Assembly (NCBI GenBank): GCA_013331945.1 | Contig: DUFK01000027.1 | Span: forward strand, 19,687 to 55,771 | Length of the DNA: 36,085 nt | Direction of reading: 5' to 3' | DNA from: Nanobdellota archaeon | GTDB lineage: Archaea; Nanobdellota; Nanobdellia; Pacearchaeales; UBA12030 | Part shown: positions 1-36,085 of the stretch, in pieces | How positions within the stretch are numbered: the first letter of the stretch is position 1 | Layout of the letters: every line of letters begins with the position of its first letter | Notes under the pieces: model-generated | Told to the model about the DNA's origin: nothing | Databases searched by the model: none | The model's input: the letters and a program-made list of their open reading frames with translations, nothing else | Translations under genes and position numbers: made by a program

Positions 1-206
1 AATTCCTGCCTGTGCCAGAATTGGAATACAGAATCTGTGACTGGGCCCCTTCCTTGTTGTATGTTCTTTGCTAATTCATAATATGTGGGCTCATCTCCAC
101 CAACCCACGTAAACTTATCTACAGAAGAAATTTGTGAGAAAGTGTAAAGGCGGAGCGCTATACCAAGCACTAAAATCAGTATAAATAAAATAAATTTATA
201 TCTCAT
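1..206 (-). CDS. ArnT/PMT-like (GT-C fold) membrane glycosyltransferase, N-terminal fragment; the gene runs off the left edge of the window
   Basis: Not in the ORF track because there is no stop inside the window. The reverse complement of 1..206 translates from an ATG (204..206) as MRYKFILFILILVLGIALRLYTFSQISSVDKFTWVGGDEPTYYELAKNIQQGRGPVTDSVFQFWHRQE. That is one N-terminal TM helix followed by a loop with an acidic GGDE motif, the same layout as the N-terminus of the 23066..24592 protein (AVRLYFF...VWWDESEH). It starts 9 nt after the stop of the upstream Dpm1-like GT2. Confidence 0.6.
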   Translation of the reverse strand, partial: MRYKFILFILILVLGIALRLYTFSQISSVDKFTWVGGDEPTYYELAKNIQQGRGPVTDSVFQFWHRQE

Positions 207-215
207 CTTCAATTA

Positions 216-953
216 TTAGGGGGATTTAGGAGGAACAGAATATTTAGACTTAATCTCTTTATTAAATTTATACAATGCTATCAGCTCTTTTATAACTACA
301 GAAGGTATCTTTCTTATAGGGAACACATTTGATTCAGCACCCTCTCTTTTCCAGTGAGTTACTGGCACTTCCACAATTTTGAATCCCTTGTAGTATGACC
401 TAACAACAAACTCAGAAGTAAAATAGCTAAGTACTCCAACTTCCTTCACAACCTCTCTAACAACCTCCTTCTTGATTAGCTTAAACCCAGTGTCCATATC
501 CTTAAGCGGTACTTTTAAAAAAACCCTCAATAAAAAATTAAACCCCTTGGAAAGAACAATCCTATAGAACGGATCCTTTCTCTTCACCTTTAAGCCTAAA
601 ATCACATCATAATCTTTGGTGTAAGGTAATAGTCTCCATATATTCTTAGGATCGAATTGGTAATCAGAGTCTACTAGCAAGATCCACTCATATTTTGGAT
701 ACCTTAAGGCTTCCTTATTTGCCCTTAAGACTCCTTTCCTCTCTTTATGCATGTAAGCTCGTATCTTCAGTTCTTTTTTTAATCTTTTAAGTATCTCCTT
801 TGTTCCATCAGTACTGCCGTCTTCTGCGACAATAATCTCAAAATCAATCTTGCCTTTAAGTTCATTATAGAAAGATCTTATACTCTTTTCTATGATATAG
901 GCTTCGTTGTAAACAGGCATAACAACAGATAGACTAGGCAGCCTTTTTTTCAT
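216..953 (-). CDS. GT2 glycosyltransferase, Dpm1-like (polyprenyl/dolichyl-phosphate sugar synthase type, no C-terminal TM)
   Basis: Motifs LSVVMPVYNE, VAEDGSTDGT and LLVDSDYQFDP (DxD). I prefer the ATG at 953 (MKKRLPSLSVV...) because AAGGGGAG lies 4-5 nt upstream of it. The ORF-track start at 998 would overlap fcl by 65 nt. Confidence 0.85.
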   Translation of the reverse strand: MKKRLPSLSVVMPVYNEAYIIEKSIRSFYNELKGKIDFEIIVAEDGSTDGTKEILKRLKKELKIRAYMHKERKGVLRANKEALRYPKYEWILLVDSDYQFDPKNIWRLLPYTKDYDVILGLKVKRKDPFYRIVLSKGFNFLLRVFLKVPLKDMDTGFKLIKKEVVREVVKEVGVLSYFTSEFVVRSYYKGFKIVEVPVTHWKREGAESNVFPIRKIPSVVIKELIALYKFNKEIKSKYSVPPKSP

Positions 954-1920
954 TTTCTCCCCTTGGTTTTTGTACTTCTTGATTCTCAAACCATTCATAT
1001 GTTCGCTTTATTCCCTCTTCTAAATCAGTTCCTGCCTTCCACCCGAGGCTATGTATCTTACTAACATCGAGTAACTTCCGGCTCATACCATCTGGTTTTG
1101 TAGTATCAAATTCTATTCCCCCCTTGAATCCAATAGAATTCCTGATAATTTCTGCAATCTCTCTTATTGTCCTATCTACCCCTGTCCCAATATTTATAAT
1201 TTCTGGAGAATTATAGTTCTTCATTAAAAAGATGCAAGCCTCGGCTAGGTCTTCTACATATAAGGCCTCTCTTCTCGGGCTACCCGTACCCCAGATCACC
1301 ACCTCTTCCTTATCAGAAATTTTTGCCTTGTGGAATTTCAGAATAAGCGATGGTACCAAGTGGGAATTCAGTGGGTCGTACTTATCATTAATCCCATATG
1401 AGTTTGCTGCAATCGCAGAGATAAAATTAGTACCATACTGCTTATTGTAGGATTGACACATTTCTACTCCAGCTATCTTTGCGATGGCGAATGGTTGGTT
1501 TGTTGGCTCTAAATTACCTGATAATAGATAGGACTCCTTTATCGGCTGGCTGCAGTCTCTCGGATAGATGCAATTGCTAGCTAAGAATAGCAATTTCTTA
1601 ACCCCAAACTTCCATGCAGAATGAATTAAATTATTCTGGATTTGCAGGTTCTTGTAAATGAACTCAGCTCTGTAAGTATTATTTGCATGTATGCCTCCAG
1701 ATTTAGCGGCCGCATCAAAAACATATTCTGGTCTCTCTTCTCGGAAGAACTCTTCGGTGACTCTTTGGTCTTCGAGGTTTAGTTCTGAAGAGGCCTTAAC
1801 AATAATGTTTTTGTACCCCTCTTTTTCAAGCCTCCGTTTAATTGCAGACCCAACCATCCCTGAATGTCCAGCAATGTATACTTTTGATTCCTCATTCATG
1901 TTTCTTCTCATCGATGTCAT
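934..1920 (-). CDS. fcl: GDP-L-fucose synthase (GDP-4-keto-6-deoxymannose 3,5-epimerase/4-reductase) family; variant with Phe at the catalytic Tyr position
   Basis: Colinear with E. coli Fcl/WcaG as I recall it: VYIAGHSGMVGSAI, LFLASNCIYP, EPTNQPFAIAKIAG, NSHLVPSLI, WGTGSPRRE, NIGTGVD, KPDGMSRKLLD. The start could also be the ATG at 1911 or 1899. Confidence 0.85.
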   Translation of the reverse strand: MTSMRRNMNEESKVYIAGHSGMVGSAIKRRLEKEGYKNIIVKASSELNLEDQRVTEEFFREERPEYVFDAAAKSGGIHANNTYRAEFIYKNLQIQNNLIHSAWKFGVKKLLFLASNCIYPRDCSQPIKESYLLSGNLEPTNQPFAIAKIAGVEMCQSYNKQYGTNFISAIAANSYGINDKYDPLNSHLVPSLILKFHKAKISDKEEVVIWGTGSPRREALYVEDLAEACIFLMKNYNSPEIINIGTGVDRTIREIAEIIRNSIGFKGGIEFDTTKPDGMSRKLLDVSKIHSLGWKAGTDLEEGIKRTYEWFENQEVQKPRGENEKKAA

Positions 1921-2947
1921 GCATTTTAATGAATTCCCTATTCCATTCTATAGTCCTTTTTACCCCTTCTTTAATCTCTACAAGATTATCCAATTTAAAC
2001 TCATTTTTTATCTTACTTATATCTAGCTTAACCCTGTCTGGTGCGCCTGCCATGAATGTCTCGCTCGTATCTCTCGGCAGAGAGTATTCTGAATTTGTAA
2101 GCTCGCATACGGTCTTAGCCAGGTCCTTGATGGATGTTAACTCCTCTCCTCCAACATTGTACACAAAAGATTCCCCGTGCAGCAGAATATTCAGTAGCAT
2201 GATAACGCAGTCTCCCACATATAGCCATGCCCTCTCCTGTCTACCACTATCCAGCAGGTCTATATATCCTTTTATCATGGCTTTATTAAGGAAATTTCCC
2301 AGGACTCTCTTATCATAGACAGATATTCCTGGGCCGTATACAGAAGAACATCTAGCAATTTTTACATCTACCCCAGATTCTTTAAAAACAGAGCAAATAG
2401 TCTCCCCTAATCTTTTTGATTCAGTATAAGGAGCTCTTTCATATATTGGGGAGCAGTTACCATTATAGCTTTCTGGAGTAGGAATTTTTTCTGCCTGACC
2501 ATAAATCTCTGATGAACTTATAAAAAGGAAAGAAGAACTGTTTTTCTTACACGTGTCCAGGAGTTTTTCAGTTACCACTGTATTTAACTTTATTGTTTCC
2601 ATTTTATTCTCCAAAAATTTCACTGGTTGAGCATAAGTAGCAGCATGGATTACATAATCGAACTTTTCATCGAATCCAGAATCTTCCACCAAATTTTTTT
2701 GATAGAAAGTACTGTTCTCATCTTCTTTTATTTCGGACAAAGTTTTATTAGGGTCATTTTTGCTTACTCCAATAACCTTTATATTCAAGTTGTGTTTCTT
2801 ATTTGCTAAATACAAGGCCATAACGATATACGTTCCTATCAAGCCATTTGATCCGGTGACTAAAATACTCTTATCCTTAAGTTTTCCAAGTTCTACCCTC
2901 TCCAATACTCTCAACAAGTCTTCTTCTATAACCTTATTCATTTGCAA
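1892..2947 (-). CDS. Extended-SDR NDP-sugar epimerase/dehydratase (UDP-glucuronate decarboxylase-like)
   Basis: Rossmann motif VTGSNGLIGTY, ISSSEIYG, and a YxxxK motif in APYTESKRLGE. It overlaps both neighbouring genes, which suggests translational coupling. Confidence 0.8.
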   Translation of the reverse strand: MQMNKVIEEDLLRVLERVELGKLKDKSILVTGSNGLIGTYIVMALYLANKKHNLNIKVIGVSKNDPNKTLSEIKEDENSTFYQKNLVEDSGFDEKFDYVIHAATYAQPVKFLENKMETIKLNTVVTEKLLDTCKKNSSSFLFISSSEIYGQAEKIPTPESYNGNCSPIYERAPYTESKRLGETICSVFKESGVDVKIARCSSVYGPGISVYDKRVLGNFLNKAMIKGYIDLLDSGRQERAWLYVGDCVIMLLNILLHGESFVYNVGGEELTSIKDLAKTVCELTNSEYSLPRDTSETFMAGAPDRVKLDISKIKNEFKLDNLVEIKEGVKRTIEWNREFIKMHDIDEKKHE

Positions 2948-3851
2948 CTATACTCCTTATTTTATTGGCAATTTCCTCTTCATTTAATCCAGATGATCTA
3001 CACAGGTCATCATATTTCCCATAGTCTGTAATGAACTTATCTCCCACACCCATCCTATACATCTCAATATTCCCAAGTTCACCCAACACCATTGAAACTT
3101 CGTCACCTAGTCCACCCCTTATACTGGCCTCCTCTACAGTTAATACTTTCCCGGTTTTTCGTGCACTTTCTATAATCAGCTCTTTATCCATTGGTTTAAT
3201 CGTGTGGATGTAGATAATCTCAGCATCAATGCCATCTTTTTTCAGAGTTGCACTTGCTTTTGCGGCGTTATCTACCTGGGGGCCAGAAACAACTATTGTA
3301 ATGTCAATCCCGTCCTTGATAACTACTCCCCTGCCAAATTTTATAATGCTTTCATCTATCTGCTGCGTATGTTTCCTTTCAGGAAGGCGGAAATAAGTCA
3401 GTTTCCCGTTATCAAAACTCTGTTTGAATAACACCTCAAGCTCTTTAGGGCTTGAGGGGTACACTACCTCTGTATTAGGCAAACTTCTTAAAATAGCTAT
3501 ATCTGAGTATGTGTGATGCGTGCACCCTAATCCAGAATAGTCAAATGCAGACCCCACGCTAACTATATTCCCCCCCACACCCTGGTAACAGAAATCATCT
3601 TTAATCTGCTCGAAGCATCTTTCTGTCACAAATGGCGCAATACTGTGGACTACCGGTATCAATCCAGCCAAGGCCATTCCAGATGCCATACTCATCATTG
3701 ATTGCTCGCATATGCCGATGTTATAGAACCTTTCAGGATAATTTTTCCTGAACTCCCTAAGACCAAAAACACTTATATCTCCAGCTAGTATCACCAACCT
3801 CTCTTCTTTCCCGCCCATCTCGAGCATTAGCCTAACGAATTCTTTTCTCAT
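2934..3851 (-). CDS. Transketolase, C-terminal (pyrimidine-binding plus C-terminal domain) subunit
   Basis: FYNIGICEQSMMSMASGMALAGLIPVVHSIAPF is the Transket_pyr signature. About 305 aa, typical of split archaeal/bacterial transketolase B subunits. ATGA overlap with the N-terminal subunit at 3848..3851. Confidence 0.9.
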   Translation of the reverse strand: MRKEFVRLMLEMGGKEERLVILAGDISVFGLREFRKNYPERFYNIGICEQSMMSMASGMALAGLIPVVHSIAPFVTERCFEQIKDDFCYQGVGGNIVSVGSAFDYSGLGCTHHTYSDIAILRSLPNTEVVYPSSPKELEVLFKQSFDNGKLTYFRLPERKHTQQIDESIIKFGRGVVIKDGIDITIVVSGPQVDNAAKASATLKKDGIDAEIIYIHTIKPMDKELIIESARKTGKVLTVEEASIRGGLGDEVSMVLGELGNIEMYRMGVGDKFITDYGKYDDLCRSSGLNEEEIANKIRSIVANE

Positions 3852-4624
3852 TTCAGCTCTTCAAGAATTTTTTTATAAGTCTCTTCATCTGGACTCTTAT
3901 GATGCCATTCCGGATTGTTTTCCATGATGCCAATACCTTTTCCTTTAACAGTATTCGCAATTATGACCTTTGGTTTTGCAGTCTTAATACCCATCATGGC
4001 CTTTACCTTTCTCTCGATTTCCTCATGATTATGGCCATCCATTTCTTCAGCTTCCCACCCGAAACTAGTCCAAATTTTCTTATAGTCATAGTCTAGGGAA
4101 TATGCTTGAGACTTGTTTTTATCAACAATCACTAGAAGATTATCTAATAACAAATTTCTTGCGACCTGAGCGCTCTCCCATATAGTCCCCTCGTTACTCT
4201 CCCCATCTCCTATAATCACAAATACCTTATTCGGCTTTTTTAATATCTTCATTGCTGTCGCGATACCCAAACCTATTGGCAACCCATGCCCCAATGAACC
4301 GGTTGAGGCCTCTACACCAGGAACCTTATTCCTATCTGGATGACCTCCAAACATACTATCAAATTTGCAAAAGGTCTTCAACTCCTCTTTATTAAAGAAT
4401 CCGACATCCGCTAATACTGCATACAGTGCGGGACAGCCATGCCCTTTACTTAGAATAAAATAATCTCTTGCATCCCAGCTCAGGTTCTTAGGGTCAAATC
4501 TTAATATCTTCTTGTATAGAATATAGATTAAATCAATTATGCCCAAGGCACTTGGAAGATGTCCCTCTGATGAGTAGTAGACCATATCTACTATGTCCTT
4601 TCTTAAAGAATTTATCTTATCCAT
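3848..4624 (-). CDS. Transketolase, N-terminal (thiamine-diphosphate-binding) subunit
   Basis: SKGHGCPALYAVLADVGF, GSLGHGLPIGLGIA, and the TPP-binding motif IIGDGESNEGTIWESAQVA. 258 aa. Confidence 0.9.
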   Translation of the reverse strand: MDKINSLRKDIVDMVYYSSEGHLPSALGIIDLIYILYKKILRFDPKNLSWDARDYFILSKGHGCPALYAVLADVGFFNKEELKTFCKFDSMFGGHPDRNKVPGVEASTGSLGHGLPIGLGIATAMKILKKPNKVFVIIGDGESNEGTIWESAQVARNLLLDNLLVIVDKNKSQAYSLDYDYKKIWTSFGWEAEEMDGHNHEEIERKVKAMMGIKTAKPKVIIANTVKGKGIGIMENNPEWHHKSPDEETYKKILEELK

Positions 4625-4781
4625 ATCTCTACCTTTCTAAAGATTAACTTTTTTAGGTCAAAAGTAGCATTTACCTTAATAAAATGCTCTCGATAGGCTG
4701 CCCCCTAGTTACTCTAATAAGATATAGCGATTAAATTTAAAAGGCTTTCTAATTTTTATACTCCTGCTTGGGGCGATTAAA
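4625..4781. promoter_or_regulatory. Divergent intergenic/promoter region between the tkt operon (-) and the membrane-GT operon (+)
   Basis: 157-bp AT-rich gap between divergent start codons. TTTTTATA (4753..4760) is centred about 26 nt before the ATG at 4782, which fits a leaderless + transcript. On the minus strand, GAAAGCCTTTTAAATTT (4733..4749) matches the BRE/TATA-like motif seen upstream of aglB. Confidence 0.4.
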
Positions 4782-6731
4782 ATGTACTGGCCAATAACCT
4801 TACTTTTAGGATTAATTATCATCTTTGTAATCGGTTATTTGCTATTCCTCAAATTCAGACTAAAATCTGACGCATTCCTATTCTCAGTAGGGCTGGGAAC
4901 AATGTTTATAGTTTTCCTGCTTTTCTCCATAAACCAGTACTTTAGATTACCTATTAGCCCCACCAATACCTGGATAGCAATTATATCCTCACTACTATTC
5001 CTATTATTGGTAAATTATAACCTGCTTATTAGAGAAGTTCCAAGAATTAAGTTTAAATTTAAGCCAAAATTTAGCGCCTTTTCTATATTGATACTGGCAG
5101 TCTTCATTATCGCTTTTTACAAATCAGTTTTCTTCCCGATAACTGCAGATGATGCAGTTTTAATGTATGCATTTATCTCTGAAAGATCTTGGGATGATGG
5201 ATTCCCTCCGTCAGCAACCTCTTCTTATATGGAGATATCTTATGCCTACCCGAACACAAATTTCGTATTATTTTTTTATAACTACTTTTTTGGTTTAAAT
5301 TTTGGATTCGATGACATATTCATTAGAGTTCTAATTCCATTGTTTTCTTTATTAAATCTCTTGCTTTTCTATAGACTATCGTTCGCCCTATTTAAAAACA
5401 AAGAGATAGCGCAGCTCACCGCAGTGATTTTTGCAAGCAGTACGATCTTCGCTTCGGGTATAATTCAGGAGTATACGACTATGTATGAGGTTTTCTTCTC
5501 TTTTATGGCCGTTTACGCCTTTGTTCTTTATAACGAAGATAAGGATTATAGGTATCTTGTACTGACGGGGGTATTCCTCGCTTCAATTTTAATGATTAAA
5601 TATACTCTAATCCCATTTGTACTCTTCTTCTTGGTATCTATGCTGGTCTTCAATAGAAGTATAAAGACTATAGTGAAACTCGCAATTGTAATTATCCCCG
5701 TGTCATTGGTGTTCTATCTAAGAAACATAATATCTTATAAAAATCCAGTATACCCCTTCTTTTTCGGCGGGGAGAATTTTAATGCTAAACTATTTGAGAT
5801 ACAGAATACCTTTGCAAATGTCCCCAGTTATACAGTAGAACAGCTATTTGTAGCTCTAATCCCAATTAGTTTATTTATATTCATATTTTTCATCTGCTTC
5901 CTGCTAGATTACATCAAGTCTGAAAAGAAAAATTCTACCTACAACATCTTAATTCTAACTGCAGTCTTATACCTGCTTTTTTGGTCTTGGACATCCGCAT
6001 TCATAAAAGAGACGCAAGGCATGCGTCACCTAATAGAATCTTTCGGGATAATCTCCCTATTCTCGGCCGCGTTCTTATACAAAAAAATCCATGATAGGTC
6101 TAAGATTATATTATACTCATTAATACCTGCAATATCTGCTTTTTCGATTTATTGGTTGTACTTCGTTTTTGTGCCTGATCCCTATTTCGAATATTCTAAA
6201 AACCTGCTTACCTTGATGTTCTTACAGCCGGTACTCCTAACTTGCTCTCTTCTCTTGCTAAGGTCAAAAATAAATTCTAAGAAGATATTGGCTTTGGTAA
6301 TTATTTCTCTTATGATTGTACCAATAGGTTTTGCCGCATTCGCCAAGAGAACAGCTCTTTGGGAGTACCCATCTGACGAAGAGGTAATTGAAAGGTATTA
6401 TCCAGACCACTTCGAAGTTTTTCAGTACATAAACAAGAATTTGCCAGCAGACGCAAAAATTCTGAGCCTTTATAATCAGAGGTATTACATCAAAAGAGAG
6501 ATATTGCCGGCGGATTCGCCAAGAGTATCCTTCCTTTACGAGAATACCTCCATTGATAGTGCTATCAATAAACTAGAATCCATGGGCGTCAATTATATCC
6601 TAGTTTCGGAGATGGAGAAAAATCTGCCATTCTGGCAGATTTCTGTTGTACATCGTGCACATGAAGAAAGGAATTTAAAATTAACTGTTCTTTACAAAAA
6701 TGAGGAGGTTACGCTTTACGAGATAAGTTAG
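4782..6731 (+). CDS. Polytopic membrane protein with C-terminal soluble domain; probable GT-C-fold (ArnT/PMT-like) glycosyltransferase
   Basis: 649 aa. Hydrophobic segments run through about residue 520. An acidic loop motif FPITADDAVLMY follows the first few TM helices, and there is a roughly 125-aa hydrophilic C-terminus (WEYPSDEEVIERYYPDHF...). The architecture resembles the 23066..24592 protein. The functional call is weaker than the CDS call. Confidence 0.5.
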   Translation: MYWPITLLLGLIIIFVIGYLLFLKFRLKSDAFLFSVGLGTMFIVFLLFSINQYFRLPISPTNTWIAIISSLLFLLLVNYNLLIREVPRIKFKFKPKFSAFSILILAVFIIAFYKSVFFPITADDAVLMYAFISERSWDDGFPPSATSSYMEISYAYPNTNFVLFFYNYFFGLNFGFDDIFIRVLIPLFSLLNLLLFYRLSFALFKNKEIAQLTAVIFASSTIFASGIIQEYTTMYEVFFSFMAVYAFVLYNEDKDYRYLVLTGVFLASILMIKYTLIPFVLFFLVSMLVFNRSIKTIVKLAIVIIPVSLVFYLRNIISYKNPVYPFFFGGENFNAKLFEIQNTFANVPSYTVEQLFVALIPISLFIFIFFICFLLDYIKSEKKNSTYNILILTAVLYLLFWSWTSAFIKETQGMRHLIESFGIISLFSAAFLYKKIHDRSKIILYSLIPAISAFSIYWLYFVFVPDPYFEYSKNLLTLMFLQPVLLTCSLLLLRSKINSKKILALVIISLMIVPIGFAAFAKRTALWEYPSDEEVIERYYPDHFEVFQYINKNLPADAKILSLYNQRYYIKREILPADSPRVSFLYENTSIDSAINKLESMGVNYILVSEMEKNLPFWQISVVHRAHEERNLKLTVLYKNEEVTLYEIS

Positions 6732-6751
6732 GCTAAGAGTGATAATTTAAA

Positions 6752-7702
6752 ATGGAAAAAAAGTTGCTGGGGATTTTACAATGCCCTTACTGCGGCAAGG
6801 AATTTAAGCTTTCGGCTAGGGCTAAAAATAGCTCCATGGTCAGCGAGGGTAAATTAATTTGCGGGTGTTCCGAATACAATGTAAAAAACGGCCTTCCTAT
6901 TTTACTAAATCATGAGCCCAAACACAAGGGAGAATGGGATGATCAATGGAGCCTGTACTCGAACAAAATTAGGTTGTGGGATACAGACGTTAACGAGTGG
7001 GAAGAAAATATGCTAAAACAAAGCCTAATGATCAAAAACACTTCTGAGCTTAAAGGGAAGTGGATTTTGGATGCCGGATGTGGTCCGGGAGTGATATCCT
7101 CGAAACTATCTAAATACTGCACTGGTGGCGGGCTGGTTGGAGTGGATATGTCCTCCGCAGTAAAATTTGCGAACTCTCATTTTAGTTCAAGTCTCCGTAT
7201 TGCAAGAATGAATGAAAATCTTCACTTTGTACAGGCAGATATACAGCATTTGCCTTTCAAAAATGGTGTTTTTGATATGGTATACTCTGCCGGAGTTCTT
7301 CATCATATTGATGATACTGAAATGGCTTTCAAAAGCCTATTAAGGTGCTTGAAGAAAAGAGGCAAAATCAGCATTTGGGTGTATAATGAAGATACATCTA
7401 TCAAAGTAAAGATTCTTGAAGTCCACTTTAGGAAATTTTTAACATTTTTCCCGCGAAAGTTTAGGAAGCAAGTCTTGCTTTCTTTATTACCTCTTTTTTT
7501 AATAAAGCAAAGTTTATTCGGAAAAGGAAGCAAGCAAGATGCAAAAGAAAAATTACTCCATATTTATGATGCATTGTACCACAAGGTGGCCAAGCGTTAT
7601 TTCTCCAAAGAAATGGTTGATCTATTCAAGCGCAATGGCCTTAAGCATGTAGTTATTGGAAGAGAAGACGAGAGCGGATTTTCAGTTACTGGGATTAAAT
7701 AG
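6752..7702 (+). CDS. Trm112-like zinc-ribbon domain fused to a class I SAM-dependent methyltransferase
   Basis: N-terminal CPYCGKEF...LICGCSEYNVKNGLPILL (four-Cys ribbon, Trm112p/UPF0434-like). Methyltransferase motif I ILDAGCGPGVIS, plus VYSAGVLHHI. A hydrophobic patch LLSLLPLFLIKQSLF lies near the C-terminus. Confidence 0.75.
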   Translation: MEKKLLGILQCPYCGKEFKLSARAKNSSMVSEGKLICGCSEYNVKNGLPILLNHEPKHKGEWDDQWSLYSNKIRLWDTDVNEWEENMLKQSLMIKNTSELKGKWILDAGCGPGVISSKLSKYCTGGGLVGVDMSSAVKFANSHFSSSLRIARMNENLHFVQADIQHLPFKNGVFDMVYSAGVLHHIDDTEMAFKSLLRCLKKRGKISIWVYNEDTSIKVKILEVHFRKFLTFFPRKFRKQVLLSLLPLFLIKQSLFGKGSKQDAKEKLLHIYDALYHKVAKRYFSKEMVDLFKRNGLKHVVIGREDESGFSVTGIK

Positions 7703-7715
7703 CGTAAAGATGGTA

Positions 7716-9620
7716 TCATAGCTCTACCTTTTCCGGCCTTTCTCCATCGATAAACATCCTGTGCCATATCTCAAAGGTTAGGAGCAGGATTATTTTGTTT
7801 ATCTTCTCCACATCGTCCTTGCTGTTTTGCATCAATCTCCCGATGTAATCCTTATTGAAGAAGCCTTGCCTCACAACTTCTGACTCTGCAAGGAACACGT
7901 GCGCTGCATCATAAAGATAGGTTCCATACCATTCAGAGAGGGGAGCTGTGAAGCCGTATTTCCTCCTTTTAATAGTCTCTTTTGGAAGGATTCTTGCCAT
8001 CGCCCTCTTAAGGATATACTTGCTCTCCTTCCCCCTCAGCTTAAGATGTGGCGGCAGGCGCTGCGCGAAATCCAGCATCGCGTTATCTAAAAATGGAACT
8101 CTGCTTTCAAGGCTGTTCGCCATGGTAAGCTTATCATCGTTCAGCAAGTATTGGTCTGGAAGTGTATACTTGAGGTCAATCAATGTAAGGTTATTCAGGA
8201 GATTACCCTTCTTTTTTAAGATATCTGCAGTTATATTATCTGATCCTATCTTTGCTCTCTTCCAAAAAAGATTCCTCTTCTCATTCTCATCAAAGTCCAG
8301 GTAGACAAGCTTGTTGTACGCTTCCGCCTCATTTTTCAAAGAAGGTAGGAATTCTTTGGCGAACCTGGCATATCTTCTTATCCTATTTCCAGGAACGCAT
8401 TTCCCAAGAATTGAAGCAGTAGCAGATGTCAGTTTTGACTCAAAGATGTAAGGGAATCTATTGTAATACTTTTTCCCCCTGTATATCATGGAATGCTGCC
8501 TATACCCGGCAAAAAGCTCGTCACCGGCATTTCCTGTAGTGACCACCTTTACACTATTTCGTGCTGCTTTGGCCATCTCATAAAGCGGAATTAGGGTTAT
8601 GTTCGGCATCGGCTCATCCATGCTCCACAGTATTCTTGGGAAATTTCTTATGGATTTTTCATCAACGACTATTTCTTGATGGTCTGTTCTAAACCTTTCT
8701 GCAACATTCCTTGCATACCCGAGCTCACTCTGAACTTCTCTTGAGCCAAAACCAATTGAAAATGTCCTTATTCTGCCAGCATCGCCCTCTTCTTTTCGGA
8801 TTATGCTTATCATAGCAAGAATGCTGCTGCTGTCTATTCCACCACTAAGAAAATGGCCGACAGGAACATCTGCAATCAAGTGTCTTTTTACAGATTCCTT
8901 TAGGGTCTTGAGCAGAAGTTTGGAGTAGTGCTCTTCGTTTCCATCCTCTGGTCTGAAATTAAAGTCCCAATACCGCTTTATCTTGATTTTTCCATTTTCG
9001 TACACAAGAAGATGTCCAGGCATCAGTTTTTTCACATCTTTGAGCATTGTAAGTGGTCCAGGAGTGTAGGTGTAGGTTAGGTAATTGCTAAGTGCTCTCC
9101 TATCTACTTCCCTCTTGATTCCAAATTCAAGCAGTGCTTTTATTTCAGAGGCAAATGCCAGCATTTTTCCGTCATAGGTGTAATAAAGTGGTTTTATCCC
9201 AATTCTATCCCTCGCAAGGAAGAGCTGTTTCTTTCCCTTGCGCGCATCCCATATGGCAAATGCGAACATTCCATTCAGCTTCTGCACACATTCTTCTCCG
9301 TATTCTTCGTATGCGTGCACAATCGTCTCTGTATCTGTATCGCTCTTGAATTTGTGGCCTCTGGCTTCCAGCTCATGGCACAGGGGCTGGAAGTTATAGA
9401 TCTCTCCATTATAGGTTATCCACACATCGCCATCTTCATTGCTCATCGGCTGATGGCCCTTCTTGCTCAAATCGATAATAGCGAGCCTTCTGTTGCCCAG
9501 CTCTATATTCTTGTCAGAAAAATAGCCGAAATCATCAGGGCCCCTGTGCACTATCGCAGAGGTCATCCTACGAATCCTTGCTTTATCATTCAATCCTGCG
9601 AAACCTGTTATTCCACACAT
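7716..9620 (-). CDS. asnB: Asparagine synthase (glutamine-hydrolysing) family amidotransferase; probably a sugar carboxylate amidotransferase in this context
   Basis: N-terminal MCGITG (Cys2 Ntn-glutaminase nucleophile) and the PP-loop motif FLSGGIDSSSI. 634 aa. Confidence 0.85.
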   Translation of the reverse strand: MCGITGFAGLNDKARIRRMTSAIVHRGPDDFGYFSDKNIELGNRRLAIIDLSKKGHQPMSNEDGDVWITYNGEIYNFQPLCHELEARGHKFKSDTDTETIVHAYEEYGEECVQKLNGMFAFAIWDARKGKKQLFLARDRIGIKPLYYTYDGKMLAFASEIKALLEFGIKREVDRRALSNYLTYTYTPGPLTMLKDVKKLMPGHLLVYENGKIKIKRYWDFNFRPEDGNEEHYSKLLLKTLKESVKRHLIADVPVGHFLSGGIDSSSILAMISIIRKEEGDAGRIRTFSIGFGSREVQSELGYARNVAERFRTDHQEIVVDEKSIRNFPRILWSMDEPMPNITLIPLYEMAKAARNSVKVVTTGNAGDELFAGYRQHSMIYRGKKYYNRFPYIFESKLTSATASILGKCVPGNRIRRYARFAKEFLPSLKNEAEAYNKLVYLDFDENEKRNLFWKRAKIGSDNITADILKKKGNLLNNLTLIDLKYTLPDQYLLNDDKLTMANSLESRVPFLDNAMLDFAQRLPPHLKLRGKESKYILKRAMARILPKETIKRRKYGFTAPLSEWYGTYLYDAAHVFLAESEVVRQGFFNKDYIGRLMQNSKDDVEKINKIILLLTFEIWHRMFIDGERPEKVEL

Positions 9621-9625
9621 CTCTC

Positions 9626-10207
9626 TTAGCAGTCCTTTACCGCAACAAATATCAAGTTAGAACTTAAATTCTTCGGCATCCACATAAAGTCAGCACCCAA
9701 AACCTTCTTTACTTTGAAGCCATTTTCTGGAAGAAGGCCAACTATCTGCCTTCTTGAGAATATCTTGTGCTCTCCAGCACTCCTTTTTGGCTCTTTTTTG
9801 ATTGCGCCGATTCTCCTTAAAGAAGAATCTCTGTTGACTGTTGTTAGAATAAGTGTTCCCCTTTTTTTAATTATTCTCCAGATCTCTCTGACCGATGCTT
9901 CTGGCTTTTGCAGATACTGCATGACTCCAGAGAAAACAACCATATCAAATTGCTCTTTCTTGAAAGGTAGTTTCTTATCACAATCGGCCAGAACCTTCTT
10001 TCTGCCTTCCACTCTTGCAAGAACATCTCTGCTCCTGTCTGCACTGATAATATCCGCATCAAAATAATCAAAACTCCCCCTATCTCCACATCCAAGGTCA
10101 AGAATCTTCGCCTCTTTTCCATTCATTCTCCGCACGACCTTCCCAACTATCCTTCTAGTATCTTCTGTTATCCTATTCTCGAGCATTCGGGAAATTCTTT
10201 CTTTCAT
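9626..10207 (-). CDS. Class I SAM-dependent methyltransferase
   Basis: Motif I ILDLGCGDRG, motif post-II MVVFSGVMQYL, motif III KKRGTLILTT. ATGA overlap with the upstream deacetylase gene. Confidence 0.8.
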   Translation of the reverse strand: MKERISRMLENRITEDTRRIVGKVVRRMNGKEAKILDLGCGDRGSFDYFDADIISADRSRDVLARVEGRKKVLADCDKKLPFKKEQFDMVVFSGVMQYLQKPEASVREIWRIIKKRGTLILTTVNRDSSLRRIGAIKKEPKRSAGEHKIFSRRQIVGLLPENGFKVKKVLGADFMWMPKNLSSNLIFVAVKDC

Positions 10208-11115
10208 CTCAAAAGTCCACTCATGTTTACTATCTCTATCTTGTCCTCTTTTTGCAGCCGCAACGCATAATCTGTTATGACCCTAAGATTGGAGATGTTC
10301 CTGTGTGTGAAGTCATGCGTGTTCAGGCAATAAACCTCTCCATTCTGGAGCTTGACGGCCAGCGACATCTCTCTTAGTATTCTCCTTATCAGGCTCTTGG
10401 AAGAGTTACCTTCAAAGTAATGTGATACCTGCACTGCTTTCAGGCCATACTTCATGAATGGCTTTCTTATTGCAACTTCATGTCTCTGGTTCAGGCCATT
10501 CTCTACGCCAGCAAATCTCACTATCTTGATTCCGTTCTTCTTCAGCACGCTGTATACCTTTTCCGGCTCTTTTACATCCTCAATCATGTTAAAAGGAGCA
10601 CCAAAAGAAACAGGCTTTATTCCAAGAGATTTAGCAGATCTTACAGCTGATTCTATAATGGAATTGACAGATTCCTTGCTTTCAAGAGTTAATGCCTCGT
10701 GTGAAAATGCGTGAAGGCCAAGATCAAAATAACTTTCGCGCATTTCTCTTTCAATAAAATCCCCCATGTAGAAGCTTGGTTTCGTTGTAAAATCTAATTT
10801 TGGATCCCAGTAATCCCATCTTTTTTTCATCATCATGTTAAGCCATTCCCCCTCTGGCTCCTCAGAGAAATGCGGAAAGCCTCTGCACTCTTTCAAGTAC
10901 AGATGGCCGACTATAGTGAATGTAGCCGGAAATCTTTGGCTCTTGAGTAGCTTTACTATCCTACTGACGCCTTCCCTCCCCCGGGAAAATTTTCCCGGAA
11001 GAAGCTTGTTAATCCTCCATTTTATCAACTCATTTCCTCCGAAATGAGGACTAGGTATATAGCGCCAAAAATCTGTTTCTGTATCTATAACTAGACAAAA
11101 CTTTACCTTAGCCAT
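10204..11115 (-). CDS. Polysaccharide deacetylase-like (divergent CE4/NodB-type) protein
   Basis: LVIDTETD (Asp-rich motif 1 position), TFTIVGHL, LHAFSHEA (HxxxH-type metal motif). It is divergent, so the family assignment is moderate. Confidence 0.55.
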   Translation of the reverse strand: MAKVKFCLVIDTETDFWRYIPSPHFGGNELIKWRINKLLPGKFSRGREGVSRIVKLLKSQRFPATFTIVGHLYLKECRGFPHFSEEPEGEWLNMMMKKRWDYWDPKLDFTTKPSFYMGDFIEREMRESYFDLGLHAFSHEALTLESKESVNSIIESAVRSAKSLGIKPVSFGAPFNMIEDVKEPEKVYSVLKKNGIKIVRFAGVENGLNQRHEVAIRKPFMKYGLKAVQVSHYFEGNSSKSLIRRILREMSLAVKLQNGEVYCLNTHDFTHRNISNLRVITDYALRLQKEDKIEIVNMSGLLR

Positions 11116-11130
11116 ATTGAAAGATGAATA

Positions 11131-11145
11131 GAAACCTTTTTATTT
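11131..11145 (+). promoter_or_regulatory. BRE/TATA-like box for the 11168 operon; sits mid-way in a 52-bp divergent intergenic region
   Basis: GAAACCTTTTTATTT. The T/A core is centred about 27 nt upstream of the ATG at 11168, which implies a leaderless mRNA. The same A/T core lies about 26 nt from the divergent ATG at 11115. Confidence 0.45.
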
Positions 11146-11167
11146 CTTATCGTATCTACTAAGGGTT

Positions 11168-12142
11168 ATGAGCTCTAATTACTGGTCTGGAAAGAAAGTT
11201 CTCGTTACGGGAGCAGACGGCTTTATGGGGAGTCACCTGACAGAGCGCCTGCTATCCTTTGGAGCAGATGTATCTATTTTTCTGAGGGGGAGCTCTACAG
11301 AAGGGACTAGGAACTTCTCAGTTAAGAATCTTAAATCCAGCATTAGCAAAATTTCTAATATCCTTGAGGGCGACATATCCTCTGTGGACTCTATAAAGCT
11401 AATCAGGAATAATAATCCCGAAATAATCTTTCATCTCGCAGCTGAAGCATACGTGCCGAAATCATTTAAACAGCCCATATTAGTCAAAGAAGTCAATCTA
11501 GATGGCACCTTAAATGTCCTTGAGGCTGCCATGAAATTGAGCTCAATTCAGGGGGTGGTCTGCACGTCATCTAGTGAGATATATGGGACATCAAACATTG
11601 CTATTAATGAGGATCACCCGTTAAACCCAACTTCCCCTTATGGAGCGTCAAAGGCAGCCGCGGATAGGTTCTGCTTTTCATACTGGAATACATACGGCCT
11701 GCCAATTGCGATAATAAGGCCATTTAATACCTATGGCCCAAGGCATACGTATGATGTTATACCTAAATTTATTACCAGAGCTTTGAAAAACGAACCACTG
11801 ACAGTACACGGTGACGGATCACAAACACGTGATTTCACATACGTTGACGATATGATCGAAGCGTTTTTACTAATGGGCTCGCGTAAGGAAGCGGTAGGCC
11901 AGGCAGTTAATTTCGGGACAGGAAAAGACGTCTCTATTAGGGAGATTGCAGAAAAGATAGTAAGGTACAGTAATTCAAGTTCAAAAATAGAATACATTGA
12001 GAAAAGGACCTCGGAAGTTCAGAAACTTTTGTGTGATCCTAGCAAAGCAAAGCAACTTTTTTCTTGGGAAGCGAAAATTTCAATTGATGACGGGCTGAGG
12101 AAGAACATACAATGGGAAATAGGCGATATCTCGAAGAGTTAA
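11168..12142 (+). CDS. Extended-SDR NDP-sugar dehydratase/epimerase family protein
   Basis: VLVTGADGFMGSHL, TSSSEIYG, SPYGASKAAAD (YxxxK), GDGSQTRDFTYVDD. Confidence 0.8.
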   Translation: MSSNYWSGKKVLVTGADGFMGSHLTERLLSFGADVSIFLRGSSTEGTRNFSVKNLKSSISKISNILEGDISSVDSIKLIRNNNPEIIFHLAAEAYVPKSFKQPILVKEVNLDGTLNVLEAAMKLSSIQGVVCTSSSEIYGTSNIAINEDHPLNPTSPYGASKAAADRFCFSYWNTYGLPIAIIRPFNTYGPRHTYDVIPKFITRALKNEPLTVHGDGSQTRDFTYVDDMIEAFLLMGSRKEAVGQAVNFGTGKDVSIREIAEKIVRYSNSSSKIEYIEKRTSEVQKLLCDPSKAKQLFSWEAKISIDDGLRKNIQWEIGDISKS

Positions 12143-12933
12143 ATAAAGATAGCACTAGGGAAATTTTTGAATCGTTCAAAAAATTACCTGCAAATCAACT
12201 AAAGTTAATCTATAACACTGCTGATTGGGCCTACATAAACCACTCTGAATTTAAAGCGGTTTATGATTTGCTAAGGCCTTATTTCAATAAAAAATTAAGA
12301 CTATTGGATGTCGGATGCGGTGATGGAAGGTTCCTCATACCTTTAGAGGGGAAGTTTCGCCTATATGGCCTTGATTTCTCAAAAAGTTTTCTAAGGGAAG
12401 TTAAGAAACACTGTAAATCTTGCAGAACTATATTTGGTCACGCAGAAAAATTGCCGTTCAAATCAGATTATTTTGATGTAGTGCTCTCTGTAAGGCTGAT
12501 TCAGCATCTATCAAAAAAGCAGCAGCAGAATGCAATTGATGAGATGTATAGGGTCGTCAAACCTGGAGGTAAAGTTATAGTCTTAAACTACAATAGCATG
12601 AGCGCGCTGAACATTTACAAAAAGATTTGTCAGAGCAAGACTCCTAAATTCTGGCCATTCATTAAGTGGAGATGGGTGATAGATGAGTATAACTCTCCTT
12701 CAGAACTGAAAGCTATGTTTAAAAGGGCTGGATTTAATAGAATCAGGACAACGGGATGCACATTGGGGGAGCCAGACGTATTAAGACTTACTAAAATCTC
12801 CTCCTTCCTAGAGAAAATCAGCAGGAAAATACCACTAAAATACTATGGGTTGTGTGAAAGGCTCGAAAGCTACGTAAAATCAACACCCCTAGCAAATCTA
12901 ATGAACAGGGTAGTAATAATTGGAGGGAAATAA
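12112..12933 (+). CDS. Class I SAM-dependent methyltransferase
   Basis: LLDVGCGDGRF (motif I), FDVVLSVRLIQHL, VKPGGKVIVL. Confidence 0.8.
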   Translation: MGNRRYLEELNKDSTREIFESFKKLPANQLKLIYNTADWAYINHSEFKAVYDLLRPYFNKKLRLLDVGCGDGRFLIPLEGKFRLYGLDFSKSFLREVKKHCKSCRTIFGHAEKLPFKSDYFDVVLSVRLIQHLSKKQQQNAIDEMYRVVKPGGKVIVLNYNSMSALNIYKKICQSKTPKFWPFIKWRWVIDEYNSPSELKAMFKRAGFNRIRTTGCTLGEPDVLRLTKISSFLEKISRKIPLKYYGLCERLESYVKSTPLANLMNRVVIIGGK

Positions 12934-12934
12934 G

Positions 12935-14107
12935 ATGGAAATCGAAAATAGGATAAATCTTGCCGTAAATTGGTTACTATCCTCTGGAATCCAGTCGGAA
13001 GATGGCGGATTTAACTCTTGGTATGATGTAGAGAGCAGATCTTATAAGTACAAATACTCAGAGATAACTGGCTATGGTCTTTCCACACTGGTTTCCCTAA
13101 TTGACATATCGGCAGACAGAAATAAACTGCTAGAACGAGCAAATCTAGCTGCTGAATGGCTGATTAATAACGCCACGCACGTGTGCAATGGTTTTAAGAC
13201 CCGCTCTTATTACTCTAGAGCAGATAGCAATAATTTTTACTCCTTCGATACCGGGAAGATATTTTCCTTTGATACTGGCATGGTGATCAAGGGTCTACTC
13301 AATCTTTACAAGATCAACAAAAACGAGGCGCTTTTAGATGCTTCTAAAAAAGCGGCGGAATTTTTGATTAATAAAATGAGCAAACCCGATGGCCTTTTCT
13401 ATGCTACCTATGACCCCGAACTAGGAAAAAATACAGACTCAGAAGAAAAGTGGTCCTCTCAGAGCGGTAGCTATCACGCCAAGATAGCCATACCCTTACT
13501 TAATCTTTATAGTATAACCGACAACAAATCTTTTTTAGATAGAGCTTTGTCTATATGCGATAGTTCTCTTGAGTTACAGAAGAGCGATGGAAGATTTATC
13601 TCATTCTCGAGCACTGGAGATACGCACCTTCACCCGCACATCTACACTACTGAGGGTCTGGTGTATCTAGCGTTAAACCTAAAGGATGAAAAACGAAGGT
13701 CGATTTACTTGGATTCTACTAGAAAGGCTATTGAATGGGTGTTGGACAACCAAAAACCAAATGGTGGACTTCCGCAGGCATTTTATAGCGGACAGAACAG
13801 ATTTAATATGCACGAAAGAGTGGATATAACTGCCCAAGCATTGAGGATTAGCTCTATACTTCTCTCTTTAGGTGAACTAGACAACAGATACCATGCAAAG
13901 ATCGGAAGATTATTTGAAAGACTAAAAGAATTTCAAAGAAGCATTGAGGATAAGGACCATGGCGGGTTTAATTTTGGCTATGACCATGATGGATTCCCGC
14001 TTGTCAATCATGTTAACTCATGGTGCACTATGTTCTCTCTTCAGGCGATTATGTACTATAAGCAGCTAATCTCTGGCCAAAATATAAAAGTTGACTTTTT
14101 GATATAG
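12935..14107 (+). CDS. alpha/alpha-toroid repeat protein of unknown function (prenyltransferase/terpene-cyclase-like or AGE/glucuronyl-C5-epimerase-like superfamily)
   Basis: Repeated helix-hairpin units carrying Gly/aromatic motifs: SEDGGFNSW, SEITGYGLSTL, KPDGLFYATY, KSDGRFISF, KPNGGLPQAF, KDHGGFNFGY. I prefer the ATG at 12935 because GGAGGG lies 7 nt upstream of it; the ORF-track start at 12920 is a TTG. Confidence 0.45.
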   Translation: MEIENRINLAVNWLLSSGIQSEDGGFNSWYDVESRSYKYKYSEITGYGLSTLVSLIDISADRNKLLERANLAAEWLINNATHVCNGFKTRSYYSRADSNNFYSFDTGKIFSFDTGMVIKGLLNLYKINKNEALLDASKKAAEFLINKMSKPDGLFYATYDPELGKNTDSEEKWSSQSGSYHAKIAIPLLNLYSITDNKSFLDRALSICDSSLELQKSDGRFISFSSTGDTHLHPHIYTTEGLVYLALNLKDEKRRSIYLDSTRKAIEWVLDNQKPNGGLPQAFYSGQNRFNMHERVDITAQALRISSILLSLGELDNRYHAKIGRLFERLKEFQRSIEDKDHGGFNFGYDHDGFPLVNHVNSWCTMFSLQAIMYYKQLISGQNIKVDFLI

Positions 14108-14129
14108 CCCCCATAATCTTTCGGATAAA

Positions 14130-15257
14130 ATGAACATAGCTATAATCTCCCATAACCTAGCACAATTTAGGGGCGGAAGCAAGGTGGCCTTAATGCTCGG
14201 GAAAGAGCTGGTAAAACTCAAGCATAACGTCGCTTATGTCTGTGTATATGAAGATATAAGAGCATTAAATAAGAAATTCGGAACAGAACACGAATATAGA
14301 GTTTATTCGTCAAAGAGAAGATTTCTCAGCAATAAAATAATAAACTTTTCGATGGTATGGAACATCTTTTTTCCATTTAAAAAGATGCATTCTGAATTCA
14401 AGCCAGACGTTGTCATAGAAATCGGTGGTGTAATGACTTCGTTGATTCAGCCAGTGTTCATGGGGATGCCGACAATTTACTACTGTTATTGCCCTAATAG
14501 TAGGTTTGCTGAAGTTAATTTATACCCTACAACAAAATTAGAGAGGGCGTACTTACGTTCTCTAGCCTTTATAGAGAAGATTTTAATAAAAAAGGTAGAT
14601 AAGGTTATATCCCAATGTAGTAAAACTAAAGAGTACTTAAATGAAGATTGGGAAATAAAGGCGGAAAATGCTTATCCACCGGTCGATACTTCTATATTTA
14701 AGCCTTCCAGCCGCAAAAAGGATATAATCTTGAGCGTCTGCAAATATGAGCCTTTATACAACCTAGAAGAACTAATAAAGATATTCTGGAAATTAAGGGG
14801 CAAAGATTACGAATTACATTTTGTCGCGCAAATAGATGGGCCTAATCCATACTTGGAAAAACTAATCGATTTGTCTAAGGATGACAAAAGGATTCATTTT
14901 CACAAGAACTTGCCTGTTGATGACCTGAAACTGTTGTATGCAAGGGCAAAGGTCTTTTGGCACTCTACTTGGTCTTACTATGGATTGATAATCGCGGAAG
15001 CTCAGAGTGCTGGAGTTCCAGCGATATCTTTTGGGAAGGACCATGGGCCCGGGGAGATAATACTCAATGGCAAAACAGGATATGTAGTGGAAAGTTTTAA
15101 AGAGCTCTATGAAAAAACTGAAAGATTGCTTTCTGATAAAAAGCTTTATAGCAGGATGTGCAAGGCAGCAAGAGAGAATGCGGTAAAAAGATTAAGTCTA
15201 AAGCCATTTGTCGATTCATTTTTACATGCAATCAGTGAAGTTGTTAGAAAAGAATAG
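14130..15257 (+). CDS. GT4 (GT-B fold, Glycos_transf_1) glycosyltransferase
   Basis: C-terminal donor-binding region GLIIAEAQSAGVPAISFGKDHGPGEIILNGKTGYVV. 375 aa. Confidence 0.8.
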   Translation: MNIAIISHNLAQFRGGSKVALMLGKELVKLKHNVAYVCVYEDIRALNKKFGTEHEYRVYSSKRRFLSNKIINFSMVWNIFFPFKKMHSEFKPDVVIEIGGVMTSLIQPVFMGMPTIYYCYCPNSRFAEVNLYPTTKLERAYLRSLAFIEKILIKKVDKVISQCSKTKEYLNEDWEIKAENAYPPVDTSIFKPSSRKKDIILSVCKYEPLYNLEELIKIFWKLRGKDYELHFVAQIDGPNPYLEKLIDLSKDDKRIHFHKNLPVDDLKLLYARAKVFWHSTWSYYGLIIAEAQSAGVPAISFGKDHGPGEIILNGKTGYVVESFKELYEKTERLLSDKKLYSRMCKAARENAVKRLSLKPFVDSFLHAISEVVRKE

Positions 15258-15260
15258 ATT

Positions 15261-15272
15261 AAATTTTTAAAT
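15261..15272 (+). promoter_or_regulatory. TATA-like box upstream of wecB
   Basis: AAATTTTTAAAT is centred about 26-27 nt upstream of the ATG at 15293, spacing that fits a leaderless transcript. It may be an internal promoter of the 11168 operon. Confidence 0.3.
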
Positions 15273-15292
15273 GCACCTTCTCAGTATCTTAT

Positions 15293-16420
15293 ATGAAACT
15301 TAAGAGAAGATTTAAAGTCTTGATTGTCATCGGCCCCCGTCCAGAAGTCATAAAACTAGCACCCATCTTTTTAGAGTTTAGGAAACATAAGGAGCTCAAT
15401 ACAGAGATTCTCTTAACTGGGCAACACCGCCAGCTGACAGATCAGGCAATGAAAGATTTCGGATTGAAGGCCAAATATGACCTGAACCTGATGAAAAAGG
15501 GACAAGGCCTTGAAGAATTATCAGCCAGAATATTTCTGAAATTTGGCACGATTCTTAAAAGGATAAAGCCGGACTTAGTTATTGCAGAGGGTGATACAAC
15601 TACCACTGCCATCTGTTCCATCTGCTGCTACTACCAAAAAATACCATTCGCACACGTTGAGGCCGGTCTGAGGAGTTTCGATAAGTTTCAGCCATTTCCG
15701 GAAGAGATAAACCGGATGATTGCAGATATCATCGCGGACTTGCATTTTGCACCGACAAATGACGCCAGAGAAAACCTTATTGCCAGCGGAATTGACGGTA
15801 AAGGCATATTTGTGACAGGTAATACTGTTATTGATAGCTTGCTTTTATTATCTAAAAAAAACCATAAATTCCGTGATACTAACCTAAACTCCATAAAAGA
15901 AGGAAAGCCCCTAATACTGGTAACAATGCATAGAAGAGAAAGCTTTGGCAGGCCAATAAAAGAAGTCATAGCAGCTTTGAAAGAGTTAAATAAGGAGGAT
16001 GTCCAAATAGTTTACCCTGTTCATTTAAATCCTAATGTTAAAGGCCCCGTATACAAATCTCTTTCTGGTTGCAAGAACATCATCCTTACAGACCCTCTTA
16101 ACTACTTAGATTTTATTAACCTGATGAAAAAATGCTCTTTTATACTCACTGACTCGGGCGGAGTCCAGGAAGAAGCCCCGACCTTTGGGAAGCCAATATT
16201 AGTTCTAAGGAATGTGACCGAAAGACCGGAAGGCGTAAAAGCTGGAATAGCCAAGTTGGTTGGCACGAATAGAAGAAAAATATTGAGGTTCAGCAATCTG
16301 CTTCTAAACAACAAAAAATTCTACTCCAGTATGGCCAAAAAAAAGGGCCTTTATGGTGCAGGGGATGCATCAAAGAAGATAGTGAAAATCGTAAAAACCA
16401 GATTCCTGAATTCAAATTAG
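15293..16420 (+). CDS. wecB: UDP-N-acetylglucosamine 2-epimerase (non-hydrolysing)
   Basis: IGPRPEVIKLAPI, HVEAGLRSFDKFQPFPEEINR, DSGGVQEEAPTFGKPILVLR. Confidence 0.9.
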   Translation: MKLKRRFKVLIVIGPRPEVIKLAPIFLEFRKHKELNTEILLTGQHRQLTDQAMKDFGLKAKYDLNLMKKGQGLEELSARIFLKFGTILKRIKPDLVIAEGDTTTTAICSICCYYQKIPFAHVEAGLRSFDKFQPFPEEINRMIADIIADLHFAPTNDARENLIASGIDGKGIFVTGNTVIDSLLLLSKKNHKFRDTNLNSIKEGKPLILVTMHRRESFGRPIKEVIAALKELNKEDVQIVYPVHLNPNVKGPVYKSLSGCKNIILTDPLNYLDFINLMKKCSFILTDSGGVQEEAPTFGKPILVLRNVTERPEGVKAGIAKLVGTNRRKILRFSNLLLNNKKFYSSMAKKKGLYGAGDASKKIVKIVKTRFLNSN

Positions 16421-17370
16421 ACTCTTTCTCTCCAATAATTGAGCAGGTCTCTAAGAGTCACATCGAACGGAATCTCCGGTTTCCACCCGGTTTTTTCTCT
16501 AAATTTAGTACAATCTCCAAGTAAAAGCGGGACATCGCTTGGCCTTAATCTATTCTCTTCTTGTTTTACCTCTATATTGGCATTGCTCATCTGTAAGAGC
16601 ATATTTAACATCTCATCAATCCTCCACGCCTTTCCAGCGCAAATGTTGTAAATTTCTCCATAATCACATTTCTCCACAGATAGCAAGTACGCCCTTACAA
16701 TATCTCTCACATCCGTCCAATCTCTTTTTGCCTCTAAACTACCAACATGAATTACGGGCTCTTTCTTTCCTTTCTCAATCTCTGCTATTTGCTTTGCAAA
16801 ATTTGATGTCGCAAAAACTTCTCCCCTTCTCGGCCCAGTGTGATTGAACGCCCTTGTAACAACTGTCTTTAGCCCGTAAGAATGATGATACTGCCTTGAA
16901 AGATTGTCTTGTGCTATCTTGCTGACTGCATAGGGGGATAAAGGTCTTAGAGGATTCGTCTCTTTTATAGGCACTTCATCTTCTTTAACTAGTCCATACT
17001 CCTCACTGCTTCCTGCCACTTGTATTATGGGATTAAGGTTGAGTTGCCTTACTGCTTCAAGGATGTTCAGATTTCCAACGATGTTCGTTGTTAATGTTTC
17101 TTCCGGAGCTGTAAAACTGTGTTGAACAAAGCTCTGTGATGCGAGGTGAAATATATAATCCGGCTCTATGGCCTTGATAGTCTTTCTAATAGAATTCGAA
17201 TCTCTGATATCTGCTTCATGGACCTTGACTTTGTCTTTTATGTGCACAATATTCTCATTTCTGCTTCTTGGCCTTTCGATACCATGCACTTCAAGCCCTT
17301 TTTCTAGCAGTAGCTCTGCAAGATGACTTCCGACGAAGCCAGTTATTCCGGTTATGAGCGCTCTTTTCAT
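16417..17370 (-). CDS. gmd: GDP-mannose 4,6-dehydratase family SDR (Gmd; Rmd-type reductase not excluded)
   Basis: MKRALITGITGFVGSHLAELLLEKGLEVHGI is colinear with the E. coli Gmd N-terminus. Also GSSEEYG, SPYAVSKIA (YxxxK), AFNHTGPRRGE, RDWTDVRD, GWKPEI. I start it at the ATG at 17370; the 37 extra residues in the ORF-track version (to 17481) precede the Rossmann fold and look like translated spacer. Confidence 0.8.
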   Translation of the reverse strand: MKRALITGITGFVGSHLAELLLEKGLEVHGIERPRSRNENIVHIKDKVKVHEADIRDSNSIRKTIKAIEPDYIFHLASQSFVQHSFTAPEETLTTNIVGNLNILEAVRQLNLNPIIQVAGSSEEYGLVKEDEVPIKETNPLRPLSPYAVSKIAQDNLSRQYHHSYGLKTVVTRAFNHTGPRRGEVFATSNFAKQIAEIEKGKKEPVIHVGSLEAKRDWTDVRDIVRAYLLSVEKCDYGEIYNICAGKAWRIDEMLNMLLQMSNANIEVKQEENRLRPSDVPLLLGDCTKFREKTGWKPEIPFDVTLRDLLNYWRERV

Positions 17371-17475
17371 TTTGTTTTTATTTCCAGACGCAGAATGAAC
17401 GCGTTCCTCCCCGCATAAACTTTTCCTTCGGCATTTGTTTGTGCACCTTTTCTCCACCTCTAAAGCGGAAGGAAA

Positions 17476-17495
17476 CCACACACTTTAGTGTGCGG
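17476..17495 (-). other. Stem-loop in the 154-bp spacer between the ColD-like gene and gmd
   Basis: The minus strand reads CCGCACAC-TAAA-GTGTGTGG, an 8-bp stem (one G-U pair) with a 4-nt loop, followed by TTTCCTTCCGCTTT. Possible attenuator, terminator or processing site. Confidence 0.3.
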
Positions 17496-17524
17496 AGGAT
17501 GTCATCCTTAAGTTCCAAACAATT

Positions 17525-18745
17525 TTAAACCTTTCCCAAAATCTCCCCAAAGGCCCCTATAACATAATCCAGGTCCTCTTGCGTCAAGTATTGATGACAA
17601 CCAATGTATAACGCATGTGCTCCAAGATATTCTGCGTTAGGAATCTTTCCTTCATACTCTTTTCTTAGATAAGAATAAACCGGCTGATGGAGCGGAATTG
17701 CCCCGAATAATGGCCTTGTTTCAATCCCCCTCGTCACAAGCTCCTCCCTCAACTTCTTTCTTGAGATCTTTGATTGGTCTTTTATAACAAAAGGATAGCC
17801 AAGGAAGCTTACATCTTCATTGTAAGTTGGCAGTTTCAGTATGTCAGAGAATTTTTCCATCCCCTCATTCAAGTATTTGACGTTTTCGAGCCTTCTCTTT
17901 ATTATCCAGTCGGCCTTCTTAATCTGCTCAACAGCTAGCGCAGCCTGAATCTCAGTTGTCTTGAAATTATATCCAGGAATGTCGTGATAGTACCGGGGAT
18001 GCTGGTCTATCTCGTGCTCTGTGTTATGGAATTTCTCCTTCTTCATAACAGCTTCTTCTTGTCCCTCTCTATCCCATGCTCTTCCATGCGCCTTTACCTT
18101 GTCGATAAACCTGACAAGTTCTAAATCATCAGTTGTCACAGCCCCGAGCTCACCGACCTGTATATTATGGGCGATAAAGAAAGAGAAGACACCAAAATCC
18201 GACAACGATCCGGTTCTTTTACCATTATATTTCGTACCATGAGCCTCGCATGAATCTTCTATGACTGCAAGCCCATATTTTTTTGCAATACTATTTATCT
18301 TATTCATATCGCAAGGGTACCCCATTAAATGCACTGGCATTATGGCCGAATAATCATCTACGTCCGCCTTCTCTAGGTATTCTTTTAAGCTTTCCGCGTT
18401 CAAGCTGAAGTCATCCATATTCACATCGACAAAGGCCGGCTGGTAATTTGTGAGCTTGATGGAATTTACAGTCGCAATAAAAGTTAGTGGAGAGGTTATG
18501 ACTTTAGACCATTCATTTGCCTTTGGGAAATGTTCACAATGCTTCATAGCTTCCAGTCCGGCAATGATTGCGGAGGTTCCAGAATTCATGGCTATACAAT
18601 ACTTTGTCCCAACATATCTTGCCCAGTCTGATTCAAACTGCTTTACTTGCGGACCTTCTGACAGCCAATTAGAATCCAGCACCCGGTTTATAGCAGATTT
18701 TTCAGCTTCACTAATTTTAACATCTCCAACTCTGACGTCTCTCAT
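17525..18745 (-). CDS. DegT/DnrJ/EryC1-family enzyme with His replacing the PLP lysine: ColD/E1-type NDP-4-keto-6-deoxyhexose 3-dehydratase candidate
   Basis: Family motifs LSEGPQVKQFE, AMNSGTSA, IEDSCEAHG, and FSFFIAHNIQVGELG, where aminotransferases have FSFxxxKxxxxGEGG. The His codon is CAT at 18167..18169. The ColD-like insertion AHGRAW...PGYNF is present. I prefer the ATG at 18745; the ORF-track start at 18796 is a TTG inside the promoter region. Confidence 0.7.
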   Translation of the reverse strand: MRDVRVGDVKISEAEKSAINRVLDSNWLSEGPQVKQFESDWARYVGTKYCIAMNSGTSAIIAGLEAMKHCEHFPKANEWSKVITSPLTFIATVNSIKLTNYQPAFVDVNMDDFSLNAESLKEYLEKADVDDYSAIMPVHLMGYPCDMNKINSIAKKYGLAVIEDSCEAHGTKYNGKRTGSLSDFGVFSFFIAHNIQVGELGAVTTDDLELVRFIDKVKAHGRAWDREGQEEAVMKKEKFHNTEHEIDQHPRYYHDIPGYNFKTTEIQAALAVEQIKKADWIIKRRLENVKYLNEGMEKFSDILKLPTYNEDVSFLGYPFVIKDQSKISRKKLREELVTRGIETRPLFGAIPLHQPVYSYLRKEYEGKIPNAEYLGAHALYIGCHQYLTQEDLDYVIGAFGEILGKV

Positions 18746-18794
18746 TTTTATATCCTTCTCTAAGAATTTATTAAAAAGGATAACTCTAGAAAAC

Positions 18795-18808
18795 AATTTA
18801 AAGGTTTC
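18795..18808 (-). promoter_or_regulatory. BRE/TATA-like box in the 78-bp divergent region between the ColD-like gene (-) and the GT9 gene (+)
   Basis: The minus strand reads GAAACCTTTAAATT, the same motif class as upstream of aglB. The same A/T core is centred about 25 nt upstream of the + strand ATG at 18824, so it may serve either or both directions. Confidence 0.4.
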
Positions 18809-18823
18809 TATTTTCCATTAAAA

Positions 18824-19891
18824 ATGGTTAAGTATAAACAACTCCTTAAGGGAATTCAGAGGAGAATTAGTTACTTGTTGTGGCTTGTTCTTGACCCAAG
18901 TAAATTTGTTAAAATCAAACACAAAAAGATAAAAAGGATTCTCGTAATCAATCTCGGATTTATAGGGGACCTGCTAGCTACAACACCTATGATATCTTCT
19001 CTGAAGAATAAATTCGATGTAGATATATCTGTGCTGGTAAATCATCAGATGGGGGAAGTTTTGCTTGGGAACAAAGATGTATCTCAAGTGATTACTTACA
19101 AAGGGAAGTTCTCAGATGACTTGGAGAGCCTAAGGCGAGAAAATTTCGACCTGGCTGTTATCGTATGGCCAGGCTCCCTGAAAGTTTCGCTTCTGTGCCT
19201 TCTTGCCAGAATCCCTTATAGGATAGGTACTACACAAACAGGTCTATTGGAGGGTAAGGGATATTTCCTGACTAGAAAGGTTTGGCCTTCGCTGATGGAA
19301 AAGCACAAGGTCCTGGAAAATTTGGATATCGCCGCTCTTGTAGGGGCAGAAACCAAGAATCCGTGTGTGGGCTTTTCCTTTTCGAAGGAAGATGAGAGAT
19401 TTGTTGAAAGATTCTTATTTAAGGAAAAGATTCGCGGGCCAATTGTGGTTATTCACGCAGGTAAAAGGGGGAAGTTCTATGTAGAATACTCATGGCCTCC
19501 GGAAAATTTTGCCAAGGTCGCAGATTTCTTGATTGATTCTTATGGAGCAAGCGTAATCCTCTCTGGCGGAAAAGGAGAAGAAGCGATAGCGGATAAAATC
19601 CGCAGCATGGTGCAGGAAAAGAACAAGAAGAGAGTACACATCGTCGCAGGAAAATTCAATCTTAGGCAGTTTGCGGCTCTCCTAAAAAGAAGCAAACTCT
19701 TGATAAGCATAGACACAGCAGCAGTTCATATCGCTTCAGCTTCTCATATAAAAGTACCCATGGTTATTCTGAATGTAAAGTATCCTGGAATCTGGCATCC
19801 TTATGTTCCAAGGAATAGGTATAAAATACTGAACAGGCCAACTATCCGCGGGGTCGAGGCGGCTGCCAGGGGTTTTTTAGACAAAAAATGA
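18824..19891 (+). CDS. GT9 family glycosyltransferase (LPS heptosyltransferase-like)
   Basis: N-terminal ILVINLGFIGDLLATTPMISSLK, IHAGKRG, GGKGEE, and the donor-site motif LLISIDTAAVHIASA. Confidence 0.75.
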   Translation: MVKYKQLLKGIQRRISYLLWLVLDPSKFVKIKHKKIKRILVINLGFIGDLLATTPMISSLKNKFDVDISVLVNHQMGEVLLGNKDVSQVITYKGKFSDDLESLRRENFDLAVIVWPGSLKVSLLCLLARIPYRIGTTQTGLLEGKGYFLTRKVWPSLMEKHKVLENLDIAALVGAETKNPCVGFSFSKEDERFVERFLFKEKIRGPIVVIHAGKRGKFYVEYSWPPENFAKVADFLIDSYGASVILSGGKGEEAIADKIRSMVQEKNKKRVHIVAGKFNLRQFAALLKRSKLLISIDTAAVHIASASHIKVPMVILNVKYPGIWHPYVPRNRYKILNRPTIRGVEAAARGFLDKK

Positions 19892-21030
19892 AAATAGTAT
19901 ATTTATGTGAATTCTCCGCAGGAGTGGATGGAGTCTGGAACAGGGTATACAACATAGCCAAGCATCTTGCCAAGCGGCATGAAGTTTTTGTGTTCTCTTC
20001 AGATATAATAAAAGGAAGCGAAGGAAAAGCGCCGGAATTTGAGATAAAGGATGGAATAAAGATCTATAGATTTCCTGTCTATTTCAGGCTCGGAGAGAAT
20101 GCTTTATGGTGGAATTATGAACCAAAGTTGCTCGAGATAAGGCCGGACATAGTCCACGCTCATGTTTTTCGGCATCCACACTCAACCTCTGCGCCAAAAG
20201 TTGCACGCAAGGTTGAAGCAAGAGTTTTCCTAACAACTCACGCGCCGTTTGTTGAGCACGAATTGCGAAGCAAGATCCTGAATTTTGCCGTCTCGTTGTA
20301 CGATCAAATACTTGCAAGAAAAGTTCTGAACTCTTATGAGAAAGTCATCGCTATAGCCAGATGGGAAATACCCAAGTTATTGGCTCTCGCTTGCAAAAAA
20401 GAGAAGATTGTCCATATACCGAATGGAATCCCAGAAGAATTTCTCAATCATACACCAAAGTTTTTGAGCAAGAAGAAAAAAACAGTCCTGTTTCTCGGCA
20501 GAATAGCTCCGATAAAGAATGTAGAACTTCTTTTACATGGGTTCAAGAATTTTCTTGATGCGAGAGGAGAGCTGGATAGAAATGGCGGCGGGGTGAGACT
20601 AAGACTAATTGGTCAGATGGAGAAAAGATACGACTCCATAATTTTAGGATTGATCAAGAAACTTGATCTTGAGGGGCATGTGGAACTGCCTGGCCCGATT
20701 TATGACTTGAAGAAGAAAATCCTTGAGGTGGAGAAAGCAGATATCTTTGTATTGACAAGCAAGAGAGAAGCCTCTCCACAAGCGCTTATCGAAGCCATGT
20801 CTCTTGGAAAGATAGTTCTGAGTTCAAATACCGCTGGTGCAAGGGAATTTATCCGAGATGGAGAGAACGGATTCATCTTCAAGGATCAGGAAGAATTTGA
20901 AAACAAACTCAGGTATGTTATAGGGAATTATTCAAAACTCTCTAAAATCTCCAAAAGTGCTAGGGAAAGCGTATCTAAACTGACTTGGGGAAGGCTCGCG
21001 GAGGAGGAAGAGAAGCTTTACAAAAAGTAA
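19888..21030 (+). CDS. GT4 (GT-B fold) glycosyltransferase
   Basis: REASPQALIEAMSLGKIVLSSNTAGAREFIRDGENGFIF (EX7E-type region). ATGA overlap with the upstream GT9 gene. Confidence 0.8.
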   Translation: MKIVYLCEFSAGVDGVWNRVYNIAKHLAKRHEVFVFSSDIIKGSEGKAPEFEIKDGIKIYRFPVYFRLGENALWWNYEPKLLEIRPDIVHAHVFRHPHSTSAPKVARKVEARVFLTTHAPFVEHELRSKILNFAVSLYDQILARKVLNSYEKVIAIARWEIPKLLALACKKEKIVHIPNGIPEEFLNHTPKFLSKKKKTVLFLGRIAPIKNVELLLHGFKNFLDARGELDRNGGGVRLRLIGQMEKRYDSIILGLIKKLDLEGHVELPGPIYDLKKKILEVEKADIFVLTSKREASPQALIEAMSLGKIVLSSNTAGAREFIRDGENGFIFKDQEEFENKLRYVIGNYSKLSKISKSARESVSKLTWGRLAEEEEKLYKK

Positions 21031-21047
21031 AAAGTCTTAAAAATATT
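21027..21047 (+). promoter_or_regulatory. Possible BRE/TATA-like box upstream of the GT9-GT2 fusion gene
   Basis: GTAAAAAGTCTTAAAAATATT lies about 40-45 nt upstream of the ATG at 21087. It resembles the aglB upstream box GAAAAGACTTTTAAATT. Confidence 0.3.
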
Positions 21048-21086
21048 GTTCTATTCAGCTTATCCAGCTCATTCGGCTCGTAGCTT

Positions 21087-23039
21087 ATGGGAATGAAAAC
21101 AAAAATATTACTAATAAAACTTGGCGCTCTTGGTGATGTCCTTAGGACGACTTCTCTTCTGCCAGCCATAAAAGACAAGTGGAAAGATTCTGAAGTCACC
21201 CTTGTTACAAAACAGGTGCAGGACATAATCCAATTCCTAGAAAATGTTCCCGGAATATTTAAGACGATATCCTCTGATTCCGACTCGATTGCACAGCTGG
21301 AGAAAGAGAAGTTCGACTTCGTCTTCAATCTAGATGAAGATGAAGAAGCTTGTTCTATCGCCTCGCGGATGAAATGTGGGGAGCTTAGAGGATTTTACTT
21401 CAAGGATGGAAGAATATCCTACACGAAATCCGCTAAAGAATGGTTTGACATGTCTGCCTTGGGGAAGAAAGAACCGAGAATCCGCGGCATGCCGCATAAC
21501 GATCATCTGAAGAAGAAAAATCGAAAGACTTACCAGCAGTTAATGTCCGAGATTATTGGTGTGAATCCTAGAAAATGTTCTCCCATCTATGTTTTAGATG
21601 AAGGCCAGAGGGCATTTGCAACTTCTTTTGTCAAGAGATACGACATTCAAACGAAGGATTTGATCGTGGGATTGAACACCGGCGCTGGTGGAAGATGGCC
21701 GGCGAAGAGCCTCAGCATCGAAAAGACCAGGAAGCTGATTGAAAAACTCCATTCTGTCCTTGGTGTAAAGATAATCTTGTTCGGGGGAAAGAGCGAGGCA
21801 GAAAGAAACAAAGAAATCCTCACAAAGTCCGGCGGGAAAGTTATAGATGCCGGCTGTGACAACACTCTTAAGGAATTTGCAGCATTAACAAGCCTTTGCC
21901 ACATCTTCGTGACTTCCGATTCTCTCGGGATGCATATCGCAATCTCACTCAAGAAGAAGGTTGTCGCATTCTTCGGTCCAACTTCTGCTTCAGAGATAGA
22001 ACTTTTCGGTCTTGACACGAAAATAATTTCCAAAAGCAGCTGTTATTGTTGTTACAAGCCAGATTGTAAAGCTGATAGAGAATACTCCCTAGAGGAAATA
22101 TTTTGGGCAACCAAAGGCCTCCTGGATTCCAGCCTCAAAGCCACCGCTACAATAATAGTAACTGCCTTCAAAGAGCCTCGTCTTGGGGAGACAATAAAAT
22201 CTATCCTTAAGCAAAAGATAGACTACGCTTATGAGCTCCTTGTAGTGGTCCCGGACAAGGAGTCTATAGGATTGGTTAAATCCTACTCTAAAAAATACAA
22301 ACAAGTTAAACTTTTCAAAGATCCTGGCAAGGGCAAGAGCTTTGCGTTAAACTTGCTCTTTAAGAAATTCAACAAAAAAGGCGGGGAGATCCTAATATTC
22401 ACCGATGGAGATGTAACCCTTGGAGAAAATTCAATCAACGAGATAATGCTTGCATTCCGCGATTCTTCTGTCGGCTGCGTCAGTGGCAGACCGGTATCTT
22501 CGAACAGCAAAAATAACAAATTCGGATTCTGGAGCCATCTTCTTACAGATGCGGGCGCGCATCAGATCAGGAAAGAGCTTGATACGCAGGGAGAATTTTT
22601 TGAATGCAGCGGATATCTATTTGGATTCAGGAATAATGGCCTCGTGGAGAAAATCCCATTAGACGTGGCAGAGGACGCGATAATCCCTTATTACTTCTGG
22701 AAAAAAGGGTATAGTATAAGATATGTTGACAGCGCTAGAGTGGTCGTAAAATATCCCGAAAATTTTGATGACTGGATAAAGCAGAGAAACAGGAGCGCTA
22801 AAGCACACGAATCACTGACGAAATACGCACCAGATTTCCCTAAGATAAAAAGCTTTAGGAACGAGGCCTCGCGGGTCTTTCAGGCAATTAAATATGCCAG
22901 GACACCGAAAGAGCTAAAATGGACTCTAGAGCTGATTTCCGCGCGCCTGTATATGTGGGGAAATGTCTTCTACGAAACACGTTTTAAGGGGAAGCATTAT
23001 CATGATGCCTGGGAGCGCATTGAATCAACAAAAGTTTAA
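21087..23039 (+). CDS. Bifunctional fusion: N-terminal GT9 (heptosyltransferase-like) plus C-terminal GT2 glycosyltransferase
   Basis: The GT9 part (about aa 1-345) has ILLIKLGALGDVLRTTSLLPAIK, LNTGAGGRWPAK, FVTSDSLGMHIAISL. The linker contains SCYCCYKPDC. The GT2 part (about aa 353-650) has TIIVTAFKEPRLGETIKSILKQ, FTDGDVTL (DxD), and VAEDAIIP. Confidence 0.75.
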   Translation: MGMKTKILLIKLGALGDVLRTTSLLPAIKDKWKDSEVTLVTKQVQDIIQFLENVPGIFKTISSDSDSIAQLEKEKFDFVFNLDEDEEACSIASRMKCGELRGFYFKDGRISYTKSAKEWFDMSALGKKEPRIRGMPHNDHLKKKNRKTYQQLMSEIIGVNPRKCSPIYVLDEGQRAFATSFVKRYDIQTKDLIVGLNTGAGGRWPAKSLSIEKTRKLIEKLHSVLGVKIILFGGKSEAERNKEILTKSGGKVIDAGCDNTLKEFAALTSLCHIFVTSDSLGMHIAISLKKKVVAFFGPTSASEIELFGLDTKIISKSSCYCCYKPDCKADREYSLEEIFWATKGLLDSSLKATATIIVTAFKEPRLGETIKSILKQKIDYAYELLVVVPDKESIGLVKSYSKKYKQVKLFKDPGKGKSFALNLLFKKFNKKGGEILIFTDGDVTLGENSINEIMLAFRDSSVGCVSGRPVSSNSKNNKFGFWSHLLTDAGAHQIRKELDTQGEFFECSGYLFGFRNNGLVEKIPLDVAEDAIIPYYFWKKGYSIRYVDSARVVVKYPENFDDWIKQRNRSAKAHESLTKYAPDFPKIKSFRNEASRVFQAIKYARTPKELKWTLELISARLYMWGNVFYETRFKGKHYHDAWERIESTKV

Positions 23040-23065
23040 AAGTATCCACGTCATTAATTAAAAAA

Positions 23066-24592
23066 ATGGAAGAAACAGAGAACCTGAAGGTAAATTGGGG
23101 GGTTATCGCTTTAGTGGTCGTGTTCCTACTCGCTGTAGCTGTAAGGCTTTACTTCTTCTCCGCATACAATAATCAGCCAGTATGGTGGGATGAGAGTGAG
23201 CATCTTGTGATGGCTAAACACATCGCATTTGAAACTCCGAAGACAGGATGGAATGAGTCAAGAGAAATTCTGCTTCCACTGATATTCTCATTTTTCTTTA
23301 AGATATTCAACAGCGAGGCAGCCGTCAGGTTCCTGCAGGTAATATTCTCCCTCCTCGCTGTTTTCTTAACTTATCTGGTCGGAAAAGAAATTTTTGACAG
23401 GAACATCGGCTTGATTGCTGCGCTTGGCATGGCTGTGTCCTCTGAATTGCTTTTTTGGACCTTCAGATTTGGATTAGAGCCGCTTGGCATAACTTTGTCT
23501 TTATCTACAATCTTATTTTTCTGGAAAGGGCACATCAAGAAAGGAAAGCCTTACTTTACAATACTTGCAGCAGTATTCGGAGCGTTGGCTTTCATGGCGA
23601 GCGCAAAAGAGGTCCTGATAATACTTGCAATTTTCTTCTCACTAATCCTCTCTGCTAACTTCAGGTTCCTGAAAGATAAAAAAATTTTAGTTGCCCTATT
23701 GATTGGATTTGTTCTCCTGACACCATATATGGCTTACTATAAAAGCGCTACTGGGAGCTTCCTTCCAAGAAGCACAGCAACAAGCGCAGCCCTAGGCGAA
23801 AGCCTTGCCAATAGTCAATGGAGTTGGGGAAATTTCTTATTCTTCATAAAATATATCCCCTCATACTTGCAACTTCCGTGGTTCATTCTATTCCTGATAG
23901 GATTAGTAATAGTTTTAATTAATCTGGTGCTTGGTCTGGATTTATCAATAAGGTCTAAAGATGAATCTTGGAAGGAGAGCGGAAAATATCTTCTCTTGGT
24001 ATTGTGGATACTGCTGCCTTTATTTTTCTTTAGTTATCCTCTCGGAATAGCTCCGGGGAACTACGGAGAGCCGAGATTTATGCTTGAGGCAATGCCAGCA
24101 ATCTTCTTTGTAATGGCGTTAGGATTGCAGAAAATACATGAATCCCTGGCAAAATATGGTAAAGGTATTGCGATAGCTTTCACAATTCTTGTGCTACTAC
24201 TCGGCGCTTTCTACCAGCTAAGACTTGCGGACGCATCACTTAAATCAAAGGAGACGTCATTCTTACAGGTCAAGCAGGCTGGCTTGTGGATTAAAGAGAA
24301 CTCCCAAGTGTCAGATTGGGTTATTGTGGCGAGCTCTCCACAAGTGACTTATTACTCTGAAAGGCAGACGCAGGGCCCTCCAGAATCAGAGGAAGAGTTT
24401 TTGAGATTTGTCCGTGAGAAGAAGCCGAAATTCATGGTGCTAAGTGCATTCGAACCACATCCTAACTGGTACTTAGAATGGCCAGCGTCTCATACTAGTG
24501 CTGTAAAACTCGTACAAGCTTACTCTGCTGGCCAGACAGGACAACAATCAGCAGTTCTTGTAATCTACGAGCTCACGAGCTACAGTCCTTAA
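23066..24592 (+). CDS. ArnT/PMT-like GT-C fold membrane glycosyltransferase (GT39/GT83-like)
   Basis: TM1 followed by VRLYFFSAYNNQPVWWDESEHLVMAKHI (acidic DE loop motif). About 11-12 further hydrophobic segments, then a roughly 120-aa soluble C-terminal domain. Confidence 0.7.
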   Translation: MEETENLKVNWGVIALVVVFLLAVAVRLYFFSAYNNQPVWWDESEHLVMAKHIAFETPKTGWNESREILLPLIFSFFFKIFNSEAAVRFLQVIFSLLAVFLTYLVGKEIFDRNIGLIAALGMAVSSELLFWTFRFGLEPLGITLSLSTILFFWKGHIKKGKPYFTILAAVFGALAFMASAKEVLIILAIFFSLILSANFRFLKDKKILVALLIGFVLLTPYMAYYKSATGSFLPRSTATSAALGESLANSQWSWGNFLFFIKYIPSYLQLPWFILFLIGLVIVLINLVLGLDLSIRSKDESWKESGKYLLLVLWILLPLFFFSYPLGIAPGNYGEPRFMLEAMPAIFFVMALGLQKIHESLAKYGKGIAIAFTILVLLLGAFYQLRLADASLKSKETSFLQVKQAGLWIKENSQVSDWVIVASSPQVTYYSERQTQGPPESEEEFLRFVREKKPKFMVLSAFEPHPNWYLEWPASHTSAVKLVQAYSAGQTGQQSAVLVIYELTSYSP

Positions 24593-24604
24593 TTTATTTA
24601 ACAA

Positions 24605-25162
24605 TCATTTGACCACACTCAGTTCATAATCTATGCCTGCAGCCGGAAACCAAAAGAAAAAGAATCTCTCATAAATTAAGGGAGAAGAATTTATCACTGG
24701 ATTAAATATAATGTTCAGAAGCTTATTCTGCGAAAATCCTATCCTTCTCTTCAGTATTCTAAACCTTGCCACACTGCCGAAATCTGTCCTGTAGCTGGCT
24801 TTCCTGGAGGGATTTACAGCATAATAATCAAAAGTTCTATAGCAAAAAACTCTCTTATGCGATGGGTCGGCAGCGTAGCTCCAGCTTACGTAGTATGGCG
24901 AATATACTTTAATCAAGGCTCCTGGCTTACTTATCCTCCAAATTTCACTTATCGCATCATTGAAGTTATCCAAATGCTCTAATATGTGGCTGCAGATTAT
25001 TTCACTGAAACTATTGTCTGGGAATGGCCACGGATACTTATCTAGGTTACACACAACATCAACTCCAGGTAGTTTAACAACATCTAGATTGGTATAGCCT
25101 TTTCTTATATCTGCTCCACAGCCTATATTCAATTTGTCGAACTTTGGTTTTTTGAAGTTCAT
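24605..25162 (-). CDS. Class I SAM-dependent methyltransferase (Methyltransf_11-like)
   Basis: LNIGCGADIRKGYTNLDV, IICSHILEHL, SKPGALIKV. It converges on the GT-C gene with only 12 bp between the stop codons. Confidence 0.75.
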   Translation of the reverse strand: MNFKKPKFDKLNIGCGADIRKGYTNLDVVKLPGVDVVCNLDKYPWPFPDNSFSEIICSHILEHLDNFNDAISEIWRISKPGALIKVYSPYYVSWSYAADPSHKRVFCYRTFDYYAVNPSRKASYRTDFGSVARFRILKRRIGFSQNKLLNIIFNPVINSSPLIYERFFFFWFPAAGIDYELSVVK

Positions 25163-26205
25163 TTTAACTCCTTATAGATTTTAAAGATTTGAGAAGCTGT
25201 TTTACTCCATGCAAACTTTTTTGCCCTTATTAAACCTTTCTTTATAAGTCCGGCAGACAATCTCTTATCGTTTAGGCTTTCAAAAACTTCCCTTTCCATC
25301 TCATTCACCTCGTATGGATTTACGATAATAGCGGCATTACCGACAACTTCTGGAAGTGACGCCGCATTGGATGTGATCACAGGTAATCCACAAGCCATGG
25401 CCTCTAGTGGAGGAATGCCAAACCCTTCAAATAGCGATGGGAATAACAATACATCGGCCGCGTTATACGCAGCAACCATCTCTTTTTCAGAGATCTTATA
25501 CAGATTAATTACACCACCATGGTCAATCCTCCCTTTTCCTATCCTGAGAAGAATGATATGATCCATCCTCTGCCTCAGCCTCAGAAATGCTTTGAACACT
25601 CTTAAGGTATTTTTTCTCTTATCATTGACTTCCCCTATATGCAGTATAACTCTTGCTTTATTTGGAATACCAAAGAATTTTCTCGCTCGCGCTTTGTTCA
25701 TTTTCTTAAAATTATTGGATACCCCCAGATAAACAACCTTTATTTTTTTTGGGCGTATCTTTAGGCAATCAACTAAATCATTTTTTGTATGCTCCGAGTC
25801 AGAAACAATAAAATCTGCCTTTTTTAATCCAGAATACAAATATCGTCTGGAAAATTTTTCTATAATGTTTTTTGGATAGAGGTAAGGGTATATGTCATGG
25901 CATGTAACAACATTCTTTCCCCACCTCTTTTTCCCCCCAATCAAAAATGACAAGTTTTGGTTTGTGAAATGATAGATGTCATATTTCTTTATTAATTTTG
26001 AGGCTCTTTTTAAAAATATCAGTTTATTGCTGGCATTTACTCTTCCAATCTTCTTCCCATTCACTTCGACACACCTATCATCGTAATTGAGAAATATATA
26101 GTCTACATTGCATAACTTACTCAATCCACGATGCAGCATAAATGCATATTTTCCTGCCCCCCAGTATTCTGGGATATTATTTATCAGTGCGATTCTCATC
26201 CTCAT
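25159..26205 (-). CDS. GT4 (GT-B fold) glycosyltransferase
   Basis: [43 protein letters not shown]. Overlaps both neighbouring genes. Confidence 0.85.
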
Positions 26206-27004
26206 ACGCCCTCCTATAGCCCTTTGTTTTTTTAGATAAAGTTAGGATTATTTCAGGTAAATTTTTTATCACTTCCAGCATCATTCGTGAGCTGCTCATC
26301 TCGCCCAATTTTTTTCTTGTGCCTCTTTTAAGGATTTGCCTGAGCATGTACCCGAGATCGTAATCTTCCATATGGAGTATGGGATTTGGAGTGAAAGCTA
26401 CCTTATATCCTGCCTTGCATATTCTTTGCTTCAGGTCAAAATCCTCTCCTGCGGGCTTGTCAAAATACTCATCAAAACCCTTGAACTTGTGGAATATATC
26501 TGCTTTGTAGGACATATTGTTTGTGAATCCGACAGGTACTTCTTCTCTTCCTATTATTGTCTTGTTTCTCATCTTATGGAGGCTTTTATTCTTTATAATT
26601 TCCAATGCTGAAAAGATATTGTTTTTCGATGGCTGTAATGGCCCGCCGATTCCGACAATCTCTGGAAATCTTCTATAGGTGCTGATTATGTTGCCAATCC
26701 ATTTTCTTGGTGCGACACAATCTGCATCGGTGAACGCAAATATCACTCCCCGCGCATTCCTAGCCCCTAGATTCCTTGCTGCCGCAGGACCTTTCCTGCT
26801 CTGCTTCAGGATTTTAACGCTCTTTTTCCACTTTCTGCTTCTTATGGCCTCTAGGGTGCCGTCTGTTGAGCCATCGTCTACTACTACTATTTCGAGTTTT
26901 CCAACATAATTCTGGGATTCTACACTCTTTATACAATTGATTAAAGAGCGTTTACTATTGTATGTAGCAATTATTACACTTACGAATGGGAGTTTGCCTA
27001 TCAT
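26177..27004 (-). CDS. GT2 glycosyltransferase
   Basis: VSVIIATYNSKRSL, VVVDDGSTDGT, FAFTDADCV (DxD). Confidence 0.85.
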   Translation of the reverse strand: MIGKLPFVSVIIATYNSKRSLINCIKSVESQNYVGKLEIVVVDDGSTDGTLEAIRSRKWKKSVKILKQSRKGPAAARNLGARNARGVIFAFTDADCVAPRKWIGNIISTYRRFPEIVGIGGPLQPSKNNIFSALEIIKNKSLHKMRNKTIIGREEVPVGFTNNMSYKADIFHKFKGFDEYFDKPAGEDFDLKQRICKAGYKVAFTPNPILHMEDYDLGYMLRQILKRGTRKKLGEMSSSRMMLEVIKNLPEIILTLSKKTKGYRRAYEDENRTDK

Positions 27005-28050
27005 CTTCTCTTAGTGATGCGATTTACAGCTTTAATTATCTCATTCGGAGAAACATCTTTTACTCTATACTTTTTGTAATCAGTCCTAATCCCGGATAGC
27101 TCCTCGATCGACTGCCTAAATGCCTTGTACGTTTCACCATTTCTGACAACTACATGTCTCCCGCCATATGGGGCCGTTCTCCTATAGTCTGTTGATAGGA
27201 AGATTGCAATTGTTGGAACTTTCATCGCAACTGCAATATGCATCAATCCAGAGTCATTCGATATAAACAGCTTGCATTTTCCGATAATGGTTGCGACCCT
27301 TCTTATATCAATATTCTTGACAATCGTTATTTTATTTTTTGCCCTTTTATTCACTAATCCTCTTATCCCCTCAAGATTCTTCTCATCCGGTCCCAAAAAG
27401 ATTAAAATTCGCGAACCCCCATTTATCTCTGCAATCCATTCAGAAACTTTTGCAAAGCTTTCGAGAGGCCATCTTTTTTCTATCATGCCTCTTTCGACAC
27501 TTGTCCCGGGGTGAATTCCTATGATAGTTCTCTCTTTGAAATTCCTAATAAATTCATCAGCAAATATTTTTTCTTTTGTGCTTGGCCATAACTCAAGTGC
27601 ATGCCCACCTCCAGTGTTTATACCAAGAGGTTTTATCAAATTCAAATTCTGCTCAACATCATGAGCAATTTTGAGGGGAATTCTTACATTTTGGAGAGAA
27701 ACTAGATTACTCTCGTAGTTATGAGTTATTTTTGTTTTAGCTCCAATCAACCAAGCTAAGACGTTATAATGCGGCTGCGCGGCCGGAATGGTAGTTATGC
27801 TAATATCATACCTCTCTTTTCTAAGTCTTCTAATCAATCCCAGATTCTGTAATATCCCACCCTGGATTTTTTTATTTATGAGATAGATATTATCTAAGTA
27901 AGGACACCCCCCCATTATCTCTAAAGAGCTCTTTAACCCAACAAGCAAATCAACCCTGGCCTTTGGATAAGCTTCCCTTAGCTTCTGTAGCACTGGGACT
28001 GCAAGTAATGTATTTCCTATACCTGGAATGGCTATGATTATTATTTTCAT
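27001..28050 (-). CDS. GT9 family glycosyltransferase (LPS heptosyltransferase-like)
   Basis: MKIIIIAIPGIGNTLLAVPVLQKLREAYP, IHPGTSVERG, LFISNDSGLMHIAVAM. I prefer the ATG at 28050: AAGGGT precedes it, and it lies about 38 nt from the TATA-like box, the same spacing as at aglB. The ORF-track alternative is 28068. Confidence 0.75.
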   Translation of the reverse strand: MKIIIIAIPGIGNTLLAVPVLQKLREAYPKARVDLLVGLKSSLEIMGGCPYLDNIYLINKKIQGGILQNLGLIRRLRKERYDISITTIPAAQPHYNVLAWLIGAKTKITHNYESNLVSLQNVRIPLKIAHDVEQNLNLIKPLGINTGGGHALELWPSTKEKIFADEFIRNFKERTIIGIHPGTSVERGMIEKRWPLESFAKVSEWIAEINGGSRILIFLGPDEKNLEGIRGLVNKRAKNKITIVKNIDIRRVATIIGKCKLFISNDSGLMHIAVAMKVPTIAIFLSTDYRRTAPYGGRHVVVRNGETYKAFRQSIEELSGIRTDYKKYRVKDVSPNEIIKAVNRITKRR

Positions 28051-28080
28051 CTTACCCTTGCCAATCATTAGTGCAGAAAA

Positions 28081-28097
28081 AGACTTTTATAGCTTTC
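28081..28097 (-). promoter_or_regulatory. BRE/TATA-like box upstream of the GT9/GT2/GT4/methyltransferase sub-operon
   Basis: The minus strand reads GAAAGCTATAAAAGTCT, in the 30-bp gap between the Dpm1-like stop codon and the GT9 gene. Confidence 0.45.
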
Positions 28098-28098
28098 T

Positions 28099-29037
28099 TT
28101 AAACTCTTCTCTTAATCTCATACACCCTATCGCGGGCCTTTGTAGCAGCAATCATCTCCCCTATGAGACCTAGAGAGATCAGCTGTAATCCAAGAATCAA
28201 GAGCAACATGCTCAAAATCGCCGCGGGAGTGTGCCCTCCGATAGTGCCTGTAAGGAGCCAGATAGCAAAGAGCCATGCTCCGATGATAAATCCGAGAAGG
28301 AAGCTCAGAATTCCAAATCCTCCAAAGAAATGGAATGGCCTCTTTGCGAAACTCGAGAGAAACTTCACCGTCAACAAATCAAAAAATCCTTTCCACATCC
28401 TGCTTAACCCATATTTGCTCCTCCCATAGAGGCGCGGAGCATGCCTTATCTTTATTTCAGAAACTTTATAACCCTTTACGTACGCAAGTGCCGGGAGATA
28501 GCGATGCATCTCACCATACAACTCGAGGTTCTTCGCAACCTCTTTCCGTAGGGCCTTGAATCCGCAATTAGCATCATGTATCCTCAATCCTGTGATGAAT
28601 CCAGATAGGCTGTTGAAAATCCGCGAGGCAAGTCTCTTAGTCGTCCGGTCTTCTCGATAATACCTCCATCCTACGACGACATCTGCATTCTTTATTGCAG
28701 CTAGAAATTTCGGGATCTCTTCTGGAATATCCTGCAAATCCCCATCCATCAGTATCAGGATTTCTCCCTTCGCTTCATCAAATCCGGCCTGCATCGCAGC
28801 GCTCTTGCCGAAGTTCCGGCTGAAGCACAAGAGCTTTACATTCTTATCTTTCCTACGCAGCTTTTCAATCTCCCTCGCAGTGCCATCTCTTGAGCCATCA
28901 TCTATGAAAAGCACTTCATAGCCTCCATCTTTCTTCACCGCGCCACTCTCCACACCTTTAAGAATTGGGTAAAGCCTTTCAAAAAGCGGAGCTATGTTTC
29001 TCTCTTCATTATACACTGGAATGATTACGCTTATCAT
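28099..29037 (-). CDS. GT2 polyprenyl/dolichyl-phosphate glycosyltransferase (Dpm1/GtrB/ArnC type with two C-terminal TM helices)
   Basis: ISVIIPVYNEERNI, FIDDGSRDGT, LILMDGDLQD. C-terminal hydrophobic helices FHFFGGFGILSFLLGFIIGAWLFAIWLL and AAILSMLLLILGLQLISLGLIGEMIA. Confidence 0.85.
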   Translation of the reverse strand: MISVIIPVYNEERNIAPLFERLYPILKGVESGAVKKDGGYEVLFIDDGSRDGTAREIEKLRRKDKNVKLLCFSRNFGKSAAMQAGFDEAKGEILILMDGDLQDIPEEIPKFLAAIKNADVVVGWRYYREDRTTKRLASRIFNSLSGFITGLRIHDANCGFKALRKEVAKNLELYGEMHRYLPALAYVKGYKVSEIKIRHAPRLYGRSKYGLSRMWKGFFDLLTVKFLSSFAKRPFHFFGGFGILSFLLGFIIGAWLFAIWLLTGTIGGHTPAAILSMLLLILGLQLISLGLIGEMIAATKARDRVYEIKRRV

Positions 29038-29069
29038 TTGTCTCGCCCCACAGCCTTACTATTTAAGAA

Positions 29070-29549
29070 TCATAAACCTCTTTCGTAAACCACTGTTTTG
29101 ACCCCGGGAGGCCTTTTATCTGGATCTTCGTAAGCCTCTCTTAAAACAAAGCCGGTTTTCTGCATTATCCTCTCAACAGCTTTATTTCCTTCCCAGCTAT
29201 CCATGATTATTGTTTTGTATTGGTTATATCTCTCTTTCCCCTCCAGTATCAGAAAATCCAGTAGCGCAGATCCAATGCCATGCCCCTGATGTTCTGGAGA
29301 AACAGCATAAGTAGAGATCTCTACTTCCTTCTCCCTTGGTATAAGAGCACAACATCCAGCAACATTCCCCCCTTCATCGATTGCTAGTGCCCAAAGACCC
29401 GCTTTATATTTTGAATAAACTCTTTCTGCAATAGAGATAGCTCTAGAAGACAATGGTTTGATGAATGCTAAATCTATTTCAGGCCTACTGAGAAACCCAG
29501 TTAGTTTTTCTAAATCTCCCTCATTCGCGATAATATATGTCACTTTCAT
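29070..29549 (-). CDS. GNAT-family N-acetyltransferase
   Basis: Acetyl-CoA motif A HQGHGIGSALLDFL. 159 aa. ATGA overlap with the upstream epimerase gene. Confidence 0.8.
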   Translation of the reverse strand: MKVTYIIANEGDLEKLTGFLSRPEIDLAFIKPLSSRAISIAERVYSKYKAGLWALAIDEGGNVAGCCALIPREKEVEISTYAVSPEHQGHGIGSALLDFLILEGKERYNQYKTIIMDSWEGNKAVERIMQKTGFVLREAYEDPDKRPPGVKTVVYERGL

Positions 29550-30484
29550 TCTCCCAATCTCACTTTCAGAACATCTCTTACCCCATTAGAGATACTGTAT
29601 ATTGGCTTAAAGCCCAAAACCTTTATAGCCTTTTCCATATCTGCGGAGATATGCCTTACATCTCCCTTACGCGCAGCCTCAAATCTTGGCCCTGCGCCCC
29701 GCTCCGAGCCCTCTGCATCCTTGCCAAGCACATCACTTATAATCTCGTAAAGATCTAGAATGCTTGTGCTCTTGCCAGAACCTACATTGAAAACTCCGAT
29801 AAGCCCTTTCTTGAGCGCAAGAATATTTGCTCTTGCCACATCCCGCACATGCACAAAATCTCTTGTCTGTTTTCCATCCCCGAAGATTGTCACTTGCTTT
29901 CCCTGCTTAAGCGCAGAGATGAAATTTGGAACAACTGCCCCATATGCAGTATTCGAGGGCTGCCTCTTGCCATATACATTGAAATAGCGCAGACACACCG
30001 TTTCTATCCCATATAGCTGATTGAAAAGCTTGCAATACTGCTCTCCAATAAGTTTGCTTATCGCATAGGGAGATTTTGGATCCAGCTTGTCCTGTTCCCC
30101 GCATCTCTCCTTTTCACCATAAACAGCGCACGAAGAGGCAAAAATAACTTTCTTGATTCCAGAATCACGTGCAGCAAGCAAGACCTTGAGTGTGCCATCT
30201 ACATTTGCCTCATTCGTTTCCAGGGGATTCTCAACAGATTTTGCAACCTGGATGAGTGCAGCTTCGTGGAAAACTGCATCTGCATTCCTGAACTCTTTCT
30301 TCAGAAGCGAAAGGTTTCTTATGTCTCCCTTGACGAAACCGATCTTCTTCCACACATTTTTCAGATTCTCTTTTTTCCCTGCGGAAAGATTATCTATGAC
30401 TTTCACCTCTTCGCCCCGTGCGATGAGATCTTCAACAATATGTGAGCCAATAAATCCTGCTCCCCCAGTCACTATGGTCTTCAT
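29546..30484 (-). CDS. galE: UDP-hexose/UDP-HexNAc 4-epimerase (GalE/WbpP-like extended SDR)
   Basis: IVTGGAGFIGSHIVEDL, ASSCAVYG, SPYAISKLIGE (YxxxK), FGDGKQTRDFVHVRD. Confidence 0.7.
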   Translation of the reverse strand: MKTIVTGGAGFIGSHIVEDLIARGEEVKVIDNLSAGKKENLKNVWKKIGFVKGDIRNLSLLKKEFRNADAVFHEAALIQVAKSVENPLETNEANVDGTLKVLLAARDSGIKKVIFASSCAVYGEKERCGEQDKLDPKSPYAISKLIGEQYCKLFNQLYGIETVCLRYFNVYGKRQPSNTAYGAVVPNFISALKQGKQVTIFGDGKQTRDFVHVRDVARANILALKKGLIGVFNVGSGKSTSILDLYEIISDVLGKDAEGSERGAGPRFEAARKGDVRHISADMEKAIKVLGFKPIYSISNGVRDVLKVRLGE

Positions 30485-30517
30485 TTTTATCGTGAAAATT
30501 TAATTACAAAAATTTAG

Positions 30518-31504
30518 TCATGAGAATGCAATTGCAACTATAGCAAGAGCGATCTCTAAAGCCCAGATGGAGTAAACAACTTCTTTCTCATACGCCTTTC
30601 CTTTGATTTTCTTCAGTACAAAAATGCTCAAATGGGTCAGGCTGTAAATTCCTCTGTACTGCATATCCAGAGTGCCATCTTTATTCACTCGCGCAAAGCT
30701 CTCCTTCTTGAATTTGCCTCTGGCTTTCAGAAGAAATTCTATAAAGTATGGAAAGAATAGAATCAGAGCGGCCTTTTCTGCATTTCCTGTTATCGCAATT
30801 GCTGCAATGAGCGCACCGATTGAGTAAGTTAAGGTATCTCCTGGAAATACTTTCGCAGGATATTTGTTGAAAAAGAAAAATGCAAGTAATGCGAAGACTG
30901 CGATGCCGGCGATAACAGAGGCCCAGAACGCTCCAGCTTTCCATATGAGGAACGCAAGCGTCGATAGTATGATGATTGCATTTCCAGATTCGATACCATT
31001 CATTCCAGCAAGCATATTGAATGAGTTAGTCGCAAAAATTACCCCCAGAGGAACGATGAGCAAGGGGTAAAGTATTCCGAAATCAAATGTCCCGAACAAA
31101 GGGATGGTCATGTCAGATGTTCCCGCATTCAGCACAGCGAGTGGAATTGCAATCGGAATCGAAAGCAAGAACTTGTGGAACTGCTTTAGCCCGACTTTCC
31201 ATCCAAGGATGTCATCTATGAATCCGATAAATCCTGCAAGCAAGAAAGTTATCGTTATCCCAAGAATCTCTATGAGCTCTATGTTCACATTTATCACAAA
31301 AGTATTGATAAATATATAGAATAGAACACCCGCGAGAGTGGAAAATATTACGACAATGCCTCCGGCCTCTGCAACACTCTCTTTGGATTTCTTCTGGATA
31401 TCTTTTCCAGCAAGTCCAAGTGCTTTGGCCTTTCTGATCCAGATTGGAGTCATTATCCACGATGCCAGGAATGCAATCACGAATGAAACTAACGCTAGTG
31501 CCAT
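30518..31504 (-). CDS. aglH: UDP-GlcNAc:dolichyl-phosphate GlcNAc-1-phosphate transferase (Glycos_transf_4; MraY/WecA/Alg7 superfamily)
   Basis: Polytopic membrane protein with FIGFIDDILGWK and NSFNMLAGMNGIESG motifs. 328 aa. Located next to aglB. Confidence 0.8.
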   Translation of the reverse strand: MALALVSFVIAFLASWIMTPIWIRKAKALGLAGKDIQKKSKESVAEAGGIVVIFSTLAGVLFYIFINTFVINVNIELIEILGITITFLLAGFIGFIDDILGWKVGLKQFHKFLLSIPIAIPLAVLNAGTSDMTIPLFGTFDFGILYPLLIVPLGVIFATNSFNMLAGMNGIESGNAIIILSTLAFLIWKAGAFWASVIAGIAVFALLAFFFFNKYPAKVFPGDTLTYSIGALIAAIAITGNAEKAALILFFPYFIEFLLKARGKFKKESFARVNKDGTLDMQYRGIYSLTHLSIFVLKKIKGKAYEKEVVYSIWALEIALAIVAIAFS

Positions 31505-31515
31505 TTTCCCTATCC

Positions 31516-32649
31516 TTATAATGCCTTGAACAAGAATTTTGTTAATAAAGGTTGTGCCATGAGCAGCTTAAGGGCAAATGAGTTGCCAGAATACTCATCC
31601 CTGCTGTGTTCCTTCAGGAGCTTTTTCACACTCTCTTTGTTCATCATCTTAAGGAGTGCGTCGTAATCAGCATCAGAGAACCTATCAAGCGCCCTTCTTA
31701 TCTTTAGATGGATTCTCATCTCTCTCTTTAAGTTTCCGAGCTCTTTTTCATAGTTCCCACCATTGATTATCGCTCCTGCGAGAGCTTTTGCAGAATGGAG
31801 AGAAGGAATTATTCCCCCGAGTGTTGAGGCCTTGACAAATGTAGCAGCTTCTCCCACCAAGAAAATATTCCTGTCAGAGATATTCTGCTTTTTGCTGTAT
31901 AGCGATATTGGCCCGCCAGTGTGGCCAGAGACCTTTCCATGTATCCCCCTCTCCTTAAGAAATTCGCGGAACTTTTCCGATGTTCCTTCTTTGCACCCGA
32001 GCCCCACTTCAGCGAGCTCTGCATTTTTTGGAACAATCCATGCGAACAATTCGCGGTATTTTTCAGAAAAGAAGATGTCCATCCTCTCTGGATCGCTCTT
32101 GTATGCTATGTTTGCCTGAACGCAAGGGATGAATTCTCGCTCATTTCCGAGTCCTTTGGAAACTTTGCTGAAGAACCCATCTGCACCTATCAGGAAATCA
32201 GTCTTTATCTTTTCAATCTTGCCATGCCTTTCGATATGAACAATTATTTCCCCCCTTCCATTCCCCCCATTCCATTCCCGTTCGAATTTAATGAATTTGC
32301 TGTGCAGATTCAGTTTTGCACCCTCTTTTTCTGCGAGAGCAGATAGCCACTTATCAAATCTTTCCCGGTCGAGAACTAGATCGGGCTCTTTAAGTTCCAA
32401 TTCAAGCTTCTCATTCTCTGAGAATAGCCTTACCTTGCTTATCTTCCCCCCTATGATCTTGGTGAATTCCTCGCAAGAGAATATGGGATCTATATCACTG
32501 ATGGTCTTAGTTACGAGGCCGCTGCATTGCACAGGCTTCCCTACTTCACCGTGGTTCTCAAATATTTCAACATCGAACTGGCCTGTCTTCGCTAAGTTAT
32601 ATGCAGCAAAACTTCCGGCAGGCCCAGCACCGATAATACAGACTTTCAT
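31516..32649 (-). CDS. Geranylgeranyl reductase family flavoprotein (candidate polyprenol/dolichol reductase)
   Basis: FAD motif VCIIGAGPAGSFAAYNLA, VQCSGLV, LVGEAATFVKASTLGGI. 377 aa. Confidence 0.8.
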   Translation of the reverse strand: MKVCIIGAGPAGSFAAYNLAKTGQFDVEIFENHGEVGKPVQCSGLVTKTISDIDPIFSCEEFTKIIGGKISKVRLFSENEKLELELKEPDLVLDRERFDKWLSALAEKEGAKLNLHSKFIKFEREWNGGNGRGEIIVHIERHGKIEKIKTDFLIGADGFFSKVSKGLGNEREFIPCVQANIAYKSDPERMDIFFSEKYRELFAWIVPKNAELAEVGLGCKEGTSEKFREFLKERGIHGKVSGHTGGPISLYSKKQNISDRNIFLVGEAATFVKASTLGGIIPSLHSAKALAGAIINGGNYEKELGNLKREMRIHLKIRRALDRFSDADYDALLKMMNKESVKKLLKEHSRDEYSGNSFALKLLMAQPLLTKFLFKAL

Positions 32650-32682
32650 TTTATCGTGAGAATAGGAAATTATTGATTAGTA

Positions 32683-35529
32683 TCAGTAGGAAGAACCTTG
32701 GGATCGGGATAATTCTTCAGAAGGGAAATCGGTTTTCAGGAAAGTCGAGTTAATTTTGGTTCCCTTTGGATAACTTATCTCCCATATCTTGATCGGCGCT
32801 CTTACCCCATTGAAGTCGATGATGCTTGGTATCTTCAACCCCGTTTTTGCTCTTATATCTGCAACAAGTATGTCCTCTTCTGTATGCACCAGCTTGAAAC
32901 TAGGATTTTTCTCCTCGAGCAAGTAAAGTCTCGCCATCAGACTATTCTTTGTCTTTGGTGAGAGATAGAACGCAGAACCAATACTCTTCAGTTTCCCATC
33001 TTGACTAAGCCTTGAAATTACATACAGGCATCCATCTATTCCTTCTCCTTGGAACTCGATCTTCCTCTCCTCTACGAATAAGCATTTAAGGGGTATGTCC
33101 ACCCTATTTCCATTATTGACTGCTATTGCTGTAGGTTTCTCAAATATCGTTCCGCCGTTTTCTCCATTCTTTACTGGAACTAAGAATCCACCGATTCCTG
33201 AAGTTTGCTTAGGGAAGAATTCGCCTTTCCAGGAAAAATCATCGTCAAATGCAGCTCCGCCCTGGAATAGGTACACAACTCCGTCCCTTGTCTCTTGAGT
33301 TGCCTCTTCATTTAGTCCGAATGGTGGGATGCTGCTGAATCTATCAAAATTAGCATCGCTCCCTATAAGGGAATATGCGGGATATTTTCCGATATCTGAA
33401 GAATCTATCAGTAAGTGTGTAGAGTTATGTGTGTACAGAAATTCCAGCGCTTCCTTATCACTCGGACTCGTGAGGACATAACGTCCCATCAAATGATCCC
33501 AGTAAGGGATTGCATTTCCTCCATCTAACACAGTTGCCCTCTCTCCGCCAGTCTGCACCCAGTAACCATAATCCCACCAGTGTGCAAAGACCGCATCTTG
33601 CACCGTATTTCCTTTGACCCAATCCATCGCTCCCATCCATTGCGGATGCAAGTTTGGATAAGAGCCCTTTGTCTGTGCAGCGCTTGCCTTGAAGAATGCA
33701 GAGAACATGAATAACGCAAGTATGGCTATAAGAAGCACGATAGCTATCTTCAGCAGATTATCTTTGAATCTTCCCGCGTTCTCGCCAACCTTTACGATGA
33801 ATAGTGCTCCAAGAACTGATGCGATTGGTGCAAGGAAGTAGATAAGTCTTACAGCTCCCCTCGCACCTATGACTGCCCATGCAAACCAGATTAATGTAAG
33901 GAAGAAAACAATGTCTATCGATTCAAAGTTTTTCATTTCCTCTTTTTCCTTTCTAGAGGCTATTGTAGTCAGATAAAGGAGCAAGAGTCCGAATAATGCC
34001 ATTCCTCCGAAAAAGAAAACCTGTGAAATCAGGTTTGTTCCATTGAATATTGATTCTGGTGTGTATCTTGTGAAAATCAAGGTCAGGATGAAAATTGCAG
34101 ATGTGATCATAAGAGCTATCTTATATCTCTTGCCGAAGTGCGCGAAAAGCATGTATGCGAGGAGAATTGCGCCGGCAATCATCAGCCAGAAGAAGAGCCC
34201 GAAGTTGCCTATCCATTGGACCGTGTATGGCTGCTGATTCTCTGCGACTGTCAATGTGAGCCTCAATGTTCCGAATGGATGCAAGAGCTGTTCCTTCGTC
34301 GCATTTATGAAACTAAATAACTGGCCAAAGCCCTTGTAAAATCCAAAGACGAGAACTGCCAATAGGAATCCAAGGACGATACCGCTTACATTGTGCGGGA
34401 GTCTCAGGATCCTTTTATCTTTCAGTTTTGAATTAAACAGGAAAAAGAGAAGGAACATCGGAAGTGGAAGGAAAACAATTCCTGATGAAGGATCTGTCAC
34501 AAAGCCGAGCAAGCTGTATCTAGCGCTGATAAACAGCGTCGGCACCATCGCGAGAACGAGCACAAGATAGAACATGAATTCTTTCTTTCCCAGCTGGTTG
34601 AACAAAAGTAGTGCTAGAAAAGTGAAGCCGATGATCATGAACAGGAAGCTTACAGCACCCCATGTCAATCCGACTAATCCAGTCGCAACTCCAGAAAGCA
34701 CTCCATACGCAATTCTCCATTTGGAATTGCTCTCTCTGAAACCTGAGACGAGGAAATAAAGCGCTCCGAAAAAGAACAAAGTTCCAAGAGGCTCTTTATC
34801 AGAGAATCCGAGCATTGTTCTCTGCAGGAATGCAGGTATCACTGCAAGGAATGCAGACGCAACAAGGGCGACACGCCAATCAAATATTTTCTTCACAAGG
34901 AAGAAGAAAGCGATGATTATGAACGGGAAGATTATGACTGGGTAAAGCATATCTACAGTCAAGACAGATATTACGGGATTAAATATATGAATCACTTTAT
35001 ACATTCCGGCAATAAAGTACGCGAGCAACCTCGATTCCTGCAGCGTGTTGAATCCTATCGGAACATAACGCATCCAGTCCATTACGGGAAGTGATCCTTG
35101 CTCGGCTATCGTCTGAGCGTAGCGAAGGAAGAGCGCAGAATCAGGATCTGCAGGCAAGGCTCCTGCCTGAATCATACTGAGATTTCGTGTTCTGATCCAT
35201 ACGCCAATCCAGATTATAACTAATAATGCTGCATAGTAGAACAATTCAGGACCCCTTTTTAAGAATCCGCCAGCTTTTGCGAAACTCCCGCTAATCTTTT
35301 CTTTTCTTATTTCAAATATATCTTTTTTCTGAGCGCTATGGTCGTGAGATTGGCTGTGGGCCGGCTGAGTTGAATGGTGCACAGGTGTGTGCTCTGGGTG
35401 ATGATGCTCTTGCCTTGCAGGAGTGCTGTCACTTGCGTTGCTGCTACTGCTCCCATTGCCACCAAATACGCTTGAGAATCCCTCAGCAACTTTCTTCTTT
35501 CGCTCTTCGAGCTCGCTTCCCTCAGCCAT
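32683..35529 (-). CDS. aglB: Archaeal oligosaccharyltransferase AglB (STT3 family)
   Basis: WWDYG motif (AHWWDYGYW, codons at 33565..33579). First-loop acidic motif LPADPDSALF, GFSDKEPLG (DxE), and a TIxE/SVSE-like TVAE. About 13 TM segments plus a large C-terminal soluble domain. 948 aa, including a roughly 95-aa hydrophilic His-rich N-terminal extension. Confidence 0.92.
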   Translation of the reverse strand: MAEGSELEERKKKVAEGFSSVFGGNGSSSSNASDSTPARQEHHHPEHTPVHHSTQPAHSQSHDHSAQKKDIFEIRKEKISGSFAKAGGFLKRGPELFYYAALLVIIWIGVWIRTRNLSMIQAGALPADPDSALFLRYAQTIAEQGSLPVMDWMRYVPIGFNTLQESRLLAYFIAGMYKVIHIFNPVISVLTVDMLYPVIIFPFIIIAFFFLVKKIFDWRVALVASAFLAVIPAFLQRTMLGFSDKEPLGTLFFFGALYFLVSGFRESNSKWRIAYGVLSGVATGLVGLTWGAVSFLFMIIGFTFLALLLFNQLGKKEFMFYLVLVLAMVPTLFISARYSLLGFVTDPSSGIVFLPLPMFLLFFLFNSKLKDKRILRLPHNVSGIVLGFLLAVLVFGFYKGFGQLFSFINATKEQLLHPFGTLRLTLTVAENQQPYTVQWIGNFGLFFWLMIAGAILLAYMLFAHFGKRYKIALMITSAIFILTLIFTRYTPESIFNGTNLISQVFFFGGMALFGLLLLYLTTIASRKEKEEMKNFESIDIVFFLTLIWFAWAVIGARGAVRLIYFLAPIASVLGALFIVKVGENAGRFKDNLLKIAIVLLIAILALFMFSAFFKASAAQTKGSYPNLHPQWMGAMDWVKGNTVQDAVFAHWWDYGYWVQTGGERATVLDGGNAIPYWDHLMGRYVLTSPSDKEALEFLYTHNSTHLLIDSSDIGKYPAYSLIGSDANFDRFSSIPPFGLNEEATQETRDGVVYLFQGGAAFDDDFSWKGEFFPKQTSGIGGFLVPVKNGENGGTIFEKPTAIAVNNGNRVDIPLKCLFVEERKIEFQGEGIDGCLYVISRLSQDGKLKSIGSAFYLSPKTKNSLMARLYLLEEKNPSFKLVHTEEDILVADIRAKTGLKIPSIIDFNGVRAPIKIWEISYPKGTKINSTFLKTDFPSEELSRSQGSSY

Positions 35530-35560
35530 CTTTCTTTATCTTCCCTACCCTAAAAGAGCA

Positions 35561-35578
35561 CAATTTAAAAGTCTTTTC
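35561..35578 (-). promoter_or_regulatory. BRE/TATA-like promoter box of aglB
   Basis: The minus strand reads GAAAAGACTTTTAAATTG. The TATA core is centred about 37 nt upstream of the aglB ATG (35529), which predicts a leader of about 10 nt. Confidence 0.5.
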
Positions 35579-35583
35579 ACTTT

Positions 35584-35651
35584 CCGCGCCCCATTTCAGT
35601 GCCCCGCGCCCTGCGCTCCTCGCTCCCGGCCCCGCGCTCCCCGCCCCGCGC
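35584..35651 (-). repeat. GC-rich tract with short direct repeats (3x CCCCGCGC on the + strand); G-quadruplex motif on the minus (transcribed) strand
   Basis: 57 of 68 nt are G/C by hand count, within an AT-rich locus. CCCCGCGC occurs at 35602..35609, 35630..35637 and 35644..35651. Seven C-runs of 3 or more are present. The minus strand reads GGGG-C-GGGG-AGCGC-GGGG-CC-GGG. Confidence 0.7.
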
Positions 35652-35656
35652 AATCA

Positions 35657-36085
35657 TCATGCAAATAGTGCCGGCGTTATGAAAATTTCTATCAATGTAC
35701 CGATGAAAAGAAGCCCTATTGCAATAAGGATCAGTACGAGAGCATCTTTAAGCACCTTGCGGAATCTTCCGTCATCGAAGTGATGCCTTATGACTGCCGT
35801 GCCAATGATTCCTCCAGCAAGCGCCGCTGTGAAATAGGCGAGAATCTCTGGAACCCCGTGGATCATAAACCTGAGGAATCCTAATGGAAGGGCATGCAAC
35901 TCGCGTGAAAAGATACCCATAGCAGCTCCGATGACGCTTGCGTTCCATGCCAGGATAAATATCGCTCCCGCGCCAAAGAAGAATGAGAAGAAAAGGCTTA
36001 GGAGCATGACATTGATGTTATTGAAGAATATAATCTTGAACTCCTTTGAGATGAATTCTGCGTTGCTGTTAGAACTTACCTTTCC
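35657..36085 (-). CDS. SpoIIM-family (stage II sporulation protein M-like) integral membrane protein, C-terminal part; the gene continues past the right edge
   Basis: The frame stays open from 36085 down to the TGA at 35657..35659, reading GKVSSNSNAEFISKEFKIIFFNNINVMLLSLFFSFFFGAGAIF...HGVPEILAYFTAALAGG.... The FxNN and HGxxEl motifs and the multiple TM helices are typical of the family. Confidence 0.65.
   Translation of the reverse strand, partial: GKVSSNSNAEFISKEFKIIFFNNINVMLLSLFFSFFFGAGAIFILAWNASVIGAAMGIFSRELHALPLGFLRFMIHGVPEILAYFTAALAGGIIGTAVIRHHFDDGRFRKVLKDALVLILIAIGLLFIGTLIEIFITPALFA

Follow-up and report, generated by a model that had tools for sequence, protein, structure and literature searches.

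In Haloferax volcanii, the agl cluster groups the oligosaccharyltransferase AglB with AglJ, AglG, AglI, AglE, AglD, AglS and AglR. AglJ and AglD, together with AglS, are archaeal counterparts of ArnC/ArnT-like enzymes, and AglD and AglS attach sugars activated by dolichol phosphate at the outer side of the membrane. The 36,085-nucleotide stretch of DNA analyzed here (the window) carries a locus of unusual make-up that is nevertheless an elaboration of this known kind, the archaeal agl clusters, rather than a new system. As in Haloferax, AglB is clustered with GT2, GT4, methyltransferase and sugar-nucleotide enzymes, accessory content is variable and an AglJ/ArnC-like dolichol-phosphate-sugar synthase is predicted, while the PMT_2 GT-C enzymes could act as AglS does, using a dolichol-phosphate-activated sugar outside the membrane. 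The NCBIfam AglJ and AglG models also match island proteins. In contrast to the Haloferax cluster, priming is of the AglH type, pointing to a HexNAc start linked through pyrophosphate; the conserved core includes a GT9 gene, the island has three or four GT-C genes and no AglR-like flippase, cassettes with a 3-dehydratase, a transketolase (TK)-like enzyme and AsnB are present, and the host, a DPANN archaeon, has a small genome.

WecB has been described in methanogens, and we know of no GT9, dideoxyhexose or GT-C decoration in the N-glycan pathway of Methanococcus voltae and M. maripaludis. Like the one predicted here, that pathway starts with an AglH-type enzyme, uses ManNAc(A) residues derived from WecB and modifies uronic acids with amide or acetamidino groups, but the methanogen genes are scattered (PMC11407970). 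The ArnC/ArnT and GtrB/Gtr(type) decoration systems likewise combine a GT2 bearing C-terminal transmembrane (TM) helices with polytopic PMT_2 GT-C enzymes, whereas the window lacks GtrA, ArnE/F and an LPG_synthase_TM-type flippase (PF03706 genes are present in relatives) and a glycan attached to protein presumably takes the place of lipid A or O-antigen as acceptor. The preliminary description had pictured an archaeal core joined to bacterial-type modules. This mixture is upheld by Pfam matches, AglB and AglH occurring together with GT9, a His-type 3-dehydratase, WecB, AsnB and ArnC/ArnT-like enzymes, but several of the modules already have archaeal counterparts.

The window is 97.8% coding, almost gap-free as described, with 31 complete open reading frames (ORFs) of at least 100 aa and two more cut at its ends, nearly all assigned to glycan synthesis by Pfam. 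Searches of the window for tRNAs and against Rfam gave no match. Pfam recognizes 14 glycosyltransferase (GT) domains (four GT2, three GT4-type, three GT9, two PMT_2, AglB and AglH), close to the roughly 15 first estimated, and the four methyltransferases noted before. As had been stated for flippase, polymerase and chain-length regulator, no window ORF matches Wzx/Polysacc_synt, Wzy_C or Wzz at E ≤ 1e-3, and no flippase is encoded in about 57 kb (window plus flanks). The locus extends beyond the window, by 10 kb or more on the left. The window is probably the larger part of a DPANN protein-glycosylation/surface-glycan island that is contiguous over at least 45 kb. The island can with reasonable likelihood be divided into a lineage-conserved AglB core and a variable accessory layer (1–24600 and 10 kb or more on its left). 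Every substrate named below is predicted from family-level homology scoring below equivalog cut-offs.

The core operon (24605–35529, minus strand), which includes a GT9 gene, is conserved in related DPANN archaea; 1–24600 is accessory. Comparison with relatives showed synteny with a related DPANN contig, L094, at 46–74% identity; past the methyltransferase, the L094 genes are unrelated. AglB (32683–35529; 948 aa, about 13–15 TM helices; PF02516, 55.4 bits) carries the motifs WWDYG (residue 651), DPD (residue 128) and DIGK, in keeping with its first annotation. Its N-terminal extension is His/Ser-rich, and it is 47% identical to the L094 AglB. Directly upstream, and conserved in L094, is the 3′ part of a SpoIIM-family membrane protein gene (35657–36085, minus strand, running off the window; PF01944), a putative and so far unproven island member. 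A geranylgeranyl-reductase (GGR)-family flavoprotein (31516–32649; PF01494; TIGR02032, 154.5 bits, just under the cut-off of 158.8) matches the GGR paralogue reported earlier and may saturate polyprenol or dolichol; the gene was not found in L094. The AglH assignment also stands: the initiating enzyme is an AglH/WecA-type polyprenol-phosphate HexNAc-1-P transferase (30518–31504; PF00953, 113.6 bits; about 10 TM helices) with a syntenic, 69% identical counterpart in L094.

Next in the operon are a TviC/GalE-like SDR nucleotide-sugar 4-epimerase (29546–30484; NCBIfam TviC 210 and GalE 203.5 bits, both below cut-off) and a GNAT acetyltransferase (29070–29549; PF00583, 49.4 bits). The ArnC/PgfS/AglJ-like GT2 (28099–29037; full-length match to NCBIfam ArnC at 157.6 bits, AglJ 92 bits) has two C-terminal TM helices (residues 243–296), is 68% identical in L094 and would be a dolichol-phosphate sugar synthase. 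The same gene lies directly upstream of a GT9 in L101, L103, L109, L124, L125 and L176, and here it precedes GT9c (27001–28068; PF01075, 108.6 bits), which is syntenic with and 59% identical to its L094 counterpart. The distal end is formed by a GT2 (26177–27004), a GT4 (25159–26205) and a methyltransferase (24605–25162), all Pfam assignments and 60%, 46% and 74% identical to syntenic L094 genes.

The accessory layer begins with a minus-strand cassette (216–4624) of a TK-like N-half (3848–4624), a TK-like C-half (2934–3851), an SDR of 351 aa, an Fcl-like epimerase/reductase (934–1899; 437.9 bits with the Fcl model, whose cut-off is 500, and 348 bits with E. coli Fcl) and a GT2 (216–953), whose PMT_2 partner gene lies immediately beyond the window; the cassette genes are Pfam assignments. 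The split transketolase had been counted as an archaeal hallmark, which it is not. Its closest named relatives among the matches listed are all bacterial, and the TK-N, TK-C, SDR and Fcl-like genes are collinear with, and 56–62% identical to, a cassette in a Wzy/Wzz/Wzm-Wzt polysaccharide locus (L098). A PMT_2 GT-C enzyme (4782–6731, plus strand; 649 aa, about 12–14 TM helices; PF13231, 35.5 bits) is followed by a methyltransferase (within 4782–7702, plus strand). AsnB-type glutamine amidotransferase (7716–9620, minus strand; PF00733, 284 bits; TIGR01536, 495.7 bits, above the cut-off of 267.1), identified as such before, is accompanied by a methyltransferase and a weakly matching deacetylase-like protein (7716–11115, minus strand).

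An operon at 11168–16420 (plus strand) encodes a LegB/RmlB-like 4,6-dehydratase SDR, a methyltransferase, an (alpha/alpha)6-barrel protein, a GT4 and WecB (15293–16420; 377 bits, as annotated). The barrel protein (12920–14107; AF2 model pTM 0.63) gave weak Foldseek matches to AGE epimerases, GH76 and GH88. A further plus-strand operon (18824–24592) holds GT9a (18824–19891; PF01075, 80.8 bits), a GT4, a GT9–GT2 fusion of 650 aa with GT9 as its N-terminal half (21087–23039; PF01075, 59.9 bits) and a second PMT_2 GT-C enzyme (23066–24592; 508 aa, about 9 TM helices). Together with the ArnC-like GT2 of the core, the two PMT_2 proteins account for the ArnC/GtrB-like and ArnT-like pair proposed earlier; four PMT_2 genes lie in and around the island.

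The DegT-family protein (17525–18796, minus strand; likely start 18745) is a PMP-dependent sugar 3-dehydratase in which His replaces the Schiff-base Lys. This residue aligns to E1 His220 and is retained in homologues, which agrees with the ColD/E1 type assigned at the outset. As in the GDP-L-colitose pathway (Gmd, ColD, ColC; E. coli O55/O111, Yersinia pseudotuberculosis), the E1 Fe-S Cys motif was not found in the dehydratase, the adjacent SDR (16417–17481, minus strand; likely start 17370) is of the GDP-sugar GMD/RMD clade, and the island also has an Fcl/ColC-like gene. Nevertheless, the dehydratase is no nearer to ColD (180.4 bits) than to E1 (185 bits) and falls in a separate, widespread subfamily (55–58% identity), and the window has no mannose-1-P guanylyltransferase. 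Two partners had been proposed for it. The supposed Gmd is closer to RMD, a GDP-4-keto-6-deoxymannose reductase (PDB 2pk3, 292.6 bits), than to GDP-heptose 4,6-dehydratase (7us5, 244 bits) or GMD (at most 182.4 bits), and the Fcl-like gene belongs to the TK cassette, 15 kb distant; colitose synthesis is therefore only one, unproven option.

The left flank encodes a CDP-dideoxyhexose pathway. As in the Salmonella/Yersinia rfb CDP-3,6-dideoxyhexose pathway (RfbF, RfbG, RfbH/E1, RfbI/E3, RfbS/J), it contains RfbF (340 bits, cut-off 300.25), an RfbG-like protein (226 bits, cut-off 278.45), RfbH (516.1 bits, cut-off 423; His present) and one further SDR. It differs from that pathway in its archaeal host, in having no E3 reductase gene and in an RfbH homologue in which the C-x-C-x7-C cluster motif of E1 was not found.

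In the assembly we propose, AglH would prime dolichol phosphate with HexNAc-1-P, soluble GT9, GT2 and GT4 enzymes would build up the lipid-linked glycan on the cytoplasmic side of the membrane, and the core methyltransferase would cap it. A flippase encoded elsewhere would move the glycan across the membrane for AglB to hand to Asn of surface proteins; the link from cytoplasmic assembly to AglB is incomplete because no flippase was found in the ~57 kb. The accessory layer would consist of self-contained cassettes, each a source of a tailored activated sugar or of transferases: the 3-dehydratase and RMD/GMD-clade SDR may yield a GDP-linked 3,6-dideoxyhexose, the pathway outside the window CDP-3,6-dideoxyhexose, WecB ManNAc-type sugars and AsnB amidated uronic acids, with the TK-like/SDR/Fcl-like cassette and two more GT9 domains as further putative parts. 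PMT_2 GT-C enzymes and ArnC/DPM1-like GT2s would attach sugars activated by dolichol phosphate at the outer side. Judging from sequence relationships, the accessory cassettes and the GT2+GT9 pair, which bacteria also have, were most likely acquired by horizontal transfer.

The acceptor of the accessory operons could instead be O-glycans or a lipoglycan. Rather unlikely, though the strongest competitor, is that the AglB-proximal core alone serves N-glycosylation while 1–24600 and the left flank make a separate, AglB-independent product, which could be PMT_2-made protein O-glycans, as eukaryotic and actinobacterial PMTs make, or a membrane-anchored lipoglycan or capsule-like polysaccharide. The accessory region is indeed missing in L094, where the cluster stops after the methyltransferase, it has its own divergent promoters and GT-C enzymes, and its cassettes come from loci making O-antigen or capsule-type polymers in bacteria. 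Against this, Wzy, Wzz, an ABC exporter and a second initiating transferase are all missing in the ~57 kb, contiguity of AglB with the accessory region is kept in every contig recovered, and N-glycans are known targets of AglS-type GT-C enzymes.

The three GT9 genes had been called heptosyltransferase-like. Profile-HMM annotation left them in GT9, with three PF01075 domains above the gathering score and, as in WaaC/WaaF/WaaQ (CAZy GT9), GT-B domains with a conserved D-S-G-x-x-H block. Unlike those enzymes, they score below cut-off for every heptosyltransferase equivalog in NCBIfam (I/II/III, RfaQ, RfaF, RfaC), GT9c sits within the AglB operon, and the paralogues are only 22–26% identical to one another. 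'Heptosyltransferase' is a family label only, and no donor-sugar pathway was identified for them. It is very doubtful that they are true heptosyltransferases in a locus whose product is a glycolipid resembling the LPS core, destined for an outer layer of the envelope. The idea draws on the three domains, on GDP-heptose 4,6-dehydratase as second-best PDB match of the dehydratase-adjacent SDR, on transketolase chemistry, which can give sedoheptulose-7-P, and on a related TK pair that L099 carries together with SIS and PfkB/CTP_transf_like genes, in a cluster of heptose type. However, neither GmhA, HldE and GmhB (~57 kb) nor Kdo and lipid A genes (window and flanks) were found, the TK-like active site is non-canonical, without the GEDG motif, and close GT9 homologues occur in Patescibacteria, which are not known to have LPS. 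Among the archaeal counterparts of bacterial-type modules is an LPS-type heptose in the Thermoplasma N-glycan (PMC11407970). AglB–GT2–GT9 linkage recurs in two further lineages (a P0008 contig and L103), and the GT2+GT9 pair also in contigs carrying LepA and a Wza-like exporter. Among the matches listed, GT9c, the dehydratase and TK-N have many bacteria as their closest named relatives, such as KSB1, Patescibacteria, Dehalococcoidia, Chlorobium and Falkowbacteria.

Taxonomic placement by flanking markers showed the contig to be archaeal, not bacterial: the island is flanked by L15, SecY, EMC3/DUF106 and prefoldin, and the flanking proteins are named 'Nanoarchaeota archaeon' or 'archaeon GW2011_AR6' (DPANN lineage). 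The AglB and L15-SecY-prefoldin arrangement recurs in at least 23 contigs (read from 59 index blocks) and is 100% identical over 4.7 kb where checked. A bacterial contig, or a mis-assembly joining archaeal to bacterial DNA, can be dismissed with near certainty: the nearest named relatives of many genes are bacterial among the matches listed, but independent assemblies from ENA, JGI and NCBI samples share the identical arrangement, contiguous with L15-SecY-EMC3-prefoldin, GC varies smoothly between 0.36 and 0.46, archaeal-type TATA spacing is seen in core and accessory parts alike, and a relative at 59% identity keeps the ribosomal-protein-AglB-GT9 synteny. The TATA boxes noted earlier are borne out by TATA-like hexamers at −34 to −22, about −27, upstream of 7 of the 19 leading start codons, compared with 4.8% of random positions. 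The host, an uncultured DPANN archaeon from groundwater, is of the GW2011_AR6 type and entered as 'Nanoarchaeota' in TPA records.

A Pfam scan of every ORF bore out nearly throughout the gene inventory that the preliminary description had drawn up from the sequence alone. The window holds 31 complete ORFs (at least 100 aa) and two truncated by its ends, together 97.8% of the 36,085 bases; GC drifts between 0.36 and 0.46, and no tRNA genes or Rfam matches were found in the window. The AglB homolog (STT3, 948 aa, 32683–35529) scores 55.4 bits against the PF02516 cut-off of 24.5. It has about 13–15 hydrophobic segments, DPD at residue 128, WWDYG at residue 651 with ...DSSDIGK... further downstream, and a weak PF21436 match at 649–673. 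An STT3 N-terminal multi-TM domain with DxD, WWDYG and a DK-type motif, in an archaeal genome, identifies it as AglB, as had been proposed. Its first 90 or so residues (1–90, 35260–35529) lie ahead of the first TM helix as an extension with many His, Ser, Gln and Glu residues (HHHPEHTPVHHSTQPAHSQSHDH). The window also encodes an AglH/WecA-type transferase (PF00953, 30518–31504), a geranylgeranyl-reductase-family flavoprotein (31516–32649; TIGR02032, 154.5 bits versus a cut-off of 158.8), WecB (15293–16420, 377 bits), AsnB (7716–9620) and two PMT_2 GT-C proteins (4782–6731 and 23066–24592). Four methyltransferases were counted, as described, and 14 GT domains instead of about 15. The reported lack of a Wzx flippase, Wzy polymerase and chain-length regulator held: Wzx/Polysacc_synt, Wzy_C and Wzz (models sought: PF01943, PF13440, PF04932 and PF02706) had no match at E ≤ 1e-3 in any window ORF, and the flanks likewise lacked them.

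The AglB end of the locus recurs in relatives. In a groundwater contig from Hainich assigned to a "Nanoarchaeota archaeon" (L094), the order L15, SecY, EMC3, prefoldin, SpoIIM, AglB, AglH and a NUDIX gene is followed by ArnC-like GT2, GT9, a gene for a 275-aa protein, GT2, GT4 and methyltransferase, and then by unrelated genes. Genes common to L094 and window positions 24605–35529 are 46–74% identical. An AglB–GT2–(methyltransferase)–GT9 arrangement was found on the contig of P0008 (GT9 45% identical) and again on contig L103 (GT9 48% identical). On account of this synteny in L094, P0008 and L103, 24605–35529 is considered a lineage-conserved core operon with GT9 as a fixed member. The island thus consists of two layers, and 1–24600 together with the left flank is the accessory layer. 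A SpoIIM-family polytopic membrane protein of 289 aa is encoded directly upstream of AglB in both DPANN lineages (window 35657–36085; contig L001 9004–9873; L094 2904–3770); a tie to glycan translocation would be pure speculation.

In the accessory layer, the DegT-family protein at 17525–18796 adjoins a GMD-like SDR at 16417–17481. The His of its FFIAHN motif aligns to His220 of E1 (3bcx versus the H220K mutant 3bb8), a position held by Lys in aminotransferases, and is kept in five homologs. The assignment as a ColD/E1-type 3-dehydratase, a DegT fold with His in place of the Schiff-base Lys, was thus upheld. A second, different His-type 3-dehydratase is found in the island at 12339–13655 of contig L092, above the RfbH equivalog cut-off. 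The window enzyme lies as far from ColD (180.4 bits), a GDP-4-keto-6-deoxymannose 3-dehydratase, as from E1 (185 bits), and its likeness to ColD does not exceed that to E1. Both island enzymes lack the C-x-C-x7-C Fe-S motif of E1 and no E3 reductase gene lies nearby; in addition, the neighboring SDR belongs to a GDP-sugar clade. A ColD-like, E3-independent mechanism is predicted for the two enzymes. The window dehydratase falls in a large subfamily (55–58% identity), with named members from Dehalococcoidia, Elusimicrobiota, Scalindua, Mariniphaga and Nanoarchaeota.

The neighboring SDR had been called Gmd, a name that could not be retained. It scores 216.4 bits with TIGR01472, for which the Gmd cut-off is 415, and its best PDB match is RMD (2pk3, 292.6 bits), ahead of GDP-heptose 4,6-dehydratase (7us5, 244 bits) and the GMDs (182.4 bits or less). 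The S-S-E (Ser/Thr-Glu) and Y-x-x-x-K residues occur in each of these enzyme types and do not discriminate between them. Judged by these scores, the protein is a GDP-sugar SDR, either dehydratase or reductase. An RMD-type reduction, for instance, would lead to a D-configured 3,6-dideoxyhexose. The suggested Fcl/ColC-like partner does resemble Fcl (NF047922, 437.9 bits versus a cut-off of 500; 348.2 bits to E. coli Fcl over the full length), but its gene comes fourth in the transketolase operon, a place it keeps in contig L098, and is not a neighbor of the dehydratase. For this reason, colitose is one of several possible products.

To the left of the window, at least 10 kb more of glycan genes follow on the same contigs. 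They encode a third PMT_2 protein, a second DegT protein, two SDRs and a 404-aa protein without a family match, as well as a nucleotidyltransferase, a GT2, an IMPase-like phosphatase, a Lys-type aminotransferase, a hexapeptide acyltransferase and a deacetylase. Against NCBIfam models, a glucose-1-phosphate cytidylyltransferase scores 340 bits (cut-off 300.25), an RfbH/E1 protein 516.1 bits (cut-off 423) and a CDP-glucose 4,6-dehydratase-like SDR 226 bits (cut-off 278.45); this trio amounts to a CDP-3,6-dideoxyhexose pathway. The RfbH protein has the His as well, and a 377-aa DegT protein of the flank has Lys. The 404-aa protein was considered as a flippase and rejected, since it is soluble, lacks TM segments and matches nothing in Pfam or NCBIfam.

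The split transketolase (3848–4624 and 2934–3851) had been listed as an archaeal hallmark, which did not stand: its closest named relatives are all bacterial and its motif is non-canonical. L098 carries the two halves, a 347-aa SDR and a 322-aa Fcl-like protein in collinear order with 56–62% identity, surrounded by BY-kinase/Wzz, Wzy_C and Wzm/Wzt genes, from which we infer that this contig is bacterial. On contig L099, a related pair belongs to a sugar cluster that also contains SIS and PfkB/cytidylyltransferase genes. Canonical transketolases possess a substrate-binding and catalytic block, ..H.G...GEDG(P/A)(S/T)HQ.., in the Pyr domain, read as THAGLTVGEDGASHQ in the split enzyme of C. hydrogenoformans and as SHCGVSIGEDGPSQM in the human one. 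The C-halves of the three pairs compared (window 2934–4624, L098 8001–9706 and L099 8001–9685) read VGSAFDYSGLGC(T/S)HH, and the GEDG-type block was absent from all three. The motif assigns the cassette to a glycan-cluster transketolase-like family, probably not a housekeeping enzyme, and this may be an uncharacterized ThDP enzyme family of sugar modification. Such C-halves are accompanied by an SDR and an Fcl-like reductase in the DPANN archaeon and in a Wzy/Wzz/Wzt locus alike. This family, occurring in bacterial and archaeal loci, is probably the most general lead obtained here.

With the observed gene content, motifs, synteny, common cassettes and archaeal context in hand, the following pathway is proposed as the most likely one. 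AglH would prime dolichol phosphate, and the soluble core GT9, GT2 and GT4 enzymes would extend the glycan on the cytoplasmic face and the methyltransferase would cap it, while the GGR-like enzyme may modify the polyprenol carrier. A flippase encoded elsewhere would translocate the glycan, and AglB would transfer it to Asn. ArnC/DPM1-like GT2s may load dolichol phosphate with single sugars that PMT_2 GT-C enzymes would attach outside the membrane as AglS does. As unusual donors, the accessory cassettes would provide GDP- and CDP-dideoxyhexoses, ManNAc-type sugars, amidated uronates and the product of the transketolase-like cassette, together with extra transferases.

As the main alternative, the accessory layer would make O-glycans or a lipoglycan and have no part in the AglB glycan. 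The accessory genes adjoin the AglB operon in the window, and L094 keeps that operon next to unrelated genes; we give this alternative a modest chance of being right. A more far-reaching reading is that a bacterial-type module of GT9 and ArnC-like GT2 was fixed and vertically inherited in the AglB operon of one DPANN lineage, whose AglB-dependent pathway adds to surface proteins sugars that are not known from Archaea, namely two distinct 3,6-dideoxyhexoses and whatever a new transketolase-like, sugar-modifying cassette makes. This further step is put forward tentatively, as a rather unlikely proposal. If true, the N-glycan would be "O-antigen-like" and might set the host specificity of the episymbiont. 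DPANN archaea are tiny-genome episymbionts, and their surface decides to which host they attach; we know of nothing reported on their glycans. Here a single glycan island takes up at least 45 kb and illustrates how an archaeal N-glycosylation core can take in whole sugar cassettes also found in bacteria. Loci of the archaeal agl type are known and notoriously variable, and the entry of bacterial genes into DPANN genomes is well documented; this limits how surprising the island is. In the literature searched, no description was found of a GT9 fixed in an AglB operon, of His-type 3-dehydratases (and with them 3,6-dideoxyhexoses) at an archaeal locus for glycosylation, or of the GEDG-less transketolase-like cassette. 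GT9 acting on a dolichol-linked acceptor and E3-independent 3-dehydratases in Archaea are testable candidates.

All three GT9 domains described earlier (18824–19891, the N-terminal half of 21087–23039, and 27001–28068 in the core operon) exceed the PF01075 gathering score of 22, with 80.8, 59.9 and 108.6 bits, and are mutually 22–26% identical. Of the label "heptosyltransferase-like", the family membership stood, but every LPS heptosyltransferase equivalog in NCBIfam scored below its cut-off (best 105.9 versus 170.2 bits, TIGR02201). No SIS, PfkB or CTP_transf_like gene for the ADP-heptose pathway (GmhA, HldE, GmhB, HldD) and no Kdo or Lpx gene was found among the window ORFs and 10-kb flanks; about 57 kb contained no heptose-nucleotide, Kdo or lipid A genes. 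In both respects the enzymes differ from WaaC, WaaF and WaaQ. A true LPS-like product, which the GT9 family membership might bring to mind, is very improbable.

The best homologs of the core-operon GT9 are metagenomic and Nanoarchaeota proteins (50–59% identity), followed by those of KSB1, Woesearchaeota, Patescibacteria and Omnitrophota (38–45%). A metagenome contig search yielded L103 and GT2–GT9 pairs among the matches listed. Pairs of an ArnC-like GT2 and a GT9 with 33–43% identity occur on contig L109, directly after a PMT_2 gene, and on contig L124, which looks bacterial because it carries LepA and a Wza-like exporter. In a search of genome contigs with the GT9 alignment, the GT9s among at least 600 matches listed were bacterial only (22–35% identity); the source genome itself was not among these matches, and the result says nothing on archaeal distribution.

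The core-operon GT2 (28099–29037) covers residues 8–295 of the 316 of the ArnC model with 157.6 bits (equivalog cut-off 529), scores 92 bits with AglJ and has TM helices at 243–296, which places it in the ArnC/GtrB/AglJ type. Described archaeal counterparts exist in Haloferax AglD/AglS and in methanococcal WecB. The status of the ArnC/ArnT-like pairs, WecB and LPS-type sugars as bacterial was not sustained, since the AglJ model of NCBIfam matches the GT2 and LPS-type heptose occurs in the N-glycan of Thermoplasma according to a review (PMC11407970). GT2 genes are paired with PMT_2 GT-C genes at window 216–953 with L092 10784–12313, at L001 481–2810 and at window 21087–24592; besides these three pairs, a lone PMT_2 lies at 4782–6731. 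Such repeated pairing points to several lipid-linked decoration steps that are independent of one another.

On the right-hand side of AglB follow SpoIIM, CutA, RimK, an aspartic protease, prefoldin, EMC3/DUF106, a PALP enzyme, SecY and L15, a gene set that is archaeal; a GT2 and PMT_2-like pair lies between SecY and L15. These flanking markers (L15, SecY, EMC3, prefoldin) uphold the archaeal origin that had been claimed and speak against a bacterial contig. Neighboring proteins carry names such as "MAG TPA: ... [Nanoarchaeota archaeon]" and "[archaeon GW2011_AR6]"; the latter stands under unclassified Archaea in the NCBI taxonomy and was reportedly placed in Pacearchaeota in the Rifle groundwater study. 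When exact copies of window proteins were sought, all 23 contigs that were read, out of 59 index blocks, showed this arrangement; they come from groundwater assemblies deposited at ENA, JGI and NCBI, and the DNA is 100% identical across 4.7 kb where checked. A chimeric assembly is hardly credible. TATA-like hexamers lie 22–34 nt upstream of 7 of the 19 start codons with upstream non-coding DNA (random positions, 4.8%), although AT-rich spacers inflate this test; the spacing fits archaeal promoters with short or absent leaders.

The Fcl-like gene looks fragmented (96 aa, or 81 + 243 aa) in the public re-assemblies L091 and L093. Pseudogenes arising by strain variation were considered and rejected, as the breaks are runs of N at scaffold gaps (L091 9527–9625 and L093 9300–9309). 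TK-N is split in L093 as well, with 8 gap columns at 99.67% identity. Such N-filled gaps call for caution when pseudogenes are assigned in these records.

A 395-aa protein (12920–14107), whose gene in the WecB operon has a methyltransferase gene on one side and a GT4 gene on the other, gave only faint squalene-cyclase and pectate-lyase matches. Single-sequence AF2 returned a generic (alpha/alpha)6 barrel (pTM 0.63, pLDDT 58) with a weak resemblance to AGE-family epimerases, GH76 and GH88 that is too little to assign a function. The exact 13-mer AAAGGTTTCTATT occurs at 11127–11139 (−) and 18800–18812 (+), each time in a divergent intergenic spacer, after an A/T-rich TATA-like stretch and ending 12 nt before a start codon (of a deacetylase-like gene and of the GT9 gene at 18824–19891). 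As a locus-wide regulatory motif it was rejected (4 matches versus 2.9 expected with two mismatches allowed), and only its two exact copies stand out; it may be a common promoter or initiator element of the two genes. In relatives, an LPG_synthase_TM membrane protein (PF03706), a candidate lipid-linked-sugar flippase family with no member in the window or flanks, adjoins GT2 or GT9 genes (contigs L096 16965–17918 and L100 14869–15822, and the P0008 contig). On L096, from Woesearchaeota, a UDP-glucose/GDP-mannose dehydrogenase gene with an intein (Intein_splicing and LAGLIDADG; 5584–8283, also contig L097 986–3685) adjoins a GT9 homolog.

Follow-up and report, generated by a model that had tools for sequence, protein, structure and literature searches.

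A variant split transketolase of archaeal and bacterial surface-glycan gene clusters with a predicted role in nucleotide-sugar tailoring

Introduction

The described systems close to the one reported here include ThDP enzymes that branch sugars, together with their partners. YerE and ErwE, ThDP branching enzymes of the yersiniose and erwiniose pathways, act on CDP-4-keto-3,6-dideoxyglucose as acceptor (PMC12247030). The pairs AviB1/AviB2, AlmDI/DII and KbDH-alpha/beta, along with the UXS-like AviE2 and EvdS6, belong to the pathways of the eurekanate, aldgarose and kibdelomycin sugars (PMC12247030, PMC10338323). Within the transketolase (TK) family itself, the pathways to miharamycin and amipurimycin are proposed to use split-gene enzymes that attach a hydroxyacetyl unit to a keto sugar (PMC12247030, section 2.3), and all 13 examples of these predicted Streptomyces-type split TKs come from Streptomycetes (PMC12247030). 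In our full-text literature searches this Streptomyces precedent was covered by the review PMC12247030 alone, and nothing was returned on the variant TK clade described here in primary glycan loci.

We analyzed a 36,085-nucleotide stretch of DNA (hereinafter the window) from a Nanobdellota archaeon, in which a TK encoded by two ORFs heads a glycan operon. The host is a DPANN archaeon, with an AglB 56-35% identical to those of Nanoarchaeota, Woesearchaeota and Pacearchaeota. Our main reading, to which we assign a probability of roughly 0.5, is that the two ORFs, here tktN and tktC, would encode a two-subunit transketolase-derived ThDP enzyme of nucleotide-sugar tailoring, and not of the pentose-phosphate pathway, which transfers a C2 unit onto an NDP-4-keto sugar.

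Results

The first gene of the pair, tktN (3848..4624, minus strand; 258 aa), codes for the ThDP (PP-domain) half of a variant split TK (PF00456, 4.7e-41), and tktC (2934..3851, minus strand; 305 aa) for the half with the Pyr and C-terminal domains (PF02779, 2.3e-22; PF02780, 3.5e-25). The stop of tktN and the start of tktC share the ATGA at 3848-3851 (junction gag ctg aaA TGA gaa aag). This bears out the initial annotation, which had read the pair as a split transketolase with an ATGA overlap: both ORFs were recovered where it had placed them on the minus strand, and the motifs it had quoted, VIIGDGESNEGTIW and YNIGICEQSMMSMASG, are present in the window. In PDB comparisons the top match of tktN is the N chain of the C. 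hydrogenoformans split TK (6yak, 213 bits), tktC matches 6yaj with 174 bits, and human TKT (3MOS/4KXU) is matched with 129 and 101 bits by the N and C halves, respectively. The best NCBIfam transketolase model, NF004559, gives 247.7 for the N half and 158 for the C half, missing the equivalog cutoff of 488; the C half scores 142 bits with DXS models against 158 bits with TK models. Among GTDB representatives, the closest match of tktN is 57% identical.

The pair heads a six-gene minus-strand glycan operon with successive overlaps, as had been described from the window and as is seen in gene calls on two contigs (L002 and L003) that match the window at 100% identity for 14.6 kb and 11.5 kb; the overlaps of the downstream genes given here are taken from those calls. 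The earlier assignments of these genes as a UXS-like SDR, an Fcl-like enzyme, a Dpm1/ArnC-like GT2 and an ArnT-like GT-C likewise held in profile and PDB matches. The first of them, SDR1 (1892..2947, minus strand; 349-351 aa), is an extended SDR resembling the UXS/ArnA type, which, called as 2941..1892, overlaps tktC by 8 nt and has human UDP-glucuronate decarboxylase as its top PDB match (126 bits). It carries SSSEIYG and YTESK, and its motifs are like those of UXS with one exception: where UXS, RmlB and GalE typically have an NAD-ribose-binding Asp, at the end of beta-2, the whole family has Gly (VIGVSK), a loss that would fit an NADPH reductase. The second, FclL (934..1920, minus strand; 321-328 aa), resembles GDP-L-fucose synthase (E. 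coli GFS 1bsv, 348 bits; 438 with NF047922, under the cutoff of 500) and, called as 1899..934, overlaps SDR1 by 8 nt. It keeps the equivalents of Ser107, Cys109, Lys140 and His179, while the catalytic Tyr136 is Phe144, so the GFS triad is incomplete; the same replacement is found in a relative of 82% identity (L085) and in L088/L089. We rejected the possibility that FclL is a decaying pseudogene, which the Tyr to Phe change and a variant with a 473-bp deletion had raised, since the window allele has a dN/dS of 0.07 against L085 and the Phe is kept in three lineages. Next comes a GT2 (216..998, minus strand; 245-260 aa; PF00535, 7e-27) like the polyprenyl-phosphate sugar synthases Dpm1, ArnC and AglJ, with weak NCBIfam matches to ArnC, AglJ, dolichyl-phosphate hexose transferase and PpgS; called as 953..216, it overlaps FclL by 20 nt. 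Of the sixth gene, a PMT_2 GT-C cut by the window start, the first 56 codons are in the window (1..170, minus strand); in full, on L002 and L003, it codes for a 509-aa protein (PF13231).

Comparison with the 82%-identity relative shows strong purifying selection on each of the six operon genes, with dN/dS values of 0.05-0.08 wherever dS could be estimated and pN/pS values of about 0.16 for tktC and GT2. Upstream of tktN, an A+T-rich intergenic region (4625..4781), which we presume to be the promoter region, contains tataaaaatt and ttaaatttaa, with aggtagagat 5′ of the ATG. It separates the operon from a divergent second PMT_2 GT-C (4782..6731, plus strand; 649 aa, PF13231), which occupies the same position and orientation beside the operon in the 82%-identity relative.

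Beyond the window start, the operon is adjoined by a convergent operon of RfbF (338, cutoff 300), a CDP-glucose 4,6-dehydratase-like (RfbG-like) gene (226, under the cutoff of 278) and RfbH (516, cutoff 423), with the glucose-1-P cytidylyltransferase gene lying about 5 kb past the window start. Judging by these matches, RfbF/RfbG-like/RfbH would yield CDP-4-keto-3,6-dideoxyglucose; together with the UXS-like SDR1 inside the operon, they would make up the NDP-4-keto-sugar-making set of the TK locus. We discarded RfbF/G/H as general partners of the cassette, having found them with it only in the window lineage and, in part, in one further locus (L029). A nearby UDP-glucose dehydrogenase, which would have pointed to a route from UDP-GlcA, was also sought, and a motif scan of ORFs near the SDR1-positive cassettes gave no Ugd-type active-site motif at any of them.

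The catalytic core of the window enzyme is that of a TK. The N half has the ThDP/metal motif (G139-D140-G141 plus Asn170) and the C half the cofactor-activating Glu (Glu49, E. coli Glu411), both kept in the variant and canonical groups alike; the catalytic and donor histidines (E. coli His26, His66, His100, His261 and His473) correspond to His22, His62, His95 and His241 of the N half and His112 of the C half. The changes fall on the acceptor side. In E. coli TK, the substrate phosphate is liganded by Arg358, Ser385, His461 and Arg520, and Asp469 is a ligand of the acceptor C2-OH. In window tktC, Ser385 is replaced by Phe29, His461 by Gly100 and Asp469 by Leu108; the Arg520 column holds Glu158 by the clade alignment and the adjacent Arg159 by pairwise alignment. 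These substitutions characterize a clade, which we compared at 98 loci with 33 canonical split TKs: the His461 equivalent is Gly in 98/98 clade members and His in 33/33 canonical enzymes, the Asp469 equivalent is Leu in 95/98 as against Asp in 33/33, the Ser385 equivalent is F, G or Y as against S, and the Arg520 equivalent is E, G, A or K as against R in 33/33. Arg358 is the sole one of the four phosphate ligands to be retained clade-wide, its equivalent being Arg2 in window tktC. Since it is kept, and since Arg159 stands next to Glu158 in the window, an anionic group may still be bound. The clade has further residues of its own, all present in the window, namely the C-half invariants His69, Asp104, Tyr105 and His113, and the N half has clade-specific residues at His113 and His242. 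It is established from TK engineering that E. coli TK moves toward non-phosphorylated, non-hydroxylated acceptors when S385, D469 and R520 are substituted. Variant and canonical enzymes split apart in 30/30 neighbor-joining bootstraps. Going by these residues and this separation, the tktN/tktC enzyme is evidently not a canonical transketolase.

Relatives sharing the signature peptides number at least 487 GTDB loci and are spread over DPANN and methanogen-related archaea, Patescibacteria and more than 15 bacterial phyla. By its sequence and gene neighborhoods, the window TK thus belongs to a large, uncharacterised branch of the transketolase family sited in surface-glycan gene clusters. Extended NDP-sugar SDRs lie near 67 of the 98 clade loci as against 1 of the 33 canonical ones; the corresponding counts are 19/98 and 0/33 for SDR1 (18/98 and 0/33 for SDR1 immediately downstream of tktC), 40/98 and 0/33 for E1beta-like genes, and 42/98 and 0/33 for a C-methyltransferase-like protein (Methyltransf_13 plus Methyltransf_23). 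E1-alpha/beta-like genes co-occur with the clade in 33-40 of the 98 loci, and FabG-like classical SDRs flank the TK pair in 51. The other cassette neighbors are glycan genes (GT2, GT10, GT11, Wzm/Wzt, Gmd and methyltransferases), and no pentose-phosphate enzymes figure among the most frequent neighbor families of the clade loci. The arrangement tktN-tktC-SDR1(-FclL) recurs in Patescibacteria, Omnitrophota, Verrucomicrobiota, Gammaproteobacteria, Actinomycetota, Aminicenantes and Elusimicrobia as well as in this archaeal lineage; the tkt-SDR synteny that the initial annotation had singled out for comparison in relatives is therefore conserved across phyla. The opposite outcome that it had envisaged, namely nesting within housekeeping archaeal TK clades with no glycan linkage, is contradicted by both the tree and the synteny counts. 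The same data bear on the idea that this is simply the organism's only, housekeeping TK, which happens to lie in a glycan island: central enzymes are often single-copy in the small genomes of DPANN archaea, but a translationally coupled tkt-SDR arrangement kept across many phyla, proteobacterial and other bacterial lineages included, an altered substrate pocket and the presence of an extended NDP-sugar SDR near just 1/33 canonical split TK loci make it extremely improbable.

It had further been suggested that an ordinary TK makes sedoheptulose-7-P for NDP-heptose and so feeds the GT9 genes of the locus. The three GT9-like genes do exist in the window (18824-19891, 21087-23039 and 27001-28068), and GmhA-like genes are found at some distant type-B loci of the clade. 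However, three of the four phosphate ligands (Ser385, His461 and Arg520) and the C2-OH ligand Asp469 are replaced clade-wide, the clade stands apart from canonical split TKs and the Fcl-like enzyme is without its catalytic Tyr. The gap in the heptose pathway noted earlier also persists: profile searches found no gmhA, sugar kinase or nucleotidyltransferase inside the window, and none of gmhA, heptose kinase, phosphatase or heptose nucleotidyltransferase was found in the window, 6 kb beyond it or in window-type cassettes. We accordingly regard heptose supply as very improbable.

A different use of the remodeled pocket is conceivable, in which a C2 donor and a non-canonical aldehyde or sugar phosphate, or a small non-sugar substrate, give an unusual ketose or acyloin that is only later reduced, activated or attached. 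The nearly equal DXS and TK scores of the C half, the retained Arg358 equivalent and the flanking FabG-like SDRs speak for this, as does a GmhA-like SIS gene at the start of several type-B loci, distant members of the clade, for which a sugar-phosphate substrate is therefore conceivable. Yet no kinase, phosphatase, isomerase or nucleotidyltransferase belongs to the window-type cassette itself, most of the phosphate ligands are gone, and the direct partners in the window are extended SDRs of the nucleotide-sugar type; we hold this reading to be unlikely.

Discussion

From the architecture, residue pattern, clade separation and synteny set out above, we infer a donor, an acceptor, an order of steps and a product for the favored reading of C2 transfer onto an NDP-4-keto sugar. 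The intact cofactor and donor machinery would make a ThDP-bound two-carbon carbanion, most likely dihydroxyethyl-ThDP derived from hydroxypyruvate or a ketose. The remodeled, largely uncharged acceptor pocket would offer it the carbonyl of an NDP-4-keto sugar, where addition of the C2 unit would give a sugar with a C-branch or, with lower likelihood, an extended chain. The UXS-like SDR1 might either produce the 4-keto acceptor (a UDP-4-keto-pentose, cf. ArnA and AviE2) or reduce the new side-chain ketone (cf. YerF), and the Tyr-less Fcl-like enzyme could be an epimerase that leaves the 4-keto group in place. The GT2 would then load the finished sugar onto polyprenyl or dolichyl phosphate, from which the GT-C would move it to the surface glycan outside the membrane. 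The nucleotide could be CDP (RfbFGH nearby), UDP (the UXS-like SDR1) or GDP (the Fcl-like enzyme, and GT10/GT11 in bacterial cassettes).

Against a ketone acceptor stands the fact that the normal acceptors of TK are aldehydes. This favors an alternative in which the C2 unit is added to the aldehyde of an activated sugar, such as an SDR-made NDP-hexodialdose or -pentodialdose, giving a higher-carbon sugar with a heptose or octose skeleton that is then reduced by an SDR. The residue and synteny evidence is the same as for branching, and SDR partners are always there. However, we identified no enzyme of a kind known to produce such an aldehyde on an NDP-sugar, SDR1 and FclL look like C4-oxidising and 4-keto-handling enzymes, and in each of the known analogues (the YerE type, the E1-alpha/beta type and the TK proposed for miharamycin) a ring ketone is the site of branching, so that chain extension appears doubtful, and distinctly so. 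Of the earlier proposal of C2 transfer onto an NDP-ketosugar, then, the transfer itself fares best, on account of the acceptor- and phosphate-site changes, the tkt-SDR synteny and the co-occurring keto-sugar enzymes, with a branched product more likely than the chain-extended one also envisaged. Going a step further, and with odds that we put slightly below even, the clade as a whole might consist of unrecognised transketolase-derived ThDP carboligases that add hydroxyacetyl branches to NDP-keto sugars, in this archaeon yielding an undescribed C-branched sugar that passes via dolichyl phosphate to an AglB-type glycan.

Genome pipelines label the genes of this clade plainly as transketolase, and in the reduced genomes of DPANN and Patescibacteria that label is counted as evidence for the pentose-phosphate pathway in metabolic reconstructions. 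If these enzymes are sugar-tailoring carboligases, such reconstructions would be wrong wherever the clade gene is the only "tkt"; the C-half signature (His461 replaced by Gly and Asp469 by Leu, plus the D-Y and H-H motifs) separates the clade from canonical enzymes. The clade would then be a third widespread family of C-branched-sugar enzymes, beside the YerE and E1-alpha/beta types, undescribed branched sugars would be predicted on the surfaces of many uncultured lineages, and biocatalysis would have a natural scaffold for ketone-accepting TKs, now an engineering goal (PMC12247030).

Compared with known systems, the window enzyme has the two-ORF N/C architecture and short loops of the C. hydrogenoformans split TK (6YAK/6YAJ) and of the mammalian-type TK, and shares with the C. 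hydrogenoformans and human enzymes the ThDP/metal motif, the cofactor Glu and all catalytic histidines; whereas those serve central metabolism, it sits in a glycan operon, with its sugar-phosphate and C2-OH ligands replaced and invariants of its own clade. The miharamycin and amipurimycin TKs are like it in family, split architecture and proposed C2 transfer in a sugar-tailoring cluster, but they belong to secondary-metabolite (peptidyl-nucleoside) clusters, whereas the loci of the window clade, in archaea, Patescibacteria and many bacterial phyla, are those of cell-surface glycans. With YerE/YerF (yersiniose) and ErwE (erwiniose) it would share the logic by which a ThDP carboligase and a ketoreductase modify an NDP-4-keto sugar destined for a surface glycan, and the acceptor of YerE and ErwE is the predicted product of the RfbF/RfbG-like/RfbH genes beside the window operon. 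YerE, however, is a single polypeptide of the AHAS/decarboxylase superfamily with pyruvate as donor, in contrast to a two-subunit enzyme of the transketolase family with a probably hydroxylated C2 donor. As in the window, a UXS-like SDR accompanies a two-subunit ThDP enzyme in the AviB1/AviB2, AlmDI/DII and KbDH systems, where a C2 branch is formed at C4 of an NDP-4-keto sugar; unlike the window enzyme, these ThDP enzymes are of the 2-oxoacid dehydrogenase E1 (alpha-KADH2) family, use pyruvate and lie in actinomycete antibiotic clusters. Finally, the window has the same operon grammar as the Arn pathway (ArnA-ArnB-ArnC-ArnT) and archaeal late decoration of the AglD/AglS type: a UXS/ArnA-like SDR, a C4-modifying enzyme, a GT2 loading polyprenyl phosphate and GT-C transfer outside the membrane, with the C4 modification made by an aminotransferase in the Arn pathway and, as we propose, by a ThDP enzyme in the window operon.

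A split transketolase heads an overlap-coupled glycan operon

Open reading frame and domain analysis bore out the split transketolase (TK) of the initial annotation: on the minus strand, tktN (4624..3848; 258 aa; Transketolase_N, 4.7e-41) encodes the ThDP-binding (PP) half and tktC (3851..2934; 305 aa; Transket_pyr, 2.3e-22; Transketolase_C, 3.5e-25) the Pyr and C-terminal half, and both peptide motifs quoted in that annotation are found in the pair. At the junction, ...gag ctg aaA TGA gaa aag..., the stop codon of tktN and the start codon of tktC share the proposed ATGA. The pair indeed leads a six-gene, overlap-coupled operon, all on the minus strand: gene calls on identical contigs place next a UXS-like extended SDR (SDR1; 2941..1892; 8-nt overlap with tktC), then an Fcl-like (GDP-L-fucose-synthase-like) protein (FclL; 1899..934; 8-nt overlap with the SDR1 gene) and a GT2 (953..216; 20-nt overlap with the FclL gene), followed by a GT-C gene running from 170 to beyond the window start. 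This sixth gene, partial in the window, is complete on two contigs from Rifle aquifer metagenomes (L002 and L003, 100% identical to window positions 1-14624 and 1-11477), where it codes for a PMT_2 GT-C of 509 aa. The GT2 gives weak matches to ArnC, AglJ, Dol-P-hexose transferase and PpgS, a likeness to polyprenyl-phosphate sugar synthases, and the succession of GT2 and PMT_2 GT-C has the same grammar as the late decoration systems ArnC/ArnT or AglD/AglS. Comparison with L085, a relative of 82% identity, shows purifying selection on all six operon genes: dN/dS is 0.07 for the FclL gene and 0.05-0.08 for the others wherever dS can be estimated, tktC and the GT2 gene having saturated synonymous sites.

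The acceptor side of the pocket differs categorically from that of canonical transketolases

The closest solved structures to tktN/tktC are those of the split transketolase of Carboxydothermus hydrogenoformans (6YAK/6YAJ; 213 and 174 bits), followed by human TKT. The N half retains every cofactor and catalytic residue, including the GDG...N metal motif and His22, His62, His95 and His241 (E. coli His26, His66, His100 and His261), and the C half keeps Arg2, Glu49 and His112 (Arg358, Glu411 and His473). Three C-half positions are changed relative to E. coli, with Phe29 for Ser385, Gly100 for His461 and Leu108 for Asp469. In the yeast and E. coli transketolase structures the substrate phosphate is held by Arg358, Ser385, His461 and Arg520, and Asp469 holds the acceptor C2-OH. 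We compared these columns between tktC of 98 loci with the window's motif (the variant clade) and 33 canonical split-TK loci from the same scans, and the difference is categorical: His461 is Gly in all 98 variants versus His in all 33 canonical sequences; Asp469 is Leu in 95 versus Asp in 33; Ser385 is Phe in 58, Gly in 25 and Tyr in 9 versus Ser in 31; and Arg520 is Glu in 45, Gly in 17, Ala in 14 and Lys in 7 versus Arg in 33, with Arg358 kept in 96 and 33, respectively. As Arg159 directly follows Glu158 in the window protein, loss of the Arg520 equivalent is clear for the clade and ambiguous for the window tktC. The clade has invariant residues of its own in the C half (His69, Asp104, Tyr105 and His113) and extra histidines in the N half (His113 and His242).

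Judged from these residues, the enzyme has an intact donor side and an acceptor/phosphate side rebuilt as a mostly uncharged pocket; it is a transketolase in its fold and not in its pocket. Nesting within housekeeping clades was not borne out, the variant/canonical split being recovered in 30/30 bootstraps of a neighbor-joining tree. Engineered E. coli TK variants at Ser385, Asp469 and Arg520 take non-phosphorylated, non-hydroxylated acceptors, and the natural changes in the clade at these positions parallel them.

The variant clade is coupled to nucleotide-sugar enzymes across many phyla

A profile of the clade tktC recovered at least 487 loci among GTDB species representatives encoding relatives with the clade signature peptides. 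Carriers include Woesearchaeota, Methanomicrobia and others among the archaea, and Patescibacteria, Omnitrophota, Planctomycetota, Nitrospirota, Chlamydiota and many Proteobacteria among the bacteria; Pseudoalteromonas sp. XMcav2-N and Alteromonas lipolytica JW12 are the two isolates, and each has the context that lacks SDR1 instead of the window-type cassette. The best match to the window tktN among these representatives, where a close genome is absent, is 57% identical. A full-text literature search turned up no account of the clade in primary glycan loci.

In many phyla, translational coupling links the clade's TK genes to nucleotide-sugar enzymes. Within 8-10 kb on either side of the TK pair, the anticipated linkage to glycan and SDR genes was found in relatives, an extended NDP-sugar SDR occurring in 67/98 variant versus 1/33 canonical loci; the corresponding counts are 51/98 versus 1/33 for a FabG-like SDR and 19/98 versus 0/33 for an SDR1 orthologue. 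The clade also accompanies other classes of enzymes that decorate NDP-4-keto sugars, namely E1-alpha/beta types (PDH-E1-beta-like neighbors in 40/98 versus 0/33) and C-methyltransferase-like proteins (Methyltransf_13 + Methyltransf_23, the NDP-sugar C-methyltransferase architecture, in 42/98 versus 0/33).

Two gene contexts are recurrent. The window has the first, type A, in which tktN-tktC-SDR1 frequently precedes an Fcl-like gene and transferases; type-A tktC sequences group together (nearest neighbor also type A in 16/19). In type B the order is RmlB-like dehydratase, SDR, E1-alpha, E1-beta, C-methyltransferase-like, FabG-like, (TylF-like methyltransferase), tktN, tktC, methyltransferase and radical SAM, and 13 such loci have a GmhA-like SIS gene, mostly at the upstream edge.

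The type-B cluster, apparently undescribed so far, occurs in L100, L119, L094, L102, L113, L128, L145, L167 and about 40 other loci, bacterial and archaeal. It combines two different ThDP enzyme pairs within a single sugar pathway, and after tktC its order continues with methyltransferase, radical SAM/SPASM, B12-radical SAM. In a third context, seen in Saccharibacteria-type MAGs (L005, L020 and L021), tktN-tktC precedes a classical FabG-like SDR and a B12-binding radical SAM enzyme, and the set adjoins Wzm/Wzt transporter genes. One glycan locus of a Bacteroidota MAG (L008) holds two tktN-like genes, one tktC-like gene and three Fcl-like SDRs, one of which lacks the Cys109 and Lys140 equivalents.

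SDR1 and FclL are candidate keto-sugar enzymes

SDR1 is nearest to human UDP-glucuronate decarboxylase (126 bits) and retains the SSSE(I/V)Y and YxxxK motifs. In UXS, RmlB and GalE an Asp at the end of beta-2 binds the NAD ribose; this residue is absent throughout the SDR1 family, which is compatible with exchangeable NADPH and hence with SDR1 being a reductase. FclL gives a strong match (348 bits) to E. coli GDP-fucose synthase; the equivalents of Ser107, Cys109, Lys140 and His179 are conserved in it, and Phe144 takes the place of the catalytic Tyr136. The Phe recurs in L085 and L088/L089, while distant bacterial cassettes have another Fcl-like subfamily with the Tyr retained. Retention of the epimerization residues with loss of the reductase Tyr suggests an epimerase that would leave the 4-keto group in place.

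In L001, and in 11 similar places, the Fcl-like gene carries an apparent 473-bp frame-breaking deletion (window 1329-1801). L001 stands for one set of aquifer contigs that are otherwise identical, and the gene is intact in L002 and L003; this suggests a polymorphism between strains, with loss of FclL from an otherwise intact operon.

The surrounding glycan island

The whole window forms a single large glycan island, with three GT9-like genes, several GT4 and GT2 genes, a second GT-C, a WecB-like epimerase, dehydratase and aminotransferase pairs, an AsnB-like amidotransferase, several methyltransferases, an initiating transferase of the GT4 family (MraY/WecA-like) and a geranylgeranyl-reductase-like flavoprotein. 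It also encodes an STT3/AglB oligosaccharyltransferase (32683-35529, minus strand; 948 aa; motif HWWDYGYW), whose N-terminus has a long low-complexity His/Ser-rich extension of about 90 aa ahead of the first membrane segments. Its best relatives come from Nanoarchaeota, Woesearchaeota and Pacearchaeota MAGs (56-35% identity), which identifies the host as a DPANN archaeon. One of the GT9-like genes (21087-23039, plus strand) codes for a 650-aa protein in which a GT9 (heptosyltransferase-like) domain is fused to a GT2 domain. Between a methyltransferase and a GT4 gene lies a gene for a 395-aa protein (12920-14107, plus strand), conserved in L085, with weak squalene-hopene-cyclase-C and pectate-lyase-like (alpha/alpha toroid) matches, and at 6752-7702 (plus strand) a methyltransferase is fused to an N-terminal archaeal Trm112-like zinc-ribbon module (NF038101, residues 1-54).

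A proposed C2 transfer onto an NDP-keto sugar

Taken together, the evidence favors a dedicated glycan-pathway enzyme over a pentose-phosphate-pathway transketolase, with a probability of roughly 85%. Two roles had been put forward for it. Supply of sedoheptulose-7-P for NDP-heptoses would fit the three GT9-like genes, but heptose-precursor genes were not found in this archaeal locus, and a Pfam census of 147 neighbors of SDR1-positive cassettes has no pentose-phosphate or heptose-pathway families among its 25 commonest, which have glycan functions only (epimerases/dehydratases, GT2, GT10, methyltransferases, B12-radical SAM, Wzy and NTP transferases); the data thus argue against it. C2 transfer onto an NDP-ketosugar is favored by the rebuilt pocket and the NDP-sugar coupling. 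Most likely, the enzyme would transfer a ThDP-bound C2 unit onto an NDP-4-keto sugar, linked to CDP, UDP or GDP, at its carbonyl group. Retention of the histidines that contact the donor C1-OH makes dihydroxyethyl the probable unit. The sugar would be prepared or completed by SDR1 and FclL and handed on by GT2 and GT-C via a lipid-phosphate carrier. We consider the odds of branching of the keto sugar specifically to be about even; extension of the chain by the C2 unit is the less likely alternative.

On L003 (12863-17630) and L085 (15990-20053), a second operon, convergent with that of the window, starts 26 bp beyond the GT-C gene. It encodes, in this order, RfbH, the CDP-6-deoxy-D-xylo-4-hexulose 3-dehydrase (516 bits, cutoff 423), an extended SDR, a CDP-glucose 4,6-dehydratase-like protein (226 bits, under the cutoff of 278), a protein of 404 aa that matches no Pfam or NCBIfam family, and a glucose-1-phosphate cytidylyltransferase (338 bits against a cutoff of 300); an E3 reductase was not recognized within it. 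This is a predicted CDP-3,6-dideoxyhexose pathway in a DPANN archaeon, which would yield CDP-4-keto-3,6-dideoxy-D-glucose. Exactly this compound is the acceptor for the ThDP enzymes YerE/ErwE in the formation of yersiniose/erwiniose (PMC12247030), a suggestive link between these RfbFGH-type genes and the acceptor of the window pair. Alternatively, with its own SDR, this operon could make an ordinary 3,6-dideoxyhexose by itself; RfbF and RfbG lie near the cassette elsewhere only in L029, and the link is not clade-wide. As for the C2 transfer proposed here, the same role has been suggested, without in vitro demonstration, for split-gene TKs in miharamycin and amipurimycin biosynthesis (PMC12247030, section 2.3), all 13 predicted examples of that kind being from Streptomycetes.

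What the first reader, a model, noticed from the sequence alone, without database searches (positions are those of the whole stretch)
16417..18745. Lys-to-His DegT-family enzyme next to Gmd: predicted GDP-3,6-dideoxyhexose (colitose-like) branch
The DegT/DnrJ/EryC1-family protein reads FSFFIAHNIQVGELG. Aminotransferases of this family read FSF(F/H)xxKxxxxGEGG, for example FSFFGNKIITTGEGG in perosamine synthase and FSFHAIKNITCAEGG in ArnB, both as I recall them.

The Schiff-base Lys column holds a His (CAT, 18167..18169). In this family that substitution marks the PMP-dependent 3-dehydratases ColD (GDP-4-keto-6-deoxymannose 3-dehydratase) and E1/DdhC, not transaminases. The AHG(R/W)...PGYN insertion and the C-terminal NAEYL...G(N/C)HQ block also match my recollection of ColD.

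I see no Cys-rich E1-type [2Fe-2S] tail, which favours a ColD-type enzyme. A Gmd-like dehydratase lies directly downstream, and an Fcl/ColC-like epimerase-reductase lies at 934..1920. Together these give ColB-ColD-ColC logic.

3,6-dideoxyhexoses are classic Gram-negative O-antigen sugars. Their presence in an archaeal agl locus would be new to me.
Basis: partly seen in the sequence, partly recalled or inferred. Interest (0 to 1): 0.72.

Follow-up and report, generated by a model that had tools for sequence, protein, structure and literature searches.

The report
Archaeal sugar 3-dehydratase with short Gmd
An archaeal protein-glycosylation gene island carries a sugar-aminotransferase relative whose catalytic lysine is replaced by histidine, which marks it as a probable 3-deoxygenating enzyme for a GDP-linked sugar; this is a plausible but untested route to a 3,6-dideoxy sugar in an archaeon, and the "colitose" label is not established.

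Summary
The DegT-family ORF 17525..18745(-) reads FSFFIAHNIQVGELG. Its His193 (CAT 18167..18169) falls in the Schiff-base Lys column in HMMER and MAFFT alignments, aligned with ColD His188 and E1 His220. The His is present in all 120 closest homologues.

In NJ trees the protein falls inside a single clade of His-type enzymes that excludes all 44 Lys-type sequences sampled. It is not a ColD orthologue (31% identity). It belongs to a large uncharacterised third clade found in archaea and bacteria.

Most members of that clade carry an E1-like four-Cys loop. They usually sit between a canonical gmd and a ColC-like SDR, which argues for a GDP-linked substrate. The window's sub-clade has lost the loop cysteines, so a cluster-free, ColD-like mechanism is inferred.

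The downstream "Gmd" is not canonical. Its best solved relatives are Rmd (46% identity) and the C. jejuni heptose 4,6-dehydratase (43%). It does keep the Gmd-type PRRG motif, so it is probably a dehydratase.

The Fcl-like gene at 934..1920 is a true Fcl orthologue, not the ColC-like partner. The final sugar is therefore undetermined: colitose, a D-series 3,6-dideoxyhexose or a 3,6-dideoxyheptose all remain possible. I rate it a new member of a known kind, of moderate interest.

The parts
17525..18745 (-). His-type DegT/DnrJ/EryC1-family protein (406 aa): predicted PMP/PLP-dependent nucleotide-sugar 3-dehydratase
   Evidence: Pfam PF01041 314.8 bits. Best solved relatives are E1 at 185 bits and ColD at 180 bits, aligned end to end. 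It sits inside the His-type clade. AF2 model pLDDT 83, pTM 0.84.
18167..18169 (-). CAT codon for His193, in the Schiff-base Lys column
   Evidence: It aligns with E1 His220, ColD His188 and the Lys of ArnB, WecE and 7b0d.
18005..18085 (-). Insertion loop (residues 221-247, GRAWDREGQEEAVMKKEKFHNTEHEID) with no Cys. The main family has GR.C.C..C.{6}C here and E1 has GRDCYCAPGCDNTC.
   Evidence: The AF2 model has low confidence for residues 222-254.
18248..18250 (-). Cys166 (EDSCEAHG), the only retained equivalent of an E1 cluster ligand (the E1 Cys193 column)
   Evidence: The E1 ligand identities come from my recollection of Agnihotri et al. 2004.
16417..17370 (-). Short (317 aa) SDR of the Gmd/Rmd/DmhA family, co-oriented immediately downstream: probable GDP-sugar 4,6-dehydratase
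   Evidence: Pfam GDP_Man_Dehyd 301 bits. NCBIfam gmd 217 bits against a cutoff of 415. PDB hits: Rmd 2pk3 292 bits, DmhA 7us5 242, E. coli Gmd 183. The pairing is kept in an 82%-identical relative, with a 9-bp gap.
16822..16848 (-). FNHTGPRRG motif of the SDR. The PRRG form is shared with Gmd and DmhA dehydratases; both solved Rmd reductases read GPGQ.
18824..19891 (+). GT9-family glycosyltransferase, transcribed divergently from the 3-dehydratase gene (78-bp spacer); a candidate transferase for the product
   Evidence: Pfam Glyco_transf_9 80.8 bits. Below-cutoff matches to heptosyltransferase models. Its role is inferred from position only.
934..1920 (-). True Fcl (GDP-L-fucose synthase) orthologue. 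Another consumer of GDP-4-keto-6-deoxymannose and a possible, unproven 5-epimerase/4-reductase for the 3-deoxy product.
   Evidence: NCBIfam GDPFucSynFcl 437.9 bits against a cutoff of 500. 51% identity to E. coli Fcl, and it clusters with E. coli Fcl rather than with the ColC-like clade.

Best explanation
The gene at 17525..18745(-) encodes a vitamin-B6-dependent nucleotide-sugar 3-dehydratase. The co-oriented short SDR (16417..17370) oxidises and dehydrates a GDP-sugar, most likely GDP-mannose, to the 4-keto-6-deoxy intermediate.

The PMP form of the DegT enzyme then forms a ketimine at C4. His193 removes the C4' proton and the 3-OH is expelled. The enzyme has no cluster-binding cysteines and no E3-type reductase is nearby, so the resulting enamine is probably released hydrolytically, as in ColD. 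That would give GDP-4-keto-3,6-dideoxy-D-mannose plus ammonia, with PMP regenerated from L-glutamate.

A separate reductase then fixes the stereochemistry. Candidates are the Fcl orthologue or another SDR of the island. A glycosyltransferase of the island would add the sugar to the lipid-linked glycan that AglB transfers.

Shown: the His substitution, membership of the His-type clade, loss of the loop cysteines, and the gene neighbourhoods. Inferred: the activity itself, the GDP specificity, the ColD-like turnover, and the identity of the final sugar.
For: His in the Lys column, invariant in homologues.

Phylogeny:
- All His-type sequences, including E1, ColD and the window protein, are monophyletic against 17 Lys-type in 98.5% of 200 NJ bootstraps.
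- With 168 sequences and the motif columns removed, 124 of 124 His-type fall in one clade holding 0 of 44 Lys-type. The split is exact in 70 of 100 bootstraps.
- Among the best 150 representatives of 1.84 billion proteins, the top 17 are all His-type.

Active site. Cofactor and diphosphate residues are conserved: S55-G56-T57, D164, S188, N260, and R344, which aligns with the ColD Arg331 column in IECRP/IETRP.

GDP link. A canonical Gmd (50-70% identical to E. coli Gmd) lies within three genes of the family member in 30 of 76 loci. The usual order is Gmd -> enzyme -> Fcl-family SDR.

No cluster. The loop reads GRAWDREGQEE. No ferredoxin-reductase-like gene was found among the window ORFs.

The SDR as a dehydratase:
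- It has the S-x-E and YxxxK catalytic residues and the PRRG motif of Gmd and DmhA.
- PRRG-type short SDRs occupy the slot of canonical Gmd (L002, L010, L053).
- GxxQ-type (Rmd-like) SDRs occur only where a canonical Gmd is also present (L006, L043, L047).
- A true Fcl in the island also needs a Gmd activity, and no canonical Gmd is present in the window.

Selection. Full-length homologues at 89, 82 and 74% identity keep all family-invariant residues.
Against: - No member of this clade has been characterised. The nearest characterised enzymes are only 31-33% identical.
- Overall similarity to Lys-type transaminases is almost as high (7b0d 185.6 bits against E1 185.1). Fold comparison cannot separate them.
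- The residue after the catalytic His is Asn, where ColD and E1 have His (AHN against SHH/AHH).
- The SDR's best solved match is a reductase (Rmd), not a dehydratase.
- No mannose-1-phosphate guanylyltransferase, phosphomannomutase or canonical gmd is in the window, so GDP specificity rests on other genomes.
- The trees are neighbour-joining trees on modest samples, not maximum-likelihood trees.
- A ColD-like turnover is inferred only from what is absent.
Confidence: 0.6

Rival explanations
1. Two-gene cassette giving a D-series sugar. The DegT enzyme is a 3-dehydratase, but the neighbouring SDR is, or is also, the C4 ketoreductase, as in Rmd or the bifunctional Gmds of P. aeruginosa, A. thermoaerophilus and PBCV-1. 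The pair would then yield a GDP-3,6-dideoxy-D-hexose of tyvelose-like configuration with no 5-epimerisation. Gmd activity would come from the same SDR or from a gene elsewhere.
For: - The best solved match of the SDR is Rmd: 292 bits, 46% identity.
- PRRG-type loci (window, L002, L010, L053) have no Fcl/ColC-like SDR after the dehydratase, whereas canonical-Gmd loci do.
- Rmd-like SDRs do sit beside this enzyme family in L006, L043 and L047.
- Three characterised Gmds also have reductase activity (bioRxiv 10.1101/854612; PMC9415975).
Against: - The window SDR has PRRG where both characterised Rmds have GPGQ.
- As I recall, King et al. 2009 proposed the second Arg (Arg185) as the feature that enables 4,6-dehydration.
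- Bifunctionality cannot be read from sequence.
Confidence: 0.18
2. Heptose version. The SDR is a GDP-D-glycero-D-manno-heptose 4,6-dehydratase (DmhA-like), and the DegT enzyme makes a GDP-4-keto-3,6-dideoxyheptose, as in Campylobacter jejuni HS:5/HS:11. GT9-family enzymes would transfer it.
For: - The SDR is 43% identical to C. jejuni DmhA (242 bits), well above E. coli Gmd at 37% and 183 bits.
- Three GT9 (heptosyltransferase-family) genes lie in the window, one of them divergent from the DegT gene.
- In L053 the orthologous SDR-DegT pair lies a few kb downstream of GmhA-like, GmhB-like, transaldolase and nucleotidyltransferase genes.
- The window carries a split transketolase, a possible sedoheptulose-7-phosphate source.
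- A PLP-dependent C3-dehydratase acting on GDP-6-deoxy-4-keto-heptose is established chemistry (PMC10440746).
Against: - No gmhA, hddA, gmhB or hddC was found in the window or in the 10 kb beyond either end that I could read.
- The L053 matches are below the curated cutoffs: GmhA 92 against 209, HddC 101 against 300.
- In L053 the pair is directly preceded by a mutase and a mannose-1-phosphate-guanylyltransferase-like gene.
- L002 and L028 show no heptose genes.
- Most family members sit next to canonical Gmd.
Confidence: 0.12
3. Not a 3-dehydratase. The protein would be a His-bearing transaminase, an inactive paralogue, or an enzyme of other PMP chemistry acting on a non-GDP sugar.
For: - Bit scores to Lys-type transaminases are as high as to E1 and ColD, and the fold is indistinguishable.
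- SpnQ shows aminotransferase activity without its reductase (PMC8987622).
- The motif AHN differs from AHH/SHH.
Against: - The protein nests within the His-type clade.
- His and the cofactor residues are invariant across hundreds of homologues.
- It is consistently linked to 4,6-dehydratases.
- Relatives are fused to RmlD-like 4-reductases.
Confidence: 0.08

Closest known systems
ColD / WbdK (GDP-4-keto-6-deoxy-D-mannose 3-dehydratase; E. coli O55, Y. pseudotuberculosis, C. jejuni HS:5)
   Same: - DegT fold, with His in the Lys column.
- No Fe-S cysteines.
- Shares the AHG...W, PGYN and NAEYL...G(C/N)HQ blocks and the Arg331-equivalent (R344).
- The predicted substrate is a GDP-4-keto-6-deoxy sugar made by an adjacent 4,6-dehydratase.
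- The predicted turnover is glutamate-dependent and needs no reductase.
   Different: - Only 31% identical, while characterised ColDs are 62-67% identical to one another (PMC10440746).
- It branches in a different subclade.
- The motif is A-H-N, not S-H-H.
- The insertion loop is longer.
- There is no adjacent ColC-type partner.
- It is paired with a short Rmd/DmhA-like SDR, not a canonical Gmd.
- The host is an archaeon and the setting is an AglB island, not an O-antigen cluster.
E1 / DdhC / RfbH (CDP-4-keto-6-deoxy-D-glucose 3-dehydrase, Yersinia, Salmonella)
   Same: - It is the best solved match for the family profile (241 bits).
- His220 aligns with His193.
- The insertion loop is of similar length.
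- The Cys193-equivalent is retained.
- The main family has a Cys-rich loop aligned on E1's GRDCYC.
   Different: - The window protein lacks C251, C253 and C261.
- No E3-type reductase and no CDP-glucose genes lie next to it.
- The family context points to GDP, not CDP.
- A separate gene 50% identical to E1 lies just outside the window.
Uncharacterised 'AHNIQ' clade with a CxCx2Cx6C loop (Methanoperedens, Bathyarchaeia, Methanobacteriaceae, DPANN, Scalindua, Omnitrophota and others; JGI auto-name 'CDP-6-deoxy-D-xylo-4-hexulose-3-dehydrase')
   Same: 53-58% identical over the full length, with all family-invariant residues shared. This is the protein's own family.
   Different: The window sub-clade (74-100% identity: P0001-P0005 and L001) has lost the loop cysteines. 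It is followed by the short SDR rather than preceded by it.
Rmd (GDP-6-deoxy-D-lyxo-4-hexulose reductase, A. thermoaerophilus 2pk3), DmhA (C. jejuni GDP-manno-heptose 4,6-dehydratase 7us5) and Gmd, as comparators for the neighbouring SDR
   Same: - Same SDR subfamily, with the S-x-E and YxxxK catalytic residues.
- 46% identical to Rmd, 43% to DmhA and 37% to Gmd.
- The PRRG motif is as in DmhA and Gmd.
   Different: - It falls below the curated Gmd threshold.
- It is shorter than Gmd (317 aa against about 345-375).
- It differs from both Rmds at the PRRG/GPGQ motif.

Membership tests
PMP-dependent nucleotide-sugar 3-dehydratases (His-type clade of the DegT/DnrJ/EryC1 family: ColD, E1, SpnQ) | Fold-type I aminotransferase (DegT) fold | tested here: met
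   Pfam PF01041 314.8 bits. AF2 model pLDDT 83. Foldseek TM about 0.8 to ColD, E1 and perosamine synthase.
PMP-dependent nucleotide-sugar 3-dehydratases (His-type clade of the DegT/DnrJ/EryC1 family: ColD, E1, SpnQ) | Catalytic His replacing the Schiff-base Lys | tested here: met
   His193 aligns with E1 His220, ColD His188 and the Lys of ArnB, WecE and 7b0d. Defining role as described in PMC8987622.
PMP-dependent nucleotide-sugar 3-dehydratases (His-type clade of the DegT/DnrJ/EryC1 family: ColD, E1, SpnQ) | Phylogenetic placement with characterised 3-dehydratases rather than with transaminases | tested here: met
   NJ trees only. The His-type clade is recovered in 98.5% of bootstraps. 124 of 124 His-type against 0 of 44 Lys-type with the motif columns removed, an exact split in 70 of 100 bootstraps.
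PMP-dependent nucleotide-sugar 3-dehydratases (His-type clade of the DegT/DnrJ/EryC1 family: ColD, E1, SpnQ) | C3 deoxygenation of an NDP-4-keto-6-deoxy sugar | not testable with these tools
   Needs an enzyme assay.
ColD (GDP-specific, cluster-free) | Close sequence relationship to characterised ColDs | tested here: not met
   31% identity. ColD groups with the E1-like branch, and the window protein sits in the sister clade. Characterised ColDs share 62-67% identity.
ColD (GDP-specific, cluster-free) | No [2Fe-2S] cysteine motif | tested here: met
   The loop GRAWDREGQEEAVMKKEKF has no Cys.
ColD (GDP-specific, cluster-free) | GDP-4-keto-6-deoxymannose as substrate | tested here: inconclusive
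   Context only. Canonical Gmd lies within three genes in 30 of 76 family loci. R344 aligns with the ColD Arg331 column. The window's own partner is a non-canonical SDR.
ColD (GDP-specific, cluster-free) | Partnered with ColC (GDP-colitose synthase) | tested here: not met
   No ColC-like SDR is adjacent. The Fcl-like gene at 934..1920 belongs to the true Fcl clade.
E1 / DdhC (CDP-specific, [2Fe-2S], E3-dependent) | C-X57-C-X1-C-X7-C cluster ligands (from my recollection of Agnihotri et al. 2004) | tested here: not met
   Only the first Cys (Cys166) is kept. The three loop Cys are absent.
E1 / DdhC (CDP-specific, [2Fe-2S], E3-dependent) | E3-type reductase and CDP-glucose genes alongside | tested here: not met
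   None among the window ORFs. An RfbF-like gene lies outside the window, next to a different, E1-like DegT gene.
Gmd (GDP-mannose 4,6-dehydratase), for the SDR at 16417..17370 | Reaches the curated equivalog score | tested here: not met
   TIGR01472 scores 217.1 bits against a cutoff of 415.
Gmd (GDP-mannose 4,6-dehydratase), for the SDR at 16417..17370 | Catalytic Ser/Thr-x-Glu, Tyr-x3-Lys and the Arg185-type PRRG motif | tested here: met
   GSSEEYG, SPYAVSK and FNHTGPRRG are present. Both solved Rmds read GPGQ at the last motif.
Fcl versus ColC, for the gene at 934..1920 | Groups with characterised Fcl rather than with the SDR clade that follows this dehydratase family | tested here: met
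   For Fcl: 51% identity to E. coli Fcl and the same NJ clade. The NCBIfam Fcl score of 437.9 is just under the cutoff of 500. No authentic ColC sequence was available for comparison.

The most novel reading that the evidence does not exclude
This subsurface archaeon decorates its AglB-dependent glycan with 3,6-dideoxy sugars. They would be made by cluster-free 3-dehydratases that arose twice in one genome by loss of the Fe-S loop: the GDP-linked enzyme in the window, and an enzyme 50% identical to E1, next to an RfbF-like gene just outside it. In the window, a compact two-gene cassette (short PRRG-type Gmd/Rmd-like SDR plus His-type DegT) would supply a GDP-3,6-dideoxyhexose or GDP-3,6-dideoxyheptose not yet described in Archaea. 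The wider four-Cys 'AHNIQ' family next to gmd would be a GDP-specific, Fe-S-dependent type of 3-dehydratase. That combination is not among the three characterised types: ColD (GDP, no cluster), E1 (CDP, cluster) and SpnQ (TDP, cluster).
Probability: 0.3. Interest if true: 0.62.

Novelty: new member of a known kind. Interest (0 to 1): 0.42.

Why it matters
3,6-Dideoxyhexoses are textbook Gram-negative O-antigen sugars. A published survey of 303 archaeal genomes found most rare sugars absent from Archaea (PMC7725333). In the library I could search, I found no paper reporting a 3,6-dideoxy sugar or a characterised 3-dehydratase in an archaeon.

If the prediction holds, archaeal N-glycans include this sugar class. 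His-type 3-dehydratases would then be far more widespread than the three studied enzymes suggest. This one clade occurs in Methanoperedens, Bathyarchaeia, Methanobacteriaceae, DPANN archaea and many bacterial phyla.

The Cys-bearing and Cys-less members within one clade would offer a natural experiment on how E1-type (reductive) and ColD-type (hydrolytic) deoxygenation interconvert.

In practice, automatic names for this family conflict: 'aminotransferase', 'perosamine synthetase', 'CDP-...-3-dehydrase'. The context analysis argues for a GDP-linked 3-dehydratase.

Tried and rejected
- Fold comparison of the AF2 model against PDB. ColD, E1, GDP-perosamine synthase and other transaminases all score TM about 0.8, so it does not discriminate.
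- Reading the primary ColD and Rmd structure papers (PMC2242600, PMC2533848, PMC4381037). They are not held. The roles of ColD Arg219/Arg331, the E1 ligand list and the Gmd Arg185 proposal therefore rest on my memory.
- An authentic ColC for the Fcl/ColC test. I could not locate one in the collections without coordinates. I used the SDR clade that follows the dehydratase in other genomes as a proxy.
- A link between the split transketolase and the dehydratase. A split transketolase recurs in L002 and L028, but in L002 it sits beside a histidyl-tRNA synthetase gene and may be housekeeping. Left as a note.
- Heptose genes. They were found only in L053 and below curated cutoffs, and none in L002 or L028.
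- My first idea that the neighbour is simply Rmd. I set it aside after the PRRG/GPGQ comparison and the co-occurrence pattern.
- My first idea that a Cys-less loop is unusual. I rejected it: 75 of 122 His-type representatives have no Cys in the loop.
- Look-ups of two window proteins by exact sequence (GT2 216..998 and Fcl 934..1920). Both failed. The flank was reached through the transketolase gene instead.
- A first large NJ bootstrap run timed out. I re-ran it with a numpy implementation.

Full report
1. WHAT IS THERE

The finding's span, 16417..18745, covers two co-oriented minus-strand genes.

- Upstream gene: 17525..18745, 406 aa, ATG at 18745. It is a DegT/DnrJ/EryC1-family protein (Pfam 314.8 bits).
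- Downstream gene: 16417..17370, 317 aa, starting MKRALITG. It is an extended SDR of the GDP_Man_Dehyd family (301 bits).

The reverse-complement read of 18100..18240 gives FSFFIAHNIQVGELG, with CAT at 18169..18167.

2. IS THE HIS IN THE LYSINE COLUMN?

Yes.

- phmmer against all PDB chains aligns the protein end to end with E1 (3bcx, 185 bits) and ColD (2gms, 180 bits). His193 falls on E1 His220, which is Lys in the H220K mutant 3bb8, and on the catalytic His of ColD.
- In a MAFFT L-INS-i alignment with 17 Lys-type relatives, including E. coli ArnB and WecE (fetched) and the Archaeoglobus veneficus transaminase 7b0d, His193 occupies their Lys column.
- The His is not a private mutation. The motif [FY]S[FY][FY][IV][AT]HN[IV] matched in 119 of the 120 closest homologues (53-100% identity).
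- Cofactor and diphosphate positions are conserved: S55-G56-T57, D164, S188, N260, and R344 in the ColD IECRP column. I know the roles of the ColD residues only from memory of the Holden-laboratory papers, which the library does not hold.

3. DOES IT GROUP WITH DEHYDRATASES?

Raw similarity does not decide this.

- The best Lys-type hit (7b0d, 185.6 bits) equals E1.
- A family profile ranks E1 at 241, ColD at 225, 7b0d at 218 and perosamine synthase at 214 bits.
- Foldseek on a good AF2 model (pLDDT 83) cannot separate them.

Trees do decide it.

- In an NJ tree of 45 sequences, all His-type proteins form one clade in 98.5% of 200 bootstraps. The clade holds the window protein, its family, E1, ColD and E1-like paralogues.
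- I repeated the test on 168 sequences: 124 His-type and 44 Lys-type. Most came from an exhaustive HMMER search of 1.84 billion representatives. Residues 190-197 were removed so that the motif itself could not drive the result.
- All 124 His-type sequences fall in one clade containing no Lys-type sequence. The split is exact in 70 of 100 bootstraps and nearly exact in most of the rest.
- Among the 150 best representatives, the top 17 are all His-type, and 122 of the 150 are His-type overall.

The limit is that these are neighbour-joining trees.

4. WHICH KIND OF 3-DEHYDRATASE?

It is not ColD by descent. Identity is 31% to ColD and 33% to E1. The characterised GDP-specific enzymes are 62-67% identical to each other (PMC10440746). 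The protein belongs to a third, uncharacterised clade.

The surprise is in the insertion loop.

- Every homologue at 53-58% identity reads GR.C.C..C.{6}C. This four-Cys motif has its first two cysteines aligned on E1's GRDCYC.
- Only the window's own sub-clade lacks it. That sub-clade comprises P0001-P0005 and the Nanoarchaeota MAG locus L001, at 74-100% identity. The window reads HGRAWDREGQEE, and P0005 retains two Cys.
- The window protein keeps Cys166, which is in the column of E1 Cys193.

It is reached by secondary loss within a Cys-bearing clade, not by kinship with ColD. Also, E1's ligands are a loop plus Cys193, not a tail.

Cys-less His-type enzymes are common. 75 of 122 His-type representatives have no Cys in this loop. 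The loss is not remarkable in itself.

The mechanistic distinction is described in PMC8987622. In ColD the enamine is hydrolysed and PMP is regenerated from glutamate. In E1 and SpnQ the intermediate is reduced through [2Fe-2S] and a reductase. No ferredoxin-reductase-like gene is among the window's ORFs.

5. WHICH NUCLEOTIDE?

I fetched 80 loci from GTDB species genomes, called ORFs, and clustered them.

- Of 76 loci with a family member, 30 have a canonical Gmd (50-70% identical to E. coli Gmd) within three genes, usually immediately upstream.
- The gene immediately downstream is most often an Fcl-family SDR, 32-39% identical to E. coli Fcl.

The common architecture is therefore Gmd -> His-DegT -> Fcl/ColC-like. 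That is colitose-type logic, and it argues that the family uses a GDP-4-keto-6-deoxy sugar. JGI's automatic name (CDP-6-deoxy-D-xylo-4-hexulose-3-dehydrase) is probably wrong about the nucleotide.

6. THE NEIGHBOUR IN THE WINDOW

It is not a canonical Gmd.

- NCBIfam gmd scores 217 bits against a cutoff of 415.
- Its best solved relatives are:
  - the reductase Rmd of A. thermoaerophilus (292 bits, 46% identity);
  - the C. jejuni GDP-manno-heptose 4,6-dehydratase DmhA (242 bits, 43%);
  - E. coli Gmd (183 bits, 37%).

Is it a dehydratase or a reductase? Both types share the S-x-E and YxxxK residues. They differ at one motif.

- Gmd reads FNHESPRRGETF and DmhA reads THSGPRRSDVF.
- Both solved Rmds read FNHIGPGQ.
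- The window SDR reads FNHTGPRRGEVF.

As I recall, King et al. 2009 (FEBS J 276:2686) proposed that this Arg (Arg185) is what enables 4,6-dehydration in Gmd. I could not retrieve that paper.

Context agrees with the motif.

- PRRG-type short SDRs take the place of canonical Gmd directly upstream of the dehydratase in L002, L010 and L053.
- GxxQ-type SDRs appear only where a canonical Gmd is also present: L006, L043 and L047.

The pairing in the window is conserved in an 82%-identical relative, where the two genes are 9 bp apart.

I conclude that the SDR is probably the 4,6-dehydratase. A reductase role or a bifunctional role remains a live rival.

7. THE "ColC" GENE

The gene at 934..1920 is 51% identical to E. 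coli Fcl. It clusters with E. coli Fcl, apart from the SDR clades that sit at position +1 of the dehydratase elsewhere.

It lies in a different operon, 216..4624 on the minus strand. In order of transcription that operon holds a split transketolase, a UXS-like SDR, Fcl and a GT2.

So the window encodes GDP-fucose synthesis, which also needs a Gmd activity. It has no dedicated ColC-like partner. Fcl might process the 3-deoxy intermediate, but nothing here shows that it does. The final sugar is open.

8. THE HEPTOSE ALTERNATIVE

In favour:
- the SDR's similarity to DmhA;
- three GT9 (heptosyltransferase-family) genes in the window, at 18824..19891, 21087..23039 and 27001..28068;
- in L053, GmhA-like, GmhB-like, transaldolase and nucleotidyltransferase genes upstream of the orthologous pair.

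Against:
- the L053 matches are below curated cutoffs;
- the L053 pair is directly preceded by a mutase and a ManC-like gene;
- L002 and L028 show no such genes;
- no heptose-nucleotide genes lie in the window or in the flanks I could read.

I give this alternative about 0.12.

9. SETTING

The window is a glycosylation island. It holds AglB/STT3 (32683..35529), a GT4 phosphotransferase, a geranylgeranyl-reductase-like gene, many glycosyltransferases and methyltransferases, an Asn-synthase homologue and a UDP-GlcNAc 2-epimerase.

Beyond AglB lie SecY, ribosomal protein L15, prefoldin and an EMC3/TMCO1-like gene, which is an archaeal chromosomal context. The same sequence occurs in NCBI assembly GCA_013330725.1 and in subsurface metagenomes. 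The closest GTDB relative of several island genes is a Nanoarchaeota MAG.

Just outside the window start is a second His-type DegT gene.

- It is 438 aa, 50% identical to Yersinia E1, and reads YSFYAAHHIFMGEGG.
- It has also lost the loop cysteines (WGRVYNHDD).
- Beside it are two SDRs and an RfbF-like nucleotidyltransferase.

The organism therefore appears to carry two cluster-free 3-dehydratase homologues. One is probably GDP-linked and the other CDP-linked.

10. NOVELTY AND VERDICT

The chemistry proposed is known (ColD). The protein is a distant member of the known His-type 3-dehydratase group, in a clade with no characterised member. That clade is widespread in archaeal and bacterial MAGs.

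I found no paper reporting 3,6-dideoxy sugars or a characterised 3-dehydratase in Archaea. A genome survey reported most rare sugars absent from Archaea (PMC7725333).

- Verdict: new member of a known kind.
- Observation: confirmed.
- Interpretation: partly supported. It is a 3-dehydratase next to a 4,6-dehydratase. It is neither a ColD orthologue nor a demonstrated colitose pathway.
- Interest: about 0.4.

Noticed in passing
L093:15637-16953 (minus strand), about 1.6-3 kb beyond the window's start; neighbours L093:16935-20777: A second His-type DegT gene in the same island. It is 438 aa, 50% identical to Yersinia E1, with motif YSFYAAHHIFMGEGG. It also lacks E1's loop cysteines (WGRVYNHDD) while keeping the Cys193-equivalent. 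Beside it are two SDRs, a 404-aa ORF with no Pfam hit and an RfbF-like nucleotidyltransferase. This looks like a cluster-free CDP-type 3,6-dideoxyhexose module.
   Followed up: partly
Related loci L002-L080 (for example L005:10001-11227) and proteins P0006-P0120: The main family carries a conserved GR.C.C..C.{6}C loop whose first two Cys align on E1's GRDCYC, but it lacks the E1 Cys193-equivalent (Ala there). It sits next to canonical gmd in 30 of 76 loci. This may be a GDP-linked, metal- or Fe-S-bearing 3-dehydratase type that has not been characterised.
   Followed up: partly
window 216..4624 (minus strand): An operon of five tightly packed or overlapping genes. In order of transcription: split transketolase (N-terminal part 3848..4624, C-terminal part 2934..3851), a UXS-like SDR (1892..2947), a true Fcl (934..1920) and a GT2 (216..998). 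A ThDP enzyme inside a sugar-nucleotide operon could mean sedoheptulose-7-phosphate supply or two-carbon branching of a keto sugar. This is unexplained.
   Followed up: partly
window 18824..19891, 21087..23039, 27001..28068: Three GT9 (heptosyltransferase-family) domains in an archaeal AglB island, one of them fused to a GT2 domain. All score below the curated heptosyltransferase cutoffs.
   Followed up: partly
L053:1788-8793: Upstream of the orthologous short-SDR plus His-DegT pair in an archaeal MAG: a GmhA-like SIS protein, a GmhB-like phosphatase, a transaldolase/FSA, an SDR, two nucleotidyltransferases and an archaeal GlmM-type mutase. The set is suggestive of a heptose-nucleotide pathway.
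   Followed up: partly
L093:13028-13318 against L094:12726-13691: The Fcl gene is intact (321 aa) in one metagenome variant of this island. In another variant a gene is called only as a 96-aa fragment there, so GDP-fucose synthesis may be dispensable or variable in the population.
   Followed up: no
Related loci, cluster c4 (for example L028:12876-14315): A B12-binding radical-SAM protein of about 480 aa lies within six genes of the dehydratase family in 24 of 81 loci. It could be a C-methyltransferase acting on the deoxy sugar. It is absent from the window.
   Followed up: no
Proteins P0121, P0124, P0149, P0152, P0157, P0159, P0162, P0173: His-type relatives occur as fusions: with RmlD-like 4-reductases (P0162, P0173), GT2 (P0149, P0152, P0159), GT1 (P0157) and a methyltransferase (P0121). 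One is interrupted by an intein with a LAGLIDADG domain (P0124).
   Followed up: partly
L023:3476-4705, L027:3887-5116, L037:6028-7254: Methanobacteriaceae loci carry a 408-409-aa Gmd/Rmd-family variant with the motif FNHEGAGRG near the dehydratase. This is neither the Gmd form nor the Rmd form of the motif.
   Followed up: no
window 12920..14107: A 395-aa ORF with only faint matches to squalene-hopene-cyclase C-terminal and pectate-lyase repeats, embedded among glycosyltransferase and methyltransferase genes. Its function is unknown.
   Followed up: no

Follow-up and report, generated by a model that had tools for sequence, protein, structure and literature searches.

The window, the whole 36,085-nucleotide stretch of DNA that was analysed, belongs to a DPANN archaeon of the Woese-/Pacearchaeota from Rifle groundwater. 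It holds two converging runs of genes, which encode three deeply diverged, inverting GT9-family glycosyltransferases with a GT-B fold. The initial annotation had placed them in an archaeal locus, and their surroundings agree: AglB/STT3 lies inside the locus, SecY, prefoldin and an EMC3/YidC-like gene lie in the flank, and homologues with names are nearly all from Nano-/Woese-/Pacearchaeota.

The plus-strand run starts with GT9-1 (18824..19891), a stand-alone GT9 protein of 355 aa, whose stop codon overlaps (19888-19891) the start of a GT4-family (GT-B) glycosyltransferase gene (19888..21030; Pfam Glycos_transf_1 / Glyco_transf_4). This is followed by a GT9-GT2 fusion of 650 aa (21087..23039) and, finally, by a polytopic GT-C glycosyltransferase of the PMT_2 / ArnT type (23066..24592, 508 aa; Pfam PMT_2, 59.9 bits).

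The minus-strand run is headed by AglB, an STT3-type oligosaccharyltransferase of 948 aa (32683..35529; Pfam STT3; NCBIfam archaeo_STT3, 91.9 bits). Next to it lies a geranylgeranyl-reductase-family flavoprotein (31516..32649; NCBIfam GG-red-SF, 154.5 bits; Pfam FAD_binding_3 and GGR_cat), possibly a polyprenol/dolichol reductase. The following gene encodes a polyprenyl-phosphate HexNAc-1-phosphate transferase of the AglH/WecA/MraY superfamily (30518..31504; PF00953 Glycos_transf_4, 113.6 bits), which is the priming enzyme of a lipid-linked glycan and adjoins AglB in many related loci. The run continues with a TviC/GalE-like NDP-sugar 4-epimerase (29546-30484; Pfam; TviC/GalE best in NCBIfam), a GNAT acetyltransferase (29070-29549; Pfam) and a GT2 polyprenyl-phosphate glycosyltransferase with C-terminal membrane helices (28099..29037; Pfam; ArnC, PgfS and AglJ best in NCBIfam), the product of which is probably a dolichol-phosphate-sugar. 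Its last four genes encode GT9-3 (27001..28068), a stand-alone GT9 protein of 355 aa, a GT2 glycosyltransferase (26177..27004; Pfam Glycos_transf_2, 100.9 bits), a GT4-family glycosyltransferase (25159..26205; Pfam) and a SAM-dependent methyltransferase (24605..25162; Pfam Methyltransf_11). Start and stop codons overlap between several genes of this run. The GT9-3 stop and the GT2 start share four bases, suggesting translational coupling; the GT4 gene overlaps the upstream GT2 gene, and the methyltransferase start overlaps the GT4 stop (25159-25162).

The nucleotide-sugar genes of the window lead to UDP-ManNAc and 6-deoxy/amino hexoses and include a fucose-synthase-like enzyme, which we counted against a heptose donor. 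The epimerase scored 167 bits on the NCBIfam heptose_epim model, the cut-off of which is 274.6.

GT9 family membership and donor site

All three proteins exceed the 22-bit gathering score of Pfam PF01075 (Glyco_transf_9), with 80.8 bits for GT9-1 (E 1.3e-22), 59.9 bits for the GT9 part of the fusion (E 3e-16) and 108.6 bits for GT9-3 (E 4e-31), in line with the earlier assignment. The peptides quoted in the initial annotation (INLGFIGDLL and IDTAAVHIA, IKLGALGDVL and TSDSLGMHIA, IAIPGIGNTL and NDSGLMHIA) are all found in the translations, where they align with G12-D13 and D261...H266 of E. coli WaaC. Its coordinates were right for the first gene, while the second ends at 23039 rather than at about 22130, owing to the C-terminal GT2 domain. 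The third, given as 27001..28050, exists but lies on the minus strand and starts at 28068 or at an internal Met at 28050; the latter yields the 349-aa form found in one public annotation. The term paralogues applies at the family level only: pairwise identities are 22-26 %, the proteins are no closer to each other than to E. coli WaaC/F/Q, and each belongs to a deep clade of its own. Nor is the family essentially WaaC/F/Q, as had been assumed. The closest NCBIfam models are the heptosyltransferase I/II/III families, but none of the three proteins reached the curated cut-off of the WaaC/F/Q equivalog models, all scoring far below it. Close GT9 homologues occur in many bacteria without classical LPS (e.g. 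Patescibacteria) and in hundreds of DPANN archaea, where NCBI names them 'glycosyltransferase family 9 protein'.

In WaaC, the heptose hydroxyls are hydrogen-bonded by D261, H266 and K192, while E222 binds the ribose (bioRxiv 10.1101/2021.06.16.448588). Equivalents of E222, D261 and H266 are present in all three proteins and near-invariant across the three clades. GT9-1, which carries an N-terminal extension of ~37 aa particular to its clade, has D49, E253, D297 and H302 in place of WaaC D13, E222, D261 and H266. Its residue in the K192 column is Tyr222, with K214, R215 and K217 within that loop; the lack of an aligned Lys was counted against our best explanation. In GT9-3, K198, E229, D272 and H277 correspond to WaaC K192, E222, D261 and H266, and Asn19 occupies the position of the catalytic base Asp13, which the HepI literature describes as strictly conserved. 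Asn is found at this position in 94 of the 119 members of the GT9-3 clade, which has a bacterial majority (KSB1, Omnitrophota, Patescibacteria and others), and we counted it against a heptosyltransferase reading.

The fusion comprises a GT9 domain (~aa 1-345, nt 21087-22121) and a GT2 domain of the cellulose-synthase / PcManGT type (~aa 352-650, nt 22140-23039; Pfam Glyco_tranf_2_3, 1.3e-12, and Glycos_transf_2, 5.5e-12, over aa 355-570). Conserved residues of the first half are D17, E237, D278, H283 and a C319-x-C321-C-Y-K-x-x-C327 motif; those of the second are a D440-x-D442 motif, E529-D530 and Q566-x-x-R569. Every one of its best 120 homologues is a full-length fusion, at 44-81 % identity. 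One fusion homologue bears the label 'Paceibacterota bacterium'.

Structure models of the fusion (AF2, pLDDT 90.9, pTM 0.90) and of GT9-3 (AF2, pLDDT 94.2) agree with the family assignment. Foldseek matched the N-terminal half of the fusion to 3tov, WaaF and WaaC, also the top hits of GT9-3, and its C-terminal half to hyaluronan synthase, BcsA and PcManGT. Among PDB sequences, GT9-1 matched 3tov and 1psw, and GT9-3 matched 3tov (5e-25) and WaaF (4e-11).

Heptose genes in related loci

Relatives of the fusion were found in 208 GTDB species genomes, nearly all Nanoarchaeota. The gene order GT4, fusion, GT-C is conserved among them. Dozens of independent assemblies show the arrangement, and the complete genome of archaeon GW2011_AR20 is one of the genomes that have it. 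For comparison we used 80 syntenic loci, taking 10 kb of the gene as its neighbourhood; many of the contigs are truncated. In most related loci, a homologue of the GT4 at 19888..21030 lies directly 5' of the fusion or of a stand-alone GT2 half. The GT-C enzyme is the conserved downstream partner, with a homologue in 36 of the 80 loci, mostly immediately 3' of the fusion or GT2 half. Ten of the 80 loci have AglB within 10 kb, and 14 have a priming transferase there.

GT9 genes and ADP-heptose genes are physically linked in these archaea. Within 10 kb, 16 of 47 loci with GT9 have HldE-type genes, versus 1 of 33 without (Fisher p = 7e-4, ignoring kinship), the sole GT9-less case being a fusion fragment at the end of a contig. 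HddA-type (GDP-heptose) genes show the opposite distribution (0/47 versus 16/33; Fisher p = 4e-8, likewise ignoring kinship). Of the six loci of the next-closest clade (L009-L014; 50-54 % identity), five have HldE-type genes next to the fusion; in L011, the fusion and one agmatinase-like ORF are followed by gmhA, gmhB, hldD and hldE (kinase and adenylyltransferase). Elsewhere, a full-length HldE separates the fusion from the GT-C gene in L030, where AglB is 5 kb distant, and L034 and L077 contain gmhB and hldE domains. The conserved GT9-GT2 fusion and its linkage to heptose genes appear to be undescribed so far.

No homologue of gmhA, gmhB, hldE or hddA was found in the window and ~17 kb of flanks (~53 kb of genome in total). 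The closest relative (82 % identical) gave the same result for its syntenic contig, as judged from gene calls and precomputed Pfam matches. Of the 47 loci with GT9, 31 are likewise free of heptose genes over 10 kb, so that a gap of this kind is weak evidence that a genome lacks them.

Proposed function and alternatives

The ADP-heptose pathway beside GT9s in related archaea suggests that these enzymes probably put heptose on surface glycans. On balance, we lean towards heptosyltransferases that work at the cytoplasmic face on a dolichol-linked glycan in Woese-/Pacearchaeota-type DPANN, one of them fused to a membrane-interface GT2 domain. By analogy with bacterial GT9 enzymes, the donor of the GT9 domain is most likely ADP-glycero-manno-heptose. 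For this organism we infer such a donor, a lipid-linked acceptor and the following order of steps. On the cytoplasmic side of the membrane, dolichol phosphate would be primed by the PF00953 phosphotransferase and the lipid-linked oligosaccharide then extended by the GT9, GT4 and GT2 enzymes; AglB would move the glycan onto protein. At the outer face, PMT_2 GT-C enzymes may add more sugars with the dolichol-P-sugar made by the ArnC/AglJ-like GT2. The non-LPS acceptor foreseen in the initial annotation is upheld, probably as a dolichol-linked glycan, with GT9-3 in a close-packed run with AglB and the priming transferase. Its suggestion of another donor is not favoured for the lineage, where ADP-heptose genes adjoin in relatives. 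For this genome, in which ~53 kb yielded no heptose-synthesis gene, the heptose donor is put forward as a proposal.

It is possible, though we hold it only tentatively, that the same enzymes act on the same lipid-linked acceptor with the GT9 scaffold retargeted in this organism to a sugar supplied by the nucleotide-sugar genes of the locus (a hexose, HexNAc or 6-deoxy/amino sugar). Enzymes for such sugars are abundant here, and no heptose gene was found in the ~53 kb or on the closest relative's contig; the equivalog scores and the absence of the Asp13 carboxylate in GT9-3 point the same way, and a GlcNAc-transferase is among the activities that CAZy gives for GT9. Against this stand the near-invariant heptose contacts D261 and H266 (and K192 in GT9-3) with the ribose-binding Glu, the HldE-type genes beside the fusion in the next-closest clade, and the many GT9-containing loci equally devoid of nearby heptose genes.

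We consider it rather unlikely that the plus-strand module (GT9-1, GT4, GT9-GT2 and PMT_2 GT-C) builds a separate surface glycoconjugate that does not feed AglB, such as a membrane-anchored lipoglycan/glycolipid, or a decoration, O-linked or secondary, that the GT-C enzyme attaches extracellularly. The module is its own transcription unit converging on the AglB run, its core of GT4, GT2 half and GT-C is kept in many genomes without AglB within 10 kb, and the GT2 half resembles membrane-embedded synthases as well as PcManGT; a membrane-lipid-anchored acceptor is, moreover, classical for the GT9 enzymes WaaC and WaaF. However, GT9-3 lies within the AglB run, at least 14 of the 80 loci have AglB and/or a priming transferase within 10 kb even though many contigs are truncated, and Pfam matches revealed no separate gene for a polymerase, ligase or flippase in the window. 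Among solved structures, PcManGT is the nearest to the GT2 half by sequence; its deposition names it a mannosyltransferase, and it has been described as an N-glycan biosynthesis enzyme. Bacterial genes, brought in by a misassembled or misbinned contig or by a very recent transfer of LPS genes and non-functional in the archaeon, are highly improbable. The mostly bacterial clade of GT9-3 and the bacterially labelled fusion homologue speak for them, but the archaeal neighbours on the same contigs, the recurrence across assemblies and Nanoarchaeota genomes, and intact ORFs conserved at 44-82 % identity effectively refute this reading; nor did Pfam / NCBIfam profiles match any Kdo or lipid A gene in the window.

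Comparison with known systems

Like E. coli WaaC (HepI), WaaF (HepII) and WaaQ (HepIII) of CAZy GT9, the archaeal proteins have the Pfam family, the GT-B fold, the D-(S/T)-x-x-x-H donor motif and the ribose-binding Glu, and GT9-1 and the fusion also the N-terminal G-D motif. An ADP-heptose donor is probably shared, judging from the gene linkage in relatives, as is a membrane-lipid-anchored acceptor at the cytoplasmic face. They differ in being 22-28 % identical and below all curated equivalog cut-offs, in the Asn of GT9-3, in the GT2 fused to one member and in their AglB N-glycosylation context; the archaeal host lacks LPS, which rules out Kdo2-lipid A as acceptor.

The top solved structure for all three, by sequence (E 5e-25, 7e-22 and 3.5e-10) and fold (target-normalised TM-score up to ~0.8), is PDB 3TOV, a GT9 protein from the bacterium Veillonella parvula with Asp at the base position, unlike GT9-3. 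Its entry title gives no function and so does not inform on donor or acceptor. PcManGT of Pyrobaculum calidifontis (6YV7; 1e-7, also found in the fold search) and the dolichol-phosphate-mannose synthase of Pyrococcus furiosus (5MLZ; 1e-6) have the solved sequences closest to the GT2 half. The two GT2 enzymes come from archaea and are associated with membranes, but the match covers only ~110-170 residues of the catalytic core and neither has a GT9 domain.

Functional NDP-heptose synthesis has been found in archaea (Tang et al., Science 2024), according to a commentary (PMC11461863) that calls NDP-heptose use outside bacteria an open question. The enzyme classes as outlined there, HldE-type and fused GmhA-HddA-HddC-type, both occur in relatives of our locus. 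The window does not contain them, but in relatives their position next to GT9 transferases and AglB hints at a use for NDP-heptose. In another phylum than this archaeon, the Thermoplasma acidophilum N-glycan contains heptose, as related in a review (PMC11407970), and provides a precedent for heptose within an Asn-linked glycan of an archaeon.

GT9 proteins in an archaeal glycan locus

The three proteins that the initial annotation had assigned to GT9 all scored far above the curated gathering score of Pfam PF01075 (Glyco_transf_9; 22 bits), in agreement with that assignment. GT9-1 (18824-19891, plus strand; 355 aa) reached 80.8 bits (E 1.3e-22), the GT9 part of GT9-2 (21087-23039, plus strand; 650 aa) 59.9 bits (E 3e-16), and GT9-3 (27001-28068; 355 aa) 108.6 bits (E 4e-31). 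The motif peptides quoted for them were found in the translations and align with G12-D13 and D261...H266 of the E. coli heptosyltransferase WaaC (HepI), with WaaC, WaaF, WaaQ and WaaU of E. coli K-12 serving as the reference. Two gene models had to be revised: the third gene is indeed a GT9 but lies on the minus strand, and the second does not end at about 22130 but at 23039, because residues 355-570 form a GT2 domain (Pfam; plus strand) that had been overlooked. We therefore refer to GT9-2 as the fusion. The description of the three as paralogues holds for family membership but not for closeness, as their pairwise identity is only 22-26 %; their identity to E. coli WaaC, WaaF and WaaQ is no lower, and a neighbor-joining tree placed them in three separate deep clades.

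The nearest NCBIfam models of the GT9 proteins are heptosyltransferases I/II/III and RfaQ/RfaF/RfaC. All scores fell far short of the curated WaaC/WaaF/WaaQ equivalog cut-offs (best scores of 93.3, 53.9 and 105.9 bits versus cut-offs of 134.6-569). By sequence, the nearest solved structures are 3TOV (a Veillonella GT9), 1PSW (WaaF) and WaaC. AF2 models were obtained for GT9-3 (pLDDT 94.2, pTM 0.94) and the fusion (pLDDT 90.9, pTM 0.90), and in Foldseek searches against the PDB 3TOV, WaaF and WaaC ranked first for GT9-3 and for the N-terminal half of the fusion. The GT-B fold (two Rossmann-like domains) is thus closest to solved GT9 structures in both models and, judging from sequence matches to 3tov and 1psw, probably in GT9-1 as well. 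Among the GT9 structures, Foldseek also ranked as a close match the chloroplast NDH subunit PnsB1 (PDB 9grx, 7wff, 7f9o), which appears to be a GT9-fold protein taken over as a structural subunit in plants.

In WaaC, Asp13 is the catalytic base, K192, D261 and H266 hydrogen-bond the heptose hydroxyls, and E222 binds the ribose (HepI literature, bioRxiv 10.1101/2021.06.16.448588). The D261-(S/T)-x-x-x-H266 donor motif and E222 are retained in all three proteins (D297, H302 and E253 in GT9-1; D278, H283 and E237 in the fusion; D272, H277 and E229 in GT9-3). In an alignment of 179 sequences, D261 and H266 show virtually no variation in any of the three clades, and E222 stays Glu, with Asp in a minority. 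The K192 position is occupied by Tyr222 in GT9-1 (with K214, R215 and K217 in the same loop) and by K198 in GT9-3; for the fusion, the 7-sequence and 179-sequence alignments disagree (G202/R203 in one alignment, K in another), so that K192 is ambiguous as a discriminator. The position of the base is Asp in GT9-1 (D49) and the fusion (D17), and Asn in GT9-3 (N19). This Asn is a trait of the GT9-3 clade, found in 94 of 119 homologues, bacterial members included. Among syntenic GT9-3-like genes of related archaea (retrieved loci carry L numbers), N occurs in L009, L010 and L014, and D in L013, L022, L034 and L069. It is possible that a large 'G-N' subfamily of GT9, GT9-3 included, works without the canonical Asp base, and the replacement of a supposedly invariant catalytic Asp by Asn in one large clade is of interest to enzymology. 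The consensus of this clade also has a C-x-P-C...C...C cluster near the C-terminus, which GT9-3 of the window does not carry.

Of the roughly 31 long ORFs in the window, almost all are related to glycans. Adding ~7 kb on the left and ~10 kb on the right (~53 kb in all) extended the glycan locus leftwards and reached housekeeping genes on the right. A minus-strand run of ten genes starts with AglB (STT3; 32683-35529) and continues with a geranylgeranyl-reductase-family flavoprotein, a PF00953 polyprenyl-phosphate HexNAc-1-P transferase (30518-31504), a TviC/GalE-like epimerase (Epim4), a GNAT acetyltransferase, an ArnC/PgfS/AglJ-like GT2 (28099-29037), GT9-3, a GT2, a GT4 and a methyltransferase (24605-25162), the last four overlapping by a few bases. 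AglB, the PF00953 transferase and GT2, GT4 and GT9 genes thus share one strand with short or overlapping spacers, as expected of an Agl cluster, and relatives show this arrangement too. Converging on this run, the plus strand carries GT9-1, a GT4 (overlapping GT9-1 by 4 bases), the fusion and a PMT_2-type GT-C (23066-24592). Further nucleotide-sugar and glycan genes occur in the remainder of the window and in the left flank: WecB (above its curated cut-off), three NDP-sugar 4,6-dehydratase-like SDRs, a DegT aminotransferase, an Fcl-like synthase, an AsnB-type amidotransferase, several methyltransferases, two more PMT_2 GT-C genes and a split transketolase.

Several of these genes merit separate description. 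The three PMT_2-type GT-C genes (4782-6731, plus; 23066-24592, plus; L089:14082-15611) share one extended locus with the ArnC/AglJ-like dolichol-P-sugar synthase, a gene content that would imply several glycosylation steps on the outer membrane face. A Gmd-like 4,6-dehydratase and an RfbH/PseC-like DegT aminotransferase or dehydratase (16417-18796, minus), together with the Fcl-like enzyme (934-1920, minus), suggest a putative pathway to a GDP-linked deoxy, dideoxy or amino sugar; the dehydratase scored 216 bits against a cut-off of 415 and is not a canonical Gmd, and its homologues adjoin GmhA in other loci. Between a methyltransferase and a GT4 lies a 395-aa protein (12920-14107, plus) with weak squalene-hopene-cyclase and pectate-lyase-like (alpha/alpha-toroid) matches, which is unusual in a glycan locus and is kept in the closest relative, L094.

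An archaeal origin of the locus, the premise of the initial annotation, is sound because the right flank encodes SecY, prefoldin, an EMC3/YidC-like protein and a ribosomal protein, AglB lies in the locus itself, and the named homologues are almost all from Nanoarchaeota, Woesearchaeota or Pacearchaeota. Identical sequences of the window genes were present on many Rifle groundwater metagenome contigs and in GCA_013330725.1 (contig DUHQ01000033.1), and on gene context and recurrence we rejected bacterial contamination.

Heptose genes and the donor sugar

By established biochemistry, GT9 enzymes use ADP-heptose. As a genomic proxy for the use of ADP-glycero-manno-heptose we took ADP-heptose genes beside GT9 in relatives, searching E. 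coli GmhA, GmhB, HldE and HldD against 1.28 Mb of archaeal loci and confirming selected matches with NCBIfam. In L011, the fusion is followed by one agmatinase-like ORF and then by GmhA (196 bits), GmhB, an ADP-heptose 6-epimerase (263 bits), an HldE kinase domain that passes its cut-off of 345 with 365 bits, and an adenylyltransferase domain. A full HldE (465 bits) sits between the fusion and GT-C in L030, with a priming transferase and AglB a few kb off; L010 has an HldE-kinase-like gene in the same place, and L034 and L077 each encode GmhB and both HldE domains. The register of the 'STTR5' motif, taken from PMC11461863 and considered as a guide to nucleotide specificity, is ambiguous in the archaeal HldE adenylyltransferases, with no Arg evident.

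We then counted co-occurrence within 10 kb to either side of the gene in 80 loci of relatives, which are not phylogenetically independent. HldE-type genes accompany 16 of 47 GT9-containing loci versus one of 33 GT9-less loci (Fisher p 7e-4, uncorrected for phylogeny), the single exception being a truncated fusion, and the pattern extends over several fusion sub-clades. HddA-type genes, which mark a GDP-heptose pathway, show the reverse: none of 47 versus 16 of 33 (Fisher p 4e-8, likewise uncorrected). This pattern agrees with the established biochemistry of GT9. The loci with only the GT2 half of the fusion that we examined in detail carry the HddA-type pathway, as in L055, where a GT2 half without GT9 is accompanied by an HddA-like kinase, two SDRs and a 783-aa GmhA-HddA-HddC-like triple fusion. 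More generally, GT2-half loci without GT9 in L047-L070 (e.g. L055:1570-6783, where the SDRs are Gmd/LegB-like) often encode such a GDP-heptose-type pathway, suggesting that these archaea may make modified, possibly 6-deoxy, heptoses.

No homologues of GmhA, GmhB, HldE or HddA were found in the ~53 kb of window and flanks. Queries were E. coli GmhA, GmhB, HldE and HldD and DPANN GmhA, GmhB, HldD, HldE and HddA/HddC, run by tblastn on the window and flank pieces L001 and L089-L091, while L092/L093 (the outer ~7.5 kb on the right) were covered by gene calls and precomputed Pfam. The heptose proteins gave only generic SDR epimerase matches by tblastn, and Epim4, considered as HldD, is TviC/GalE-like instead. 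Gene calls and precomputed Pfam likewise revealed no heptose genes in L094, the closest-relative contig (82 % identity, same synteny). Since 31 of the 47 GT9-containing loci have no heptose genes within 10 kb, the ADP-heptose genes may simply sit elsewhere in the genome. Gene linkage in relatives makes a heptose a well-supported candidate donor for the lineage; for this organism we infer it, with more reserve because neither the ~53 kb nor the closest relative carries heptose genes.

The split transketolase (2934-4624, minus), whose N- and C-terminal halves are separate overlapping genes, lies directly upstream of a dTDP-glucose-dehydratase-like SDR, the Fcl-like GDP-fucose synthase and a GT2 (934-2947, minus). 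It could supply sedoheptulose-7-phosphate or transfer two carbons on a keto-sugar. We did not rely on it as a source of sedoheptulose-7-phosphate for heptose synthesis because we saw no counterpart of it in any of the 80 related loci.

Architecture and conservation of the fusion

Of the three GT9 genes, the fusion shows the strongest conservation. Its search returned 1575 matches, the best 120 of which are all full-length GT9 plus GT2 proteins with 44-81 % identity. When one genome of each GTDB species was scanned, relatives occurred in 208 genomes, almost all Nanoarchaeota and including the complete genome of archaeon GW2011_AR20. The fusion is intact in 38 of the 80 loci, with contig-end fragments of one fusion in two more and a GT9-part-only fragment in L086. 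In another 39, the GT2 half is a stand-alone gene of ~290 aa, with a separate GT9 nearby in seven. The genes GT4, fusion (or GT2 half) and PMT_2 GT-C keep this order in a wide range of loci. Within 10 kb, AglB was found in 10 of the 80 and a priming transferase in 14, even though many of the contigs are short. By comparison, GT9-1 has few homologues (26, mostly DPANN), and GT9-3 falls inside a large, mostly bacterial clade. The presence of GT9 is less unusual than the initial annotation held, and databases already annotate such proteins (NCBI as 'glycosyltransferase family 9 protein' or 'glycosyltransferase', JGI as 'heptosyltransferase-2').

The C-terminal half matched hyaluronan synthases, BcsA and the archaeal mannosyltransferase PcManGT in Foldseek (E 5e-11 to 1e-9), and a profile search also matched PcManGT (6YV7) and the Pyrococcus Dol-P-Man synthase (5MLZ). 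D440-x-D442, E529-D530 and Q566-x-x-R569 show no or almost no variation, and the Trp of QxxRW is absent, the sequence being Q-R-N-R-S. Cellulose-synthase-like membrane enzymes combine a GT-A fold with DxD, ED (TED-like) and Q-x-x-R(W) motifs and interface helices; judging from model and motifs, this half is probably a cellulose-synthase-like membrane GT2 of the PcManGT/HAS/BcsA type.

The GT9 domain of the fusion ends with a C-x-C-C-Y-K-x-x-C motif (aa 319-327; 22041-22067) that hardly varies; it sits in a lower-confidence loop of the AF2 model and could be a metal site. The two ORFs (547 and 119 aa) annotated in place of the fusion in L004:6779-8741 (scaffold_450 of Rifle assembly ERZ28564294) reflect either a population frameshift variant or an assembly error.

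Acceptor and possible role of a proposed heptose glycan

No Kdo, lipid A or Waa-type genes were present in the window or flanks. The proposal of an acceptor other than LPS is upheld, and this non-LPS glycan is probably dolichol-linked. Kdo-lipid A cannot be the acceptor in any of the three GT9 clades that the analysis defines. Gene linkage suggests that heptose may enter surface or N-linked glycans in Nanoarchaeota. A tentative reading, which we regard as possible rather than probable, is that Woesearchaeota and Pacearchaeota make heptose surface glycans, in which the lineage-specific bifunctional GT9-GT2 enzyme and one or two further GT9 heptosyltransferases would build a segment resembling the heptose inner core of LPS on a glycan that is dolichol-linked (and transferred by AglB) or anchored to a membrane lipid, the 'G-N' subfamily acting without the Asp base. 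If true, ADP-heptose in archaea would gain the biological use that has been missing, and GT9 function would have undergone a second major radiation, outside LPS. Since the mostly uncultivated, episymbiotic DPANN archaea contact their hosts through the cell surface, a conserved, lineage-specific glycan module would be a useful marker and experimental target.

According to a commentary on Tang et al. 2024 (PMC11461863), archaeal NDP-heptose biosynthetic enzymes are functional, and the same text calls the biological use of archaeal NDP-heptose an open question. A heptose is described in the N-glycan of Thermoplasma acidophilum (PMC11407970). The ADP-heptose genes of Nanoarchaeota beside GT9, the GT9-GT2 fusion, GT-C and AglB offer a testable answer to that question. 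Literature searches that paired heptosyltransferases or GT9 with archaea, DPANN, Woesearchaeota or AglB turned up no papers on archaeal GT9 enzymes or a GT9-GT2 fusion. That an archaeon has GT9 is not new, the genes being already annotated as GT9 in public databases. What appears to be new, no paper on any of it having been found, is the exclusive association of the GT9 fusion with HldE-type ADP-heptose genes, the large GT9 subfamily in which Asn occupies the position of the base, and the lineage-wide GT9-GT2 module coupled to AglB and GT-C.
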